64,000 nucleotides of DNA from an uncultured bacterium (GTDB lineage: Bacteria; Chloroflexota; UBA5177; JANWHV01). The notes below the pieces were generated by a model. That model saw only the letters and a list, made by a program, of their open reading frames with translations. It made no database searches and was not told where the DNA came from. The position numbers and the translations under genes are program-made. Shown one piece after another: positions 1 to 64,000 of the stretch. The stretch spans positions 1,120,001 through 1,184,000 of the forward strand of contig CAVSOU010000010.1 in assembly GCA_963729625.1 (NCBI GenBank), read 5' to 3'. How positions within the stretch are numbered: the first letter of the stretch is position 1; each line of letters begins with the position of its first letter.

Positions 1-226
1 GGGCGGAGTCGGAGACGTCGGCCCGTCCAAAATAGGCCGGATGGCCGAGCGCTTCCAGCTCTGCCCGCGTGCGCTCGCCCTCGTCGGCGAGCAGATCACA
101 GATCGCCACGCGCGCACCGGCTTCGGCCAGGGCAAGCGCGTGCTGCCGGCCAAGCGCGCGCGCACCGCCGGTCACCACCGCCACCCGGTCAGTCAGCTTG
201 AATCGCTCCAGGACGTTCTCGCCCAT
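1..226 (-). CDS. SDR family oxidoreductase (partial, runs off window start)
   Basis: Manual translation MGENVLERFKLTDRVAVVTGGARALGRQHALALAEAGARVAICD shows the TGxxxxG Rossmann motif; its ATG overlaps the upstream gene's TGA (TGATG). Confidence 0.85.
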   Translation of the reverse strand, partial: MGENVLERFKLTDRVAVVTGGARALGRQHALALAEAGARVAICDLLADEGERTRAELEALGHPAYFGRADVSDSA

Positions 227-906
227 CACTCCGCCGGCCACGTGGCTTCGCCAAATACCGCGTGCCAGTCCGCGAGGAATCCATGCATCCGCATGTCGGT
301 GAAAGGGTGCTCGAACAGCATCTTCAGGAATTCGAATCTGAGCGTGCAGATATCGGTGCCTGCCGCTGCAAAGTCGCCGAAGGAACGAGGGAAGCGCCCG
401 CACGAGAGGATCTTGGTCGTGAAGCCATAATTCTGGAAAATCTGGCGGATCGGCCTGACCAGCTCCACCGGCTGGTCTACGACCTGGTCGAGCGGCCCGT
501 TGAAGACGGCGACGATGTCTGCCCCGCATTTGCCGGCCAGATAGGCTTGCGCCACCGACGCGACGGCTGTGATGGCAATCGGCATGGCCGGATCTTCCTG
601 TTTCAGGGCCTGTAGCGCCTGAATCCCGGCCACGCTCATAGGCAGCTTCACCACGATCTGCTCGGAGAACCGATGTAGCCAGCGCGCTTGCGCTACGAGC
701 TGTCCGCGTTCATGCCAACCGACTGCCTGGCAGAGGACGACGCCAGGGGCCACGTCGAGGACGCGGCGCAAGGCGCCGCGCATGTCCGGACCCGCTTTGG
801 CGATGAGCGATGGGTTGGTAGTGACGCCCTGGATAATGCCCCATTCCCTCGCCTGCAGGATCTCCTCTGGATTGGAGCTATCGATGAACAGCTGCATATC
901 TGTCAC
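226..906 (-). CDS. Transaldolase/fructose-6-phosphate aldolase (TalC/MipB) family protein with atypical active site
   Basis: LFIDS, GVTTNPSLI, Schiff-base lysine in IVVKLP, C-terminal HPFTD...F..DW; the start may be the ATG at 897. Confidence 0.9.
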   Translation of the reverse strand: MTDMQLFIDSSNPEEILQAREWGIIQGVTTNPSLIAKAGPDMRGALRRVLDVAPGVVLCQAVGWHERGQLVAQARWLHRFSEQIVVKLPMSVAGIQALQALKQEDPAMPIAITAVASVAQAYLAGKCGADIVAVFNGPLDQVVDQPVELVRPIRQIFQNYGFTTKILSCGRFPRSFGDFAAAGTDICTLRFEFLKMLFEHPFTDMRMHGFLADWHAVFGEATWPAE

Positions 907-2636
907 CTCTCAAACAAGTCCTCAGCCAGGGTGCCGACGTAGTCAGCGATGCATTGTTGGTAGGCTCGGTAAAACTCGGGCGACAACGTGTAGAACTGCT
1001 CACGGTTAGCCATCTGTCCGTTCGCGGTGCGCCGGCCAACATAGGCAAATCCGTAATGGTGAAACACCATGTGTCTGCGGGACGGTCTTCGGTCGGCACT
1101 CTGCTCGTATGCGCGAAGGCACTCGCTCGCAAAATCGGAACCCGCCTCTGCCTCGTCACGCGCATAGGCAAGCGCGTCGTCCCACCAGCGCTGAAAGAGC
1201 TCCGGGTCATACTCCTGCAGCAGGTCGGCAAACAACAACTGCGGCATGGGGGAGATCTTGTAGTGCAGCCGGCCCCCGGTCGCGCGCCGCAGCGCTGCCC
1301 GCACCGGTGTGGAAAGATCGTCGGCGGAATGGAAATCCAGCATCACGCCGAACTCGCCGGCGATGGCCTGCAACGTGGCGACGCGCCGTTCCAATGCCGC
1401 CAAACCGTCGGCTCCGCGGTAGTCCCATCCCTTCTCAGCCCCGTAGTTCGGCGCCACGTGCGTGACGGGAAGGCCCCGGCGAACGATCTCCCGCAGCAGA
1501 AAGAGCAGCTCTTCCGGGCTGGTCAAACAGTCGAACGCATCGACCTCCACGGGATGCTCGTCCACTGTGAGCTCGAGGTCGAAGGTTTGACCGTCTTTGA
1601 GTGTGCTGATCGCTGTGGACAGGTCCTCGAGAGTGTTCAGCGCATCCCAGTACTTTGCCGCCAGCCGGTTGGTAAGCTCTTCGCTCGAACTCAAGGTCGT
1701 GTCGCCAACCCGGAACGGCGCACGATGAGCGCGCAGGATAGCGTGACGCTCCGCCGCGTCGCCAACGTTTCGCTCGAGGTAGCTCATGTCGGCCGAGCCG
1801 CTCAAAGCCTCATAGTGCAGGATGTCCGCCATGTCCATGGTGAAGAATGTGTAGTAGCGGGAAGCCTCGATCAGCCGCCGAGCGCGCGCAAGGCCATCCG
1901 GGCCACGCTTGACTTGCAGGTGATCGGCGTCGGCGCCGTAGCGCAGCGCTGCCTCCTCCTGCAGGCCCGCCAGGGCGCCCGCGAGCCAGAGCCCTTCGTA
2001 GGTGCTGCCGGTGTAGCCGCTCTCGATCGTGCCGAAGCCGCAGGCGTAATTCCGCTCGGGCGGGCGTCCCGCGAGCACATCCTCCAGGATACTGAGCTCG
2101 CGAACCGAGTTCTGGATTGGATTGGCTGCGAAGCCGTGGGTGCGCATCGCCTGAAAGACTCCCGGCCAGACCGCGGTGGTCATGCGACAGCCTATTCCCA
2201 GGCGAGGAATGGCGCCCAGAGGACTAGGGCCTTTGTGAGGGGCAAGCAGCCGCAAGAAGCGGTCGAGAACCGGCGCGTCGGCAGGATAGGCCGCTACGGC
2301 AAGCCCATCACTCAAGCGCATGGTCCCCAGCGGTCTACCCAGTGTTTGGACGCCTCCGCCAAGGCCGAGCTCGAGCAGGACCTGCTGTCCGTCTGTCAGC
2401 CCAGCCAGGCAAAACGCAGCGGCGCCGCGATGGACGACAGCGGCGCGCGGCAGGCTCACGCCGGTCGACCCACACCAGCCGGCAGTACGCACACCGTGCA
2501 ACGCACTGCGCCACTCTTCTCCGACCTGGCAGATTGCCTGCCAGGCTCGCTCGCGCTCCCACGTCGACGTGGCCAGAATGGCTGGATTCGTGGCCGGGTC
2601 AATGCCCAGCCGCCGATAGTCTTGGTCATTCCCCAT
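903..2636 (-). CDS. uxaE: Tagaturonate/fructuronate epimerase (UxaE) family protein
   Basis: Motifs QNSVREL, YGADADHL, FFTMD, DLELTVDE, APNYGAEKGWDY, DFHSADD and HYKIS parallel UxaE motifs; the substrate is not proven. Confidence 0.75.
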   Translation of the reverse strand: MGNDQDYRRLGIDPATNPAILATSTWERERAWQAICQVGEEWRSALHGVRTAGWCGSTGVSLPRAAVVHRGAAAFCLAGLTDGQQVLLELGLGGGVQTLGRPLGTMRLSDGLAVAAYPADAPVLDRFLRLLAPHKGPSPLGAIPRLGIGCRMTTAVWPGVFQAMRTHGFAANPIQNSVRELSILEDVLAGRPPERNYACGFGTIESGYTGSTYEGLWLAGALAGLQEEAALRYGADADHLQVKRGPDGLARARRLIEASRYYTFFTMDMADILHYEALSGSADMSYLERNVGDAAERHAILRAHRAPFRVGDTTLSSSEELTNRLAAKYWDALNTLEDLSTAISTLKDGQTFDLELTVDEHPVEVDAFDCLTSPEELLFLLREIVRRGLPVTHVAPNYGAEKGWDYRGADGLAALERRVATLQAIAGEFGVMLDFHSADDLSTPVRAALRRATGGRLHYKISPMPQLLFADLLQEYDPELFQRWWDDALAYARDEAEAGSDFASECLRAYEQSADRRPSRRHMVFHHYGFAYVGRRTANGQMANREQFYTLSPEFYRAYQQCIADYVGTLAEDLFER

Positions 2637-2815
2637 GGTTTCGCTCCAGCACCGCTATCGGCTCCCAGACTACAACGAGCCCACCCGTACTTCGACCAAC
2701 AGCCTTGCCGCCGGGCGGTTCTCAATTTCCACCGAGCACCGAACCGTTGCGTCAAACGCCGGCTTGTCCACCTCACCTTCACCACAGTAGAACCGCGCCA
2801 GTTGGGCCCAATTCC

Positions 2816-2828
2816 GTCAACAGTATAC
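2816..2828 (-). promoter_or_regulatory. Putative GntR-family operator overlapping a TATACT -10 box upstream of uxaE
   Basis: GTCAACAGTATAC; shares 18 bp (TGTATACTGTTGACGGAA) with the site at 34110-34127. Confidence 0.7.
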
Positions 2829-2829
2829 A

Positions 2830-3915
2830 TTACTCCTGGCAGTAGCGTTGCAGCTTCGACTGGAAACCCGGCCGTTCAAGCACGTCCCCGTTCAGGATGT
2901 TGTCAGGCAGCCGGCCATGCGATAATTCCAGCATGCCTTCGATGATCGGCACGATCGTGGCCCTGCCTGCCTGCCGCGTGGAGGCCAGCCAGTGCGGCGT
3001 GAGAATCACATTGTCGAGCTGCAACAGTGAACTGGAAAGCGGCAGCGGTTCTGTCGCGAACACGTCCAATCCGGCGCCGGCAATTCTCCGCTCTCGCAAG
3101 AACCGCGCCAACACCTCTTCCTCCACCAGCTCGCCGCGCGCCACGTTGACGAGATAGGCAGTTTGCTTCATGATGCCAAGCTCGCGCTCGCCGATCAGGT
3201 CCCGCGTCGTCTCCGTCAGCCGGCAGTGGAGACTCAGATAGTCCGACTCGCGCAGAACGTGCCCGAGGCTCCCAACCAAAGTGACGCCGAGGGCGCTTGC
3301 GCTCGCCGGGTCAGCATGGGGCGAATAAGCGATGATCCGCATGCCAAAGGGCGCGATGAGGCGCGCCAACTCCAATCCGGTTTTGCCCAGACCAATGATC
3401 CCCAATGTCTGCCCGGTCAGATCATCGCCGAGCGCCTCGTTCTGCAAATCCCAGCGATAGTCGCGGATAATCCGCTCTTGCAGAAAGTATCGCCTGGACA
3501 GCCCGAGAATCAAGAATAGGGCCGCCGACGCGGTCGAATGCGTGAGGCCGTATGGCGAGTTGAAGACGACGACATCGTTTGCGGTGCAGGCGGCCAGATC
3601 GATCTTGTCATAGCCGATTCCGGCACGCCCGATGCCGATCAGACTGTCAGCTCCGCCGGCAAATGCGCAGGCCTTGACCCACGGACGGCAGACGACGATG
3701 CCGTTTGACACTGCGACATGGTGAGTCTCAATCTGCATCGAATACAGCAGGTCCTGATACGTCGGGTCATTGGATCTCGGCTGCTGATCTACCAGAAAGC
3801 CTCGCCGGACATGAGGTGCGAGGTCAAGCAGGTCCCAGCCCAGCCCCATGGACTGGTCGGAGCTCCCATCACTCATATCTCCAGTGAAATTCAACACGAA
3901 GTCTCGCACAGTCAT
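2830..3915 (-). CDS. D-isomer-specific 2-hydroxyacid dehydrogenase
   Basis: GIGYDKID, GIIGLGKTG, LVNVARG, AGAGLDVFATEP, ILTPHW; start placed at MTVRDF behind a GGAG. Confidence 0.9.
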   Translation of the reverse strand: MTVRDFVLNFTGDMSDGSSDQSMGLGWDLLDLAPHVRRGFLVDQQPRSNDPTYQDLLYSMQIETHHVAVSNGIVVCRPWVKACAFAGGADSLIGIGRAGIGYDKIDLAACTANDVVVFNSPYGLTHSTASAALFLILGLSRRYFLQERIIRDYRWDLQNEALGDDLTGQTLGIIGLGKTGLELARLIAPFGMRIIAYSPHADPASASALGVTLVGSLGHVLRESDYLSLHCRLTETTRDLIGERELGIMKQTAYLVNVARGELVEEEVLARFLRERRIAGAGLDVFATEPLPLSSSLLQLDNVILTPHWLASTRQAGRATIVPIIEGMLELSHGRLPDNILNGDVLERPGFQSKLQRYCQE

Positions 3916-4265
3916 ATCTCCATCCTGCGCCCTGCACGGTGCCGGCACGTAGGAGCGGCCAAGCTCGCACGGTCGGCCACCGCTCCCAGAATGCGCGAGT
4001 ACACCGAAAGAGTCTGCTCGTCGGAAGCGCGATTTCCAAGTTCGATTGCACGGACTTACCGCCAGGCGTCACGGCGCGTCAGCTCGCCTCGTTCGTCTCC
4101 GCGGGCGATCCCTGTCCCTGCGGGCCCGCCACTACTACCGGTTCCTTGACATCCGCTTCAGTGGTAACCTCGATGTGCGCGTCAGTCGCCCACCACAGGT
4201 ATGCAACTATGCATGGCTTGTCACGCGCCACCGACTGCCCGATCCTACGCTCAGCCCCGCACGCT

Positions 4266-4303
4266 GTCAACAGTTGACGAGAGTCGGAAATCCAGAGTAT
4301 GGT
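4266..4303 (+). promoter_or_regulatory. Operator GTCAACAGTTGAC overlapping a sigma70-like promoter (TTGACG-18-TATGGT)
   Basis: Palindrome GTCAAC-A-GTTGAC at 4266-4278; -35 at 4274, -10 at 4298; lies upstream of the CDS at 4348. Confidence 0.7.
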
Positions 4304-4347
4304 TATTGCCAGGCTAACAGCGTGTCGCCGGTGCAAGGGAGGTTGCA

Positions 4348-5625
4348 ATGACACTCACGTCTCGCGCGCGCGTTGAGCTGGCGCTGCAGCATCAGGAATC
4401 GGATCGCGTCCCTCTTGACCTCGGAAGCAATACCGAAACCGGGATGCACGTGTCTTCCGTGTACAGGCTGCGGCAGGCTCTTCGACTTGACCCACCGGGC
4501 ACGCCCGTCAGAGTAGTCCAGCCGTACCTGATGCTCGGCGAGATCGGTCATGACCTGGTCGACGTGCTGGGCGTCGACGTCGTCGGCCTGGGCTTGCCGA
4601 CCACGTCGGTCGGCTTCAAGAATGAAGGGTGGAAGCCCTGGACCACGTTTGACGGCACGCCGGTGTTGGTTCCGGCAGGCTTCAACACGGAGCCGGCCCC
4701 AAACGGCGACATACTGATGTATCCGTGCGGCGACAGGTCCGTGCCGGCCTGCGCGCGGATGCCCAAAGGTGGTTTCTATTTCGATGCCATTAGCCGACAG
4801 GCGCCTATCGACGACGACAAGCTGAACGTGGACGACAACCTTGAAGAGTTCGGCGAAATCAGCGACGACGATCTCTCTCACCTGCAACGGGAGAGCGCGC
4901 GATTGGCGGCGACCGGCAAGGCAATCATGGCAAACTTCGGCGGCACGTCGTTTGGGGATATCGGGACGGTGCCAGGGCTCAAGCTGAGACATCCAAAAGG
5001 CGTACGCGATGTCGAGGAATGGTACATCAGCCTTAACTCGCGACGGGACTACATCTACAACGTCTTCGAACGGCAGCGCGACATCGCGCTGAAGAATCTC
5101 GAGAAGATTCACCATGTTGTGGGCGATAGTGTTACTGCCGTTCGCGTGACGGCAGCGGACTTTGGGGCGCAGCAGGGTCCCTTCATCGGGCCAAAGACGT
5201 ACAGAGCTCTCTTCAAGCCGTTCCACGTGCGAGTCAACGACTGGATTCACGCCAACACATCCTGGAAGTGCGTCATTCACTCATGCGGATCAATCTGGCG
5301 ACTGCTTGACGACATCGTGGATGCTGGCTTCGATGCGTTGAATCCGGTGCAGACTTCCGCTGCAGAGATGGACCCGGCGATGCTAAAGCGGCGCTATGGT
5401 GACCGGCTCACCTTTTGGGGCGGAGGAATCGACACGCAGCACGTTCTTCCGTTCGGCACGCCGGACGAGATTCGCGAGATGGTTCGAGATCGCATGCGGA
5501 TTTTTGCTCCCGGAGGCGGCTTTGTATTCAACACCATACACAACGTGCAAGCAGGCATACCTGCGGCCAATCTGCTGGCGCTCTACCAGGCAGTGGAAGC
5601 GTATCGGTCATACCCGGTTGACTAG
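4348..5625 (+). CDS. URO-D/MtaA-CmuA family protein (#1)
   Basis: N-terminal SRARVELALQHQESDRVPLD, DFGAQQGPFI, HSCG, LNPVQTSA, TFWGGGIDTQ..LPFGTP, GGGFVFNTIHNVQ. Confidence 0.9.
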   Translation: MTLTSRARVELALQHQESDRVPLDLGSNTETGMHVSSVYRLRQALRLDPPGTPVRVVQPYLMLGEIGHDLVDVLGVDVVGLGLPTTSVGFKNEGWKPWTTFDGTPVLVPAGFNTEPAPNGDILMYPCGDRSVPACARMPKGGFYFDAISRQAPIDDDKLNVDDNLEEFGEISDDDLSHLQRESARLAATGKAIMANFGGTSFGDIGTVPGLKLRHPKGVRDVEEWYISLNSRRDYIYNVFERQRDIALKNLEKIHHVVGDSVTAVRVTAADFGAQQGPFIGPKTYRALFKPFHVRVNDWIHANTSWKCVIHSCGSIWRLLDDIVDAGFDALNPVQTSAAEMDPAMLKRRYGDRLTFWGGGIDTQHVLPFGTPDEIREMVRDRMRIFAPGGGFVFNTIHNVQAGIPAANLLALYQAVEAYRSYPVD

Positions 5626-5685
5626 CGCGCCGGATGGAAATGTAGTCGAACTACGTCAAGGACTGACCGGCCTTAGCCGTTGCAA

Positions 5686-6930
5686 CTAAAGTTCGGACAC
5701 GACGGTTGTGGCGTCAGGGCGTCGTCGCACGTCTGGCAGCAGGGCCGTGCCCAACCCCGGCCCGGTCGGTGCGAGTATGTGACCGCCCTCCACGATTATG
5801 GGCTCGGTCACCATCTCGGGGTACGTGACATGCAGATAGGCCCGCACCGTCTCCTGATAGACTGCATTCGTCGCATTGATTGCCAGGTGGATGCCCGCCA
5901 TCATGGTGAAGGGACCGGTGCAATCGTGGAAGGCGACAGGGCGTCGATATGCTTCCGCCATCGTGGCAATCTTCTTGCTTTCGGTGATACCGCCCGCCCA
6001 GGTCGGATCAATCATGACAATGTCGACCGCTTGTTGCTCGAATAGCGCCTTGAACTCGTAGCGCGTCGTCAAGAACTCGCTGGCCAGGATAGGGGTGGAG
6101 GTGCTCCGCCGCAGCTCCGCGAGAGAGGAGATGTCGTCAGCACGCATCAGGTCTTCGAGCCATGCCGGCTGGAACTCTTCCACGGCGCGTGCGATGTGCT
6201 TCGCCGCCGGAAGCGACCAGAGACCATGCCCTTCTAGCATGATGTCCATCTTGTTGCCTACCGCGGCGCGGATTTTGCGAAACGGCTCCAGCCCGCGCTC
6301 GAGATCGCCCTCGTCGATGCGCTGGCCGCCAAGGGTGCGCAGCGCCGGGTCGAAGGCGCCGCGAAAGTCGCGCCACTTGTCCCAGGAACCTGGCGCGTGC
6401 ACGCCGGGATCGAAGGGCCAGATTTTCATCCCCGTAATGCCCTCTGCCAACAGGTCGAGCGCGAGCTCGTCGGCCCGCGTCATGAAGGCAATCAGGTCTT
6501 CGTAGCGGCCTGCACTTTCCTTCAGCGTGCCGCCGAGCGTGGACCGTCCATAGGCCGGGCCGCCACAGGTGTTGTAGGTCTTGATGCGATCGCGGGCCGC
6601 GCCCCCGAGCAACTGCCACACCGGCATGCCGGTGGCCTGACCGAATATGTCCCACAACGCTACGTCGAGCGCGGACAGCCCGCGGATCTCCGCGCCCTTA
6701 CCGACAATATGCGTAATGATCTCGTAGAGCCGGCGCCAATGCAGTTCGATCGCCAGGGGGTCGTGGCCCAGCAGCAGCGGCGCCGCAAACCTGTGGATAT
6801 ATCCACGCACGGCGTCCGGCATGTAGAAGGTGTCGGAATAGCCGACGAGCCCCTCGTCGGTGTGCACGGCGATGAAGAGGATATGCGGGTAGTCGGCCAG
6901 ATGGATCGTCTCGATCTTGGTCAGCTTCAT
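5686..6930 (-). CDS. Mandelate racemase/muconate lactonizing (enolase superfamily) enzyme, probable acid-sugar dehydratase
   Basis: SALDVALWDI.G...G.PVWQLLGG, MKIWPFD, E-E-E metal ligands (MLEGHG, WLED, ASE), HDCTGP. Confidence 0.9.
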   Translation of the reverse strand: MKLTKIETIHLADYPHILFIAVHTDEGLVGYSDTFYMPDAVRGYIHRFAAPLLLGHDPLAIELHWRRLYEIITHIVGKGAEIRGLSALDVALWDIFGQATGMPVWQLLGGAARDRIKTYNTCGGPAYGRSTLGGTLKESAGRYEDLIAFMTRADELALDLLAEGITGMKIWPFDPGVHAPGSWDKWRDFRGAFDPALRTLGGQRIDEGDLERGLEPFRKIRAAVGNKMDIMLEGHGLWSLPAAKHIARAVEEFQPAWLEDLMRADDISSLAELRRSTSTPILASEFLTTRYEFKALFEQQAVDIVMIDPTWAGGITESKKIATMAEAYRRPVAFHDCTGPFTMMAGIHLAINATNAVYQETVRAYLHVTYPEMVTEPIIVEGGHILAPTGPGLGTALLPDVRRRPDATTVVSEL

Positions 6931-6971
6931 TGTTCTCTCTCCCATCGTTCACGCATTGACCGCTCCGGGCG

Positions 6972-7973
6972 TCAGACCACGGATATGCCCTCGTTTGCAA
7001 AACGCCAACCGGATAAATTGCTGGTCGACCGAAGCACGCCACTCTCCGCGAGGCCCGCCAACACGAGGCTGTTGGCCGGGAATGTCGGTGCTACGGCGAT
7101 GCACAGGACGCCCGAAGCCTCCACGCGGCGCGACCAGGTCTCCCCCCCATCGTGCGAGACGCATACATCGGAATCGGTGGCCATCAGCATCGTGTGGTCA
7201 TCACCAAAGCCGGGCGAGAGCACGATGGCGTTGACACTGACCTCGCCCAGCCCCGGCGCCAGCGGTTGCCACGTGACGCCGCGATCTCGCGAGCAGAACA
7301 AGCCGGCTCCCTCCGTGCCGGCGAAGAGAGTATCGTCAGCGCTGAAGTCTGGCGAGATGGCCAGGCATTGCACGGCGACGCCTTCCGCGGGCGTGCCTAT
7401 CTCGCGCCAGGCCCGCGCGCCATTCGGACTGCGAAATATGCCCGTGGCTGTGGCCGCGAACAGCGTTTCGTCCTGCTCGAACGCCGGAGACACTGCCAGC
7501 GACAGCACGTCAAGATCGAGGAGTCCAAAGGTGCCGGTCTCCCACCTCCCACCTCCGTTTCGCGAGACGAGCACACCGCCGGACATGACCGCGGCGAACG
7601 CCACCCCATCGCGCGCAAAGGCGGGCGACACGGCAATCGCGGCAAACCCGCCCGCACGCCTTGGCAGATCGGCCACGGACCATTCCGCTCCGTCGCCGAT
7701 TACGCGATAGAGGCTGCCTTCCAGGCTTGCCGCGAGAAGCACCCGATCGTGACTGAAACCAGGGGAAATCGCCAGGGCGCTGAGGGACGGCTTCCCGCTA
7801 TCGGGGCCTACAGGCCGCCAGGTTCGCCCAGCGTCGGTCGAGGTGAAGAGGCCGGCAAGGGTGGCCGCAAACGCCGTTTGATCGTTGTCGAAGTTCGGTG
7901 ATAGCGCGATGGCAGTGACGCTGGCGGCCGGTGGCGCTGCCATGAGTTCCGGGTTGCTTTCAGTTTCCGACAT
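6972..7973 (-). CDS. BNR/Asp-box repeat beta-propeller protein
   Basis: Seven SPxFxxD-type repeats and S-x-D/N-x-G-x-x-W Asp-boxes; no signal peptide. Confidence 0.85.
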   Translation of the reverse strand: MSETESNPELMAAPPAASVTAIALSPNFDNDQTAFAATLAGLFTSTDAGRTWRPVGPDSGKPSLSALAISPGFSHDRVLLAASLEGSLYRVIGDGAEWSVADLPRRAGGFAAIAVSPAFARDGVAFAAVMSGGVLVSRNGGGRWETGTFGLLDLDVLSLAVSPAFEQDETLFAATATGIFRSPNGARAWREIGTPAEGVAVQCLAISPDFSADDTLFAGTEGAGLFCSRDRGVTWQPLAPGLGEVSVNAIVLSPGFGDDHTMLMATDSDVCVSHDGGETWSRRVEASGVLCIAVAPTFPANSLVLAGLAESGVLRSTSNLSGWRFANEGISVV

Positions 7974-8495
7974 GAAGACCCATCCTTGCTGAGCGAATGA
8001 CGTTGACGTTCCGGTTCCTGTCTATGCGGCGCCGATACCGGATCAAGACACGGTAGTCCCTTCAGCCGACCACAGCCCGGGACGGCGCCGCTGCGGCGGT
8101 GGCGTCCCGGCGGATGTTACGTCGAGCGCGCGTACAACGGGCCACGGCCCGGGGTGCCACGAACCGCGCTTCGCGCCGGTACCCGGTGAGTCGCCTTCCC
8201 CTTCCGCCGCGGCTGGAGGTCAATATCCTGGAAGACCGCGATGGCGCCGCCGCGATGGTCCACGACGCTGGTCGCGGACCATCCCGATGGACGAAACGCC
8301 TGTGGCACGCGCAACCGGCCACAGCCGCGGTGTGCCCGCGATTCGGGTCGCCTTCCATCCGCGATCCGGCCCGGCAGGTACCCCGGCTGGAGGTCGATTA
8401 CCTGGACGCCGGCAATCCTGCATATGGCAGCTAGCTGGGCTCGATGCCGCACTGAATAGGCAAGCGTATGTGCGCACGCGTCTGCCGCTACCTCG

Positions 8496-9371
8496 TCACG
8501 CCTCCGCGGTGACGGGATTCACCAGCGTGTCCAGCCCCTGGATCTCCACGCGCACTACGTCACCCGGTCGCAGGAATCGTTGCGGCTTCCGAGCGGCGCC
8601 GACCCCTTCCGGCGTCCCGGTGGCAATGACGTCGCCTGGCTCGAGCGTCATCGCGGCACTGATGTAGGCGATAAGTGTCGCAATCGGGAAGATCATCTTC
8701 CTTGTGTTCGACGACTGCAGTACCTCATCGCCAATCGTCAGGCGCAAATCCAGGATCTGCGGATCCGGTACTTCATCTGCGGTGACCAGCGTGGGGCCCA
8801 TGGGTCCGAAGGTGTCGAAGGTCTTGCCGATCACCCATTGGCTGGTTCGGGACTGGAAGTCGCGGGCGCTCACGTCGTTGTAGGGGGCATAGCCGCCAAC
8901 AAATCGAAGTGCTTCATGCGCCGCCACGTTCTTGGCGCGCCGGCCGATCACGACGGCTAGCTCGCCTTCGTAATCCACCTGCGTGCTGATCTTGGGTAAC
9001 ACGATGGCATCACCCGACGCAATCATGGTGTTCGCATACTTGGCGAAGATGATCGGGTATGTCGATGGGGCTGCATTGGATTCCGACGCATGCTCGACAT
9101 AGTTCTGACCAATGCAGACGATCTTTCCCGGTCGCGGTACAGGTGACAGCAGCCTGACCTTCTCAAGGGGTAGACGCACTTGAGGGCCGGCGTGCTCTGC
9201 TGCCGCGCGCGCTCGCGCCAGTACGGCGTCTCCACCCTCGAGGAACGCTATGATGTCTGACGGAATGCTGGGATCGGCTCGATTAAGGTCGATGACCTCG
9301 TCACTGCCGTGAGCCTGTTGCATGGCGCCTAGCCGAGTTCCACCCTCATGGACAAAGCTTACCAATCGCAT
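8496..9371 (-). CDS. Fumarylacetoacetate hydrolase family protein
   Basis: GKIVCIGQNY, DYEGEL, NDVSARD, GKTFDTFGPMGP, ATGTPEGVG. Confidence 0.95.
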   Translation of the reverse strand: MRLVSFVHEGGTRLGAMQQAHGSDEVIDLNRADPSIPSDIIAFLEGGDAVLARARAAAEHAGPQVRLPLEKVRLLSPVPRPGKIVCIGQNYVEHASESNAAPSTYPIIFAKYANTMIASGDAIVLPKISTQVDYEGELAVVIGRRAKNVAAHEALRFVGGYAPYNDVSARDFQSRTSQWVIGKTFDTFGPMGPTLVTADEVPDPQILDLRLTIGDEVLQSSNTRKMIFPIATLIAYISAAMTLEPGDVIATGTPEGVGAARKPQRFLRPGDVVRVEIQGLDTLVNPVTAEA

Positions 9372-9810
9372 GTCTTCCTCTCCCTTTCTTGCCCGGTCGC
9401 CAGGTTCTGACCTGAGCGTTCTCCCGCGAAGCGGCGCCTAGTGGGTCGCTTGTCACGTTCATCGCCGTTCAACAGCGGCCTGAAGGCCACAGTTAGCTCA
9501 GCACGTGAGGACACCCACTCTTGTGGGTACCCGCGGCCTGAAGGCCGGAGTCTCACACGAAGCGGCAATGGCCAAGAGCAACGCACTTGACCCGCTAGTT
9601 CACACATCCGGCCCCGCCCAACGTTGCGATCAGCGTATCACTGTCGGGGCCACGCCTTACACGATACCTCCCTCTTCCGCGATCCCGAACGGAATTGCCG
9701 GCTACGCTCGGTACGCAACCACAGGCCGGCCGTCAATGCGCGGATGCCGACGACCGATACCGGCAGCAGCGCGCCAGCGGGCATCGCTTCCACCTTCCAT
9801 GGCACAAACG

Positions 9811-10773
9811 TTACGCGTGAACGAATGAAGCTTGGGCCGCTACATCTTTCAGCAGTCCGTGCCTGCGCAGGACGGTCCTGATCTCGTCCCGCTGTGCAGT
9901 GTTGGGCGTCGAATAGGGCTCGGACGGACGGCCGCTGCCAAAGCCGAGATCGCCACAGGCGGCGATGAGCGCTGCAAGCAACTGGCCCTGAAAGAACAGG
10001 GAATAGAGATCGGTGATACGCTCCTGCAACTGCAGGCACGTCTGAATGTCGCCGCGGTGGCCCGCTCGCACGAGATCCACGAAGTAATGCGGAGCCACGT
10101 TGGCGAGGCCCGCGATCACCCCGTCGCCGCCCAGCAGCATGCTGGCCGCCATCACGCGCTCCGCCCCTTGCAGCACGCGGAAATCCGGGCGCTGCCGCTT
10201 GAGCGCAAGGTGGCTCTGGAAGACGGTCATGTCGGCAGAAGTGTCCTTGATCGCCAGGACGCGGGGCTCGCGAGCCAGCCCGGCAACGGTATCAGGGTAA
10301 ATAGGGTAGCCCGTGCACTGCGGAATATTATAGAGCACCACCGGGAGCTTCACCGCGGCCAGAATGGCCTCGACATGTCGCAGCTGTTCCGCGGTCGCCA
10401 CCGAATTGTAGTAGGGGGTACCGGCCACGATCGCGTCGGCACCCTCTGCCTCTGCCCGACGCGCGGCTTCCCGCGCGGGGCCGGTGGCCGGCAGCATGCA
10501 GCCGGCCAGCACCGGAACGCGCCCGTCCGTGGCGGCAACCACCGCTCGCAGCGCAACGCTGCGCTCCTCGGTGGTCAGCCACGGTCCCAAGCCGCAGCCG
10601 CCGATCGCGAAGATGCCGCTGCAGCCGGCCTCCAGCACATGGTTTACCAGGGCGCCTGCCGCGCCCTCATCCACTTCTCCGTTTTGCTTGAGCGGCGTGA
10701 TGACTGGAGGTACCACGCCACACAGCGCCTCGGTCCACGTCCATTGCTTGGTTTGCGGTTGTGCCAAACTCAT
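9811..10773 (-). CDS. DapA/NAL-family class I aldolase (#1)
   Basis: GVVPPVITP, VLYNIPQCTG, Schiff-base lysine in AIKDTS. Confidence 0.9.
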   Translation of the reverse strand: MSLAQPQTKQWTWTEALCGVVPPVITPLKQNGEVDEGAAGALVNHVLEAGCSGIFAIGGCGLGPWLTTEERSVALRAVVAATDGRVPVLAGCMLPATGPAREAARRAEAEGADAIVAGTPYYNSVATAEQLRHVEAILAAVKLPVVLYNIPQCTGYPIYPDTVAGLAREPRVLAIKDTSADMTVFQSHLALKRQRPDFRVLQGAERVMAASMLLGGDGVIAGLANVAPHYFVDLVRAGHRGDIQTCLQLQERITDLYSLFFQGQLLAALIAACGDLGFGSGRPSEPYSTPNTAQRDEIRTVLRRHGLLKDVAAQASFVHA

Positions 10774-10955
10774 GCTTCTTCCATCTTTCTATCTGAACTC
10801 TGTGTCACACTGTCAGCCGCGTATGTCCAGACCGCGCCAACCATCCTGATCAAGACCAGCCTGTCAGCTACAAAAGGTCACGCTCGCCGCGACCACAGTT
10901 CCCAATGGCGCCGATACGACTCGACTCATGCTGCAACGAATCATTGCTGGCATAG

Positions 10956-11945
10956 CTAAGAGGAACGGCCCGTGCCCACGCGCTTTTCCCACACAGCAGG
11001 ATTGACAAGACCTATCGGTCGCTTGCCACGCAAGATGGCCAGTACCGCCTCCGCAGCCATCGTTCCTCCCGCCACCCGCATCGCTTCAGTGCGGCCGGCA
11101 GCATGCGGAGTCAGCACAACATTGTCCAGTTCGGCAAAGCGCCCCCCCGTGCTGGGCTCGACTACCCGCACGTCAAGTCCTGCACCGGCAATCCGTTCGT
11201 TTCGCAGAACGTCGTACAACGCATCCTCATCGACAAGACCACCCCGTGCCGTGTTGATCAAATACGCTGTCGGCTTCATCAGGGCGAGACGACGGGCGTC
11301 GACAAGGCCGGCAGTGCTTGCCAGGAGCGGCGCATGCAGTGAAACGAAATCACTCTCGCGGAACAGGTCGTCAAGATCGACCAACTCGACGCCAAATTCT
11401 GCCACAAACGCGGTATCGGGCGCCGGTTCGAAGGCGAGTACGCGCATGTCGAACCCTTTGGCCCGGCGAACAACTGCCTTCCCGATACCACCCAGGCCGA
11501 CCACACCCAGCGTCTGGCGAAAGACGTCCGCGCGCACCAGCCCCAGCCACGCTCCCCGGCGTATTGCCTGGTCGTCGCGGATGATGCGGTGTGCCAACAC
11601 CAGCATCAGACCGAATGTGTGGTCGGCAACCGGCTCCGTGTTTGCGCCGGGCGTGACGGTGACGATGACTTCACGTTTCGTCGCTGCCTCGACGTCGACC
11701 GAGTTGTAGCCGACGCCGTGACGGGCAACGTGTCGCAGCATGGGGACGGCTGCGAAGATCTCGTCCGTATACGGCTCGTCTCCACAAATCGTCGCCACGC
11801 AGCCACCTGCCAGCTCGATGAGCTCCGCAGAATTGGCCGGCCTTCGCGGCGCATAGCGCAGGTCAACGCCCCCCTGCTCGAGCATGCTGACGCCGCCGCT
11901 GTCGCCAGGCTTCAGCATGTCAGTCGTGATCAGGACCGTCGGCAT
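10956..11945 (-). CDS. D-2-hydroxyacid (phosphoglycerate dehydrogenase-like) dehydrogenase
   Basis: GVGYNSVD, GVVGLGGIG, LINTARG, LDVRVVEP, LTPHAAG. Confidence 0.93.
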   Translation of the reverse strand: MPTVLITTDMLKPGDSGGVSMLEQGGVDLRYAPRRPANSAELIELAGGCVATICGDEPYTDEIFAAVPMLRHVARHGVGYNSVDVEAATKREVIVTVTPGANTEPVADHTFGLMLVLAHRIIRDDQAIRRGAWLGLVRADVFRQTLGVVGLGGIGKAVVRRAKGFDMRVLAFEPAPDTAFVAEFGVELVDLDDLFRESDFVSLHAPLLASTAGLVDARRLALMKPTAYLINTARGGLVDEDALYDVLRNERIAGAGLDVRVVEPSTGGRFAELDNVVLTPHAAGRTEAMRVAGGTMAAEAVLAILRGKRPIGLVNPAVWEKRVGTGRSS

Positions 11946-11969
11946 AAGCCACCCTCCCTAAGCCGCTCG

Positions 11970-12962
11970 CTACACCGAAATGGCGGGACGTGCATAGCGG
12001 CCAAAGCGCTCGCCCGCAGCCAGGTACGCCCGGTAGTTGGCCTCCGGCATCGTAATCAACGTGTCCGGCGCCAGAATGAATCCGCCCCCTGGGGCGAGCA
12101 GGTCGATGCGAGCCTTCACCTCGGCCTCGACCTCCTCAGGCGTGCCGAGCGTCAAGATTCGCTGGGTGTCCATGCCACCCAGCAGGCACAACCGGTCGCC
12201 ATAGAGACGCTTGGCTGCAGCCTGATCGTTGGCCATCACCTGCACGGGGTCCAGGATGTCCACGCCAATCTCGACCAGGTCAGGCAGGATCTCCATGACT
12301 CGACCGCATGAGTGCAGCCAAAAGAGAGCGCCACCATCCTTCGCGGCCCTAACGATGCGCGCCAGCTCGGGTTTGATGAACGTGCGCCAGAGACGTGGCC
12401 CCAGAAGCATAGAGCGCTGCGTCCCGTAGTCGTCCAGGCCACGGATAATATCGACGCCCATGGCCAGGTAACGCTGGATGATACCGATCTGATAGTCGGC
12501 GATGCGCTGCAGGAGCACGTGCATCTGTTCCGGCCGATCTATCAGCGCGAGGAGGAAGTTATCCATGCCCATCAGGGTGTGCGCCCGATCCTGGACCGGA
12601 AACATTAGCTCGCCGGTGACAAGCACCTGACGTCTATCCACACCGTCGTAGAGACCGTCCATCATGCCCGGTTCATCCGGATCCGGGAACGAATAGGAGT
12701 CCAGACGGTCCAGGTCCTGCAGCGGATGGTGCACAGGGTAGCCCTGGATCTCGGGTTCAAAGTCGGATTTCGCGGCAATGCCGCCGGCCCAGGTCACGCC
12801 CCAGCGATCGGTTCCACTGAGCAGCGCCCGGCTGTTCCGGTAGATCAGGCGAACCATGCCGGGAACACTGCCGTCCAGCCGCCGAACCGGAACGTACTCT
12901 GGGTCGTTGTGCATGATTGCTCGCAGCAAGTTTTCGCGCTCGCTCAGGTTCGTGTTCGTCAC
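11970..12962 (-). CDS. URO-D/MtaA family protein (#2)
   Basis: DRWGVTW, DDYGTQRSML, HSCG, DILDPVQ, GGMDTQ..L..GTPEEV, APGGGFILAP. Confidence 0.9.
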   Translation of the reverse strand: MTNTNLSERENLLRAIMHNDPEYVPVRRLDGSVPGMVRLIYRNSRALLSGTDRWGVTWAGGIAAKSDFEPEIQGYPVHHPLQDLDRLDSYSFPDPDEPGMMDGLYDGVDRRQVLVTGELMFPVQDRAHTLMGMDNFLLALIDRPEQMHVLLQRIADYQIGIIQRYLAMGVDIIRGLDDYGTQRSMLLGPRLWRTFIKPELARIVRAAKDGGALFWLHSCGRVMEILPDLVEIGVDILDPVQVMANDQAAAKRLYGDRLCLLGGMDTQRILTLGTPEEVEAEVKARIDLLAPGGGFILAPDTLITMPEANYRAYLAAGERFGRYARPAISV

Positions 12963-13043
12963 GCGCCCTCCGCTCCGCCGTCACCAGTCATCGCTCGCTC
13001 CCCACCTGGACCAATCCTTGCATCCACGCATTCCCAGCATCGA

Positions 13044-13788
<745 letters not shown>

Positions 13789-13891
13789 TGCTCACCATCT
13801 CCGTTCGCAATGACCTTGACCGGATGATTGCGCGAGATATGGGCAGTACCAGGCGCTCCGTCGCAACGCTTGACGCGCCAGGGAGCGAGAC

Positions 13892-15034
13892 TCATCCGCC
13901 ATTGGCGGTCTCCTCAACGCGCACCGGATACGTGCCGAACTGTTCGACCAATTCGGTAATGCGCTCTATGCGTTCGATGAGGCACAAAGGCATCGTGTTG
14001 TCCGCCACACCCAGAATGAAGCTATCGCCCGGCGCGACCGTGCGGAACACGTTGCGAACAAACTCCTCGAACTCCTCCCATGGCGTCGTCGCCTCCAGCA
14101 GGATCGACGGCACTCCGCCCCAGATGATTACGTCATTGCCCCAGGATTCGCGTGCCTCGGCGAGGGTGCAACGGACCATCGGCTCCGTCGTGAAGCACTC
14201 AGCCATATCGAAGCCTGCTTCCTTGATATGAGGCAGAATTCGACGCGAGTTGTTGTCGGCATGGAACGCCAGCGACTTGCCGTGCTGGTGCAGAATGGCG
14301 GAGAACTCCCGGTAGTATGGAGTGATATATGGCTCGAAGTAGTGGGGAGGCGTCATTTGCGAGTCGAAGTGCACGCCGTGCAGGATCAGTCGGGCATCCG
14401 AGGCCGCGACCACCGGCCAAAGGCGCTCCCGCTCACAGTCGGTCATCACGCGTAACAGGCGCTCCACGCGCTGCGGCCGATCGAACAACTCAAGATAGGC
14501 GTGCTGGTACCCGGCAAGTGTCATCAAGTAGTTGTGGAACGGACAGTCACCCGCGTCGACCAGCGGCAAGCCGTCATCGCCGATCCATGCATCGTAGTCG
14601 CGGTAGGCTTCGGGCGTGGGATCGTAGAACGTGTGCTCGGCTACGTATTCCCAAATGTCGTAATCGTGTTCATCTTTGATCGGGAACTCGACGTCCATGG
14701 CGTCATCCGCGTAGCCAACCAGAGATGCCGCCAGCTCGGCCCTCTTGGTCGCGGTTCCGTGCGGCGTAACATACCGGGTAGTCCTGACTCTCCCCCTGTT
14801 GGTTGTTATGACCTCCATGCCCTCATAACGCACGACAAAAATGCGTCCCTCGCGCGCCGGTGTGCCTACCCCGAGAGCGCGCTCCACCTCTCGGAGTGAC
14901 ATGCCGGCGAAGCGCTCAGGCAGGTTGCCCTCGGCGCGGCGCGCGTTATACCAGAGCTGCAGCCGCGGAATCCACGGGATGCGATCGGGACTCTTGCGGT
15001 CGAGAATAGCCAGGAGCCGCTCACGATTTGTCAC
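13892..15034 (-). CDS. URO-D/MtaA family protein (#3, divergent)
   Basis: MTNRERLLAILDRKSPDRIP, EFPIK, FHADN, IWGGVP, FILGVADN. Confidence 0.85.
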   Translation of the reverse strand: MTNRERLLAILDRKSPDRIPWIPRLQLWYNARRAEGNLPERFAGMSLREVERALGVGTPAREGRIFVVRYEGMEVITTNRGRVRTTRYVTPHGTATKRAELAASLVGYADDAMDVEFPIKDEHDYDIWEYVAEHTFYDPTPEAYRDYDAWIGDDGLPLVDAGDCPFHNYLMTLAGYQHAYLELFDRPQRVERLLRVMTDCERERLWPVVAASDARLILHGVHFDSQMTPPHYFEPYITPYYREFSAILHQHGKSLAFHADNNSRRILPHIKEAGFDMAECFTTEPMVRCTLAEARESWGNDVIIWGGVPSILLEATTPWEEFEEFVRNVFRTVAPGDSFILGVADNTMPLCLIERIERITELVEQFGTYPVRVEETANGG

Positions 15035-15116
15035 GGATCCGTTCCCTCGGGAACGCGACGTGTATTCGGAGCAACGTCTGGCAAGATTCGCCCACTCGGC
15101 CTGATGCGAAGCGCCC

Positions 15117-16238
15117 TCAACTGCCTGCTCGCACGCTGTTAAGCTGCTGGGCGGCGCGCATCATGGCCATGTAGTTGGCGTGCTGAACGCCGACCATCAC
15201 GCTATTGCCACACGTGAGCACGAGGCCGCCGGAACGCGGCGCGCTCTCGAATGCCACGCGCACCTCCTCCTCGACCTCCGCCTCGGTGCCGGCGACCAAA
15301 GTATCGACGTCCACGCCGCCCCAGAAGCAGAGACGGCCGCCGTAGCGCTCTTGCAGCGCGGGAAGGGTCATGCCAAGGCGTGGCTGTATTCCTTGCCAGC
15401 CGTCAATCCCCGCCTCGACCAGCATGTCCAGTAAGGCCCACATATTGCCATCGGTGTGCTTGATCAAGTACTTGCCCTTGGCGTGCGCGGCATCGCACTC
15501 GGCCTTGAGCCAGGGAAACATGAACCTGCGAAACATCCGCGGGGACATAAACGGGCCGCTATTGCCGGCCAGATCGCTGGTAGGCAGCACGGCGTCACAG
15601 CCGGCGTCCAGGAGTGCGTCGGCTACGGCAATGCAGTGCTTCGTCTCCACTTCGACGATGCGGGCCACGACGTCAGGATGGTCCACCATGTTGCGCAGCA
15701 CGTACTCGAATGTATAGCGCACGATCGGGAATATGCCGTCGCCGGGCCGCCCCAGGATGAAGTGGGTGCCACCCATCTCCTTCACCACGTACCGCACCAG
15801 TTCCAGCTCCGACTCGTCGGGCTCAAAGGGGATCTCCTGGATATCGTCCACGGTCACGTCGGGTTGATCCACGAGCATTGCGTGGCCCTGGCTTTCGGGC
15901 GAGTAGACGAAGACGCGCCCATCTGGATCCCGCCACTTGTAGGTATCCAGGAACTCTGGCACGACCGGCGGCTGGAGACAGGACGGCACCAAGAAGGCTG
16001 GAACAACGTCGTGGTCGAGCGCTCGGGCTAGGTCGACGATGTCACGCTTGCATGAGTCGACATAGTCATCTCGCCTGCCTTGCCACAGCGCGGTGAACTC
16101 CTTCCACTTAGCTCGGTACAGCGTGGGGTGGCCGAGCACCTGCTCGGTGATGGCAAAATCAATGCCGGTTTCTCCGACCGGAATGCGATCCGGGTGACCA
16201 AAGTCCAGTGCGGCTATCACGCGTTCCTTGGGCAGCAT
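15117..16238 (-). CDS. URO-D/MtaA family protein (#4)
   Basis: PKERVIAAL...PDRIP, DLAGNSGPFMSP, KHTDGN, CFWGGVD, GGLVLTCGNS; start at MLPKER. Confidence 0.88.
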   Translation of the reverse strand: MLPKERVIAALDFGHPDRIPVGETGIDFAITEQVLGHPTLYRAKWKEFTALWQGRRDDYVDSCKRDIVDLARALDHDVVPAFLVPSCLQPPVVPEFLDTYKWRDPDGRVFVYSPESQGHAMLVDQPDVTVDDIQEIPFEPDESELELVRYVVKEMGGTHFILGRPGDGIFPIVRYTFEYVLRNMVDHPDVVARIVEVETKHCIAVADALLDAGCDAVLPTSDLAGNSGPFMSPRMFRRFMFPWLKAECDAAHAKGKYLIKHTDGNMWALLDMLVEAGIDGWQGIQPRLGMTLPALQERYGGRLCFWGGVDVDTLVAGTEAEVEEEVRVAFESAPRSGGLVLTCGNSVMVGVQHANYMAMMRAAQQLNSVRAGS

Positions 16239-16260
16239 AGTACTCTCCAGTGCTCGACCG

Positions 16261-17001
16261 CTAACCTGGGTTTCGGCCAGCCTTCGCCGGCAGGGCATCG
16301 CGCCCCGACCGATTCGGCTTCAGCCGCTCATCCATGCTGGTAAAGTGGGGAACCAGGAGTCGGCTGGCCGCCTCACCGTCCCTGGCCTCCAGCGCGTGCA
16401 AGATCTGCTCGTGGCTCTGGGCCTCCTGGTGGGGGTCCCGCACCTCAAGAAGGGAGCGATCTCGCAGGTGCTTGTATACATCCCAGAACACATCCAGGAG
16501 TTTGATCAGCAGCCGATTGCCGCCCGCCCCGTAGATCGTGCGATGAAAGGCGATGTCTTCCTCGAGGAAGATGCGGCCCTGATCCGCCCTGCGATACATC
16601 GCTTCGACCAACGCACGCAGGTTATCCAGCGTGCCCTCATTCATGGCGGCCGCGGCGTCGGCAATGAAGCTTATCTCCAGTCGTTCACGTACTTCCAGCA
16701 CTTCACGGACGTCTTCGACGTCAAAGAGCATGCTGTAGTTCAGGTTCTGCACGATAGGATCCAGGTTGAAGCTGTTGACGTAGTGACCTTCCCCGCGCCG
16801 CGACGTGATCACGCCTAACGACTGCAGCGATCGCAGGGCCTCGCGCACACCGGAGCGACTCACGCGGAGCTGCGCGGCCAGCCGTGCTTCGGTGGGCAGC
16901 GGGTCTCCGGCCCGGAGCCTGTTCGTGATGATGTAGTCCTTGACGCCAGCGACAAGGGCATCATGGACTGTCGGCATCTCGATCTGTCTCAACGTTTCCA
17001 T
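16261..17001 (-). CDS. FadR/GntR family transcriptional regulator
   Basis: GDPLPTEARLA..L.VSR..VREAL wHTH; FCD domain with DIAFH and N.LL. Confidence 0.93.
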   Translation of the reverse strand: METLRQIEMPTVHDALVAGVKDYIITNRLRAGDPLPTEARLAAQLRVSRSGVREALRSLQSLGVITSRRGEGHYVNSFNLDPIVQNLNYSMLFDVEDVREVLEVRERLEISFIADAAAAMNEGTLDNLRALVEAMYRRADQGRIFLEEDIAFHRTIYGAGGNRLLIKLLDVFWDVYKHLRDRSLLEVRDPHQEAQSHEQILHALEARDGEAASRLLVPHFTSMDERLKPNRSGRDALPAKAGRNPG

Positions 17002-17091
17002 CGGCTCGTCACTTACCCTGGAACACGACATCCTGCTAGGCGGCGGCACGCCAGCCACTCCTGGTCCGGCACAACGCGACTGGAGCGAACC

Positions 17092-18282
17092 TCACGCATC
17101 AACGCCTTCTTGTCCAAGCCCCCATGCGAATTTCGACAGGATCTCCGGACCGTCCGCTGTGACCAGAACCATCTTCTCTGTCCGCGCGCCTGTGCTCCCG
17201 CCCTGGCCTGCGTACGCGCCCGGCTCGACGGCGAAGACCATGCCGGGCTCGATCGGCGTGTGGTCGTGTGGGACCAATCGAGGCAACTCGTTGACGCACG
17301 CACCGATGCCGTGACCGGCATAATGCGCGACTGGTAGACCGTGGCGCGCCAGGCTCGCCCGTGCCGCCTCGTAGGCATCCAATGCACGATTGCCCGGACG
17401 AAGGGCAAGCATCGCCGCCTCGCAGGCGTCTCGTGCCGCGGTAAAGTAGCGCAGCTGATCCGCCGTGGGATCACCGACAACCAACGTGTTGCAGCAATCG
17501 GCATAGTAGCCATTCACCCACGGACTGATGTCGCAAATGATGGTATCGCCGTGCTCGACGTTCCGCGCCCGCGGCCCGCCCGGGTATTCAACGACCGCCG
17601 TGCGCGTGCCGGCCACCAACTCGCCGGTAATGGGCACCGCTCCGCCTGCCTCCGCTTCAATTGCCGCACACAGCGCATTCCACAGGCTGAGCTCGCTGAC
17701 GTCGCCTCTCGCCTCACGCATCAAGGCTTGTTGTCCCGCGTCTGCAGCCCGTGCAGCCCGGCGTAGCAGCGCAATCTCACGCGGACTCTTCACCATTCTG
17801 GCCCGCGCGATAGCCGCGCTGGCATCACGCAGCGCAACCTGTGGATATCGCTCGGCCACGTGCGCCATCGTCAACGCCGGAAGACTGCGCGGCTCGAACC
17901 CCAAGACTACCGGGGCGTGACGAGGCAGCACACTCTGCAGAAGCTTGTCGAATCCGGAGAGGTATTCTGAACGCGCATTCAGCGATGTGAGATGATCGAA
18001 CGCCGAGTAGACAGTGAGGACGTCGACCCGGCCGTCGATTCTTGCGGCGCCGGCTTCCGATCCGGATACGAGCAGTCCAGATGCATCTGCCCCTATCGCG
18101 GCGAGGACCGGCCCGCCGGCGAACGCGTTGCCTGCGCCGATCGGTAGCGGAACGGCGAAACCCGTAGCGAAGCAGATGCTTCCCGGCTCGGAAAGCAGCG
18201 CACCGTGAAGACCTTCCGCGGCAAGCGCTTCCCTCAATCGAACCACTTCCATCCCGAAGCCTGGCAGCCCATCCATAGCCAT
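17092..18282 (-). CDS. M24 (Xaa-Pro peptidase/creatinase) family protein
   Basis: RMVKS..EI, CDISP, YADCCNT, HYAGHGIG, AVEPG, RTE; start uncertain (18276, 18282 or 18330). Confidence 0.88.
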   Translation of the reverse strand: MAMDGLPGFGMEVVRLREALAAEGLHGALLSEPGSICFATGFAVPLPIGAGNAFAGGPVLAAIGADASGLLVSGSEAGAARIDGRVDVLTVYSAFDHLTSLNARSEYLSGFDKLLQSVLPRHAPVVLGFEPRSLPALTMAHVAERYPQVALRDASAAIARARMVKSPREIALLRRAARAADAGQQALMREARGDVSELSLWNALCAAIEAEAGGAVPITGELVAGTRTAVVEYPGGPRARNVEHGDTIICDISPWVNGYYADCCNTLVVGDPTADQLRYFTAARDACEAAMLALRPGNRALDAYEAARASLARHGLPVAHYAGHGIGACVNELPRLVPHDHTPIEPGMVFAVEPGAYAGQGGSTGARTEKMVLVTADGPEILSKFAWGLGQEGVDA

Positions 18283-18298
18283 CCCCCGAACAGTTACG

Positions 18299-19591
18299 TC
18301 AGTGATCGAAAAGGTTTCCGTCGTCATCAAACCGTGGAGGCGCGAGCGGGCTGTCGACCCTCAGCTGCCCATTGGCATGCACGTCGTCCAGCAAGGCCTC
18401 CGACACCCAGAAACTCTCGAGATGGAGCGTATCCTCCAGGCGCAGCAGGCGTTTCTCCCGGTCGACGACGTTGCAGGTCTGCAACGCCGCAGCGAGCGCC
18501 AGGCGGTCTGACGGCAGCACCATAGGCATGGCCACGGGCCGCACCACGGTTGACGTCAGGGCATTCGCGTACATGGCAGCAAGCGACATCTTTCGCGCAG
18601 CATGTATTGTAGTAAAGTCCGCGGTGCCGAGGCCGCACGCGTTTCCGTGCGTGGCCTCAGTAAGATCGAGCACGACCTGCTTGGTCACCGAAGGTCCGCC
18701 GCGCGCATATGGCGTAGGATAGCATCCGGTGATGTTGGGGTCGGCTCCGTCCCCGCTGATGTCCTTACCAATGCGATCGATCACAAGCACGTCGAGTTGA
18801 TCAAATGGGATGTGGGCCATCGCGGCGCGTGCTTCATCGAGTAATGGCGGCTCTGCCTCGAGGATACGGTTAGCCGGCACGAGTTCCACCCTGAACGGCT
18901 GGTCATAGGCGTTCTCGAGCACCGCAAGGGCAAACCTGAAGGGCGCCTTGGCCAGTGCAACGGCCGCGAGTGCCGGTACATGCCGGTGCATCTCGCCGAA
19001 TCCCTCCGCATGGCAAGCCGAGGCGCCCTCCTGCTTGCCAAAGCCGATGGCGATCATTTTGGCAAGTCCACTCTCATAAGGCCCGCGGAAGGACGTGTGC
19101 GGCTTGACTCGCGCCACAAAGACGATACCATCCGCTGCCGCTGCCAGACGATCGAGTCTCACCGGCGTGCCGTCTGGCGTGATGCCAACCTGCACCGTCT
19201 CCATCTGAGCGCGGATGGGCGCGCCGACGCGATCTTCCGTTACGCCCAAACTGTGCAGCATCTCACGCTGTCCTGCCGCCGTTGCCCCGGCATGACTTCC
19301 CATGGCTGGGACTATATAAGGATCGGCGCCGAGATCACGAAGGCTCCGCACGAGCGCGGCGACAAGCTCGGGCAAGCGCGCGATGCCTCGACTACCGACC
19401 CCGATGGCAATACGCTGTCCGGGAGCGACCATCGAGCGCGCGGCGCGCACCTGAGCACAGACCAGCGCATCGACGTCGCCCAGTGCCGGAGGCGTCACCA
19501 TGTCATAGTGCACCCGCGCCATGAGCGGCATCGGCACGGCGCCGAGCAGCTCGTGGAGCATCTGGTCCGGCGTTTCAATCTCAAGCTTCAT
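18299..19591 (-). CDS. Lactate racemase (LarA) domain / DUF2088-like protein
   Basis: IAIGVGSRGI, IVPAMGSHAGAT, RVKPHTSF.G.YESGLAKMIAIGFGK, GKDISGDG.D.NI.G. Confidence 0.8.
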   Translation of the reverse strand: MKLEIETPDQMLHELLGAVPMPLMARVHYDMVTPPALGDVDALVCAQVRAARSMVAPGQRIAIGVGSRGIARLPELVAALVRSLRDLGADPYIVPAMGSHAGATAAGQREMLHSLGVTEDRVGAPIRAQMETVQVGITPDGTPVRLDRLAAAADGIVFVARVKPHTSFRGPYESGLAKMIAIGFGKQEGASACHAEGFGEMHRHVPALAAVALAKAPFRFALAVLENAYDQPFRVELVPANRILEAEPPLLDEARAAMAHIPFDQLDVLVIDRIGKDISGDGADPNITGCYPTPYARGGPSVTKQVVLDLTEATHGNACGLGTADFTTIHAARKMSLAAMYANALTSTVVRPVAMPMVLPSDRLALAAALQTCNVVDREKRLLRLEDTLHLESFWVSEALLDDVHANGQLRVDSPLAPPRFDDDGNLFDH

Positions 19592-19670
19592 GCATCGCCC
19601 TCGGCTACCTTCCGCGCCCGATCAGAGATTGCAACCCCGCGCGAAGCCGCCGACCTTCCACGGGACCTTT

Positions 19671-19753
19671 GTCAACAGTATACTAGTCGAACAAGCGGCG
19701 TCAACCCACCGATTCTGTCAACAGTTGACCACGGTGCAATTCTGCGGTATGGT
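19671..19753. promoter_or_regulatory. Divergent promoters, each overlapped by an operator copy
   Basis: GTCAACAGTATAC (19671-83) with minus-strand TTGACG-16-TATACT; GTCAACAGTTGAC (19717-29) with plus-strand TTGACC-17-TATGGT. Confidence 0.75.
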
Positions 19754-19872
19754 TAGGGCTGCATTGCCGAGGCAGGGCGCATGTGTTGCCCCGCGTTGCC
19801 TGCGCCGACCGCGCCGGTCCATTCGTTCTGCCTGGAAGTCATCAGCAACGCGAGCCCGAGGGACGAAGAGCT

Positions 19873-20973
19873 ATGCACGACAGTGAGACTATCGTTCCGC
19901 GCGATATCGTCGTGTCCGCGGACAGCCTGCGCAGCTTCGCTACGGCGCTGCTCGCAGGCGCCGGCATGCCCGGAGATGAGGCGGAACTGGCGGCGCGTGT
20001 GATCATCGATGCCAATTTGCGCGGCGTGGACACACACGGCGCCTTCAATCTCAGGCCATATGCACGAAGACTCCACGCGGGGTTGATTAACCCCACACCG
20101 CATATGACGTTCGATCGACCGCGTACCGCCGTCGGCGTGGTCGACGCGGATGGGGGAATGGGGCAGGTTGCTACCATGCGCGCCATGGAGCATGCGGTCG
20201 ACATGGCGCGCGAAACCGGGGTCGCAACCGTCCTGGTCAAGAACTCCAATCATTTCGGCGCCGCGGCATATTACGTCAACTGGGCAGCGCAGCGGGACTG
20301 TATCGCCATGGTTTGGTCTCCCGCTGAATCCAGCGTGGTTCCCTTCAACGGCCGCAAACGCTTTTTCGGCACCAATCCTATTGCCATCTCAGCTCCGAGC
20401 GGAATCAAGTATCCTGGCTTCACCGTCGACATGGCCACAAGCGTCGTGGCCGGGGGCAAGTATCATAAGGCCGCGCTCGAGCACAAGTCTATCCCGGAAG
20501 GTTGGGTGATCGACAGCGATGGTCGACCGGTGACGCAGCCATCGGATGACATGACCGTCTTTGCCACCTACGCGGGCCTGCCAATGGGTGGCGCCAAGGG
20601 CTACGGCCTGGCGACGATGATCGAGTTCACCACCTCGCTTCTGATGGGAACCCAATGGGGACCGACCATTGTGCGATGGGGCGAGGACTACGATCACAAG
20701 GTGAGCTTGTCGCACTACGTGCAGGCGATGGATGTCGAGGCTTTCGAATCGATCGACGTTTACCGCGATCGTGTCGACGAGTTCTGCGCTGCACTCAAGG
20801 CCATTCAACCTATCGACGGGGTGGCCGAGGTGCTGTTGCCGGGTGAGCCAGAGCTCCGGATCTCCCGCAAGCGCTCCGTTTCCGGATGCCCACTGACGGC
20901 AAATACCGTGAAGATCTTGGAAGATGTCGCGGCAGAGCTCGGCGTGCCGTTCACGCTTCGAGATGGTAACTGA
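19873..20973 (+). CDS. Ldh_2 family (malate/L-lactate/L-sulfolactate/ureidoglycolate-type) oxidoreductase
   Basis: LRGVDTHG, NSNHFGAA, FGTNPIA, DMATS, KGYGL, LPGEPE. Confidence 0.92.
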   Translation: MHDSETIVPRDIVVSADSLRSFATALLAGAGMPGDEAELAARVIIDANLRGVDTHGAFNLRPYARRLHAGLINPTPHMTFDRPRTAVGVVDADGGMGQVATMRAMEHAVDMARETGVATVLVKNSNHFGAAAYYVNWAAQRDCIAMVWSPAESSVVPFNGRKRFFGTNPIAISAPSGIKYPGFTVDMATSVVAGGKYHKAALEHKSIPEGWVIDSDGRPVTQPSDDMTVFATYAGLPMGGAKGYGLATMIEFTTSLLMGTQWGPTIVRWGEDYDHKVSLSHYVQAMDVEAFESIDVYRDRVDEFCAALKAIQPIDGVAEVLLPGEPELRISRKRSVSGCPLTANTVKILEDVAAELGVPFTLRDGN

Positions 20974-21038
20974 ACCTCAGACACGCTGATTCGGCAGCCA
21001 CGACGGCTGCAAGAGTACAACACGCAGAGTTGGAGGCG

Positions 21039-22010
21039 ATGATGGCAGTACCGAAGGTCGTGGTGACCGATTACTCGTTTGCCGAGCTTGATCTGGAAAA
21101 GCAGCTTCTGGAGCCCTTGGGGTGCACGGTTGTAGGGGCTCAATGTCGAACCGACGATCAGGTCATCGAGTGTACGGCAGATGCCGACTATGTGATCACA
21201 CAATTCGCGCCGGTCACCGGTCGCGCCATTCAGGCCATGAAGAAGGCCCGCATCATCGTGCGATACGGCATCGGCGTCGACAACGTCGATCTCGCTGTCG
21301 CAAGATCGCACGGAATCCCGGTGTGCAACGTCCCAGACTACTGCATCGACGAGGTGGCGGACCATACACTGGCGCTCGTCCTGGCAATCACGCGCCAGGT
21401 CGCCCGCATTTCTAGCACTATTCAGGCCGGCGGCTGGAATCCACAGCTGCCACTTGAGGCGTATCACACACTGAAGGACATGACGACGGGCGTCGTCGGG
21501 TGCGGTCGAATCGGCCGCGAGGTCATTCGGCGCCTGGTGCCGTTCAAGACGAAGATTCTGGCATACGATCCACTCTTGACCGATGAGGCAGCCCGAGCGC
21601 TGGGCGCCGAGCGCGTGTCTCTGGAGACGCTTCTCACTACGAGCGACCTGATCTCGCTGCACTGCCCGAGCACTCCGGAGACCCAGAAGATGGTCAACGT
21701 GGCGTCCCTTGCGCGCATGAAGGACGGCGTCCTGCTGGTCAACATGGCCCGCGGTAATCTTGTCGATACTCCTGCGCTCATCGCCGCGCTGCAATCCGGC
21801 AAGGTGGCCGGGGCCGGGCTGGACGTCACGGATCCGGAACCGCTCCCCGCCGACAGCCCGCTTCGTGCGATGGGATCCGTAGTCATTACCAGCCACGTCG
21901 CCTCTGCCAGCGTCAAAGCAGTCACGACCCTCCGCACGAGCGTCGCCGACACTGTTGCCAAAGCGTTTCGCGGCGAAAAGGTGCCGAACTGCGTCAATGG
22001 CGTGGTCTAG
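21039..22010 (+). CDS. D-2-hydroxyacid dehydrogenase (CtBP-like)
   Basis: RYGIGVDNVD, NVPDYCIDEVADH, GCGRIG, NMARG, LDVTDPEP, TSH. Confidence 0.93.
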   Translation: MMAVPKVVVTDYSFAELDLEKQLLEPLGCTVVGAQCRTDDQVIECTADADYVITQFAPVTGRAIQAMKKARIIVRYGIGVDNVDLAVARSHGIPVCNVPDYCIDEVADHTLALVLAITRQVARISSTIQAGGWNPQLPLEAYHTLKDMTTGVVGCGRIGREVIRRLVPFKTKILAYDPLLTDEAARALGAERVSLETLLTTSDLISLHCPSTPETQKMVNVASLARMKDGVLLVNMARGNLVDTPALIAALQSGKVAGAGLDVTDPEPLPADSPLRAMGSVVITSHVASASVKAVTTLRTSVADTVAKAFRGEKVPNCVNGVV

Positions 22011-22160
22011 GCAGGCGCAAGCGCGAGGATTGGTTGTGGCGACCAGCCGAAGACTGTGAGCAGGAGGCGGACCCTGGCTGCCGCGGCGAGCCGCGGGTCA
22101 GGGGCGCCGCAAGTGCGATCGACAATGACGGACAGTGACGATAGAAAGGGACTGACGACG

Positions 22161-23093
22161 ATGGCGGCCAACGGCGCAGCAGCGAAGAAGGACGGCGGGT
22201 CAATAACTCTTGGAGGCGTGATTCCGCCCATGATTTCGCCTCTTGACGAGCTCCGCGAGCCCGACGCCCAAGCAATCCACGGCCTGGTAGACCATATCCT
22301 GCGCGGAGGCTGCCAGGGCTTGTTCGTGCTCGGGGGCTTTGGCGAGGGCGCCTGGCTGACCGGGTCGCAGCGCGGGGCAGTGCTCAAGGCCGCCGTCGCG
22401 GCGACTGCCGGTCGCGTCCCAGTCCTGGCGGGCGTGATGCTGCCTGGCACCGGGGCAGCATGCGAGGCAGCGAAACAGGCCGAGGCGGAAGGTGCCGATG
22501 TCCTGGTCGCCGGCTCACCGTATTACTTCGGCGTAGCCGGTGACGATCAACGCCGGCATATCGAGACGATCCTGAGTACCTGCTCTCTGCCAATCGTGCT
22601 CTACAACATCCCGCAGTGTACGCACAACGCTATTTTGCCTGAGACTGTAGCCCTGCTCGCCCGCGACTCACGCGTGATCGGTGTCAAGGACTCGGCAGCG
22701 GACCCGGAAGCATTTCAGCGCCTCTTGGCCATTAAGGATGAGCGACCCAGTTTCCGGGTGTTGCAAGGAAGTGGCCTGATGATCACAGAGACGCCGCCAC
22801 CCGTGGGCGACGGCCTCGTCGCCGGTCTGGCCAATATTGCTCCACACCTCTTCGTGGATTTGTTCGAAGCGACGAAGGCCGGCGACCTGGAGAAAGTCAT
22901 CCATCTGCAGGAGCAGGCCAGGCATCTGGCGCAGCTGGAACAGTTCGGGCACTTCCTCCTGGGCGTGAAGCTGGCGATCGCCGCTCTGGGTTTCGGAAGT
23001 GGCACGCCTGCGTTGCCCCTTACAAGGCCCGATGCTGCAACGCAGCGCGCGGTCGCGGCAATCGTCTCTCGGCATCAGCTGGTTGTAGCCTAG
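22161..23093 (+). CDS. DapA/NAL-family class I aldolase (#2, paralog of #1)
   Basis: GVIPPMISP, VLYNIPQCT, GVKDS. Confidence 0.9.
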   Translation: MAANGAAAKKDGGSITLGGVIPPMISPLDELREPDAQAIHGLVDHILRGGCQGLFVLGGFGEGAWLTGSQRGAVLKAAVAATAGRVPVLAGVMLPGTGAACEAAKQAEAEGADVLVAGSPYYFGVAGDDQRRHIETILSTCSLPIVLYNIPQCTHNAILPETVALLARDSRVIGVKDSAADPEAFQRLLAIKDERPSFRVLQGSGLMITETPPPVGDGLVAGLANIAPHLFVDLFEATKAGDLEKVIHLQEQARHLAQLEQFGHFLLGVKLAIAALGFGSGTPALPLTRPDAATQRAVAAIVSRHQLVVA

Positions 23094-23200
23094 CAACAAG
23101 AGAGCACGAGGTAGGTGCCAAGCATGCGCCGTCGCCGACGCGAGGCGCATGTTTGGCCCAATGGCAACGGAGCCAGCGCTGAGGTGTGACGGGAAAAGGA

Positions 23201-23229
23201 TTGACACTCGCTGAGCCAACTAGACCTTG
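23201..23229 (+). promoter_or_regulatory. Possible sigma70 -35 box (TTGACA) ahead of the Zn-dehydrogenase gene
   Basis: TTGACA at 23201; the -10 box is weak; an AAGGAGG RBS follows. Confidence 0.3.
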
Positions 23230-23243
23230 AAAAGGAGGGCTTG

Positions 23244-24269
23244 ATGCGGTCACTTGTCAACGTCGCGCCGGGAACAGTCGAGCTGCAGCAACGGCCGATT
23301 CCCACGCCCGGCACTGGAGAAGTGCTGCTGAAGGTGCGCGCGGTTGCCGTATGCGGAAGCGACCTGCACCAGTGGCGAGGCAAACAGTCGTGGAAGGTCA
23401 ACTGGCCGGTAACACTCGGACATGAGTTCTGCGGGGAGATAGCGGAGCTCGGATCCGGCGTGCAGGGCTGGAGTGCAGGCGACCGTGTCGTCTCCGAGAC
23501 TGCGGCCCGGATCTGCGGCGTGTGCCCCATGTGCCGGACCGGCCATTACAATTTGTGCCCTTCTCGGCTCGGTTTCGGATACGGCCTCGACGGCGCTGCT
23601 GCTGACTACGTGGCTGTTCGAGCCGGAGTGCTGCACCACGTACCTGCCAACCTCTCATGGGAGGTTGCCGCGTTGACCGAGCCCTGCTCCGTCGCGATAA
23701 GCGCGGTTCTGGAACAGTCATCGCCTCGCCCAGGAGACGTCGGCGTGGTTATCGGGCCGGGGCCGATTGGCCTGCTCGCCACGGCCGTGATTGCCAATAC
23801 ACATCCCGCCCATCTGCTCGTGATCGGACTTGCGCGGGACGAGCCCCGCCTGGAGATCGCCCGGGCCTTTGGCGCGTCAAAGGTGTCCATGGCAGACCAC
23901 GAGAATCCCGTGGACACTATTCGTGAAATGGGAGACGGGCTTGGCGCTCACCTCGTGATCGACGCGGCGGGCGTCTCCGCCACCCTTCGGACGGCACTCG
24001 ATCTGGTGCGGCCTGCCGGCCAGATCACGAAAGTCGGCTGGGGGCGAGAGCCGCTCAACTTCTCGCTCGATCCGCTTGTCGCCAAAGCGGCCCGTCTGCA
24101 AGGGTCGTATAGTCATACGTGGGCAACCTGGGAACGCGCACTGACGATGCTCGGGAACGGATCACTGGATGTGCAGCGGCTCGTGACTACCTACTCGTTG
24201 GAGGCGTGGCAAGCGGCGTTCGACGACATGGAAAGCGGCCGGGTCGCCAAGGCCGTATTGATTCCGTAA
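23244..24269 (+). CDS. Zinc-dependent alcohol/polyol dehydrogenase (MDR)
   Basis: VCGSD, GHE, CGVCPMC...C structural Zn site, EP, GPGPIG. Confidence 0.95.
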   Translation: MRSLVNVAPGTVELQQRPIPTPGTGEVLLKVRAVAVCGSDLHQWRGKQSWKVNWPVTLGHEFCGEIAELGSGVQGWSAGDRVVSETAARICGVCPMCRTGHYNLCPSRLGFGYGLDGAAADYVAVRAGVLHHVPANLSWEVAALTEPCSVAISAVLEQSSPRPGDVGVVIGPGPIGLLATAVIANTHPAHLLVIGLARDEPRLEIARAFGASKVSMADHENPVDTIREMGDGLGAHLVIDAAGVSATLRTALDLVRPAGQITKVGWGREPLNFSLDPLVAKAARLQGSYSHTWATWERALTMLGNGSLDVQRLVTTYSLEAWQAAFDDMESGRVAKAVLIP

Positions 24270-24314
24270 CGTGCTGCTCGAGCCATTGGCTCGACACTGT
24301 GGAGGTGACGCCAG

Positions 24315-25109
24315 ATGGGACGGATGATCGGCAAAGTGGCCGTTGTAACAGGCGCGGCGCGAGGAATCGGGCGCGGTGTTGCCGTTCGACTTGCTCAGGA
24401 AGGAGCGCGAGTCGTCGTTGCCGACGTGCAAGATGAACTGGGTCGGTCCGTAGTGGCGACTATTCAGGCATCAGGACACGAAGCGGTGTATTGCCATGCC
24501 GACGTGGTTTCGGAGGAGCAGTGCGCCGCCTTGATCGAGTCGGCCGTCTCGAGCTACGGGCGCCTTGACGTGCTCGTGAACAGTGCAGGCCGCATGTCGC
24601 GCGGCACCCTGGAAGGCACGTCGACCGACCTGTGGGAGGACATTATCAAGGTCGACCTTCGTGGGGCCTTCTACTGCTGCAAATACGCTGTACCTCAAAT
24701 GCGTCGAAGCGGCGGTGGCAGCATCGTCAATATCGGTTCGATCGCCGGTGTTCAAGGGCTGCCCAACATGGTTGCCTATGCAAGCGCCAAGGGCGGCCTG
24801 CTCACGCTCACGCGTACCCTGGCTGGGGCGTTTGTACGAGACCACATCCGAGTCAACTACGTGATCCCCGGTTGGGTGCTGACGGAGGGCGAGCTCGAGT
24901 TGCAGCACGGCAACGGAGTCACCGACGAAGCGCTCAGCGCGGTCGCAGCCACGATGCCGACGGGCCGCCACCAGACCGTCGAGGATACTGCCAATGCCGT
25001 GGTCTACTTGACATCCGACGAATCCACGCAGCTCACGGGCACCGTGCTGCACCTCGACGCAGGCGCTTCGGAGCTTCCGGTACAACCGACTGCGTCCTAC
25101 ACGGCTTAG
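24315..25109 (+). CDS. SDR family oxidoreductase
   Basis: TGAARGIG, NSAG, YASAK. Confidence 0.95.
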   Translation: MGRMIGKVAVVTGAARGIGRGVAVRLAQEGARVVVADVQDELGRSVVATIQASGHEAVYCHADVVSEEQCAALIESAVSSYGRLDVLVNSAGRMSRGTLEGTSTDLWEDIIKVDLRGAFYCCKYAVPQMRRSGGGSIVNIGSIAGVQGLPNMVAYASAKGGLLTLTRTLAGAFVRDHIRVNYVIPGWVLTEGELELQHGNGVTDEALSAVAATMPTGRHQTVEDTANAVVYLTSDESTQLTGTVLHLDAGASELPVQPTASYTA

Positions 25110-25151
25110 CGCCGGTTATGCGCTTGTTGAAACAGGAATAGGAGTGAGGGT

Positions 25152-26096
25152 ATGGCTCTGGGGCCTTCGTCCAAGATTTCGGCGTTCCCGAAGTGCTTCA
25201 TGGATGCGCTCTGCGTCACAGGGACCATGACCGTCACGGAATGGATCGAGATGGCCTCCACCTTGGGGGTCGATGGTCTCGAGATGTACCCGGGTTTCTT
25301 CACCTCACTCGACCACGAGTACCTGGGATCCGTGCTTGCGGCGCTCAGGCAGCACAGGTTTGTGATGCCGATGCTGTGTGCATCTCCTGACTTCACCACA
25401 CCCGTCAAGGCCGACCGCGATGCGGAGGTTGCGCGCATGCGCGAGATGATCGACCTTGTGGCATTCTTCGACGCGCCGGCGCCGAGAACCTGCCGGGTGC
25501 TCTCGGGCCAACGCCGCCCGGAGATCTCTGAGGATGACGGCGTGGCAATGGTGGTCGAGGCGATCGAGTCGTTGCTGCCGCACGCCGCGAGTCGCGGTGT
25601 CATCCTGGTGATCGAGAACCATTACAAGGACAACTACTGGACGTATCCCGAGTTTGCCCAACATCTGCCGGTCTTTCGCCGGATCGTGGAGGCGGTGGAC
25701 TCGCCCTGGTTCGGCGTCAACTTCGATCCCTCGAACGCGATATTGGCCGGGGACGATCCCTTGGTCGTGCTCGACGCGGTGAAGCATCGCGTCGTCTGCA
25801 TGCACGCCAGCGACCGGGGTCTGGTGCCCGGGCACACCCTGGAGGAGCTTCGCACGTTGGAGGACACGGTGGGTTATGCCTCGATCCTTCACCATGGCGA
25901 AATTGGCACCGGGCTCAACGACTATCCTGCGATCTTCCGCGTGCTTCAAGGTGTCGGATTCGACGGATGGATCTCGATAGAGGACGGGATGAATGGCCTG
26001 GACGAGATCCGGCGGTCGGTGGAGTTCCTGCGTGCCACGCTGGCAGACTACTCAGTCCCAGTGCCAAAGTCGGCTTCGAAAGGCAGTGTCTCTTAG
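25152..26096 (+). CDS. Sugar phosphate isomerase/epimerase (AP_endonuc_2 TIM barrel, IolH-like)
   Basis: IENHYKD, NFDPSN, MHASD, IGTG..DY, WISIED metal ligands. Confidence 0.9.
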   Translation: MALGPSSKISAFPKCFMDALCVTGTMTVTEWIEMASTLGVDGLEMYPGFFTSLDHEYLGSVLAALRQHRFVMPMLCASPDFTTPVKADRDAEVARMREMIDLVAFFDAPAPRTCRVLSGQRRPEISEDDGVAMVVEAIESLLPHAASRGVILVIENHYKDNYWTYPEFAQHLPVFRRIVEAVDSPWFGVNFDPSNAILAGDDPLVVLDAVKHRVVCMHASDRGLVPGHTLEELRTLEDTVGYASILHHGEIGTGLNDYPAIFRVLQGVGFDGWISIEDGMNGLDEIRRSVEFLRATLADYSVPVPKSASKGSVS

Positions 26097-26252
26097 CTGC
26101 GGCAGCTTGCTGTGGCCCAGCGGTCAAGGACCCTGCATCAGGTCAGGCGCACGCGTGCACTCGGCACAACCCACGCCGGTCGATGTCGTCGCTCGGCAAT
26201 GGCGAGCTACGTTGGCAACCCGACGCGGCCCTTGGCAAGGAGCGCGTCCCAT

Positions 26253-27527
26253 TCACCCGCAGGGATAGTCGCGATAGTCGGCGATCGCCTGGCAAAGGGC
26301 CATCAGGTTGCCCACCGGGATTCGTGCCTGCACATTATGAATCGTCGCGAATACAAAGCCTCCTCCAGGCCCCAAGATTCGCATACGCTCGCGCACCATG
26401 GCGCGAACCTGCTCGGGGGTGCCGAAGGGCAATACGTGCTGCGTGTCGATCCCGCCGCCCCAGAAGGTGATCTGCTCGCCATACTTCTGCTTCAGCGCCA
26501 CAGGGTCCATGTTCGCGGCGGACGTCTGCACCGGGTTGAGAATGTCGAAGCCGGTGTCGACAATGTCGTCCATCAGTCGCCAGATTGACCCGCATGAGTG
26601 CAAGAGCACTTTCCACATGGTGTGCTCGTGAATCCACGCCGTCATGCGCATGAACAACGGCTTGTACAGCTCGCGATAATCCTTCGGCGAGATGAGTGGT
26701 CCGTTCTGCGCGCCGAGATCGGTGCACGTGATCTGAGCGACCGTCAGTCTGTCTCCAACCACTGCGTGGATCCTGGCCAGATTCTGAATACCGCGCTCAC
26801 ATTGACGATCAAAGAGGTCATACAGATAGGAGCGGCGTGTGTGATGGCTGACATAATACTCTTCCACATCACGGATACCTCGTGGGTGCGGAAGGTCGAC
26901 ACCCGGAACTTCTCCAACATGCCCGAGCGCCGTGAATGGGAAATAGCAGAGCACAGCCTTGCCACTGGCCGCGAGCCGATCGATCTCCTGGCCCATATAC
27001 GCCAGGTCCTCCCTGGAAATAGGCGGGTACTGCTCGAGGTTGTCTTCCACGTCGAGACGTTCGTCGTCAATAGGGTCCTGCCGAGTGATCGCATCGAAAA
27101 AGCATTCGCCAGCGGGCATCCGAGCGCTGGCCGGCGCCGACAGATCCCCACGCGGGTATTGCAGCAGATCGCCGTTCGCCTCGGGCACCGTGTTGAAGCG
27201 GCCGGGGACGAGTACCGGCGTCCCGGTCGGCGTCGTCCACTGCTTCCAGTCGACATTCTTGAAGCCCAGGTTCGTTCTTGGCGGGAACAGCCTCACCACG
27301 TCCACGCCCAGCACGTCCTGAAGGTCAGGCGCGATTTCGCCGAGCATTTGCAAGGGGTCGACCACGCGAACCGGCGTGCCCGGACGATCGAGCGCCAGAG
27401 CTTGCCTGAGCGCGTACACTGAGTCCACGTGCATCCCGGTAGCACCTGTAGCACCCAGGTCGAGCGGCACTCTGTCGGCTTCACGGTGCTCGAGTGACAG
27501 CATGACGCGCTCGAGTGAGGTGACCAT
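26253..27527 (-). CDS. URO-D/MtaA family protein (#5, close paralog of #1)
   Basis: DRVPLDLG, TGMHV, HSCGSIWRL, TFWGGGIDTQHVLPFGTP, IHNVQ; GGAG RBS before the ATG at 27527. Confidence 0.9.
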   Translation of the reverse strand: MVTSLERVMLSLEHREADRVPLDLGATGATGMHVDSVYALRQALALDRPGTPVRVVDPLQMLGEIAPDLQDVLGVDVVRLFPPRTNLGFKNVDWKQWTTPTGTPVLVPGRFNTVPEANGDLLQYPRGDLSAPASARMPAGECFFDAITRQDPIDDERLDVEDNLEQYPPISREDLAYMGQEIDRLAASGKAVLCYFPFTALGHVGEVPGVDLPHPRGIRDVEEYYVSHHTRRSYLYDLFDRQCERGIQNLARIHAVVGDRLTVAQITCTDLGAQNGPLISPKDYRELYKPLFMRMTAWIHEHTMWKVLLHSCGSIWRLMDDIVDTGFDILNPVQTSAANMDPVALKQKYGEQITFWGGGIDTQHVLPFGTPEQVRAMVRERMRILGPGGGFVFATIHNVQARIPVGNLMALCQAIADYRDYPCG

Positions 27528-27559
27528 CGATGACGACTCCTTCGAACAAAGGGCTTTGC

Positions 27560-27745
27560 CTGTCGACACCCGCGCCCCAGAATGTCAATCGCCCGCCGTA
27601 GCCTCCGCTTGAGCGCGGAGGGATCCATGTTGCCCGCAGGGGTCTGCACCGGATTGACGACGTCGAAGCCGGCTTCGACGATGTCGTCGAGCAATCGCCA
27701 GATCGAGCCACATGAGTGCATGAACGCCTGCCACGGCGTGCCCAA
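27560..27745 (-). pseudogene. Relic C-terminal fragment of another URO-D paralog
   Basis: WQAFMHSCGSIWRLLDDIVEAGFDVVNPVQT, then after a frameshift YGGRLTFWGAGVD. Confidence 0.85.
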
Positions 27746-27792
27746 ACTCTTGCGCCAGACCCAGCTAGTGTAGCATCGGCGCGACGAGCACT

Positions 27793-27829
27793 GTCAACAG
27801 TTGACCATGGGCGGAGACCGTCCTATGAT
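27793..27829 (+). promoter_or_regulatory. Operator GTCAACAGTTGAC overlapping promoter TTGACC-17-TATGAT of dhaKL
   Basis: Motif at 27793-27805; -10 at 27824. Confidence 0.75.
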
Positions 27830-27944
27830 AAATGGCGATGTCCATCCTGGCTCGGAGGCGCCCAGGGTCACACTCCAGGGTGGATGCGGCGGGATGGTTG
27901 CGTTCTGCGGATTCGGCAGTGATGCCGGTAGGGAGAGCTGAATC

Positions 27945-28949
27945 ATGAAGAAGATCATTAACGAACCCATGGCGGTTGTCGACGAGATGCTCCAGGGCTT
28001 GTTGCTCGCGCACCCCAGCTCACTCCGTGCTGCCGGAACTCCGCGCGCGATAGTGCGTGCCGACGCCCCGCTCAAGGGAAAGGTAGCTTTGGCCACGGGG
28101 GGCGGCTCGGGCCACCTTCCGGTGTTCCTCGGCTATGTCGGCAAGGGCCTGCTTGACGGATGCGCTGTCGGCAATGTCTTTGCCTCGCCGAGCGCGGAAG
28201 TGATGCTCGATGTCACGAAAGCGATCGATGGCGGTAAGGGCGTGCTGTACATTTACGGCAACTATGGCGGCGATGTGATGAACTTTGACATGGCCGCCGA
28301 GATGGCTTCCCTGGAGGACATCGAAGTGCGAACCGTGTTGGTGGCCGACGACGTCGCTTCTGCGCCGCCCGGCGACGCACGGAGACGGCGCGGCGTGGCA
28401 GGCATGGTTTTTGCCTTCAAGGTCGCCGGCGCCTGCGCCGCGGCCGAACGTTCTCTCGATGAAGTGGAACGGGTGACACGCCACGCACTCGCCAGCACGC
28501 GTACAATGGGTGTCGCCCTGTGGCCCTGCACTATTCCTGCCGCCGGCGTCCCCACCTTCACTATCGGAGACGACGAGATGGAGATCGGTATGGGCATCCA
28601 CGGTGAGCCGGGCGTGCGCCGAGGCAAGCTCGAGCCCGCTGACTCCATCGCCGATCGACTGTTTGACGCCACCGCAGCCGAGCTTGCGCTCGACAATGGC
28701 AGCCGTGTGGCCGTAATGGTCAACGGTCTCGGCGCCACGCCGCCCGAAGAACTGTATATCCTCTATCGAAGGGTCCACCAGCGACTTGCGCAGGCAGGCG
28801 TCGGCGTCCACCGTGCCTACGTCGGTGAGTTCGCGACTTCCATGGAAATGGGCGGAGCGTCGGTCACGCTGTTGCGATTGGACGACGAGCTTACCCACTG
28901 GCTTGACGTACCGGCTGAGTCGCCATTCTTCATCCAGAATGCGCGTTGA
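27945..28949 (+). CDS. dhaK: Dihydroxyacetone kinase family, DhaK subunit
   Basis: [46 protein letters not shown]. Confidence 0.93.
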
Positions 28950-28979
28950 GCGAGGCAGCGGCCTGAAGGAGGAATCGCA

Positions 28980-29630
28980 GTGAACGAGACGCTCTCCCCT
29001 GCCCAGATCCGTGACGCTATCGCCGCGATGGCCGTGGCGCTTATCGCCCACGCCGATGAGCTCAATGCCCTCGACGCGGCTCTTGGCGATGGCGACCTTG
29101 GGATCACGATGCGCCTCGGTTGCCAGGCGGTGCTCGACGATCTGGCGGGGCAGGCGGACGCAGATGTCTCGGTGACCTGCACACGCTCAGGCATGGCGTT
29201 CAACCGGACAGCAGCCTCCACCATGGGGGCCCTGATCGCCACTGCCGGCATGCGTGCCGGGAAAGAGGCAAAGGGCGCCGGCGCCATCGACCTTGCCCTT
29301 CTGGCACGCATGGTGACAGCGTGTGAAGCCGGCATACGCGAGCGAGGCAAGGCACAACTGGGTGACAAGACGCTTCTTGACGCGCTAATCCCGGCCGCGG
29401 AAGCGTTGCAGCAGGCGGCCGCTGAGGGGGTCGGGTTCACGGAGGCAGGACGGCGTGCGCTCCTGGCGGCGCGACAGGGCTGCGCGGCGACGATTCCCAT
29501 GCGCGCAAAGGTTGGCCGCGCTAACTGGGTGGGCGACCGCACTGTCGGCCATGTGGACGCCGGAGCGACCGCGCTGGTGACTGCAGTGGCTGCACTCGTC
29601 GAGCCAGAGGTGGGCGCTCCGCCAGCGTAA
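28980..29630 (+). CDS. dhaL: Dihydroxyacetone kinase family, DhaL subunit
   Basis: [36 protein letters not shown]. Confidence 0.92.
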
Positions 29631-29734
29631 AGCGGCCGAAGGCTCGACCGGCGGTTAAGGGGTTAAGGGGCGCCGTTATCGGTGCCGGAGGTCATGGAGA
29701 CACCTATCGGCGCCCCGTGAGCCGAAGGCCGGTG

Positions 29735-30882
29735 TCACTCGCACCGGAGAGGATAGCGCCCAGCGGTGTTGGCTTCGTCGAGCATAGCGTGCACGTTCTC
29801 CACCGGGACGTCCGGCTGGATGCAGTGCACGGCTGCCAGAATGTAGCCGCCACCCTGTCCCAGGTCGCAGATTCGTCGGCGCACCTCGCGGCGCACGTCC
29901 TCAGGCGTGCCGAAAGGAAGGACGGTTTGCGTGTCAATGGCGCCGCAGAAGGAGAGCTTGTCGCCAAACTGCCGTTTCAGGCGGGCGGTGTCGCCCATTT
30001 GGCGCGCCGATACTTGCACCGGGTTGAGCAGATCCACGCCGATGTCGATGAAGTCGCCGATCAATGGGAACACATTGCCGTCGGAATGGTAGAAGATCTT
30101 GGCGTCCGTCTTCTGCTTGATGGCAGCGATCAGGCGGGCATGATGGGGCTTGATCAGCGCGCGGTACAGGCTCGGAGAAATCAGCGGCCCATGCTGGCTG
30201 GCCTGGTCGTCGGCCATGACCAGCACGTCAACGTACTCGCCCCACTTCGTCCAAGGAGTGCCTCAACGCCGGCAAGCATCAGGTCCGTGACCAATCCAAG
30301 CAGCGCGCGAGCGAACTCGAGGTTCTCGACAAGATCCACGAGCCATGTGTCGAGGCCGCGCAAACCCCAGATCTGCTCGATGGGATTCACGCCGCTTAGC
30401 GCTACCACCGCGAAGCCCTGCCGGCGCACGGCGTCTGCTTCCGCGGCCAGGCCTGCGAAACGACTGGCGTGGGCAAGGTCGGGCCAGGGGTACGGCGCAA
30501 GATCGCTCAGCGTGGCGCGGCGTAATGGACAATCGGCGATCTCGTAGTAGAGCGTCCCCGGCTTCATCCGCCATGTCGTGCCCCATTCGTCCACCAATGT
30601 GTGTTGATCGATCTCCTGGCGCAGCGTGGAGGGCGCAGGGCCCGGCAGGAGTGGTCTGCCGTCGACCCCGTAGCGGAGCATGACTTCTTCATCCAATCGG
30701 GCGTACTGCATGGTCCTGGAGAGCAGCCTGGGCGCGCTCCTGACGCCAAGATAGTCCGCGAAGCGCGCGTAGCCGGGGACCAGCATCGTGGTGGCGCCAG
30801 TCGTGCCAAAGAAGATGGGCACGCGATCCGGCTCTTCATGATTCAGTGCACACAGCACTCGCTCTCGCGGTGTCATGGCCAT
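29735..30882 (-). pseudogene. URO-D/MtaA family protein (#6), frameshifted near 30245
   Basis: The N-half (MTPRERVLCALNHEEPDRVP...DEWG) and C-half (DDQASQHGPLISP, HSDG, LNPVQ, LAAVHCIQ) lie in different frames. Confidence 0.85.
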
Positions 30883-31102
30883 AGCGTCCTCCTCCATACG
30901 GCGCGAGGGAGGGAAACGTCCACCGTGCCAGTGCCACACCCATCAACACTGATGCCTCGTTGATGGCGATCGGGATAGTCGTCCTGGCGGTTCGCCCAGT
31001 ACGTCTGCCAGGTCACCTGTCCTGGCGCGAACCGCATCGGGTTCCTCCCCTGGCGGAACGCGATCGGCAGCTGAAACGGCCATCGATCGAACAGCATAAC
31101 CG

Positions 31103-31125
31103 GTCAACTGTCAGTAGTATACAAT
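31103..31125. promoter_or_regulatory. Extended operator (three half-sites) between the divergent URO-D #6 and gntR genes
   Basis: GTCAAC-T-GTCAGT-A-GTATAC; TACAAT on + and TATACT on - are -10-like. Confidence 0.6.
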
Positions 31126-31216
31126 GATGATCGGATCTGGCACATAGGGTGCGGGAGCGACGAGTTACCCTCGGGCGTCGACGCGTTCAGATGTGTGAAA
31201 CGGAGGTACGCGAAGG

Positions 31217-31996
31217 ATGTTGAGTGCCACCAGGCTTGAGATCGTACATGTCCAGGCGCTCTGGGAACGTGTGGCCGCAACCTTGCGACGCGCCATCGTG
31301 CTGGGCGAATTTGCCCCTGGCGACCGCCTCAAAGAGCCGTCACTGGCCAAGCAGTTTGGCGTCAGCAGGCTTCCCATACGCGAGGCGATCACGCAGCTTG
31401 AACGCGAGGGTCTCGTGCGCAGCGAACCGAGGCGGGGCGCTTACGCCGTCGGCGTGACGCAACAGGATATCGCGGACATCTACGAGTGCCGGCTGACGCT
31501 CGAGACGCTCGCCATCCAGCGCGCAGCCATGCGTGTGACTCCCGACGAAGCCGCCGATCTGTATCGCGATATCGCGGAGATGGAAGACGGTGTATCGACC
31601 GGCCGGGTCGGCGCTTTTGCCGCGGCCGACATGGAGTTTCACCGCGCGCTCATTGTGCTGTCCGGCAACCGAGCGCTGCGCAGCGCGTGGGAGCCTCTGG
31701 CGCCACTTATCGAGACCACGCTGGATATTGCCGACACCAGCGTCGAGGATATCTTCAAGGCCATAGCCGGCCACCGCCCAATTGTGGAGGCCCTTGAGCG
31801 CCACGATCCCGCTACCGCCAAGGCGCTCCTGTACGACCACCTCGCCGGCGGTGAAGGAATCACTCTCGCAGCGATACTGAGCAAAGCGATTGCTCCGTCA
31901 AAGCGCAAGAGAGCCACGCCTCGGCAGGGTGCAGCGCAGCATCCAGCCGGTCCCGCGTTGACCGTACGCGCGGCATCAGACACCCAGACGCAATAA
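31217..31996 (+). CDS. GntR family regulator (FCD domain)
   Basis: G...PGDRL.E..LA..FGVSR.PIREA...L..EGLV; D..FH, SGN..L. Confidence 0.93.
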   Translation: MLSATRLEIVHVQALWERVAATLRRAIVLGEFAPGDRLKEPSLAKQFGVSRLPIREAITQLEREGLVRSEPRRGAYAVGVTQQDIADIYECRLTLETLAIQRAAMRVTPDEAADLYRDIAEMEDGVSTGRVGAFAAADMEFHRALIVLSGNRALRSAWEPLAPLIETTLDIADTSVEDIFKAIAGHRPIVEALERHDPATAKALLYDHLAGGEGITLAAILSKAIAPSKRKRATPRQGAAQHPAGPALTVRAASDTQTQ

Positions 31997-32032
31997 CTCG
32001 CTTCCGCGGCGAGACCGGGTCGTCCGCGGTGA

Positions 32033-33008
32033 CTAGCCGCGCCAGCACATGTCCGGGAACTGCTCCTCGGCGAGGCGGCGAAATTGTTGTACGGTCTCGT
32101 CCGGGACCGGCAGATAGGGGCGGCGCGTCCTGTTTGCCGGCACAAGGAAAGACGAGGCGGCCGTGAGAGCTTTGCCCACGATACCGTGCAGATTCCCAGT
32201 GCCAAGGAGGAGGCTGGTCGATAGTATGAACGCATGCATGCGTTGTTGCCGGGCTGTTGCCTCCGCCCATCGCAGATTGACGGCGTCGTCGTACCAGGCC
32301 ACCATGTACGGCGCGTTGAAGTTAACGAACCAGGAGTAGACTCCTCGAGCCCCGAGCAGCATGAAGGGCGTCATCGCATGTTCACCCGTGAAATGGCTGA
32401 GCTGCGGAGCGCAGGCCATAAGCGTCAGGAACTCAGGTACGCTGGAGCCCACGTGCTTGCTGCCGATGAGGCCCGGTACCTCTCGTGCAAGCACGGCGTA
32501 GTCTGGCCCAAGCTGGTAATTGTGCACACGCGGAGTGTTGTAATGCACGAGCGCGAACCAGTCAGGGACCGCACGCTGGACGTCCTGCCAGAATGCCTTG
32601 TACGACTCCGGCGTCATGGGCATGAAGAATGGGTGGCCGACATGGGCGCCGAGAATGCCGCGACTGGCGGCGAAGCTCGAGCCGATCGAGCATGCCTTGC
32701 GTATTGCACCAGGTCACCCCAACCTGGGCCGGCACGCCCAACCGTTGGGTCTCGTCCGCGAAGACGGTGACAATCCGCTTGAACTCCTCGAATTCAATGG
32801 CGTAGAACTCGCCATCGCTGTCGGTCGTATAGATCCCGTGCACGCCAGCGGCATGAAGCCGCCGAATATTCTCACGAAAGACCGCCTCGTCGAAGCGATC
32901 GTCGGCATCGAAAGGCGTCGCAGTTGCTGCCCATACGCCGTGGAGATTGTCGCGCGTCAGTCGCTCCCGCATTGGCACCGCATAGCCACTGTCGGCTTGT
33001 CCGCTCAT
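32033..33008 (-). pseudogene. DapA/NAL-family aldolase (#3), frameshifted near 32675
   Basis: GVWAATATPF...DSDGEF in one frame; HPFF, VHYN and GSK continue in another. Confidence 0.85.
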
Positions 33009-33078
33009 CACCGTTCCCCTGCTGCCTGAGCACCGGCGGCGTGCCGGCAAATAGAGGGCCGACGCTGGATCAACTCCG

Positions 33079-33091
33079 GTCAACAGTATAC
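33079..33091. promoter_or_regulatory. Operator copy between the divergent aldolase #3 and SDR genes
   Basis: GTCAACAGTATAC. Confidence 0.7.
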
Positions 33092-33225
33092 AATCGACCC
33101 TGTGCGAGAGCAAGCTGATCGATGACCGGAAGCGCGAACGCACGTCCATCGCCCACCGGTCCAGTTCCCTCTGGAACGAGCGCGAACGTACGGAACGATA
33201 CGCCTTGAAGTAGCAGGGGGCAATC

Positions 33226-33999
33226 GTGTACACCATCGACTTTACAGGCAAGATAGTGACCGTGATCGGAGCGGGGACCGGCATCGGGGCCGCAATTGCA
33301 CGCGGATTCAACGACGCCGGAGCAGACCTCGCCATCAGCTACCAGAGCAGCAGGGAAGGCGCCGAGCAGGTAGCTGCCGAGGTGCGCGCGGCCGGCCACC
33401 GCTGCCTGCTGTTCCCGGCGGACGGCCGTCGCGTTGCCGACGCCGAGTCCGTGGTCGACCAGACGGTTGCCGCATTCGGCGCTATCGACGTGCTCGTGTA
33501 CAATGCCGGCCTGACCGATCCACGTCCCCTTTTCGAACTGACCGAGGAAGATTGGGATCGTACGCTGGACATCAATCTGAAGAGCATGTTCTTCTGCGCG
33601 CGTCGCGCCGCGGCACATATGCGAGATCGACATTGCCGGGGGAGCATCATTCTCATCTCGTCGATCCACAGCATCCTTGCACGCCACGGACACACCCATT
33701 ACGCGGCCAGCAAGGCCGGGATCAACATGATGACTCGCTCGCTGGCCGAGCAGCTGGCGCCCCTGGGAATTCGGGTCAACGCCATCGCGCCAGGTTCGAT
33801 AGATGTGCGGCGGGGGGCTGCCGCGCTGGAACCGCTGCCCGCCGATATCGGAGCGTATATTCCGCTCGGCCGGGTAGGGCTGCCGCACGAGATGGCGGAT
33901 ATCGCCGTGTTTCTGGCCTCGGATCGAGCCTCATATGTCACCGGCAGCGTGCTTGTCGCGGACGGAGGCCTGACCGTGCGCATGCACTTACCCGGCTAA
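33226..33999 (+). CDS. SDR family oxidoreductase
   Basis: GAGTGIG, YNAG, YAASK, RVNAIAPG. Confidence 0.95.
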   Translation: MYTIDFTGKIVTVIGAGTGIGAAIARGFNDAGADLAISYQSSREGAEQVAAEVRAAGHRCLLFPADGRRVADAESVVDQTVAAFGAIDVLVYNAGLTDPRPLFELTEEDWDRTLDINLKSMFFCARRAAAHMRDRHCRGSIILISSIHSILARHGHTHYAASKAGINMMTRSLAEQLAPLGIRVNAIAPGSIDVRRGAAALEPLPADIGAYIPLGRVGLPHEMADIAVFLASDRASYVTGSVLVADGGLTVRMHLPG

Positions 34000-34110
34000 C
34001 ACGAGATGCCATCGGCTTGGGTTTTCGTGCCAATCCGGTCCGCCGCCTGCGACCCAACGTCCTGAGCAGGTAACGCCAGCCTGCGCCATTGCGCCAGATA
34101 GTACGGCTGT

Positions 34111-34123
34111 GTATACTGTTGAC
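34111..34123 (+). promoter_or_regulatory. Operator copy with an embedded TATACT -10 upstream of the E2-E1 genes
   Basis: GTATACTGTTGAC, the reverse complement of the motif. Confidence 0.7.
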
Positions 34124-34219
34124 GGAAGTTGCGCCGGCATGTCATGACCCTGATCCAGTGTTGCTCTGGACTCCGGTTGCGTGCCGCGATCACGTACTCA
34201 CGACAACAAGGGCGGCAAA

Positions 34220-35608
34220 ATGGCGGTAGACATCGTGATGCCCCGGCTTGGCTGGGGAGGGAATGAAGCCAGCCTGGTCGAGTGGAGCAAGAAGGACGGC
34301 GACAAGGTGGAGGCTGGCGATGTCGTCTGCCTGGTCGAGGGCGACAAGGTCGTCACCGAAGTGGAGTCGATGGACAGCGGCATTCTGCGGATTGCGCCGT
34401 CCTGCCCGCCAATCGGCTCGGCTGTTCCGGTTGGGACCATCCTCGGGTACCTGCTGGCCCCCGGTGAGCCTGCCCCATTCGCGCCCGATTCAGCGGCGAT
34501 TACGGGTGATACTCAGACTACCCCGACGGTCGCTGCCGCCGCTGCGCCGCCTTCGACTGACTCGTCCATTCGGCCAACGCTTGTCGATGCGCCTGTCAGT
34601 GCGGATACGCTGTCGACGTCGCATATCGAGCCCACAATAAGCCCGCGGGCTCGACGAACAGCAAGGGAGCTCGGCGTCGACTGGGCGGCTGTCCGGGGGA
34701 GCGGCAGGTCCGGCCGTATCGTCGAGCGCGATGTGCGCGAAGCCGTGATGAAGCCACCTTCCGCCGCACGGATCACGCCCATCGCGCGCCGCGTTGCCCG
34801 CGAATCAGGCGTCGACGTCGATGACCTGGCGCTCGCGAAGCCGGGTCAGCGCATCACGCGAGCAGACGTCGAGAGCGCTGTGAGCTCTCAGACGCCGGCC
34901 ACGCTCCCGCCGCCCGTCTCGACCGTAGGTGGTGTCCGAAAGCTTGTGGCAGAGAGATTGACGACAAGCATGCGCACTGTCGCGCCGGTCACATTGACCA
35001 CGGACGCGGATGCGACAGAGCTTGTCGAGCTGCGCCGCAAGATCAACGCCGACGCCAGTGCCTCGGAAGCGGCGCCGATTTCGTACAACGATTTGTTGGC
35101 CCGGTTGGTGGCAATCGCGCTGACCGAACATCCGCGGATCAATGCCTCGTTCGTCAATGGTGAGATCGTCGAGCACGCCACGGCCAATATCGGAATCGCC
35201 GTGGATACGGAGCGCGGCCTGTTGGTGCCTGTAGTGCGCGACGTCGCGGCGAAGTCCATCCGGCGCATCGCCGACGAGTCGGCCGAGCTCGTTCGCGCCA
35301 CGCGCAGCGGTCGTATTTCTGCTGACCATTTGCACGGCGCGACGTTCACTATCACGAACCTTGGCATGTACGACATCGACGCCTTTACGCCGATCATCAA
35401 CTTGCCCGAGTGTGCGATTCTCGGGGTCGGCCGAATCGTAGCGCGTGCAGTCGTGGTGGACGAGGAAGCCGGCACGCTTGCCGCGCGCAAGATGATGGCG
35501 CTCAGCCTCACATTTGATCATCGCCTCGTGGATGGCGCGCCGGCCGCGCGTTTTCTGCGCCGAGTAAAAGAGTTCGTCGAGCGCCCGACGTTGTGGCTGG
35601 TCCGCTAG
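34220..35608 (+). CDS. 2-oxoacid dehydrogenase E2 (dihydrolipoamide acyltransferase)
   Basis: Lipoyl site EGDKV, two peripheral-subunit-binding repeats, TFTITNLG, catalytic DHRLVDG. Confidence 0.95.
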   Translation: MAVDIVMPRLGWGGNEASLVEWSKKDGDKVEAGDVVCLVEGDKVVTEVESMDSGILRIAPSCPPIGSAVPVGTILGYLLAPGEPAPFAPDSAAITGDTQTTPTVAAAAAPPSTDSSIRPTLVDAPVSADTLSTSHIEPTISPRARRTARELGVDWAAVRGSGRSGRIVERDVREAVMKPPSAARITPIARRVARESGVDVDDLALAKPGQRITRADVESAVSSQTPATLPPPVSTVGGVRKLVAERLTTSMRTVAPVTLTTDADATELVELRRKINADASASEAAPISYNDLLARLVAIALTEHPRINASFVNGEIVEHATANIGIAVDTERGLLVPVVRDVAAKSIRRIADESAELVRATRSGRISADHLHGATFTITNLGMYDIDAFTPIINLPECAILGVGRIVARAVVVDEEAGTLAARKMMALSLTFDHRLVDGAPAARFLRRVKEFVERPTLWLVR

Positions 35609-35641
35609 GGTCGGCGACGGAGCGGAAAGGATCTTGCCGGC

Positions 35642-36640
35642 ATGATGAGTGACGTTGCCCTGCACCCCGCCTCGAGCCTGAGTAAGGACCAACTCCTGGC
35701 CCTGTACCGCCAGATGACGCTCATTCGACGCTGCGAGGAGCAACTTGTCCGCTCGCACCAGGCCGGGCTGATTCCCGGCGCCTGCCACACGTATATCGGT
35801 GAAGAAGCCGTGGCGACCGGAGTGTGCGCGCACCTTCGGCGCGATGATACAGTCATGAGCACGCACCGCGGTCACGGCCATGCCCTGGCGAAAGGCGTGT
35901 CGCCCCATGCTCTGATAGCCGAGCTGTTCGGCAAGGCGACCGGTGTGTCGCACGGGCGCGGCGGCAGCATGCACTTGTTCTCGCCGGAGGTGGGTTTGCT
36001 TGGTACCAGCGGCGTCGTCGGCCCGAGCATACTGATGGCGACCGGCGCCGGGTACTCGTTCAGGCTGCTCAAGACCGACCGCGTCAGCGTGGCGTTCTTT
36101 GGCGATGGCGCGGCGAACAATGGCGCCTTTCACGAGGGCCTCAACATGGCCTCGATCTGGAAGCTGCCTGTTCTGTTCGTCTGTGAGAACAACATGTACG
36201 CGACCGAGGTGCCATTTGCGACCGTCGCCGGCAATCCGGTTGTCGCAGAGCGCGCGGCCTCCTACGGTATGCCCGGCAAGCGCGTCGACGGAAACGACGT
36301 CGTCGCCGTCTACCAGGCAGCCGGTGAGGCGGTGCGGCGAGCCCGGGCAGGGGAAGGTCCGACGCTGCTGGAGTGCGTGACGTACCGAACTCGACCGCAT
36401 TCCGAAGGGATGAGCGATTCGGGTTACCGCTCGCGCGAGGAAGTGGCCGCATGGCGGGCCCGCTGCCCTATTCAGCGACTTCGCACGAGCCTGCTTGGCG
36501 ATGAGACGGCGACTGAAACCGAACTCGACGCCATCGACGCCGAGATCCAGGCTGCAGTTGCGGATGCCCTGGCGTTCGCCAACAGCAGTGCATGGCCTGA
36601 GGTAGCTACGGCGACGATGCATGTCTTCAGCGACCGCTAG
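35642..36640 (+). CDS. TPP-dependent dehydrogenase E1 alpha (PDH/acetoin DH-like)
   Basis: STHRGHGH, GRGGSMH, GDGA...NN TPP motif, TYR..PH. Confidence 0.95.
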   Translation: MMSDVALHPASSLSKDQLLALYRQMTLIRRCEEQLVRSHQAGLIPGACHTYIGEEAVATGVCAHLRRDDTVMSTHRGHGHALAKGVSPHALIAELFGKATGVSHGRGGSMHLFSPEVGLLGTSGVVGPSILMATGAGYSFRLLKTDRVSVAFFGDGAANNGAFHEGLNMASIWKLPVLFVCENNMYATEVPFATVAGNPVVAERAASYGMPGKRVDGNDVVAVYQAAGEAVRRARAGEGPTLLECVTYRTRPHSEGMSDSGYRSREEVAAWRARCPIQRLRTSLLGDETATETELDAIDAEIQAAVADALAFANSSAWPEVATATMHVFSDR

Positions 36641-36660
36641 ATGACGGTGGGGGTCCGATA

Positions 36661-37638
36661 ATGCGGGAAATGACATACGCGGCAGCAGCGCGCGAAGGCC
36701 TGACCGAGGAAATGGCGCGAGATTCGACGATCTTTGTCGTCGGCGAGGGCATCGGCTCACGCGGGGGCAATTTCGGCACGACGCTGGGACTCTTCGATCT
36801 GTACGGTCCCGAGCGCCTGCGCGACACGCCGATCAGTGAGCGCGGTTTCACCGGGCTCTGCACGGGTGCAGCTATGACCGGCAGCCGACCGATCGTCGAC
36901 TACATGTTTTTCGATTTCGCCCTGGATGGTTTGGGGGAGCTGATCAACCAGACGGCAAAACTCCAGTACATGAGCGATGGCAGGCTGAAGATGCCCATCG
37001 TGCTGCGCGGGTGTATCGGTGTCGGCGACTCCTCCGCGGCGCATCACACCGGCAACTACTATCCGTTGTTCACGCAGCTCCCCGGCTTCCGCGTGGTTGT
37101 GCCCACTACGCCCCGAGATGTCAAAGGGTTGCTCAAGACGGCGATCCGCAGCGACGACCCCGTGATCTTCATGGAGCCGCGCACGCTGCTGAACACCAAC
37201 GGCCCTGTACCCGACGACGAGTATCTGATCGCCTTTGGCGAGGCAAGTGTCGTCCGCCAAGGCACGCACGTCACGGTGGTCGCTGTCGGTTCTATGGTAC
37301 CGCGAGCCGTTCAGGCGGCTGAGGAGCTGGCGAAAGACACGATCTCGGTGGAAATCATCGATCCACGGACAATCGCGCCCCTCGACATCGACACGATCCT
37401 CGCGTCAGTCCGCAAGACTGGCAGGCTGCTGATCGTGGACGAGACGTATGCTCCGTGTGGAGTTGGCGCGGAGATCGCTGCTCAGGTGGTGGCCCGAGGT
37501 TTCGACGATCTTGATGCCCCAGTACAGCGCCTCAACGGCGCATTCACGGTTGTGCCGTACAGCCCGGTGTTGGAGCGGACCATCGTGCCTGACACCGCGC
37601 AGATCGTCATTGCGCTGCGCGACCTGCTCGCCGAGTAG
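36661..37638 (+). CDS. TPP-dependent dehydrogenase E1 beta
   Basis: DTPISE, RPIVD, PVIFME, SVRKTGRL. Confidence 0.95.
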   Translation: MREMTYAAAAREGLTEEMARDSTIFVVGEGIGSRGGNFGTTLGLFDLYGPERLRDTPISERGFTGLCTGAAMTGSRPIVDYMFFDFALDGLGELINQTAKLQYMSDGRLKMPIVLRGCIGVGDSSAAHHTGNYYPLFTQLPGFRVVVPTTPRDVKGLLKTAIRSDDPVIFMEPRTLLNTNGPVPDDEYLIAFGEASVVRQGTHVTVVAVGSMVPRAVQAAEELAKDTISVEIIDPRTIAPLDIDTILASVRKTGRLLIVDETYAPCGVGAEIAAQVVARGFDDLDAPVQRLNGAFTVVPYSPVLERTIVPDTAQIVIALRDLLAE

Positions 37639-37827
37639 TGCCTCGATCGTCCGATTGCGCAGATGCGTGTAGCTCTGGCCGAAACGGGCGCCGGCGCATG
37701 GTGCCATGATGGACGACGCGTGACACGCGTGAACACTCATGCCCATCGATGCAGTCGCGGCTACAAAGTGGCTCGTGTCAGACGTGGACGGATGCGCGCT
37801 ATTGTTGCTCTCGTTTGCCGAAGACTG

Positions 37828-39411
37828 ATGTCGCTCATGAACGATGCCGCGACCAACCAGTCGGAGCTCGACGATGTGACCGCCGACGCGGCTAAAGCGC
37901 CGTTTGTGCTCACGCTCGACGTGGGTACGTCGTCGGTGCGTGCCATGCTGTTTGACGCGCTCGCGCGAGGCATACGAGGCATGGCCGTGGCTGTGCAGCA
38001 GGAGATGCGCACGACGTCTGATGGCGGCGTGGAGGCGGACGCGGACTCGATGGTGGACTTGACGCTGGTCGCCGTGGACAGACTGCTGGCGTCCGCCGGC
38101 CTGCACGCCAGGCATATAGGTGCGGTTGCCGTCGACACCTTCTGGCACAGTCTGCTCGGAGTCGACGATCGCGGCCGGGCTGTAACGCCGGTATATACAT
38201 GGGCGGATACGCGCGCCGCCGCCGCCGCGGAGCAGTTGAAGGCAGAACTGGACGAGGAGGCTGTCCACGCCCGGACGGGTTGCATGCTTCACTCCACATA
38301 TCCCCCGGCGAAGCTGCGCTGGATCGCCGGCAGCCAGCAGCCGATCTTTCGGAAGACAGCCACGTGGATGGCCTTCGGCGATTACCTCTACTTGCGGCTG
38401 TTTGGCTATGCCGCCAGCACCCACTCTATGGCCTCCGGATCGGGATTGTTCGACCAGCACCGCTGCTGCTGGGATCAAGAAGTGCTGCAGGCCGTGGGGT
38501 TGACCGAAGGGCAGCTGCCCGTCTTGATTGACCGCCAAGATGCGCTGCGGACGTTGCTTCCGGTCTTCGCGCGACGATGGCCAATGCTTGCCGGAATTCC
38601 GTGGTTCCCGGCAGTTGCGGACGGGGCAGCCAACAACGTCGGCAGCGGATGCCGCACCGCCGATCGCGTCGTGGTGATGGTAGGTACATCCGGTGCCATG
38701 CGGGTGGTCTGGCCGGCCGAGCACGTGCGCATTCCTCGAGGGCTGTGGGTGTATCGGTTGGATCGGAGCCACTTTGCCATGGGTGGCGTGCTGAGCACCG
38801 GCGGGAACATGGCTGCATGGATGCGCGACACGTTGCGCCTGGATGACCTTGGCGCTGCCGAGCACGAGCTGGAAGCGATGGCTCCCGACGGCCACGGGCT
38901 GACGATTCTGCCATTCCTGGCCGGCGAGCGCAGTACTGGCTGGGCAGCACACGCCAGCGCCGTATTCGCCGGCGTGACGCTCCACACACGCCCTATCGAC
39001 CTCCTGCGCGCCGGTATGGAGTCGGTTGCGCTGCGCTTTGCGGAGCTGTGGAGTATCCTGCTCCGGGAGTTGCCCGCGGCCGGCGGCGGAGACGGCGCTG
39101 GCGGCGCGGCTGACACGCATGTTCAAGTCGTGGCAAGCGGCGCCGCGTTGGCACATTCTCCCGTGTGGATACAGATGATCGCCGACGCTCTTGGCTGCCC
39201 GGTTGCTCGGTCGAGCGTGCCTGAAGCGACGAGCAGGGGTGTCGCGCTCCTGGCGCTTGAAGCGCTGGGTGTAACCTCGACGCTCGCAACGGTCACGACG
39301 ACGCTTGAGCCATCGCTGCAACCCTCGAGTGAGCACCACCAGGTGTACCAAAGGGCCCTGATTCGCCAGAAATGGCTGTACGATGCCGTGATTGCCTCGC
39401 GGGAGAAATAG
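37828..39411 (+). CDS. gntK: FGGY-family kinase, gluconokinase-like
   Basis: LDVGTSS, WHSL, TWAD.RA, RTGC..H, DGAANNVG, GTSGAMR, PFLAGER; start approximate. Confidence 0.82.
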   Translation: MSLMNDAATNQSELDDVTADAAKAPFVLTLDVGTSSVRAMLFDALARGIRGMAVAVQQEMRTTSDGGVEADADSMVDLTLVAVDRLLASAGLHARHIGAVAVDTFWHSLLGVDDRGRAVTPVYTWADTRAAAAAEQLKAELDEEAVHARTGCMLHSTYPPAKLRWIAGSQQPIFRKTATWMAFGDYLYLRLFGYAASTHSMASGSGLFDQHRCCWDQEVLQAVGLTEGQLPVLIDRQDALRTLLPVFARRWPMLAGIPWFPAVADGAANNVGSGCRTADRVVVMVGTSGAMRVVWPAEHVRIPRGLWVYRLDRSHFAMGGVLSTGGNMAAWMRDTLRLDDLGAAEHELEAMAPDGHGLTILPFLAGERSTGWAAHASAVFAGVTLHTRPIDLLRAGMESVALRFAELWSILLRELPAAGGGDGAGGAADTHVQVVASGAALAHSPVWIQMIADALGCPVARSSVPEATSRGVALLALEALGVTSTLATVTTTLEPSLQPSSEHHQVYQRALIRQKWLYDAVIASREK

Positions 39412-39420
39412 ACCGGCCAG

Positions 39421-39444
39421 GACACCGGCGTATAGGCCGGTGTC
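39421..39444. terminator. Stem-loop between convergent gntK and kdgK
   Basis: GACACCGGC-GTATAG-GCCGGTGTC, a perfect 9-bp stem with no U-tract. Confidence 0.5.
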
Positions 39445-40545
39445 TCAGCGCTGCACGCGCGCGCTGGCCCCAGCGACCAGGCTCTCCACTTCCGAAAGAC
39501 TTGCCATCGACGTGTCACCAGGAGTTGTCATCGCCAGCGCGCCGTGCGCTGCGCCGTATTCTACCGCAGTCGCAAGATCGCCTTTTTCCAGCAAGCCGTA
39601 TATCAGACCGGATGCGAAACTGTCCCCACCCCCTACCCGATCGAAGATTGCCAGGTCGGGACGATGCGTGGCCTCAACGAACAGACCGTTCGCCCAGGCG
39701 ACCGCCCCCCAGTCGTTGACGGACGCCGACTTGACTGCCCGCAGCGTCGTCGCCACGACCGCCAAATTGGGGAACCGCGTTACCACGTCCCCTATCATGG
39801 TCTTGAAGCTGGTGGCATCCAGGGATCCTGCTTCGAGATCGGTACCGGGCACTTCAAAGCCAAGGCACGCGGTGAAGTCCTCTTCATTGCCCAACATCAC
39901 GTCGACAAGGCAGGCTAACCGCCTGTTGACCTCCTGGGCCTTGGCTTGCCCACCGAATGCCTTCCAGAGACTTGGCCGGTAGTTCAAGTCGTATGAGACG
40001 ATTGTCCCGTGGCGCTTCGCGGCGGTCATCGCCTCCTCGATGACCTCAGGTGTGCTGGCCGACAGCGCCGCGTAGATGCCTCCCGTGTGGAACCAACGCA
40101 CCCCTTGCACGCCGAAAAGGTGTTCCCAGTCGATGTCACCGCGGCGAAGCTGGCTGGCCGCAGTATAGCCGCGGTCTGACACGCCAACGGCACCGCGAAC
40201 GCCGAAGCCACGTTCCGTGAAGTTGAGGCCATTCCGTACGCTGCGTCCGATACCGTCGTAAGGAACCCATCGTATGAGCGAGGTATCCACGCCGCCCTGG
40301 AGAATAAGGTCCTCCACGAGACGTCCGACATCGTTTGCCGCAAAAGCCGTCACAACAGCAGTACGCTGACCAAAACAGCGGCGCAGACCGCGGGCGACGT
40401 TGTACTCGCCACCGCCCTCCCAAACCGTGAATGAGCGGGCCGTACGGATACGAAACTCACCGGGGTCGAGTCGCAACATGATCTCACCCAGCGAAACCTC
40501 GTCGAACCGGCAACTCTCCTTTGAGCGAGTCGTTAACACTGACAC
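39445..40545 (-). CDS. kdgK: PfkB-family kinase, 2-keto-3-deoxygluconate kinase-like
   Basis: LGEIMLRL, GGGEYNVA, SYDLNYRPSLW, GNEED, DRVGGGDSFASG; AGGAG RBS before the GTG at 40545. Confidence 0.82.
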   Translation of the reverse strand: MSVLTTRSKESCRFDEVSLGEIMLRLDPGEFRIRTARSFTVWEGGGEYNVARGLRRCFGQRTAVVTAFAANDVGRLVEDLILQGGVDTSLIRWVPYDGIGRSVRNGLNFTERGFGVRGAVGVSDRGYTAASQLRRGDIDWEHLFGVQGVRWFHTGGIYAALSASTPEVIEEAMTAAKRHGTIVSYDLNYRPSLWKAFGGQAKAQEVNRRLACLVDVMLGNEEDFTACLGFEVPGTDLEAGSLDATSFKTMIGDVVTRFPNLAVVATTLRAVKSASVNDWGAVAWANGLFVEATHRPDLAIFDRVGGGDSFASGLIYGLLEKGDLATAVEYGAAHGALAMTTPGDTSMASLSEVESLVAGASARVQR

Positions 40546-40786
40546 AGCGCTTACTCCTGTCTGGGTTCTTGGGCGCGTCCGGGACGGACCACCTTCTAGA
40601 ATCGATTGCTCTGCAGACGTGCTTGCGGGAACCTTCCAGCTACCCCTTATAGGCCCAAATCTCGCAACGGATGTCAATGGTTGGAAGCAAACGTCAGTCT
40701 TCGCACGGTTCCGAGCCATGGTATTAATGGCGCAGTGACAGCGCACCACCCAGGAGGACACAACGCAAAGACATCGGCGGGCGCAA

Positions 40787-41803
40787 TCATGCGGCCGGCT
40801 GGTTCTGCATCATGTTGACCATGGCGACGATGTTCTCCGCGGGCACGTCGCCAGGTATATCGTGAGTAGGAGCGGCAATATAACCGCCGCCGAGGGCCAT
40901 GGTGCGCATCGTCTCGCGCGTGATGGATCGGACTTCCTCAGGCGAACACCATGGAAGGACCCTCTGCGTGCTGATCCCGCCCCAGAACGTCAAATCTTGC
41001 CCGTACTGCCGTTTGACCTGGTGAATGTCGTAGATCTCGGGCTGAAATGTCTGGTACACGTCAAGCCCAATTTCTATCAGTTCGGGGAACAGCTGATGAA
41101 TGTCGCCACAAGAGTGCTGGGAGACAAACCTGCCTGCCCGCTTGACCCGCTCATACATGCGCGCCATCCGCGGCTTGATGAAGGTGCGCCACAGGCGCGG
41201 ACCCATGATGAGGCCACGCTGCTGACCCCAGTCATCGCCAAAATGGAAGCCGTCAATAGGGTACTCGAGGGCAATGTCGACGATCCGGAGATCGTGCTCG
41301 CAGATTGCGTCCAGCAACTCGTGCACAAAGTGCGACTCGGTGAGCATCTCTATAAGGAGATTCTCCATGCCTCGTAGCGTCCAGGCTCGCTCAAACATCG
41401 AGAAGCCAATGGCGCCGATCAGACAACGGTCGCCAGCCTGAGCCACAGCGGTCGCATATTCGTGCCGGATCCGCGCCTCGTCGAGCAACGGAAATCGATA
41501 CCCAGTCAGCGATGGCGTCTGCAATACCAGGCCCTCGATAGCGCCGATATCTTTGTCTGCGCCGTTGCGGTTCCAGACAACGCCGAAGTGGTCCTGCCAG
41601 TAGCCGGCGCGGTGGGCCAGCTCTTGAAGGTAGCCGTCGTAATAGACGATCTCAAGATGATTACCTATCCGCTCGACGTATCCGGAATCGCCTGTAAAGC
41701 GCAGGAGCCGGTCGCGAGCCTGCTGCGTGAGGCCAACGTTGTAGGGAACGGTATCCGTCTCCTGATGTCGAATGGCCTGAAGAACTCTGTCACGTCTGGT
41801 CAA
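40787..41803 (-). CDS. URO-D/MtaA family protein (#7)
   Basis: DHFGVVW, FERAWTLRGMENLL, DDWGQQ, HSCG, FWGGISTQ, APTHD; GAGGAGG before the TTG at 41803. Confidence 0.9.
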   Translation of the reverse strand: MTRRDRVLQAIRHQETDTVPYNVGLTQQARDRLLRFTGDSGYVERIGNHLEIVYYDGYLQELAHRAGYWQDHFGVVWNRNGADKDIGAIEGLVLQTPSLTGYRFPLLDEARIRHEYATAVAQAGDRCLIGAIGFSMFERAWTLRGMENLLIEMLTESHFVHELLDAICEHDLRIVDIALEYPIDGFHFGDDWGQQRGLIMGPRLWRTFIKPRMARMYERVKRAGRFVSQHSCGDIHQLFPELIEIGLDVYQTFQPEIYDIHQVKRQYGQDLTFWGGISTQRVLPWCSPEEVRSITRETMRTMALGGGYIAAPTHDIPGDVPAENIVAMVNMMQNQPAA

Positions 41804-42085
41804 CGTACGCCTCCTCGATGGTCCCTGTCGCGTCCAGGCTGCCCCCGGCATCCAACACGCCGCCACTCACCCATCAGGCACTAGCTATCGTGCGTTGCTC
41901 GTTCGTATAAGGAACCTGGGCAGCGCCAGAGTTGCTACCGCTTCGAGAAGTGTAGCACGACGATCGCATTGAACTTTCGTCACCCCACAGCCGCAAGAGC
42001 GATCGCAGCGAGCTCGTTGATGAGGCCAGCGGCCTTCATGCTACGATGGTCATCGGTGAATACACGAAGACGGATTGGAGCAAGG

Positions 42086-43093
42086 ATGCGCTCTCGAACC
42101 TTCGGGCGAACGGGTTGGCAAGTCTCGGATATCGGGTTTGGTGGATGGGCGATTGGAGGCGGATGGGGTCCTCAGCGGGACGAAGATAGTCTTGCCGCCT
42201 TGCACCGTGCCCTGGACCTGGGCGTGACATTCATCGACACGGCCCAGGGTTACGGCCAGGGGCACAGCGAGCGCCTGATTGGGCGCGTGCTGCGCGAGCG
42301 CGGCCAGCGCGTCGGTACGGGCGACATCAAGGTGGCCACGAAGATCCCGCCGACCGATGGTCACTGGCCTCCGTTCCCCGATGACGATATGAATGTGCGC
42401 TACCCCGCGGTCTATCTTCGGCGGCGAGTCGAGGAAAGCCTGCGGCGGCTAGACGCCGAACGTCTGGATCTCCTGCAGCTTCACACCTGGACACGAGCAT
42501 GGAATCAGCAGCCAGCACCGTTGGTGACGCTGCGCGAGCTCCAAAAGGAAGGGAAGATCGGCGCGATTGGCATTTCCACGCCCGAGCATGATCAGAACTC
42601 TTTGATCCAGCTCATGCGTCAGGGTTGGCTGGACGGCATCCAGGTGATCTACAACATCTTTGAGCAAGAGCCTGCCGCGGAGTTGCTCCCTGCCGCTTTG
42701 GAAAACGGCGTGGGCGTGATCGTGCGGGTGGTCTTTGACGAGGGTTCCCTGACCGGGAAGTTCACGTCACGGACGACGTTCGTTCAAGGAGATTTCCGGT
42801 GCTCCTACTTTCGCGGTGATCGTCTCGCCACAGTCGTAAACAAGGTCGAAGCCGTGCGGCTGGCCGTGCGGAAGGTAACCGGGGAGCAGCAGCCGGACAT
42901 GGCGGGAACAGCGATTCGGTTTGCCCTGCAGCACCCCGCCGTATCCACGGTAATCCCGGGTATCCGAACGGTGAGCCAGGCTGAGGCAAACGTCGCGGTG
43001 TCGGATTTGGGACCACTTGATTCGCGCCTCTATGCCGCTCTCAAGGAGCACAACTGGCGCCGTGGAGATTGGTATGGTGGCGAAGGCATCTAA
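42086..43093 (+). CDS. Aldo/keto reductase
   Basis: IGFGGWAIG, FIDTAQGYG, VATK, SLRRL..D..QLH, VIPG. Confidence 0.95.
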   Translation: MRSRTFGRTGWQVSDIGFGGWAIGGGWGPQRDEDSLAALHRALDLGVTFIDTAQGYGQGHSERLIGRVLRERGQRVGTGDIKVATKIPPTDGHWPPFPDDDMNVRYPAVYLRRRVEESLRRLDAERLDLLQLHTWTRAWNQQPAPLVTLRELQKEGKIGAIGISTPEHDQNSLIQLMRQGWLDGIQVIYNIFEQEPAAELLPAALENGVGVIVRVVFDEGSLTGKFTSRTTFVQGDFRCSYFRGDRLATVVNKVEAVRLAVRKVTGEQQPDMAGTAIRFALQHPAVSTVIPGIRTVSQAEANVAVSDLGPLDSRLYAALKEHNWRRGDWYGGEGI

Positions 43094-43223
43094 ATCCAGG
43101 CAACACTATCCGAAACCCGGCCATCGGCACAGGGGCTGGATGCGTTTCCCGTTCATAACGCCGCCAGACGAACTCCGGAGGGCTGCCTTCGGCGAACGGC
43201 CGCGGCAGGCGCGTTGAAGGGCC

Positions 43224-44429
43224 ATGATGAGCAATGAAGTTGTAAGCCCGGATTCCCTCGGCTGGAGCTCACGTTCGGTGTGGGCCGGTGAGGAAGAGTA
43301 CCTGTTGCAGGGTGCCACGCAAGTGCCGGTCGTGCACAGCGTGTCATTCGGTTATCGCGATGTCGACGAATGGCTGGCCGTCGCTCGGGGCGAGAGACCG
43401 GGCCATATTTATGGCCGCAACACCAATCCGACCGTGCAGGTGCTTGAGGAAAAGATCAGGCAGTTGGAAGGCGCCGAAGCAGCCACGAGCTTTGCCACGG
43501 GCATGGCCGCAATCAGTGGCACGCTGTTCGCCCTGCTCAGGCCAGGCGATCGTGTCGTTTCGGTAAAGGACACCTACGGAGGAACCAACAAGCTGTTCTT
43601 GGAGTTCCTTCCGCGTGCCGGCATACCCGTGCAGCTTTGCGATACCACGGATTTTGCATCAATTGAAGCTGAGATCCTCACCGGTTGTTCGTTGCTGTAT
43701 CTCGAGAGCCCGACAAATCCGACGTTGAAGGTCGTCGACCTGGAGCGATTGGCTGCCGCCGCCCATCGTGCCGGAGCAATCGTTGTGGTCGACAACACAT
43801 TTGCGACGCCGATCAACCAGAATCCTCTGGCGTTGGGTGCGGACCTGGTCCTGCATAGCGCGACCAAATTCCTTGGCGGACATGCCGATGCGCTGGGCGG
43901 CCTCGTATGCGGCTCCCGGGCACTCGTCGGCCAGGTCTATCACTATCGTGAGATCAACGGCGCTACCCTCGATCCTATGGCCGCCTATCTGTTGCTTCGC
44001 GGCATGAAGACGCTGAGCCTGCGCGTTCGTCAGCAGAACGAGAGTGCGATGCGTATCGCTCAGTTCCTGCAAACCCAACCCGGTGTGGATCGTGTCTTCT
44101 ATCCCGGGCTGCCTGACCACGAAGGGTATGCAGTGGCGCGGCGTCAGATGCGAGGCTTCGGCGGTGTGCTGAGCTTCATGCTCGCGGGAGGATTCGACGC
44201 AGTCCGCGCGTTTCTGCCACAGCTGCGCCTGGCGCATCTTGCCGCAAACCTTGGCGCGGTAGAAACAGTGGCCGGACCGCCCGCCACCACAAGCCATGTC
44301 GAATCGTCGCCCGAGGAACGCGCACGTATGGGGATACCAGAGGGATTGATTCGCTACTCGGTCGGAATAGAGGACGTGGACGACCTGATTCGCGACCTCC
44401 GACGGGCGTTTGACGCAATTCTAGCCTGA
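43224..44429 (+). CDS. Cystathionine gamma-synthase/lyase family PLP enzyme
   Basis: YGRNTNPT, ESPTNP, DNTFATP, HSATKFLGGH (PLP lysine), RYSVGIED. Confidence 0.95.
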   Translation: MMSNEVVSPDSLGWSSRSVWAGEEEYLLQGATQVPVVHSVSFGYRDVDEWLAVARGERPGHIYGRNTNPTVQVLEEKIRQLEGAEAATSFATGMAAISGTLFALLRPGDRVVSVKDTYGGTNKLFLEFLPRAGIPVQLCDTTDFASIEAEILTGCSLLYLESPTNPTLKVVDLERLAAAAHRAGAIVVVDNTFATPINQNPLALGADLVLHSATKFLGGHADALGGLVCGSRALVGQVYHYREINGATLDPMAAYLLLRGMKTLSLRVRQQNESAMRIAQFLQTQPGVDRVFYPGLPDHEGYAVARRQMRGFGGVLSFMLAGGFDAVRAFLPQLRLAHLAANLGAVETVAGPPATTSHVESSPEERARMGIPEGLIRYSVGIEDVDDLIRDLRRAFDAILA

Positions 44430-44642
44430 CAACGGGTAGGCGCAAGACCCTCGACGCCTGCCTCTGAAGCTAGGTGCTGCACAGGCAACCCCACAGGGGA
44501 TTGACCACAGCGCGACAGCTGCCGAAGTGTCGGGAGACCGAACCATGACCATGGCAAGCCGCGAGCAGATCCTGGCCGTGAGCGGCGGCATCCTGGGCTA
44601 TTTCTTCCGGCGTGGCTGGCTTCAGTAGGGTTCAGGTTAGGT

Positions 44643-47006
44643 TCAGAACGATTGGTGTTCGGTCCGGGCAATGATCTCGTCCTGCAGAGCCTTGCCAAGA
44701 TCGCAGAAGTAGTCGCTGTAACCTGCCACGCGCACGATCAGGTCGCGATGCCCTTCAGGATGCCGCTGCGCATCGAGCAGACTTGCTGCATCGACCACGT
44801 TGAACTGTATGTGATGCCCGTCGAGCTTGAAATATGTGCGGATCAGTCCGACCAGGCCGTCCATACCGGCCTCGTCCGCCAGCAGCTGCGGAGTGAACTT
44901 CTGGTTCAGCAGTGTGCCGCCAGTCCGGACATGATCCATCTTCGCCGCCGACTGGACTGCCGACGTAGGGCCACGGCGATCTGCTCCCTGCACGGGTGAT
45001 ATCCCCTCGGAGAGCGGTTCACCTGCGCGACGTCCGTCAGGTGTCGCGCCAATCACCGAGCCAAAATAGACATGCACCGTGGTCGGCAGCAAGTTGATAC
45101 GATATCTGCCGCCCTTGGTGTTCGGTCGGCCGTCGATGGCATCGAAGTAGATGTCGAAGACCTGCCTCATAACGCTGTCGGCGTAGTCGTCGTCGTTGCC
45201 GTACCGTGGTGTGAGGTTAAGCAGCAACTGGCGCGATCGCTCTTGTCCGGCGAAGTTGGCGTTCAGTGTCGCAACCAGCTGGTCCATCGTCAGCGCGTGG
45301 CGATCGAACACGTGATACTTGATCGCAGTGAGGGAATCGGTGATCGTGCCAAGCCCCACGCCCTGGATATAGCTGGTGTTATACCGTGCGCCGCCGTCGT
45401 GATAATCACGGCCGGTCGCAATACAGTCGTCGGTGAGCAGTGACAGGAACGGCGCGGGCATATGGAGAGCGTACAGCCGTTCGATCACACAGTTGCCGCG
45501 AATCTTGACATCGACGAAGTGACGGAGCTGCCGCTCGTAGGCTGACATCACGTCATCGAACGACGTGAACTGCCCGGGATCGCCGGTGGATACGCCAATT
45601 CGCGCGCCCGTCAGCGGATCGACGCCGTCGTGCAGGGCCAGCTCCAGCATTTTCGGCATGTTGAAATAGCCGGTCAGGTTGTAGTTCTCTTTGCCGAAGG
45701 CGCCCACCTCGACGCAGCCACTCGACCCGCCCGCCCGGGCGTCGTGGACGGATTTGCCTTGCCGCACCAGCTCCTGCACGATCAGGTCGGCATTGAAGAC
45801 GGAGGGCTGGCCGAAACCGGTCCGGATGATCTCGCCGGCACGCCTGAGGAAGCGATCGGGGCACTTCTTGCTGACCTGAATCGACGCACTGGGTTGCAGC
45901 AGGCGCATCGATTCAATCACGTCGAGCAACAGGTACGTCACGTCGTTCACTGCATTCGACCCGTCGGATTTGACCCCGCCGAGATTGATCTGCGCGAAAT
46001 CAGTATAGGTGCCGCTCTCCTCCGCGGTGATGCCCACCTTGGGCGGCGCCGGCTGATTGTTGAACTTGATCCAAAAGCACTGCAGCAACTCCTCCGCGGC
46101 CTCTCGGGTAAGCGATCCGTCGGCAATGCCACTGGCGTAGAAGGGGTACAGGTGCTGATCGAGGTGCCCGGGGGAAAAGGCATCCCAGGTGTTAAGCTCG
46201 GTGGTGACACCCAAATGCACGAACCAATAATACTGCAGAGCTTCCCAGAAGTCGCGCGGCGCATGTGCCGGTACATGCAAACAGACCGTCGCAATGTGTT
46301 CCAGCTCACGTTTGCGTGCCGGATCGCTCTCTTGCAGTGCCTGCGCGCTCGCCATCTCGGCGTGGCGTTCCGCAAAACGGATCAGGGCATCGGTACAGAT
46401 TGACATCGCCTGCAGTTCCTGTTGCCTCGCATAGGCCTGCGGGTCGCCAAGGTAATCCAGTCGGCGCAAGCCGTCGTGGATATCGTGCTTGAAGTCCAGC
46501 ATACCTCTGCCGTAGATTTTGCCGTCCAGCACAGTGTGGCCCGGCGCGCGCTGCTCCATGAACTCGGTGAAGACGCCGGCTTGGTAGGCCGCATTCCATT
46601 CGTCCGTCATCTCTCGAAAGATCAGGTCTCGCATCGATTGGTGCTGCCAGAAAGGCTGGATCATCTCGGCATGCACGTCCCGTGCCTGCCCACTGACCGC
46701 GAACGGGATCTTGTCGCGCGTGTCCAGGATTTCGAGGTCCTGCAGACTGTGGCAGCAGAGCTCAGGATAGGTCGGCGTTGCCTTGGGCGCCGGGCCCTTC
46801 TCGCCGACGATAAGCTCGTCGGCGCCGATATAGACGGTCTTGTGCTCCATCAGATACTGAAACGCCAACGCGCGGCGCATCGGCGCGGAGAGCAGGCCTG
46901 TCTGCCGCCGATAGGCGTCGGTCAGTAGCACGGCGCGTTCGGTGGAAATACATGGCGTGGCATCCAAACTCTGGCGGCGCAGGCGGATCACGCGATCACC
47001 GAGCAT
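44643..47006 (-). CDS. hypD: Glycyl radical enzyme, trans-4-hydroxy-L-proline dehydratase
   Basis: TEFMEQRAPGHTV, ELNTWDAF, QPAPPKVG.T..ES.TYTDF, SGCVE, LTGY, LPTT and RVAGYS match the HypD active-site residues as I recall them. Confidence 0.9.
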   Translation of the reverse strand: MLGDRVIRLRRQSLDATPCISTERAVLLTDAYRRQTGLLSAPMRRALAFQYLMEHKTVYIGADELIVGEKGPAPKATPTYPELCCHSLQDLEILDTRDKIPFAVSGQARDVHAEMIQPFWQHQSMRDLIFREMTDEWNAAYQAGVFTEFMEQRAPGHTVLDGKIYGRGMLDFKHDIHDGLRRLDYLGDPQAYARQQELQAMSICTDALIRFAERHAEMASAQALQESDPARKRELEHIATVCLHVPAHAPRDFWEALQYYWFVHLGVTTELNTWDAFSPGHLDQHLYPFYASGIADGSLTREAAEELLQCFWIKFNNQPAPPKVGITAEESGTYTDFAQINLGGVKSDGSNAVNDVTYLLLDVIESMRLLQPSASIQVSKKCPDRFLRRAGEIIRTGFGQPSVFNADLIVQELVRQGKSVHDARAGGSSGCVEVGAFGKENYNLTGYFNMPKMLELALHDGVDPLTGARIGVSTGDPGQFTSFDDVMSAYERQLRHFVDVKIRGNCVIERLYALHMPAPFLSLLTDDCIATGRDYHDGGARYNTSYIQGVGLGTITDSLTAIKYHVFDRHALTMDQLVATLNANFAGQERSRQLLLNLTPRYGNDDDYADSVMRQVFDIYFDAIDGRPNTKGGRYRINLLPTTVHVYFGSVIGATPDGRRAGEPLSEGISPVQGADRRGPTSAVQSAAKMDHVRTGGTLLNQKFTPQLLADEAGMDGLVGLIRTYFKLDGHHIQFNVVDAASLLDAQRHPEGHRDLIVRVAGYSDYFCDLGKALQDEIIARTEHQSF

Positions 47007-47914
47007 CCTTGTCCTCCAACGGTCACATTCAGTCCGAACTGGCTCAACAGGAGCGCGACACGTTCCACACGCTCAAGTGAGGGTGGACGCATGCCGGAAA
47101 GTCGATATGGTTTCCCCAGGTTACTGTACTTGTCCGTCGCGACGGCGTGATACGGCAGAATATCGACCCCGTCGACCTGTGCCAGCGACGCGGCAAACGC
47201 GCCGATCTGGCCGATCGTCTCATCGTCGTCATTGATGCCGGGGATGAGCGGCACACGGAGCATGATACCGTGCCGGTGTTGCGATAATCGCCGTAGGTTT
47301 CTTAGGATTGGCGCGTTGGGCACGCCCGTGTACTCGCGATGTGTGGCATTGTCTATCAGCTTGAGATCGAATAAGAACAGGTCGACGAACTCGCGAATGA
47401 GGTTGAAACTCTCCCATGCCGCGAACCCGCTCGTGTCTACAACGGTATGAATATCTTTCGCCTTGCACGCTTGAAGCAGCGCGAGCAGAAAATCGCGCTG
47501 CAATAAGGGCTCGCCACCGGAAAAGGTTGCTCCACCACCGGACTGATCGTAAAAGGCGATGTCGCTTTCCACCTCGGTCATCACCTGCGCGGTGGTCATC
47601 TCCTTGCCAATTCGTTCGCGCGCCTGGGCGTAGCACTCGCCGGCACACGTGCCGCAGTGCTTGCACGCCGCCCGATCGGTGACCGGCGCACCTTCCGCCC
47701 ACCGAATAGCGTGCTGGGGACATATCTCGACGCAGGCTCCGCAGCGAATGCAGCGGTTTCCATGAAGGATCATTTCCGGGGCACTTGCCTGGCTTTCAGG
47801 GTTGTGACACCACCAGCAATTGAGCGGGCATCCCTTGAAGAACACTGTCGTCCGGATGCCGGGACCATCATGAATCGAGTATTTCTTGATATCGAAAACC
47901 AGGCCGCTCTCCAC
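46988..47914 (-). CDS. Glycyl-radical enzyme activating enzyme (radical SAM with ferredoxin insert)
   Basis: HDGPGIRT.VFFKGCPLNCWWCHNPE, two CxxCxxCxxxC motifs, SGGEP; GGAGG before the GTG at 47914. Confidence 0.95.
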   Translation of the reverse strand: MESGLVFDIKKYSIHDGPGIRTTVFFKGCPLNCWWCHNPESQASAPEMILHGNRCIRCGACVEICPQHAIRWAEGAPVTDRAACKHCGTCAGECYAQARERIGKEMTTAQVMTEVESDIAFYDQSGGGATFSGGEPLLQRDFLLALLQACKAKDIHTVVDTSGFAAWESFNLIREFVDLFLFDLKLIDNATHREYTGVPNAPILRNLRRLSQHRHGIMLRVPLIPGINDDDETIGQIGAFAASLAQVDGVDILPYHAVATDKYSNLGKPYRLSGMRPPSLERVERVALLLSQFGLNVTVGGQGCSVIA

Positions 47915-47936
47915 GGTGCCTCCACTCTGCAGTAGC

Positions 47937-47966
47937 AGCGTATGCGTGTACAAACGAGACTGTCAA
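47937..47966 (-). promoter_or_regulatory. Putative sigma70 promoter of the activase-hypD operon
   Basis: TTGACA-18-TACGCT on the minus strand. Confidence 0.5.
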
Positions 47967-48238
47967 CCAGCGCGCCAACGCCCCGGTGGGCATCTACGCA
48001 GACGCATTAGTCTGCATATCCATAGCAATACTATTGCACCCCCTAGGTGCAAGGTGGGGGTTCCGTTTGCCGGCCCGGTTTTCGGGCGCACATGCCGCCT
48101 GTGACACGCCGTACATTGATGGATGGGCCTCTGCTGTCGCGCCACATACGGGTTTCCTAGTGCGTCATGGAGGCTCGGTCTGCCTTGCAAAGTCCTGCGG
48201 AGCTGGACGTGCGTATTGACTGGGAGAAGAGGAGAGCG

Positions 48239-49000
48239 ATGCCTGAAAGGCGAGCGCTGGTCACGGGAGCATCGCGGGGTATCGGCGCGGCGATCGCCGC
48301 TGCCCTGGCCACGGCCGGCCACGTGGTTGCCGTGCACTGCCACAGGAACATCGCCGCGGCGCAAAACGTGGTCGCCGGCCTGCCCGGGCAGGGCCATTGC
48401 GTCGTGACCGGCGACCTCGCCGATCCCGACCAAGTTCAGGCGTTCGTCTCCGCCACGGTCAGCGCACTGGGCGGCATCGATACCCTGATCAACAACGCGG
48501 GCATCTACAGTGACCACCCCATATCCGCAGTCTCCTATGCTGAGTGGCAGGCCGCCTGGCGGCAGACTCTTGACGTCAATGTCCGTGGCAGCGCCAACGT
48601 GACCTGGTGTGTGGTCGACCATCTCCTCCACCGGCCCGAGGGACCAAGAGGCGCGCGTATCATCACGATCGGATCGCGCGGCGCATATCGCGGAGAGCCT
48701 ACCGCTCCAGCGTACGGTGCTAGCAAGGCCGCAGTGCAGGCCATGAGCCAGTCCCTGGCGGTGGCCCTCGCCGCGCACGGCATCGCCGTGGCTGCCGTTG
48801 CGCCGGGCTTTGTGCGGACGGAGATGGCCGAAGCAACGCTGTCCGGTGCGTTAGGCGACACGATTCGGGCCCAGAGTCCCTTCCTGCGAGTGGCCGAGCC
48901 GACGGAGATTGCCGCGGCCGTGGCGTGGCTCGCCTCGCCTGGAGCAGAGTGGGCGAGCGGCGCCGTGCTGGACCTGAACGGCGCCTCCTATCTACGCTGA
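48239..49000 (+). CDS. SDR family oxidoreductase
   Basis: TGASRGIG, NNAG, YGASK. Confidence 0.95.
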   Translation: MPERRALVTGASRGIGAAIAAALATAGHVVAVHCHRNIAAAQNVVAGLPGQGHCVVTGDLADPDQVQAFVSATVSALGGIDTLINNAGIYSDHPISAVSYAEWQAAWRQTLDVNVRGSANVTWCVVDHLLHRPEGPRGARIITIGSRGAYRGEPTAPAYGASKAAVQAMSQSLAVALAAHGIAVAAVAPGFVRTEMAEATLSGALGDTIRAQSPFLRVAEPTEIAAAVAWLASPGAEWASGAVLDLNGASYLR

Positions 49001-49222
49001 GCGTCCCGCCCTAGCCATGGAACGAGTTAACGAGTTGCACATCTTGCCGCGCGCGTGTAGCAGCACGTACACTTGCTGCAAGCCAACAGACTGCACGGCA
49101 GCATGCGGTTCGCCTGCTGGGTCGGAGCGGTTGCAGGCAGACCAGTGATGTGCGAGCTGGGTCAATGCCGCACCATTACGGTCGGCACCCGCGACAATTG
49201 ACGCCGCAGAGAGTATAGGGCC

Positions 49223-51313
49223 GTGAAGGCGCTGATCCAGGGTGGCGTGCAGCAGGCACGGCGAGGGTTGCGACACTGGTGGCGCCCAATGTTGCTCTGG
49301 GCTGTCGTGGTCGTAGCCTCCGGAATTGTCGCGATACAGAGTGATGCGCGCGAGCGGAAGGCTCTTTCCGACCAGTTTACGCTGCGCACGACAATCGCCG
49401 GCACGTTTCTGGCCAGGTACGTCCAGGACCAGCAGACGCTCATGCGCGTGCGGGGTGAGGACCTGCTTGCTGGACCGATTGTTACCGCCCAACAGCTCAA
49501 GTTAGTCGTGTCAGGCCTGGGCTTTGCCGGTGGCGGCGTGTTCGATGGGAACGGGCGGCTGCTTATGAATGCGCCGTATCTCCCAGCTTTCATCGGCCGC
49601 GACTACAGCGCTACGCTGGAGCACGTGCGCCTTGCCGTCCAGACGAACCGATCCGCAGTCTCGCAAGTGCTGGTGTCACCAGCGTTGAACACTCCGGTGG
49701 TCGCCCTTGCCGTACCCTATCCTACCTCGGCAGGGCGACGAATCTTCACCAGCGTGCTGCGGGTGGATGGGAACACGCTGACGAACCTGCTGGGGAATTC
49801 CGTGGGATTACAGACCGACGCGATCTACCTGATCGACCGTACTGAATATGTCATCGCCGGCTCAAGCGCGCTCAAAGCAGCGATTATTCCCCTGAGCAGC
49901 CTTGCGCCTGCGTTGCCGCACGCCTTGGCGCACAACGCACGTGGCTCGTACACTGCCGACCACCACAGCCAGTATTATGCTTCCAGCTCCGTGGGCGCCA
50001 CGGGCTGGCGGCTGGTCACAGCGGTCGGCACGGCGGCACTTTACCAGTCGCTTGCCTCCGGTGAAACCTCCACGCACTTGTTGGTTGGCGCCCTGTGGAT
50101 GGCTTCCCTCCTGGCAGCCATCTGGTACGGCGTGAGCGCCCGCCGGCGGGAACGCGTGCGAGAGGTGCTCGTTCGCGAGCGAGAGATGGCACGGTCAAGT
50201 GCGCGTCTGCAGCAAATCATCGAGGTGCTGCCAGAGGGCCTCATCCTCTATGACACCTCCGGGGAACGCGTGGGCCTGAACCGGGCAGCCGTTGCACTGT
50301 TGGGCGCCAACCTGCTAGGTCAACGCATCGAACAGGACTACCAGGCCGCATGGCGTGTCGATGGCACGCCGTACACGCGCGACGAGTTGCCCGCGGTGCG
50401 CTCGATGCGGACTGGAGAAGTGGTGCTCGGAGAGCAGATGCTTCTACGCAATCTTGCCACGGGCCACGAGACGCCGCTGTTGCTCAGCAGCGCTCCCCTG
50501 CGGGCAGACGACGGGTCGATTGTCGGCGGCATGGCCGTGCTGCAGGATATCTCTGGCCTCGTAGAGCTTGAGCGGCAGCGCGATCGCATGCTTTCTGTAG
50601 TGGCCCACGACCTGCGCAACCCGCTCACCAGTATTGCCGGTATGAGCCAGCTCCTGCAACTGCGGGCCGGCCGTCTGGAAAAGCCGATACGTGGTCGGTT
50701 CGTCCCGAGCCTGCAGACGATCGAGATGGCGGCGAGGCAAATGACGACGCAGATCGGCGATCTGCTCGACTACGCGCAGGCACAGGCTGGTCGGAAGCTG
50801 GAGCTTGCCCTGGAATCCACTGATATCGTGGCCCTTGTGCGAAGAGTGGTGGACCAGCACCGCCACTCGACGGACGCACATACTCTGGAGGTACGCGCTG
50901 CCGAGGAGTCGATTGTGGTCCAGGTGGATCCGCGCCGCATGGAGCGCGGCATTGCGAATCTCGTCGTCAACGCCATCAAGTTCAGTCCCGGAGGGGGACC
51001 GATAGTGGTCACCGTGACGCGAACCGCTGAGCCAGACGGTGACTGGCTGCACATCGACGTCGCCGATCGCGGGGTGGGCATTCCGCGCGCCGAGCTACCG
51101 CGTATCTTCGATCACTACTATCGAGCCAGCAACGTGGCCTCTACGATTCCCGGCACCGGGATCGGACTCGCCGGCGTGCGCTACACGATCGAGCGACACG
51201 GCGGAACGGTGACCGTCGACAGCACTGAAGGCGTGGGGACCGTGGTCACGCTGCGCGTTCCGCTGCGCGACAGCGCCGGCCAGACCGACGCACAGGGTGG
51301 TAGCCTGAGTTGA
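49223..51313 (+). CDS. Membrane sensor histidine kinase (Cache-like, PAS, HisKA, HATPase)
   Basis: Two TM segments, PAS-like region, AHDLRNPL H-box, NAIKF, D.GVGI, GTGIGL. Confidence 0.93.
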   Translation: MKALIQGGVQQARRGLRHWWRPMLLWAVVVVASGIVAIQSDARERKALSDQFTLRTTIAGTFLARYVQDQQTLMRVRGEDLLAGPIVTAQQLKLVVSGLGFAGGGVFDGNGRLLMNAPYLPAFIGRDYSATLEHVRLAVQTNRSAVSQVLVSPALNTPVVALAVPYPTSAGRRIFTSVLRVDGNTLTNLLGNSVGLQTDAIYLIDRTEYVIAGSSALKAAIIPLSSLAPALPHALAHNARGSYTADHHSQYYASSSVGATGWRLVTAVGTAALYQSLASGETSTHLLVGALWMASLLAAIWYGVSARRRERVREVLVREREMARSSARLQQIIEVLPEGLILYDTSGERVGLNRAAVALLGANLLGQRIEQDYQAAWRVDGTPYTRDELPAVRSMRTGEVVLGEQMLLRNLATGHETPLLLSSAPLRADDGSIVGGMAVLQDISGLVELERQRDRMLSVVAHDLRNPLTSIAGMSQLLQLRAGRLEKPIRGRFVPSLQTIEMAARQMTTQIGDLLDYAQAQAGRKLELALESTDIVALVRRVVDQHRHSTDAHTLEVRAAEESIVVQVDPRRMERGIANLVVNAIKFSPGGGPIVVTVTRTAEPDGDWLHIDVADRGVGIPRAELPRIFDHYYRASNVASTIPGTGIGLAGVRYTIERHGGTVTVDSTEGVGTVVTLRVPLRDSAGQTDAQGGSLS

Positions 51314-51580
51314 ACGCCGCCTCTCGTCTACCCCGCTCGGCCGCTTGCAATGGGTAGCGCCGGAGCGGCGCACGCATGACTCGCAGAGCAGCAATACGTG
51401 GTATCCTCTGGTTACCGGGGAGGGTTCGATGCGGGGCGATTGTGCCGGGGTATTGGCCGACAAGCGAACGATCGACGCGCAGTCCGAGGCACTGGTCGAG
51501 CCCGGCAGCCGTCACCTCCGAGCGACCGCTGCCTGGATGCCGTGCTTCCTTCGCATTTCGGTACGCTTGGGCTGCCGCTC

Positions 51581-52486
51581 GTGACCCCTCAGGCTCGGCG
51601 GGCAGAGCTCCGTCAGCTGTTGGGCGATTTGCCGGACGTCATATCGCCGCCGACGGCGACGAAGCTGGACGAAGCGGTGCGCGATGACTACGTGCTGGAG
51701 ACGCTCGTACTCGACCTGAACGGCCTCGAAACCGTGCCGGCCTACTTCTCGCGGCCGCGCCATGCGACGGGGCGAGCGCCGGCTGTGCTCTACAACCACT
51801 ATCACAACTACGACTACGAGTCGGGCAAGCGCGAACTCATCAACGGAGCCAGTCTCATGCAGCAGCCGCCGTATGCGGTGGCGCTCGCGCGGCAGGGATA
51901 TGCCGCGCTGTGTATCGACGCGTGGGCCTTTGGCGAGCGACGCGGGCGCACAGAGTCAGAGATCTTCAAGCAGATGTTGTGGCAGGGCCAGGTGCTGTGG
52001 GGCATGATGGTGTTCGATAGCCTGCGCGCCGTCGACTACCTGACTGCGCGCGATGATGTCGACAGCGGACGTCTGGCCACGCTTGGGATGTCGATGGGCA
52101 GCTCGATGGCCCAGTGGGTCGCTGCCCTGGACGAACGGGTGCACGTCTGCGTCGATCTGTGCTGCTTGACCGACTACCAGGCCCTCATTGACACGCAGAA
52201 TCTGGACGGCCACGGCCTCTACTACTACGTGCCGCACCTGCTGAAGCACTTTAGCTCCGCGGAGATCAACGCGTTGATCGCCCCCCGACCACATTTGGGC
52301 CTGGCCGGGAATTTCGATCGACTCACGCCGAAGGTGGGCCTCGACCGCATCGATGCCCATCTCCGGCAGGTCTATACGGAGCGCGGTGTCCCTCAAGCCT
52401 GGCAGTTGCAGCGCTACAACGTCGGCCACCTCGAGACTGCGGCGATGCGCGCCACGGTCCTTGCATTCCTGGCGCGGTGGCTGTAG
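51581..52486 (+). CDS. Alpha/beta hydrolase (dienelactone hydrolase / acetylxylan esterase-like)
   Basis: FGER, GMSMG nucleophile elbow, IAPRP, D.L, GH; start approximate. Confidence 0.88.
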
Positions 52487-52608
52487 AACTCCAGCACGCG
52501 TTGCCCTCTTCGACTTGCAGGCGTGTTTGACCTCGGCACGACCGGCCGCTCTCTCTGCCGCGCGCCGTCCCGAACAGAGCGGTCGCGAGACAGCCTTGGC
52601 CCGTAAGC

Positions 52609-53625
52609 TTACAACTCGATCGTCCTTCGCTGGCCGGTAGCGGCCGAGCCGATGGCGGCGAACACCATGGCCAGGCTCTTGATATTGTCGTGGCACTCGC
52701 CCATGGGCGTCTCGCCGGTCTCGAGTGCGTGCAAGAATTCGCGCAACGATCCGGCTATACCGGGCGCGACTGTCCGATCGGCCGCACCTTCTATACTGCT
52801 CGTGCGCGACATGAACCCATCGGCCGACGTCACCACGTCTGCCTCAACGCGGTCGATGCCGTCCCACGTCGCCGTCCCGTGAGTCCCGGTGGCGCGCCAC
52901 TCGCCTTCCCACGAGGTCGGATGCCCTTCGCTGCACCAACTCCCCCGATAGGTATAGCGCAGGCCGCCCGTCATCTCGAACATGGCGGTGGCACATGCGT
53001 TGCCACGATACCAGCTCCACGGCGGATTGAACTCCTCGCAGTACACTGACACCGGATCGGCGCCTGAGAGATAGCGCGCCGCGTCAAAGGTATGGATCGC
53101 CATATCCAGCAAGAGCGGGCTGGCCATCTGGTCCCGGAATCCACCGAAGTGCGGGCCCAGGTAGAAGTCGGAATTGATGATGCCGAGCGGTCCAACGTGG
53201 TCGACGATCAGGCGGCGGAGGGCCTGAATGCCCGCGTGGTACCGACGGCTCTGGCTGACCATGTACAGAACACCGGCACGCTCCGCGGCGTCGACCATGG
53301 CCCGTGCCCGCTCCATGGTGTCGGCCATCGGCTTCTCTCCGAGCACCGGCAGCCGGTGGCGCAGCGCCATGAGCGTGACCTCATGGTGCGCCTCCGGCAC
53401 GGTCACATCGACGACAAAATCCGGCCGCGCTGCGGCTATGGCTTCCTTCAGATCCACGCCAACAAAGACGTCGGTAAGCGCCAGCTCCGCCACCGCCTCG
53501 GCCGCCGCGCCGGCGCGCAGGTCAACCCAACCGGCAATCGTCAGGTCGTCGCAAGCGGAGAGGTTCCGGCCCCACGACCGGCCCATGCCGCCCGCACCGA
53601 CCAGCAGGGCCTTGCGCCGTTGCAT
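52609..53625 (-). CDS. Gfo/Idh/MocA family oxidoreductase
   Basis: VGAGGMG, EKPMA, DMAIHTFD. Confidence 0.95.
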   Translation of the reverse strand: MQRRKALLVGAGGMGRSWGRNLSACDDLTIAGWVDLRAGAAAEAVAELALTDVFVGVDLKEAIAAARPDFVVDVTVPEAHHEVTLMALRHRLPVLGEKPMADTMERARAMVDAAERAGVLYMVSQSRRYHAGIQALRRLIVDHVGPLGIINSDFYLGPHFGGFRDQMASPLLLDMAIHTFDAARYLSGADPVSVYCEEFNPPWSWYRGNACATAMFEMTGGLRYTYRGSWCSEGHPTSWEGEWRATGTHGTATWDGIDRVEADVVTSADGFMSRTSSIEGAADRTVAPGIAGSLREFLHALETGETPMGECHDNIKSLAMVFAAIGSAATGQRRTIEL

Positions 53626-53649
53626 TCTCCGCTCTCCCGGCCCTGAGAT

Positions 53650-54399
53650 CTATTCTGCCGCCAGCGGGCGATACCAGATGTTGCGATAGCGCACCGGGTC
53701 GCGGTGGTCCTGGAGCCGAAGCGGCGCCGTTTGCGCATGTGGCGTGTAGGGTAACACGGAGCGGTGCGACGTGGGGCCGGTCAGCGCCTGGTGGTTCTGT
53801 ACCAACACGCCATTGTGCAGGACGGTCACGTAGGCAGGCGAGAGCAGCCGCTCGCCCGCGAACCGCGGTCCAGTCCAGATGATGTCGTAAGTTTGCCATT
53901 CGCCCGGCTTTCGGCAGGCGTTAACCAGTGGCGGATACTCGCCGTAAATTGCTGCCGTGGTGCCGTCGGCGTAGGTTGGGTTGTCGTAGCAGTCAAGCAC
54001 CTGGATCTCGTACAGGCTCATGAGGAAGACGCCGCTGTTGCCACGACCCTGGCTGGCGCCTTCGACCAGCATGGGCGCCGCCCACTCGACGTGCAGCTGG
54101 CAGTCTCCGAAGTGCTCGCGCGACTCGATATCTCCCGTGCCCGGTACGACTGCGATGTAGCCGTCGTCCACCTTCCACCGTGCCTCCCCGCCGTCCAGCC
54201 CTACCCAGCCAGAGAGATCCACGCCAGAGAACAGCGTCTTCGCATCCGAGGGCGGCCGGCCGGGCATGTGCTGTGTGCTCTCCGTGCCGGAAGCTATCAC
54301 CCGTGGCTGCGGACGTCTGCTGTCGTGCACCTTGTACTGCGAGCCAGGGATCAGCGGCGTGTCGTCATAGCCAAGCGGGGCCTGCGGTTCAACTGTCAT
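53650..54399 (-). CDS. DUF1080 (3-keto-disaccharide hydrolase/hydratase) protein
   Basis: LF.G.DLSGW, FGDCQLHVEW, GNSGVF, YEIQVLD, GEWQTYDI, LQDH..PVRYRNIW. Confidence 0.92.
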   Translation of the reverse strand: MTVEPQAPLGYDDTPLIPGSQYKVHDSRRPQPRVIASGTESTQHMPGRPPSDAKTLFSGVDLSGWVGLDGGEARWKVDDGYIAVVPGTGDIESREHFGDCQLHVEWAAPMLVEGASQGRGNSGVFLMSLYEIQVLDCYDNPTYADGTTAAIYGEYPPLVNACRKPGEWQTYDIIWTGPRFAGERLLSPAYVTVLHNGVLVQNHQALTGPTSHRSVLPYTPHAQTAPLRLQDHRDPVRYRNIWYRPLAAE

Positions 54400-54454
54400 G
54401 TGCGTCCGCCTCGTCGTCCTAAACGGTTCCAGACTGGAACGCCTCTCAATCTGG

Positions 54455-55810
54455 TCATATTGCTTGTTCCTTGGCTAACCTGATCATGGCAGCCAGGCTC
54501 CTGTCCACGTCCTCCTCGGTTGTGGCAGCAGAGGATACGCTGATTCGCATCGCGGTGTGCCCCTGCCAAACCGTGCCGCCGCACCAACAGGTTCCGTCGT
54601 CCTGCAACGCCGCAATCACCCGGCGCGTCGCTTCCGGGCCCCCGAACGACACAAGCACTTGGTTCAGCACCACGTCGTTGAGCACGTGATAGCCCGCCGC
54701 GTGCAGGCCCTCGGCGAAGCGCGTCGCATACCGGCAGGTCCGCTCGACCAGGTCGGCTACGCCGGACCGGCCGAGTTCGCGCAGCGCCGCCCAGAGCTCG
54801 ATACCTCTGGCCCTGCGCGACATCTCGGGTACGAAGTGCCACGGCTCGCGCCGCCCAGCGTCCACGAGGTAGGCAGCCACGCTCGTCGACATCGCAGCGC
54901 GCAGGTGCGCCGGTTCTCGTACAAACGCGAGCCCGCAGTCGTACGGCGTGTTCAGCCATTTGTGCGCGTCAGTACTCCACGAGTCAGCGGAAGCCAAGCC
55001 TCTCGCCAGGTGGGCGCGCGCGGGCGCCGCTGCCGCCCACAGACCGAAGGCGCCATCAACGTGGAGCCAAGCGTCGGCGTCGCGGACACTGGCCCCGATC
55101 TCTTCGATGGGATCGAACGCGCCGGAGTTCACATTGCCGGCCTGAACGCAGACAATGGTCGGGCCTGCCAACGGCGGCAGGGCGTCCGCGATCATGCGCC
55201 CTTGGCCGTCGACGGGCACGCGTGTGAGCCGGTCCCGCCCAAATCCCAGCAGTGTCAGGGCCTTCAGCACGCTGACATGCACTTCATCGCCCACGATCAC
55301 GGTGATCGGCGGCGCGCCGAACAGCCCGTTCGACTCCACATCCCAGCCCAACCTTGCCAGCACGGCATGGCGCGCCGCCGCCAGGCCAGAGAAATTGGCC
55401 ATGGTCGCGCCGCTCACCACGCCGCACCCGCAGCCGCCGGGCAGGCCGAGCAGGTCGACCAACCAGCTCGTTACGATGTCCTCCAGTCGCGCGGCGACCG
55501 GCGAGGACGCGATCATGCCGGCATTCTGGTCCCAGGCCCCTGCTAGCCAGTTGGCCGCCAATGCGCCTGGAAGTGAGCCACCGATCACGAAGCCGAAGTA
55601 GCGCCCGCCGTCAGTGGCAACCGTCGCCGGCGTGCCCAGGTCGTCGAGCAACGCCAGGACTTCGGATGGGTCCGTAGGGGTGTCGGGCAGCGGACCAACC
55701 AGGGCGTCGAGCGCGGCGACCGCGTCCGCGGTGGGGGCTACACGGCGCTCGGCGAGCGAGCGTCGATAGGCGATTGCACGCTCCGCGGCATCGCGGAGGA
55801 GCTTGTCCAT
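54455..55810 (-). CDS. Group II PLP-dependent decarboxylase
   Basis: RYFGFV, HVSV.KA, WLHVDGAFG, TDAHKWL. Confidence 0.93.
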   Translation of the reverse strand: MDKLLRDAAERAIAYRRSLAERRVAPTADAVAALDALVGPLPDTPTDPSEVLALLDDLGTPATVATDGGRYFGFVIGGSLPGALAANWLAGAWDQNAGMIASSPVAARLEDIVTSWLVDLLGLPGGCGCGVVSGATMANFSGLAAARHAVLARLGWDVESNGLFGAPPITVIVGDEVHVSVLKALTLLGFGRDRLTRVPVDGQGRMIADALPPLAGPTIVCVQAGNVNSGAFDPIEEIGASVRDADAWLHVDGAFGLWAAAAPARAHLARGLASADSWSTDAHKWLNTPYDCGLAFVREPAHLRAAMSTSVAAYLVDAGRREPWHFVPEMSRRARGIELWAALRELGRSGVADLVERTCRYATRFAEGLHAAGYHVLNDVVLNQVLVSFGGPEATRRVIAALQDDGTCWCGGTVWQGHTAMRISVSSAATTEEDVDRSLAAMIRLAKEQAI

Positions 55811-55826
55811 GGTCTACCTCCAGAGC

Positions 55827-57092
55827 TCACGCTACAGGGAGTACCCTGTGCTGCTTACGGTATTCGTGCGGCGACACGCTGTGCGCGCGTTTGAAGATCG
55901 TATAGAAGTGGTTCAGGCTACCGAAGCCCACGCCGTAGGCAATGCCCTCGACGGTGCGATCGGTGGTCGCGAGTAGCTGTGTAGCAGCCTGCAATCGCAT
56001 GTCGCTTATCAGGTCGGTAAATCGCCTGCCGAACACCTGTGTGAAAAGGTGTGAGAAGTAGTGTGGGTCCAGCCCGATGAGCTTGGCTGCCTCGCGCGCG
56101 CTCAGGTCCCCTCGGTAATTGTCCTCCACGTACCGCACCACCGATGCCCATCGCTCCGCCGTGACGGTGACGTGGGCGGACGACTGGCGGATTACCAGAG
56201 TCGGGGCTACCAGCACGCGGCGCGCTGGCGCGTCGGAATCGCCATGTATCCGCTGGATAAGCATTTCCACCGCTACATGGCCCAGATGCCGGAGATCTGT
56301 ACGCACGGTTGTCAGTGGGACACCTGTGAGGCTGTGAACCGGCTCATCGTCGAAGCCGACGATGGCGAGATCATCGGGGACGCATAGCCCCAACTCCCGA
56401 GCGCATTCAACGACCTCGCTCGCCAGCCAGTCCGCGCAGACGAACAGTGCGCGTGGCAGGTGCGGCTGGCTGAGATAGCGCAAGATCTCGGGTATTCTCA
56501 TGGCGCGATTGGGCTCGGTCAGCCCGTATTGCAGCTCGAGCGACCATTCAGCGACCGGGGCAAGATTGATTTCTCGCAGAGCGTCGACGTAACCACGGCG
56601 GCGTTCGTACACGCACTCCATCCCGGTCCGCAGTGTGACGTGTCCTATCTGTCGATGCCCAAGGTTAATCAGGTGTCGCATGCCGAGCAAGGCACCCGCA
56701 TAGTCGTCGATGCCAACAAAGTCGAGGCCCGAGATCGGCTTCTGGTCGAGGACCTGAACGCAGGGTGCGCTGCGCACCAGCTGCTCATAAAGCTGCAGAT
56801 TTTCGGGAGCGTGGTCCCAGAGGAAGACAACTCCGGCTACATCGGCTTGCTGAATCGACTGCAGGAGTGACTGCTCGCGCGCTACCGACCGGTGAAAATC
56901 CAGGCTGACAAGGCGGAACCCGCGCGTCGCGGCGGCGGCACTCGCGCTTATGGCAAATTCCGCTGCCTGCCAGTGGACGAGATCCTGTGCCACCAGTGCG
57001 ATAGACTTCTCACGATAGCGTCGCAGGACAGAAACCAGGCCAGCCGGTGCAGCAACTATGTGATGAGGGTCGGGCAAAGCTAGTGGCGTCAA
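55827..57092 (-). CDS. XylR-like regulator: LacI-type sugar-binding domain plus C-terminal AraC HTH
   Basis: HL..LGH..I, VPDDLAIVGFDD, IA..VGF...HF...FK.....SP..YR. Confidence 0.88.
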   Translation of the reverse strand: MTPLALPDPHHIVAAPAGLVSVLRRYREKSIALVAQDLVHWQAAEFAISASAAAATRGFRLVSLDFHRSVAREQSLLQSIQQADVAGVVFLWDHAPENLQLYEQLVRSAPCVQVLDQKPISGLDFVGIDDYAGALLGMRHLINLGHRQIGHVTLRTGMECVYERRRGYVDALREINLAPVAEWSLELQYGLTEPNRAMRIPEILRYLSQPHLPRALFVCADWLASEVVECARELGLCVPDDLAIVGFDDEPVHSLTGVPLTTVRTDLRHLGHVAVEMLIQRIHGDSDAPARRVLVAPTLVIRQSSAHVTVTAERWASVVRYVEDNYRGDLSAREAAKLIGLDPHYFSHLFTQVFGRRFTDLISDMRLQAATQLLATTDRTVEGIAYGVGFGSLNHFYTIFKRAHSVSPHEYRKQHRVLPVA

Positions 57093-57241
57093 TCAGCCAA
57101 CCTCCATCGACTGTCACCACCTGGGGCTGCGAGCCCATGGAATATCTGCCAGCCCGATCCCGTCCTTATGTCACGTAGGTAGACTGCCAATATTCGCCTC
57201 GTGACATATCATATATCATATTTCCGCGCCACCAGGCTCCT

Positions 57242-57270
57242 ATGTTAAGGCACGCCCGCGCCCGTGTCAA
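57242..57270 (-). promoter_or_regulatory. Putative promoter of the AraC-type regulator
   Basis: TTGACA-17-TAACAT on the minus strand. Confidence 0.55.
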
Positions 57271-57423
57271 GGCGCTCCCTATCGCCCTATCGCCGCGTGT
57301 CCGTCAGATTTCCGGTGGATCCGTCGGTGGGGACGGACGCTCGCCCTTGAGACCCCGGGATTGATTCCGGGAAGAATCACGGCTCGCCCGGTGTGGGCTT
57401 CGGTCCGGAGCTTGGCGATGCTG

Positions 57424-57455
57424 TGATGCTCCCCGCGTTGAAACGCGGGGCATCA
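57424..57455. repeat. GC-rich palindrome (REP-like hairpin)
   Basis: TGATG-CT-CCCCGCGTT-GA-AACGCGGGG-CATCA. Confidence 0.6.
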
Positions 57456-57806
57456 TAGCGTCCCGCCCCGCACGTGCTGCATGTGGGTTTCGTCGTGGTC
57501 TCTGTTTAGGGTGCCGGGCAGATATCTTGACCTCTGCCACACTGGGGCGACCCTCCGAGCCACGTGATGTCCGGGGATTCCTCCTAGGGGAGACTCGTGG
57601 CTAAGGCTGCGCCTGTGCGGAGTTCAGCCCGCGTTCCGCCAGGCCAGGTTATCACGCCTATGCAGTGTCCTGCACATCAGAGACCGCGGCGCCCCATTGG
57701 GGTGGCGAGACATCGGAGCCTGTTGCCGGGCCTGGCGACGCGGCCAGGCTCAGGCGACGAGAAGCTCGTGCAGCATTCTCATCACAACAGTCCGTGGCGT
57801 CACGCG

Positions 57807-58664
57807 CTACGCGCCTATCGCCGAGGCCACCCGCGCTGTCGCGCGCGCGGTGGACTGCAGGATCCGCTCCTCGCTCCCCTCGGACTTGTCGAACTCGTCC
57901 ACGATCGTGCCGTGGCTCAACACCAGGCAGCGATCACAGATGCCGACAAGCTCGGGTAGCTCCGAGGAGACCACCACTATGGCCACGCCCTGATCGGCCA
58001 GGTCGTGGATCAAGCGGTAGATCTCGCGTTTGGTGCCGACATCCACGCCCTTGGTCGGCTCGTCCATGAGCAGAATGGCAGGCGTGCGCACGAGCACGCG
58101 GGCGAGAAGCGCCTTCTGCTGGTTGCCACCGCTGAGATGCGCGACATCGGACCGTATGGACGGCGCCTTTATCGCCAGCGTCTGCATGCTCTTCCGGGCA
58201 ACCAGATTCTCTTCCCGGCGATCGATGACACTGTATCGGGCGAACAGCGGCAGGCTACCCATGGTGATGTTCGGACCAAGTAACAAGTTGAACAACAGGC
58301 CGGCGTTCTTCCGGTCCTCCGTCAGCATGGCGATGCCGGCCTTGAGCGCGTCTGCCGGACGCCGGATCGCGACTTCTTGCCCATGCACCCGGACACGCCC
58401 TTCATGCGGAATTCGGCCGAAGATCGCGCTCAGTACCTCGGTCCGACCCGCCCCAACCAACCCAGCGAGGCCAACAACTTCGCCGCGACGCAGGCTGAAG
58501 CTTGCGTCTGAAATGATGTCCGTGCCGCCGCCGGCACGAGGCACGCGCAGGTGTTCCACGCGCAGAACTTCATCGGTGCCGATCTCGCCTTTGCGCTCCG
58601 GATACATCGTGTCGATACGGCGTCCAACCATTGCCGCAACAATAGCGTTTTCGTCGAAGTCGGC
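57807..58664 (-). pseudogene. Sugar ABC transporter ATPase (RbsA/XylG-like), C-terminal half only
   Basis: MVGR linker, GLVGAGRTE, EDRK, LSGGNQQK, DEPTKGVDVG, SSELPEL; the first ATPase domain is absent. Confidence 0.85.
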
Positions 58665-59494
58665 ACACCGAACAGGCTCACGCCGCCCACGACCACACCC
58701 GCGATGCAGTTCAGCTCCCAGCCCACGCCAATAGAGGTTGTGGCGCTCGCCAGGCTCGCCATCACCAGCATGCCGGCTACCGCCGAGAGGACGCCGGTGT
58801 TGACGAAGCAGATCAGTTTGTATCGGTTCGTATTGATGCCGACGAGGCGTGCTACTTCCTTGTTGCCACCTGTCGCGTAGAGATTCCGTCCGATGGTGGT
58901 ACGCCGCAGCATCAGGTCGCCACCGACAAGCAGAACGAGCAGAATGAAGAACGACCAGCCGATCCCCCACACGAAGGAAGCCGCGCCGAAGTTTCCCACC
59001 GAATCTGGAATCGGATAGATTGGGTAGCCGTTTGTGACCACTTGCGTCAGACCCGCGGCCACGAACAGCATGCCGAGCGTGGCGATGAAAGCGGGGATGC
59101 CGAAGCGTACGACAACCGTACCGTTGACAAAGCCCAGTGCCGCTCCGGTAGCAACCCCTCCCAACAAGGCCAGAGGTACCGGCACATGGCCGCTGGTCAT
59201 CAACCACCCAGACACCACGGCGCAGAGACCGGAAACCGAGCCTACCGACAGGTCGAACTCACCGGCGACGAGGAGAATCGTCTGGCCAACGCCGATGATC
59301 CCTATATATGAGACGGCGATGAGCATCGCGCGAATATTCATCTCCGACAAGAAGCCCTGATTCAGGATGTCGAAGACGGCGATCAACAGCACGAGCGCGA
59401 GAACCACGCCTGCTTCGCCGCCGGCCAGCAATGCCAGAGCGGCCGGGCCAAGGCGCCGGCCATCTTTGCGGCCGGCCAATGAACCTATTTGCAC
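58665..59494 (-). pseudogene. Sugar ABC transporter permease (RbsC-like), 3'-truncated
   Basis: GEFDLSVG, IPAFIATLG, GRNLYATGGN..ARL.GI, ELNCIAGVVVGGVSLFG, then homology is lost abruptly. Confidence 0.85.
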
Positions 59495-59773
59495 TATCAA
59501 CTCCCGCTGTTCAGCACGTACGAGCGGCACCGCGCCCGACACCGATTACCTGGGTCCGGTCCAACTCGGGAGGTCGGTTCACCACCATGCGCTGCGCACA
59601 GATCGGACCACTCATCAACCTTGCACACCTATGTTTGGCTAGAAGCACACTAACACCCGGACCCGCGGTGAGCAATGCGGAAAAGTTTGGGGCTTCTCCT
59701 CATCGGGTAGTGTGTCGGCCCATCGTGCCGGGTGTGGCTCACGTCGATTGCGACTGCTTGCATGGCAGCACAC

Positions 59774-60571
59774 CTAGCTCATGCCTTCGATTGACTTGTC
59801 GTGCAGCTGCAGCGGCAGCGTCAATCCACCGTCCACGAATATGACCTGACCGGTGATGTACGTCGCGCGATCTGAGGCAAGAAACAGCGCCAGGTTTGCA
59901 ATATCCTCCGGAGTGCCGACACGGCCGAGAGGAATCTGCTTGCCGAGCTCACGCGGGTCGTAGAGCTGTGCCTCTTTGTGGCGTTCGACGTAGGTCGCTC
60001 CGGGAGCGATCGCGTTTACACGGATCTGGTAGCGAGCCAGCTCGAACGCCAGCGATCGCGTCAAGTTGTTGATGGCTCCTTTGCTTGATGCATAGTGCAT
60101 ATGCCCCGGATAGATATGGTTGCTATGGACTGAGCTCATCAAGACTATGCTGCCGCCTGAGTGGCTCGACCGCAAGTACGACGCCACTCGGCGAGCACAA
60201 AAAAACATGCCCTTGAGGTTTATGTCGAGCGTCTTGTCCCACTGTTCTTCCGTAAGCTCGAACAGCGGATGCGGATCGGTAATTCCAGAGTTGTAGACCA
60301 GGCTGCTGATCGGGCCAAGTGTGTGGACCGCGGCATCGACGAACGCCTCTATGTCCGGAACGCTGCGGCTATCCACCTGTCGCAGCAGGCAACGGCGTCC
60401 CACTGCTTCGGCCTGCACGGCGATTGCGCGCGCCCCCGCTTCGCTGGTGTGATAGCCGAGTGCAAGGTCTATCCCGGCCTCGAGAAACGCCCGAGCGACC
60501 CCTGCACCGATGCCTGTTCCCGCCCCCATCACGAGGGCAGCTCCGTCAGGTGTAGTCAAAGTATTCAGCAC
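59774..60571 (-). CDS. SDR family oxidoreductase (paralog of 33226-33999)
   Basis: GAGTGIG, YNSGITDP.PLFELTEE.WD.TLDINLK, YASSK. Confidence 0.93.
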   Translation of the reverse strand: MLNTLTTPDGAALVMGAGTGIGAGVARAFLEAGIDLALGYHTSEAGARAIAVQAEAVGRRCLLRQVDSRSVPDIEAFVDAAVHTLGPISSLVYNSGITDPHPLFELTEEQWDKTLDINLKGMFFCARRVASYLRSSHSGGSIVLMSSVHSNHIYPGHMHYASSKGAINNLTRSLAFELARYQIRVNAIAPGATYVERHKEAQLYDPRELGKQIPLGRVGTPEDIANLALFLASDRATYITGQVIFVDGGLTLPLQLHDKSIEGMS

Positions 60572-60897
60572 CTTTCTACCTACCTTCGGTCCCCCTTGGG
60601 CTTGGTCTTATCATACGCAGCGATGCCCGGGGAGTCTGGATCGCCTGAAGCTCGGCAACTGTGTTTAGGTCGGAACTCGATTGCGCTGCGACGAGCCTAC
60701 ACTTCTCGGAGGTCCGTGCCAATGCGGAAAGGTTTGCAATTCCTCCTTTCCGGGTGGACCAGGCATCAGCTGGACACACCACGCAGGAAGTCTCCCGCAC
60801 TTTTGCGCATACCGGCGCGTTGACGCTGGTGATATGCTGCTCGCGATCTGTGAACAGCAGCGCACGGCAAGTGTTCGCAACCCAAAGGAGGCCACTG

Positions 60898-62127
60898 ATG
60901 GATTCACGAAGCCGTGTAGTAACGGCGCTCAACCACCAAGAACCCGACAGGGTTCCGATCGACCTGGCCGGGCATCGGTCGTCTGGAATCGCCGCCATCG
61001 CCTATGCAAAGCTTCGCGAGTACCTCGGCCTGCCAAAGAAAGCAATCCGCGTATTCGACATTATTCAGCAGCTGGCCGTGATCGACGACGATGTCCGTGA
61101 GCGTTTCGGCGTCGACACTATCGAGCTTGGCCGGGGCTTTGCGCTGGACCGGGACCATTGGGTCGATTGGGTGTTGCCGGATGGCACTCCCTGCCAGGTG
61201 TTGGCGTGGGCCCTGCCCGAGCGCGCACAAGACCGATGGATCTTGCGTTCGCGGACCGGGAGGCCTATCGGAGAGATGCCGGAGGGGTCACTGTACTTCG
61301 AGGCCTCGTACTATCCCTTTGCGTCCGGCGAGCCTGACTTCGAATCACTGGAAGCCGTCATGCCGGAATGCATGTGGGCGTTGCCCACTCCGCCCGGACC
61401 TGAGGTCGAGGGTCCAGGGGGCGACGAGCGACTTGCGGCAGGCGCTCGCCGGTTGCGCTTGAGCTCGAATCGGGCGCTAATTGGTCTGTTCCGAGGCAAT
61501 CTCATGGAGTGGGGTTGGCGTCTGTACCGGATCGACAATTTCCTCATGTTGTTGGCCACCGAACCTGCCAAAGTGCATGACCTCCTCGAGCGGCTCACCG
61601 AGCTGCATATGGCTGCGCTCGACCAATACCTCAAGGTGGTCGGACCATACATAGACGTGATAGCGTTTGGCGACGACCTTGGCATGCAGACGGGTCCCCA
61701 GATTTCGCCGCGCATGTATCGGGAGTTCTTCAAGCCCCGGCATGCACGACTGTGGAAGCGTGTTAAGGAGCTGGCAGACGTCAAAGTCATGCTGCACTGC
61801 TGTGGCGGCATTAGGCCCCTCCTGCCAGATCTCATCGACGCAGGACTTGACGCCGTTAATCCCGTCCAGATTAGCTGCCACGGGATGGACGCGGCTGGAC
61901 TGAAGAGGGACTTCGGACGCGACCTCTCGTTATGGGGTGGCGGCTGTGATACGCAGTGGCTGCTCGCGCACGGCACGCCGTCAGAGATTCGAGATCACGT
62001 CAGGAGACAGGTCGACATCCTGCAGCCGGGCGGGGGATTCGTCTTCCAGCAGGTGCACAACATCCAGGCAGATGTGCCGCCGCAGAACATCGTCGCGATG
62101 CTCGACGCCGCGCGCGGCATCGCCTAG
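60898..62127 (+). CDS. URO-D/MtaA family protein (#8)
   Basis: MDSRSRVVTALNHQEPDRVPID, DDLGMQ, HCCG, NPVQ, WGGGCDTQ, FQQVHNIQ; AGGAGG RBS. Confidence 0.92.
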   Translation: MDSRSRVVTALNHQEPDRVPIDLAGHRSSGIAAIAYAKLREYLGLPKKAIRVFDIIQQLAVIDDDVRERFGVDTIELGRGFALDRDHWVDWVLPDGTPCQVLAWALPERAQDRWILRSRTGRPIGEMPEGSLYFEASYYPFASGEPDFESLEAVMPECMWALPTPPGPEVEGPGGDERLAAGARRLRLSSNRALIGLFRGNLMEWGWRLYRIDNFLMLLATEPAKVHDLLERLTELHMAALDQYLKVVGPYIDVIAFGDDLGMQTGPQISPRMYREFFKPRHARLWKRVKELADVKVMLHCCGGIRPLLPDLIDAGLDAVNPVQISCHGMDAAGLKRDFGRDLSLWGGGCDTQWLLAHGTPSEIRDHVRRQVDILQPGGGFVFQQVHNIQADVPPQNIVAMLDAARGIA

Positions 62128-62135
62128 GTGGAAGA

Positions 62136-63326
62136 ATGCAGGAAGAGCTTACCGGCCGGGAGCGGCTTCTTCGAACATTCAGACACGAAAAGGTCGATCG
62201 CGTCCCGCTTTCGCCGTTTCTGTACTACAACTCGACCTACGAGATGTTCAAGTACAAACCCGCAATCGATAGCTTCTTCGATCCTCCGGATTTCGACCCG
62301 ATTGTAAAGTTCGTCGAGTATTGCGGCTACTTCGGGTTCGACGTTCTGCACTCGCTCGGCAGCGTGTGGGATTTTCATACGGCGTATAACTCCACTAACG
62401 ACCGCAGCTTCGTCCGCAGTGCCGACAACTGGGATGTCACGATTGCTGAGGAGCGGCGAGGAGACGACGAAAAGCGTCGGACGGTGACCATTCGCACTCC
62501 GGCTGGACACCTGCGTCTGGCGGAAGAGTACAAGCGCACGTCGACGTACCTGATCGTGTCGGCCCCGGTGGAGTATCCCGTCAAGACGAGGCAAGACTTC
62601 GAGATTATTCGGCGCTACGCTCCGCCAGGCGACGAGATGGATTGCAGCCTGGTGCGGCGAGCCAGATACGCGGTTGGCGACCGGGGCTTGGTGTCCACAT
62701 GCATGCACGGCGTCTTTAACCAGGTGGCGCAGTTCCGCAAGCTCGAAGACGTGATGGTTGATCCGCTTGAGGACGAGGCTCTCTCCAGGGACATGATGGA
62801 GTTCGCGCTGGATCGGATTATCAAGCGCGCGACGAAGATCATGGCGAACGGAGGCGAAGTGATCGAGTGCGCGGCCAACCTGGCGGGTAGCGGGGTGGGA
62901 CCGCGCTTCTATCGGAAGAATGTGATGCCGTATGAGAACCGGCTCATGAAGGCCCTCCATGACCTGGGCGCCATGGTCATCTTCCACAACTGCGGCGATG
63001 CGTCCAGGATTATGCACCTGTACAACGAGATGGATATGGATGTCTGGGGTTACCTCACGCCTGCACCGTTCGGAGACGTGGAGTTGGATGACGCGGTGCG
63101 CGTGATGCGGCCCGACCTCATACTGCGGGGCAATATCGACCAGGTTGAGTTCATGATGAGGGCGACGCCGCGCGAGGTGAGAGAACGTGTCCGGCAGGTA
63201 CTGGCGACGGTGAAGTCGCGCGGCAACTTCATCCTGTCTACTACCGACTTCTTCTTTGACGGTACCCCGTATGAGAACATAATGGCTTTTGCCAACGCGG
63301 GTCGGGAGTTCGGACAATACGGATGA
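62136..63326 (+). CDS. URO-D/MtaA family protein (#9)
   Basis: TGRERLLRTF.HEKVDRVP, YPVK, FHNCG, GNID, FILSTTD. Confidence 0.88.
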   Translation: MQEELTGRERLLRTFRHEKVDRVPLSPFLYYNSTYEMFKYKPAIDSFFDPPDFDPIVKFVEYCGYFGFDVLHSLGSVWDFHTAYNSTNDRSFVRSADNWDVTIAEERRGDDEKRRTVTIRTPAGHLRLAEEYKRTSTYLIVSAPVEYPVKTRQDFEIIRRYAPPGDEMDCSLVRRARYAVGDRGLVSTCMHGVFNQVAQFRKLEDVMVDPLEDEALSRDMMEFALDRIIKRATKIMANGGEVIECAANLAGSGVGPRFYRKNVMPYENRLMKALHDLGAMVIFHNCGDASRIMHLYNEMDMDVWGYLTPAPFGDVELDDAVRVMRPDLILRGNIDQVEFMMRATPREVRERVRQVLATVKSRGNFILSTTDFFFDGTPYENIMAFANAGREFGQYG

Positions 63327-63350
63327 GCGAGATCGAGAGAGGAGGCACCC

Positions 63351-64000
63351 GTGTCCATTCGTGAGATTGCCTACGAAGGTCAGATGGCTCTCTCGTACGA
63401 GACCGACAGACTCGCCCTCATAGTCCTGCCACGTATCGGCGGCAAGGTGATATCGCTCGTCGACCGGACGACGAATCGCGAGCTTCTGTGGCGCGAACCG
63501 AACCGTCCGATTCGCCAGCCGGCATACGGCGCATCATATGACCAGTTCGACATCAGCGGCTGGGATGAATGCTTTCCCACCATCGCGCCCTGCTTGTATC
63601 CTAGCGCGCCGTGGTCGAATACTGCTCTTCCCGATCATGGAGAATTGTGGACTGCCGTTTGGTCCGCGGACTCGGACGGCAACGACCTGATCATGCGTGC
63701 CGGCAGCAGGTCGCTGCCCTATACCTTCGAGCGGCGGTTTCAGCCGAGTGCCGGCGGATTGCGGGTACAGTACCGAGTGACAAACACGGCTACTGAGACG
63801 TTGGCGTGTCTGTGGTCCATGCACCCATTCTTCGCCGTGTCTCCCACGACGCGGATCGTGCTGCCCGAGAATGTACGTGTTCGCGTCGAGCTCTCCAAGC
63901 ACGATCGCCTCGGCGCGCGGGGATCCCTACATCCCTGGCCGATCACGCGCGACGGCGCCGGGTGCCCGGTCGATCTGGGAATTATCGGGCCTCCGCGGCA
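63351..64000 (+). CDS. Galactose mutarotase-like / aldose 1-epimerase fold protein (partial)
   Basis: Manual translation: VLPRIGGKVISL.D....RELLW, SGWDECFPTI, LPDHGELW, WSMHPFF; GGAGG RBS; runs off the window end. Confidence 0.8.
   Translation, partial: MSIREIAYEGQMALSYETDRLALIVLPRIGGKVISLVDRTTNRELLWREPNRPIRQPAYGASYDQFDISGWDECFPTIAPCLYPSAPWSNTALPDHGELWTAVWSADSDGNDLIMRAGSRSLPYTFERRFQPSAGGLRVQYRVTNTATETLACLWSMHPFFAVSPTTRIVLPENVRVRVELSKHDRLGARGSLHPWPITRDGAGCPVDLGIIGPPR

Follow-up and report, generated by a model that had tools for sequence, protein, structure and literature searches.

Why should nine diverged members of the URO-D (PF01208) family lie among genes for sugar-acid catabolism, with no corrinoid partner beside them? 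The window, meaning the whole 64-kb stretch of DNA analyzed here, was initially annotated as holding nine such genes plus a fragment. All nine exceed the Pfam PF01208 cut-off of 23.9 bits, but the fragment is the other half of the gene at 29735: its product is recognized by an HMM made from the genome's own paralogs, so that 29735-30939 is one gene and the window holds eight intact genes and one frameshifted gene (Table 1; gene calls are ORF heuristics, made without a gene finder). The frame changes near 30250, and because no public contig covers this junction, an assembly error is indistinguishable from a real pseudogene. The whole genome (5.41 Mb) has 44 PF01208 matches, 9 of them in the window, where ~0.5 would be expected by chance. 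The clustering is above chance, and more copies are found outside the window, at 12 kb on its upstream side and 0.4 kb on its downstream side. Pairwise identity among the window paralogs is 20 to 34%, indicating that they are no recent duplicates, except for the genes at 4348 and 26253 (62%). The 60898 protein shares 66 to 71% identity with three further 409-aa family copies in the genome (C10_719232, C8_5441, and C11_40437).

Table 1. URO-D-like genes of the window and candidate partner genes; positions without a contig prefix are those of the window
Feature	Position	Strand	Domains or score
URO-D-like, 425 aa, 424-aa family, H-S-C motif	4348..5625	+	PF01208 44.9 bits
URO-D-like, 330 aa, singleton subfamily, H-S-C motif	11970..12962	-	PF01208 84.4 bits
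URO-D-like, 380 aa, singleton subfamily, H-A-D motif (no Cys)	13892..15034	-	PF01208 53.2 bits
URO-D-like, 393 aa, singleton subfamily, H-T-D motif	15117..16298	-	PF01208 81.8 bits
URO-D-like, 438 aa, second 424-aa family member, H-S-C motif	26253..27569	-	PF01208 51.0 bits
Frameshifted URO-D-like gene	29735..30939	-	C-terminal + N-terminal ORFs
C-terminal ORF of frameshifted gene, 163 aa, H-S-D motif	29735-30226	-	PF01208 74.8 bits
N-terminal ORF of frameshifted gene	30181-30939	-	Genome's own URO-D HMM, 94.8 bits
URO-D-like, 359 aa, loosely allied to 409-aa family, H-S-C motif	40787..41866	-	PF01208 83.6 bits
Cystathionine gamma-synthase family gene	43224-44429		
URO-D-like, 409 aa, 409-aa family, H-C-C motif	60898..62127	+	PF01208 88.0 bits (on longer ORF 60661-62127)
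URO-D-like, 396 aa, rare singleton subfamily, H-N-C motif	62136..63326	+	PF01208 82.6 bits (on ORF 61956-63326)
MtaC-like corrinoid protein	C10:939,051-939,683		B12-binding_2 + B12-binding
MtaC-like corrinoid protein	C11:598,697-599,329		B12-binding_2 + B12-binding
RACE activase (RACo)	C11:591,317-593,173		Fer2, linker, middle, C-terminal domains
MeTr-like protein	C8:534,809-535,846		207 bits (NCBIfam cut-off 259)
Homocysteine S-methyltransferase, stand-alone	C10:439,590-440,462		

The neighbors of the window paralogs were confirmed by Pfam as sugar-acid catabolism genes: dehydrogenases (2-hydroxyacid, SDR, Zn-ADH, and GFO), DHDPS-type aldolases, FSA, an MR_MLE dehydratase, an FAA-hydrolase, kinases (FGGY, PfkB, and Dak), a UxaE-like epimerase, and an aldose-epimerase-like gene. 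None of the 277 window ORFs of at least 80 aa matches the corrinoid proteins or RACE of this genome, and Pfam found no B12-binding, RACo, pterin-binding, or heme-synthesis family on 51 further window ORFs. The claimed absence of a corrinoid partner thus holds for the window but not for the genome: a whole-genome search found B12-binding, RACE, and methyl-THF methyltransferase-like genes, all outside the window. There are two MtaC-like corrinoid proteins of 210 aa each, with an invariant DxHxxG motif, and one RACE activase, whose gene adjoins DUF1638 and lies 5.5 kb from a corrinoid protein gene abutting a BtuFCD-like importer. The MeTr-like (methyl-THF:corrinoid methyltransferase-like) gene lies between MTHFR-like and formate-THF ligase genes; its product and the corrinoid proteins all score below their NCBIfam cut-offs. 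A CUT2 sugar ABC transporter is encoded close to the homocysteine S-methyltransferase gene, a single small ORF on the opposite strand separating them, and three MtaA-type proteins are much closer to MtaA than the window paralogs are. One locus (C10:939-951 kb) joins a carrier to the gene types of the window, running from the carrier through a frameshifted 424-family gene, GntR, sugar ABC, MR_MLE, SDR, and URO-D-like genes to an MtaA-type gene. The 424-family gene adjoining this carrier (C10:939-941 kb) is the closest paralog of the 4348 gene (73%).

The explanation that we prefer, and to which we give about an even chance, is that the nine genes encode substrate-specific MT I enzymes of a corrinoid methyl-transfer system (UroD superfamily) recruited to carbohydrate catabolism, for which, judging from gene context, methylated sugars are probably the methyl donors. 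The data suggest that the paralogs strip methyl groups from sugars without oxygen, via a shared B12 carrier encoded elsewhere in the genome. The initial annotation had proposed MT I modules with one such carrier; everything testable fits, namely, the partner genes (two carriers among them), ortholog linkage, RACE co-occurrence, and complex model. The same carrier linkage, co-occurrence, and model disfavor its other proposal, a corrinoid-independent family, although least so for the 11970 and 62136 proteins.

By sequence, the similarity of the family to every characterized member is marginal. The profile of the 424 family, to which the 4348 protein belongs, matches UroD at E 0.011 to 0.03, MtaA at E 0.052, and the chloromethane dehalogenase CdmB at E 0.61. 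By NCBIfam cut-offs the window proteins group with neither HemE nor MtbA. They score higher on MtaA/CmuA models than on HemE, and the best models are MtaA, MtbA, and CmuA (TIGR01463, the MtaA/CmuA family), at 17 to 84 bits against cut-offs of 235 to 600 that none passes; for the 11970 protein the top match is an MtaA-type model (83.5 bits against 244). With HemE they share PF01208 and the fold (VIA Z 23 to 24.5, rmsd 3.3 to 3.6 Å, 301 to 319 residues aligned) but score at most 28.6 bits on TIGR01464 (cut-off 302.95), and their 45 to 88 bits on PF01208 compare with about 400 for true HemE of the phylum. The HemE RQAGR motif is indeed absent (0/10 ORFs), and no heme genes lie nearby in the window. 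The 4348 protein has more than 8,000 database clusters at E<=1e-10, the best 120 at 66 to 83% identity, and its AF2 model (pLDDT 93.4) has the UroD/MtaA fold (Z 21.7 to 24.5). Foldseek ranks MtaA first (PDB 4ay7, E 5.5e-13), and Z is 23 to 24.5 for UroD and 21.7 to 21.9 for MtaA (4ay7/4ay8), tied within about 3, so structure alignment does not separate decarboxylase from methyltransferase. Candidate site residues of this protein are H311, C313, and H398. The H-x-C motif, kept in 6/9 window paralogs, aligns with VLHICG of MtaA, but Gly replaces the Cys of APGCG, which in MtaA is the third zinc ligand, and the window proteins have 60 to 100 extra residues.

UroD needs no cofactor. Could the window proteins be corrinoid-independent UroD-fold enzymes acting directly on sugar acids, such as cofactor-free decarboxylases, epimerases, or metal-dependent isomerases, with carrier linkage limited to some subfamilies? 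We consider this unlikely. It would agree with a fold match to UroD as good as that to MtaA, with the alignment of H398 to a conserved active-site-region His of UroD, with the missing motif Cys in three window copies, and with pathways in the window that hold steps where a decarboxylase would fit. It would also agree with the lack of a carrier at most ortholog loci: 57/80 genome loci of the 424 family and 72/80 metagenome loci of the 409 family (that of the 60898 protein; relatives 60 to 73% identical). Some orthologs in other phyla, however, lie directly beside corrinoid carriers, as the proposed genome-neighborhood analysis revealed. The 424 family has a carrier within 10 kb at 23 loci, compared to ~0.5 to 3 carriers expected by chance in 1.21 Mb, and RACo at 8/80; hosts of the proteins are Chloroflexota-like bacteria, Acidobacteriota, Actinomycetota, Planctomycetota, and Bacteroidales. 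In the 409 family a carrier is found at 8 loci and is the next gene downstream in 5. Compact strings are seen in Acidobacteriota (S-methyl_trans, DUF1638, MtaA-types, RACo, carrier, and two 424-type genes), in Brevefilum (424-type gene, sugar ABC transporter, carrier, second URO-D-like gene, and aldose-epimerase-like gene), and in Solibacteraceae (RhaT-like gene, two URO-D-like genes, and carrier).

Carrier or RACE linkage also extends to H-x-D types, which argues against corrinoid independence: a corrinoid protein gene lies 47 bp from that of a 50.7% ortholog of the 13892 protein (371 aa aligned; L027), and RACE adjoins the ortholog of C10_1107253. Orthologs of the 15117 protein (46 to 48%) occur in G020 (two), G086, and G012, one between RraA, MR_MLE, and UxuA, another next to PdxA-family genes, and a third with RACE and a corrinoid protein about 9 kb away. 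The 40787 protein has looser relatives near carriers, although in this genome they match another paralog best (33% in G077, directly adjacent; 39% in G044, one gene away), and a 40% relative 1080 bp from a carrier (L085). In G027, S-methyl_trans and RACo precede a 66% ortholog of the copy found 12 kb upstream of the window. The two proteins without carrier evidence, 11970 and 62136, fit the corrinoid-independent reading best. Among the loci examined, no ortholog of 11970 adjoins a carrier; one in G012 (41 to 43%), behind FAD_oxidored and Lactamase_B genes, has a CUT1 sugar ABC transporter two genes away. For the 62136 protein, none of the 150 other genomes sampled from the phylum yielded a relative at E<=1e-30, and its atlas look-alikes are "uroporphyrinogen decarboxylase family" clusters, mostly in Chloroflexota and Spirochaetota.

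Genome content points the same way as carrier linkage. In a sample of 151 genomes of the phylum, RACE occurs in all 18 genomes with a 40787-type match (E<=1e-30) but in 32 of the 133 others, and RACo occurs in 8/8 genomes with a 424-type match and in 11/11 with at least 5 PF01208 matches, which again speaks against corrinoid independence. So do the same-genus genome and 14 same-class genomes of the sample, in which no RACE and no 40787-type match turned up and which have at most 5 PF01208 candidates each, compared to 58 here. The genomes in the sample are related to one another (the 18 positives come from 13 families), and the co-occurrence could also come from a shared anaerobic lifestyle. 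Many paralogs on few carriers are found elsewhere too (67 matches with 1 carrier in G061; 30 with 2 in G012).

The modeled complex between the 4348 protein and the corrinoid protein of this genome, run with investigator-made alignments, likewise passes its controls, contrary to expectation for a corrinoid-independent enzyme. Three runs gave ipSAE 0.84, 0.83, and 0.83, compared to 0.01 for the best of 3 controls, with partner pLDDT of 86 to 89 and at least 95% of contacts shared between runs; 116/157 solved complexes and 2/215 mismatched pairs reached that mark. The predicted interface sets the carrier DxHxxG loop (residues 97 to 103) against the barrel-mouth loops of the enzyme, although the prediction may echo solved B12-domain:TIM-barrel complexes that the program has memorized.

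What would the methyl donors be? The initial annotation expected homologs to show conserved linkage to carbohydrate genes, and they do, with sugar transporters, glycosidases, and sugar kinases in at least 8 phyla. In the 424 family, an immediately adjoining gene codes for a sugar transporter, glycosidase, sugar kinase, or sugar regulator at about 30 of 72 loci, and sugar-type neighbors also occur for orthologs of 11970, 15117, 40787, and 13892. Within this genome, 14 of the 22 loci examined outside the window (21 of which hold a paralog) have them. A different reading, which we hold to be improbable, keeps the corrinoid-dependent MT I role but makes the donors non-carbohydrate compounds (methoxylated aromatics from plant glycosides or lignin, methylated thiols, or methanol-like compounds), with sugar genes as neighbors for regulatory or ecological reasons. 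All UroD-superfamily MT I enzymes characterized in the account of PMC13222342 act on aryl methyl ethers or halomethanes, MtaA-like clusters are described as linked to methyl-sulfur and methyl-selenide metabolism (PMC10418091), and mire Acidobacteriota are described as expressing methanol and methoxy demethylation genes (PMC10805028). Moreover, the 424 family is coupled with MtaB at one locus (L077), and paralogs at seven loci of this genome (L119, L120, L122, L123, L126, L127, and L129) have no sugar neighbors. The consistency of sugar neighbors across phyla argues against such donors, the Brevefilum and Solibacteraceae strings leave little room for another substrate, and no aromatic-ring catabolic genes were seen beside paralogs or orthologs at the loci inspected.

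The locus with MtaB also bears on the direction of transfer. Besides MtaB, a methanol MT I, it holds a carrier, RACE, and two URO-D-like genes, which in that setting could be MT II. That all the window proteins are MT II-type enzymes, handing the methyl group of a methylated carrier on to a small thiol or another acceptor in the manner of MtaA, MtbA, and MtsA, is in our view the least probable of the alternatives. It draws on the top sequence-model matches, on the retention in six of the nine proteins of H-x-C, the motif found at the thiol-activating zinc site, and on the cystathionine gamma-synthase family gene of the window. Forty-odd different acceptors are, however, harder to rationalize than forty-odd donors, the MtaA-type, MeTr-like, and homocysteine methyltransferase proteins already cover the role, and the third zinc ligand is missing. 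Pfam on window ORFs also found no MtaB or MttB beside the window genes that could serve as alternative MT I. As MT I, the window proteins would share with the MtaA group an MtaC-like carrier as partner, likely with the opposite transfer direction, loading the carrier. To our knowledge, coenzyme M metabolism is not expected in a bacterium.

In the MT I pathway that we propose, flanking ABC and MFS transporters would import a methylated sugar, sugar acid, or cyclitol, which the URO-D-like barrel would bind, and the His-x-Cys/Asp motif and downstream His would polarize the ether oxygen, possibly through Zn. The cobalamin face of one of the two carriers is modeled to dock on the barrel mouth, where Co(I) would accept the methyl group. 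The MeTr-like protein may then pass it to tetrahydrofolate, or alternatively the stand-alone S-methyltransferase to homocysteine or the MtaA-type proteins to a thiol; the RACE activase would re-reduce Co(II). The sugar, once demethylated, would proceed to dehydrogenase, dehydratase, aldolase, and kinase reactions whose genes adjoin each paralog. Two carriers would serve about 40 MT I paralogs, much as carriers are shared by the many MT I paralogs of O-demethylating anaerobes.

The closest known counterparts are the O-demethylases OdmB, VdmB, MtvB, and MtoB and CdmB (PDB 9rui), MT I enzymes of anaerobic three- or four-component corrinoid methyltransferase systems, placed in the UroD superfamily by PMC13222342. 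As described there, they resemble our proteins in a TIM barrel of the UroD type that carries an insertion behind its first strands (in CdmB, extensions between the first barrel strands), a separate corrinoid protein of roughly 210 aa, a RACE activase and pterin-binding MT II, a varying metal requirement, and many paralogs per genome on few carriers, with about 20 CdmB paralogs in Acetobacterium dehalogenans. Unlike ours, they belong to aromatic or halomethane metabolism of acetogenic Bacillota, and the alkyl (sugar) methyl ether proposed here would be chemically more difficult to demethylate than an aryl ether. The Mlp proteins of type 1 mlp gene clusters, as described by Kountz and Balskus (PMC10418091), are bacterial and MtaA-like, clustered with a corrinoid protein and RACE without an adjacent THF methyltransferase, and defined by >25% identity to a characterized CoM methyltransferase; the word "sugar" is absent from the main text of that paper. 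The window proteins are far more divergent, whereas the three MtaA-type genes of this genome and those of the acidobacterial modules may belong with the Mlps. The P450 6-O-methyl-D-galactose demethylase of marine Bacteroidota, reported from glycan-utilization loci (PMC6292453, PMC10033563), is a functional analogue only: it also removes a sugar methyl ether for catabolism but, as described, has an unrelated fold, needs O2, and releases formaldehyde, while the proposed system would be oxygen-free and conserve the methyl group as methyl-THF or methionine.

All nine places that the initial annotation named as URO-D genes (each gene is called here by its start position in the window) score above the Pfam PF01208 cut-off of 23.9 bits, at 44.9 to 88.0 bits. 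The additional fragment it listed is real but is the N-terminal half of gene 29735, not a separate copy: the ORF at 29735-30226 encodes the C-terminal 163 aa only, and the ORF at 30181-30939, on the same strand, overlaps it and scores as an N-terminal half against an HMM made from paralogs of this genome. The two ORFs are therefore a single gene whose reading frame shifts near 30250, giving eight intact URO-D genes and one frameshifted gene in the window. The frame change may mark a pseudogene or an assembly error; contigs of four public runs leave 30110-30364 uncovered, the best share of sampled words in any listed run is 0.15, and no RNA run is among those listed. Gene calls throughout rest on ORF and GC3 heuristics, and the source genome (G000), in which the window occupies C10:1,120,001-1,184,000, is an assembly of 5.41 Mb in 21 contigs with 63% G+C, 87% completeness and 5% contamination. 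Frame changes also split or truncate genes at window 13228-13788, 32033-33335 and 57807-59542, at G000:C10:939,729-941,115 and at C8:772,557-773,673, the genes affected being an SDR, a DHDPS-type aldolase, an ABC ATPase/permease pair and two further URO-D-like genes; these could be assembly indel errors or real decay.

Family models place the nine proteins within the UroD superfamily and outside both the HemE and the MtaA/CmuA families. The best NCBIfam model is MtaA, CmuA or MtbA for all nine, at 17 to 84 bits against cut-offs of 235 to 600. HemE (TIGR01464) reaches a top score of 28.6 bits against a curated equivalog cut-off of 302.95, and in five of the nine it gives no match at E<=0.01; all nine thus fall below the HemE cut-off and no grouping with HemE is seen. 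The MtaA/CmuA models fare similarly, with 17.1 to 81.8 bits for TIGR01463 (cut-off 235.4) and 24.5 to 83.5 bits for NF004889 (cut-off 244). None of the 10 ORFs carries RQAGR or a one-off variant of it, a motif that we take, following the initial annotation, to be the N-terminal substrate-binding motif of HemE. Pairwise identity among the nine is 20 to 34%, except for 4348 and 26253 (62%), which both belong to a 424-aa family; the nine are not recent copies.

An H-x-C motif aligning with VLHICG of MtaA is found in six of the nine proteins and H-x-D in the other three. The H-x-C pair and a distal Cys are the zinc ligands of MtaA; the 4348 protein has Gly at the position of the distal Cys in the MtaA motif APGCG. 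Seven residues past that Gly lies H398, which is invariant in the 424-aa family along with H301, H311, D271 and Q275, and C313 is retained in at least 90% of the family's sequences. The one protein of the nine that was folded, 4348, gave an AF2 model with pLDDT 93.4, and this model resembles UroD (Z 23 to 24.5) and MtaA (Z 21.7 to 21.9) about equally, the two being tied within about 3 Z units. Foldseek ranks MtaA first (E 5.5e-13) in a library that extends to April 2026 and lacks CdmB. The fold leaves the chemistry undecided between decarboxylase and methyltransferase. Single-sequence searches of solved structures return MtaA alone for the 4348 protein (E 0.023) and no match at E<=1 for the 40787 protein. 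CdmB (9rui), the sole characterised MT I (the methyltransferase that loads a corrinoid carrier) compared by sequence, matches the 424-family profile with 11.9 bits (E 0.61); UroD and MtaA score at least as well, and all of these matches are marginal.

The genes lie in a dense sugar-acid island, in agreement with the sugar-catabolism neighbours first reported. Pfam searches of the 51 other window ORFs identify FSA, a UxaE-like epimerase, three 2-hydroxyacid dehydrogenases, an MR_MLE dehydratase, an FAA-family hydrolase, three DHDPS-type aldolases, five SDRs, a Zn-ADH, a xylose-isomerase-like barrel, DhaK, DhaL, FGGY and PfkB kinases, an AKR, a GFO oxidoreductase, a 3-keto-disaccharide hydrolase, two GntR/FCD regulators, an ABC transporter, an aldose-epimerase-like gene and an AraC-type regulator with a periplasmic-binding domain; the same searches give no haem-synthesis family. 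The island also includes a match to trans-4-hydroxy-L-proline dehydratase HypD with a radical-SAM activase directly downstream, a pair predicted to mark anaerobic capability. The 2-oxoacid-dehydrogenase-like operon converges on a PfkB kinase and the URO-D-like gene 40787, and the LarA-like gene adjoins an M24 (creatinase/prolidase-like) gene and an Ldh_2-family dehydrogenase.

Features of the window and of the source genome located in this analysis
Feature	Location	Strand	Score (bits)	Cut-off (bits)	Remark
LarA-like, nickel-pincer-cofactor-dependent isomerase group 22	window 18299-19591	-	502.6	400	
2-oxoacid-dehydrogenase-like operon (E2 with lipoyl domain, E1 alpha, E1 beta), then FGGY sugar kinase	window 34181-39411	+			
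HypD-type glycyl radical enzyme	window 44643-47953	-	1280	1100 (equivalog)	
RACE activase (RACo, full)	C11:591,317-593,173		271	27	beside DUF1638
Stand-alone homocysteine S-methyltransferase, 290 aa	locus L130, G000:C10:436,092-440,462		244.9		

Where, then, is the corrinoid machinery that methyltransferases of this superfamily would need? No ORF in the window matches a corrinoid protein or RACE, so the absence of a corrinoid partner holds there; it fails for the genome as a whole, which encodes carriers, RACE and a methyl-THF methyltransferase-like gene elsewhere. Two MtaC-like corrinoid proteins of 210 aa, with an invariant DxHxxG motif, are encoded outside the window, as is MetH. A MeTr-like methyl-THF:corrinoid methyltransferase (PF00809, 71 bits, cut-off 25.5; NF005719, 207 bits, below the cut-off of 259) sits between an MTHFR-like gene and formate-THF ligase. 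One small opposite-strand ORF separates the stand-alone homocysteine S-methyltransferase from a preceding CUT2-type sugar ABC transporter (Peripla_BP_4, permease, ATPase); an S-methyl_trans enzyme of this kind also sits in carrier modules of Acidobacteriota. The genome thus encodes both a RACE-type activase and a pterin-binding MT II, as MT I systems require. It also encodes three MtaA-type PF01208 proteins (H-I-C-G followed by G-C) at 132 to 172 bits, under the MtaA/CmuA cut-offs. That the nine themselves act as MT II, unloading the carrier, is quite doubtful.

The most telling locus is C10:939-951 kb, on the contig of the window and 180 kb upstream of it. Here the carrier comes first, followed in order by a frameshifted gene of the 424-aa family (73% identical to 4348, whose closest paralog it is), GntR, a sugar ABC transporter, MR_MLE, an SDR, a 445-aa URO-D-like gene and an MtaA-type gene, so that a carrier belongs to a sugar-acid cluster of the type found in the window. 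The second carrier is in locus L007 (G000:C11:590,000-602,500), where the order is BtuF/C/D-like importer, carrier, a distant RuBisCO-like protein (75 bits, type III model), a PfkB kinase, an AAA_33 kinase, a DUF2090 aldolase-like protein, a 409-aa ORF, RACE and DUF1638. This locus appears to connect a further sugar-phosphate pathway with a B12 carrier. The 409-aa ORF between DUF2090 and RACo (L007:9244-10476) has no Pfam, NCBIfam or URO-D HMM match.

The source genome has 44 PF01208 matches, or about 42 genes after allowing for fragments and a contig-end duplicate, in more than 25 subfamilies. Among 22 loci fetched from it outside the window, 21 hold a URO-D-type gene and the remaining one, L130, the homocysteine S-methyltransferase. 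Sugar transporters, glycosidases (GH29, GH38) or sugar kinases/dehydrogenases occur within four genes in 14 of the 22; 7 have no such genes within that distance and one (L010) is ambiguous. These seven loci leave some room for corrinoid-dependent enzymes with donors other than sugars, which we consider unlikely beside the 14 sugar-linked loci.

Protein complex modelling gives a further indication. The 4348 protein and the C10 carrier, modelled from our own alignments for both partners, reach ipSAE 0.84, 0.83 and 0.83 in three runs, compared with 0.01 for the best of three controls. The mark that these runs attain was reached 116 times among 157 solved complexes and twice among 215 mismatched pairs. 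Partner pLDDT is 86 to 89, and contacts agree by at least 95% between runs. In the modelled interface the carrier contributes its DxHxxG loop (97-103), two further stretches (148-151 and 177-179) and some of its helical cap, and the enzyme contributes barrel-mouth loops including the conserved D146, Q275, T363, Q364 and Q401, a predicted geometry as expected for methyl transfer. The model supports binding of the 4348 protein to the carrier but does not show it, and its score may partly reflect remembered complexes of B12 domains with TIM barrels.

Relatives of the nine in other bacteria repeatedly occur beside carriers. The 424-aa family is conserved and very large, with more than 8000 clusters at E<=1e-10, the best 120 listed having 66 to 83% identity, and its members' names include "hypothetical protein" and "methyltransferase". 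Of 582 genome matches, 80 loci (1.21 Mb) were kept and their ORFs searched with the carrier and RACE proteins of the source genome; they span Chloroflexota, Acidobacteriota, Actinomycetota, Planctomycetota, Bacteroidales, Spirochaetota, Omnitrophota, Hydrogenedentota, Kiritimatiellia, Bacillota and Armatimonadota. A carrier is present in 23 of the 80 loci, mostly as the adjacent gene, compared with about 0.5 carriers expected in 1.21 Mb at the density of the source genome or about 3 at a carrier-rich density (8 per 3 Mb), and RACE is present in 8. Pfam searches of eight of these loci reveal recurring modules: in Acidobacteriota, (Pterin_bind), S-methyl_trans, DUF1638, MtaA-types, RACo, carrier and 441-aa and 424-aa URO-D-like genes; in Brevefilum, a sugar-sensor kinase, 424-type gene, Peripla_BP_4, ABC, permease, carrier, URO-D-like gene and aldose-epimerase-like gene; in an Anaerolineaceae locus, sugar ABC, 424-type gene, carrier, GntR and GH4; and in Solibacteraceae, a RhaT-like transporter, two URO-D-like genes, carrier, S-methyl_trans, DUF1638 and an MtaA-type gene. 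MtaB is also present in one Solirubrobacterales locus.

For the other 72 loci, the 131 ORFs flanking the 424-type gene directly were examined: about 30 loci have carbohydrate genes there (Sugar_tr, RhaT, SSF, CUT2 parts, GH2, GH95, GH120, malectin, FGGY, GalK, ROK, LacI, GntR-UTRA, GFO and altronate dehydratase), 9 have a carrier and 6 have another URO-D gene. The linkage of homologs to carbohydrate genes, which the initial annotation had made a test of its proposal, is thus seen in this family. Among the Chloroflexota loci closest to 4348 (L011, L013, L014, L015, L017, L020 and L026), a DUF5680 protein follows the 424-family gene in five, and an SdpI-family membrane protein precedes it in four; in the window, 4348 is instead followed by an MR_MLE gene on the opposite strand.

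Evidence for the other paralogs varies. The 409-aa family (60898 in the window) was followed through 80 loci from metagenomes, 650 kb in all with a median of 7 kb; 8 of them have a carrier, which is the next gene downstream in 5. In one case only 47 bp separate a carrier from an ortholog of the 13892 type (50.7% identity, 371 aa aligned). Looser relatives of 40787, whose best match in the source genome is another paralog, are adjacent to a carrier in one sampled genome (G077), one gene away in a second (G044) and 1080 bp away in a fetched locus (L085). The genome also has a paralog 12 kb before the window, and in genome G027 its 66% ortholog comes after S-methyl_trans and RACE; 15117-type orthologs occur in sugar-acid contexts, one of them about 9 kb from RACE and a carrier. 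An 11970 ortholog is two genes from a CUT1 sugar transporter. No carrier-linked relatives of 11970 or 62136 were found; none of the 150 other genomes sampled has a relative of 62136 at E<=1e-30, and the Atlas matches of this gene are only unnamed URO-D clusters. It is for these two genes that the other proposal of the initial annotation, a corrinoid-independent family of sugar-modifying enzymes, is strongest; as an account of the nine, beside the carrier-linked relatives of other paralogs, it is improbable.

Across 151 sampled genomes of the phylum, the source genome included, RACE is present in every one of the 18 with a 40787-type match at E<=1e-30, compared with 32 of the remaining 133 (32 of 131 when G038 and G145, two genomes flagged unpublished that have neither, are dropped); the 18 fall in 13 families and are not independent. 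RACE is likewise present in all 8 genomes with a 424-type match at E<=1e-60 and in all 11 with at least 5 PF01208 matches. An anaerobic lifestyle is a possible confounder of this co-occurrence. Expanded genomes combine many paralogs with few carriers (67 matches and 1 carrier in G061; 30 and 2 in G012). No RACE match was found in the one genome of the same genus (G127; 83% complete, 720 contigs) or in 14 same-class genomes of the sample, and so the whole system looks lineage-specific in the source genome, which has 58 PF01208 candidates compared with 5 in G127. Most genomes of the phylum, G127 among them, have one PF01208 match near 400 bits; the source genome has no such HemE-grade match, its best being 222 bits, for which incompleteness, gene transfer or a binning issue could account.

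In corrinoid O-demethylase and dehalogenase systems, MT I enzymes (OdmB, VdmB, MtvB, MtoB, CdmB) belong to the UroD superfamily and have many paralogs, according to the accessible parts of two studies (PMC13222342; PMC10418091). The source genome resembles these multi-component corrinoid systems of O-demethylating anaerobes in its divergent UroD-fold proteins, two carriers and one activase, and in possessing both pterin-type and homocysteine-type methyl acceptor enzymes. As its architecture matches theirs, we read the nine genes as MT I; and since the carbohydrate context is consistent across phyla, methylated sugars, sugar acids or cyclitols are the likeliest donors. Of the proposal of MT I modules with a carrier encoded elsewhere, the carriers and RACE are indeed in the genome, and the donors are suggested by gene context. 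Methyl transfer would then run from donor to carrier at a putative metal site. Family, fold, the genes present, their neighbourhoods and the co-occurrence are shown here; binding (from the model), the direction of transfer, the metal site and the substrates are inferred. The 424- and 409-aa families probably depend on a corrinoid, and we lean slightly towards the same dependence for all nine; that all nine are corrinoid-dependent MT I enzymes acting on carbohydrate donors is an evenly balanced proposition. Our more tentative suggestion is that the nine might be the first members recognised in a very large group of corrinoid-dependent O-demethylases, spread over many phyla and acting on methylated sugars, sugar acids or cyclitols. 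Each genome would then have dozens of MT I paralogs, every one specific for its substrate, that load one or two B12 carriers in common; the methyl group would be kept as methyl-THF or go directly to homocysteine to give methionine.

Sugars that carry methyl ethers are blocked from catabolism, and the only enzymatic sugar demethylation described, to our knowledge, is the cytochrome P450 route. That reaction is reported as oxidative in the accessible parts of PMC6292453 and PMC10033563; these proteins, if our reading is true, would be its oxygen-free counterpart. The question touched is how strict or facultative anaerobes demethylate 4-O-methylglucuronate, methylated fucose, rhamnose or galactose, and pinitol. 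We found no account in the literature of corrinoid-dependent sugar demethylation or of sugar-linked UroD paralogs; such silence is no proof of absence, and the supplements of PMC13222342 may list these clades. Mire Acidobacteriota express genes for methanol and methoxy demethylation, according to the accessible part of PMC10805028. Should these proteins be corrinoid-dependent sugar demethylases, they would provide concrete, clonable candidates, with more than 8000 sequence clusters in one subfamily alone, and explain how glycans with methyl ethers are dealt with by anaerobes living in guts, peat and sediment. Anaerobic C1 metabolism would gain a pool of methyl groups from carbohydrates, and the breakdown of glycans would be linked with the need for cobamides and with the pools of methyl-THF and methionine. 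The reading would also explain the 30 to 67 "uroporphyrinogen decarboxylase" genes of some Chloroflexota-like and Acidobacteriota genomes, and it would correct a widespread misannotation. Even with a different substrate, the recognition of dozens of orphan UroD paralogs relying on one or two distant carriers aids annotation.

Cytochrome P450 genes are also present in the source genome one to two genes from URO-D-like paralogs, at L009:4620-5861 (G000:C10:1,104,620-1,105,861) and L122:10105-11385. As P450s are known oxidative sugar demethylases, one may speculate that oxidative and corrinoid demethylation coexist in this bacterium.
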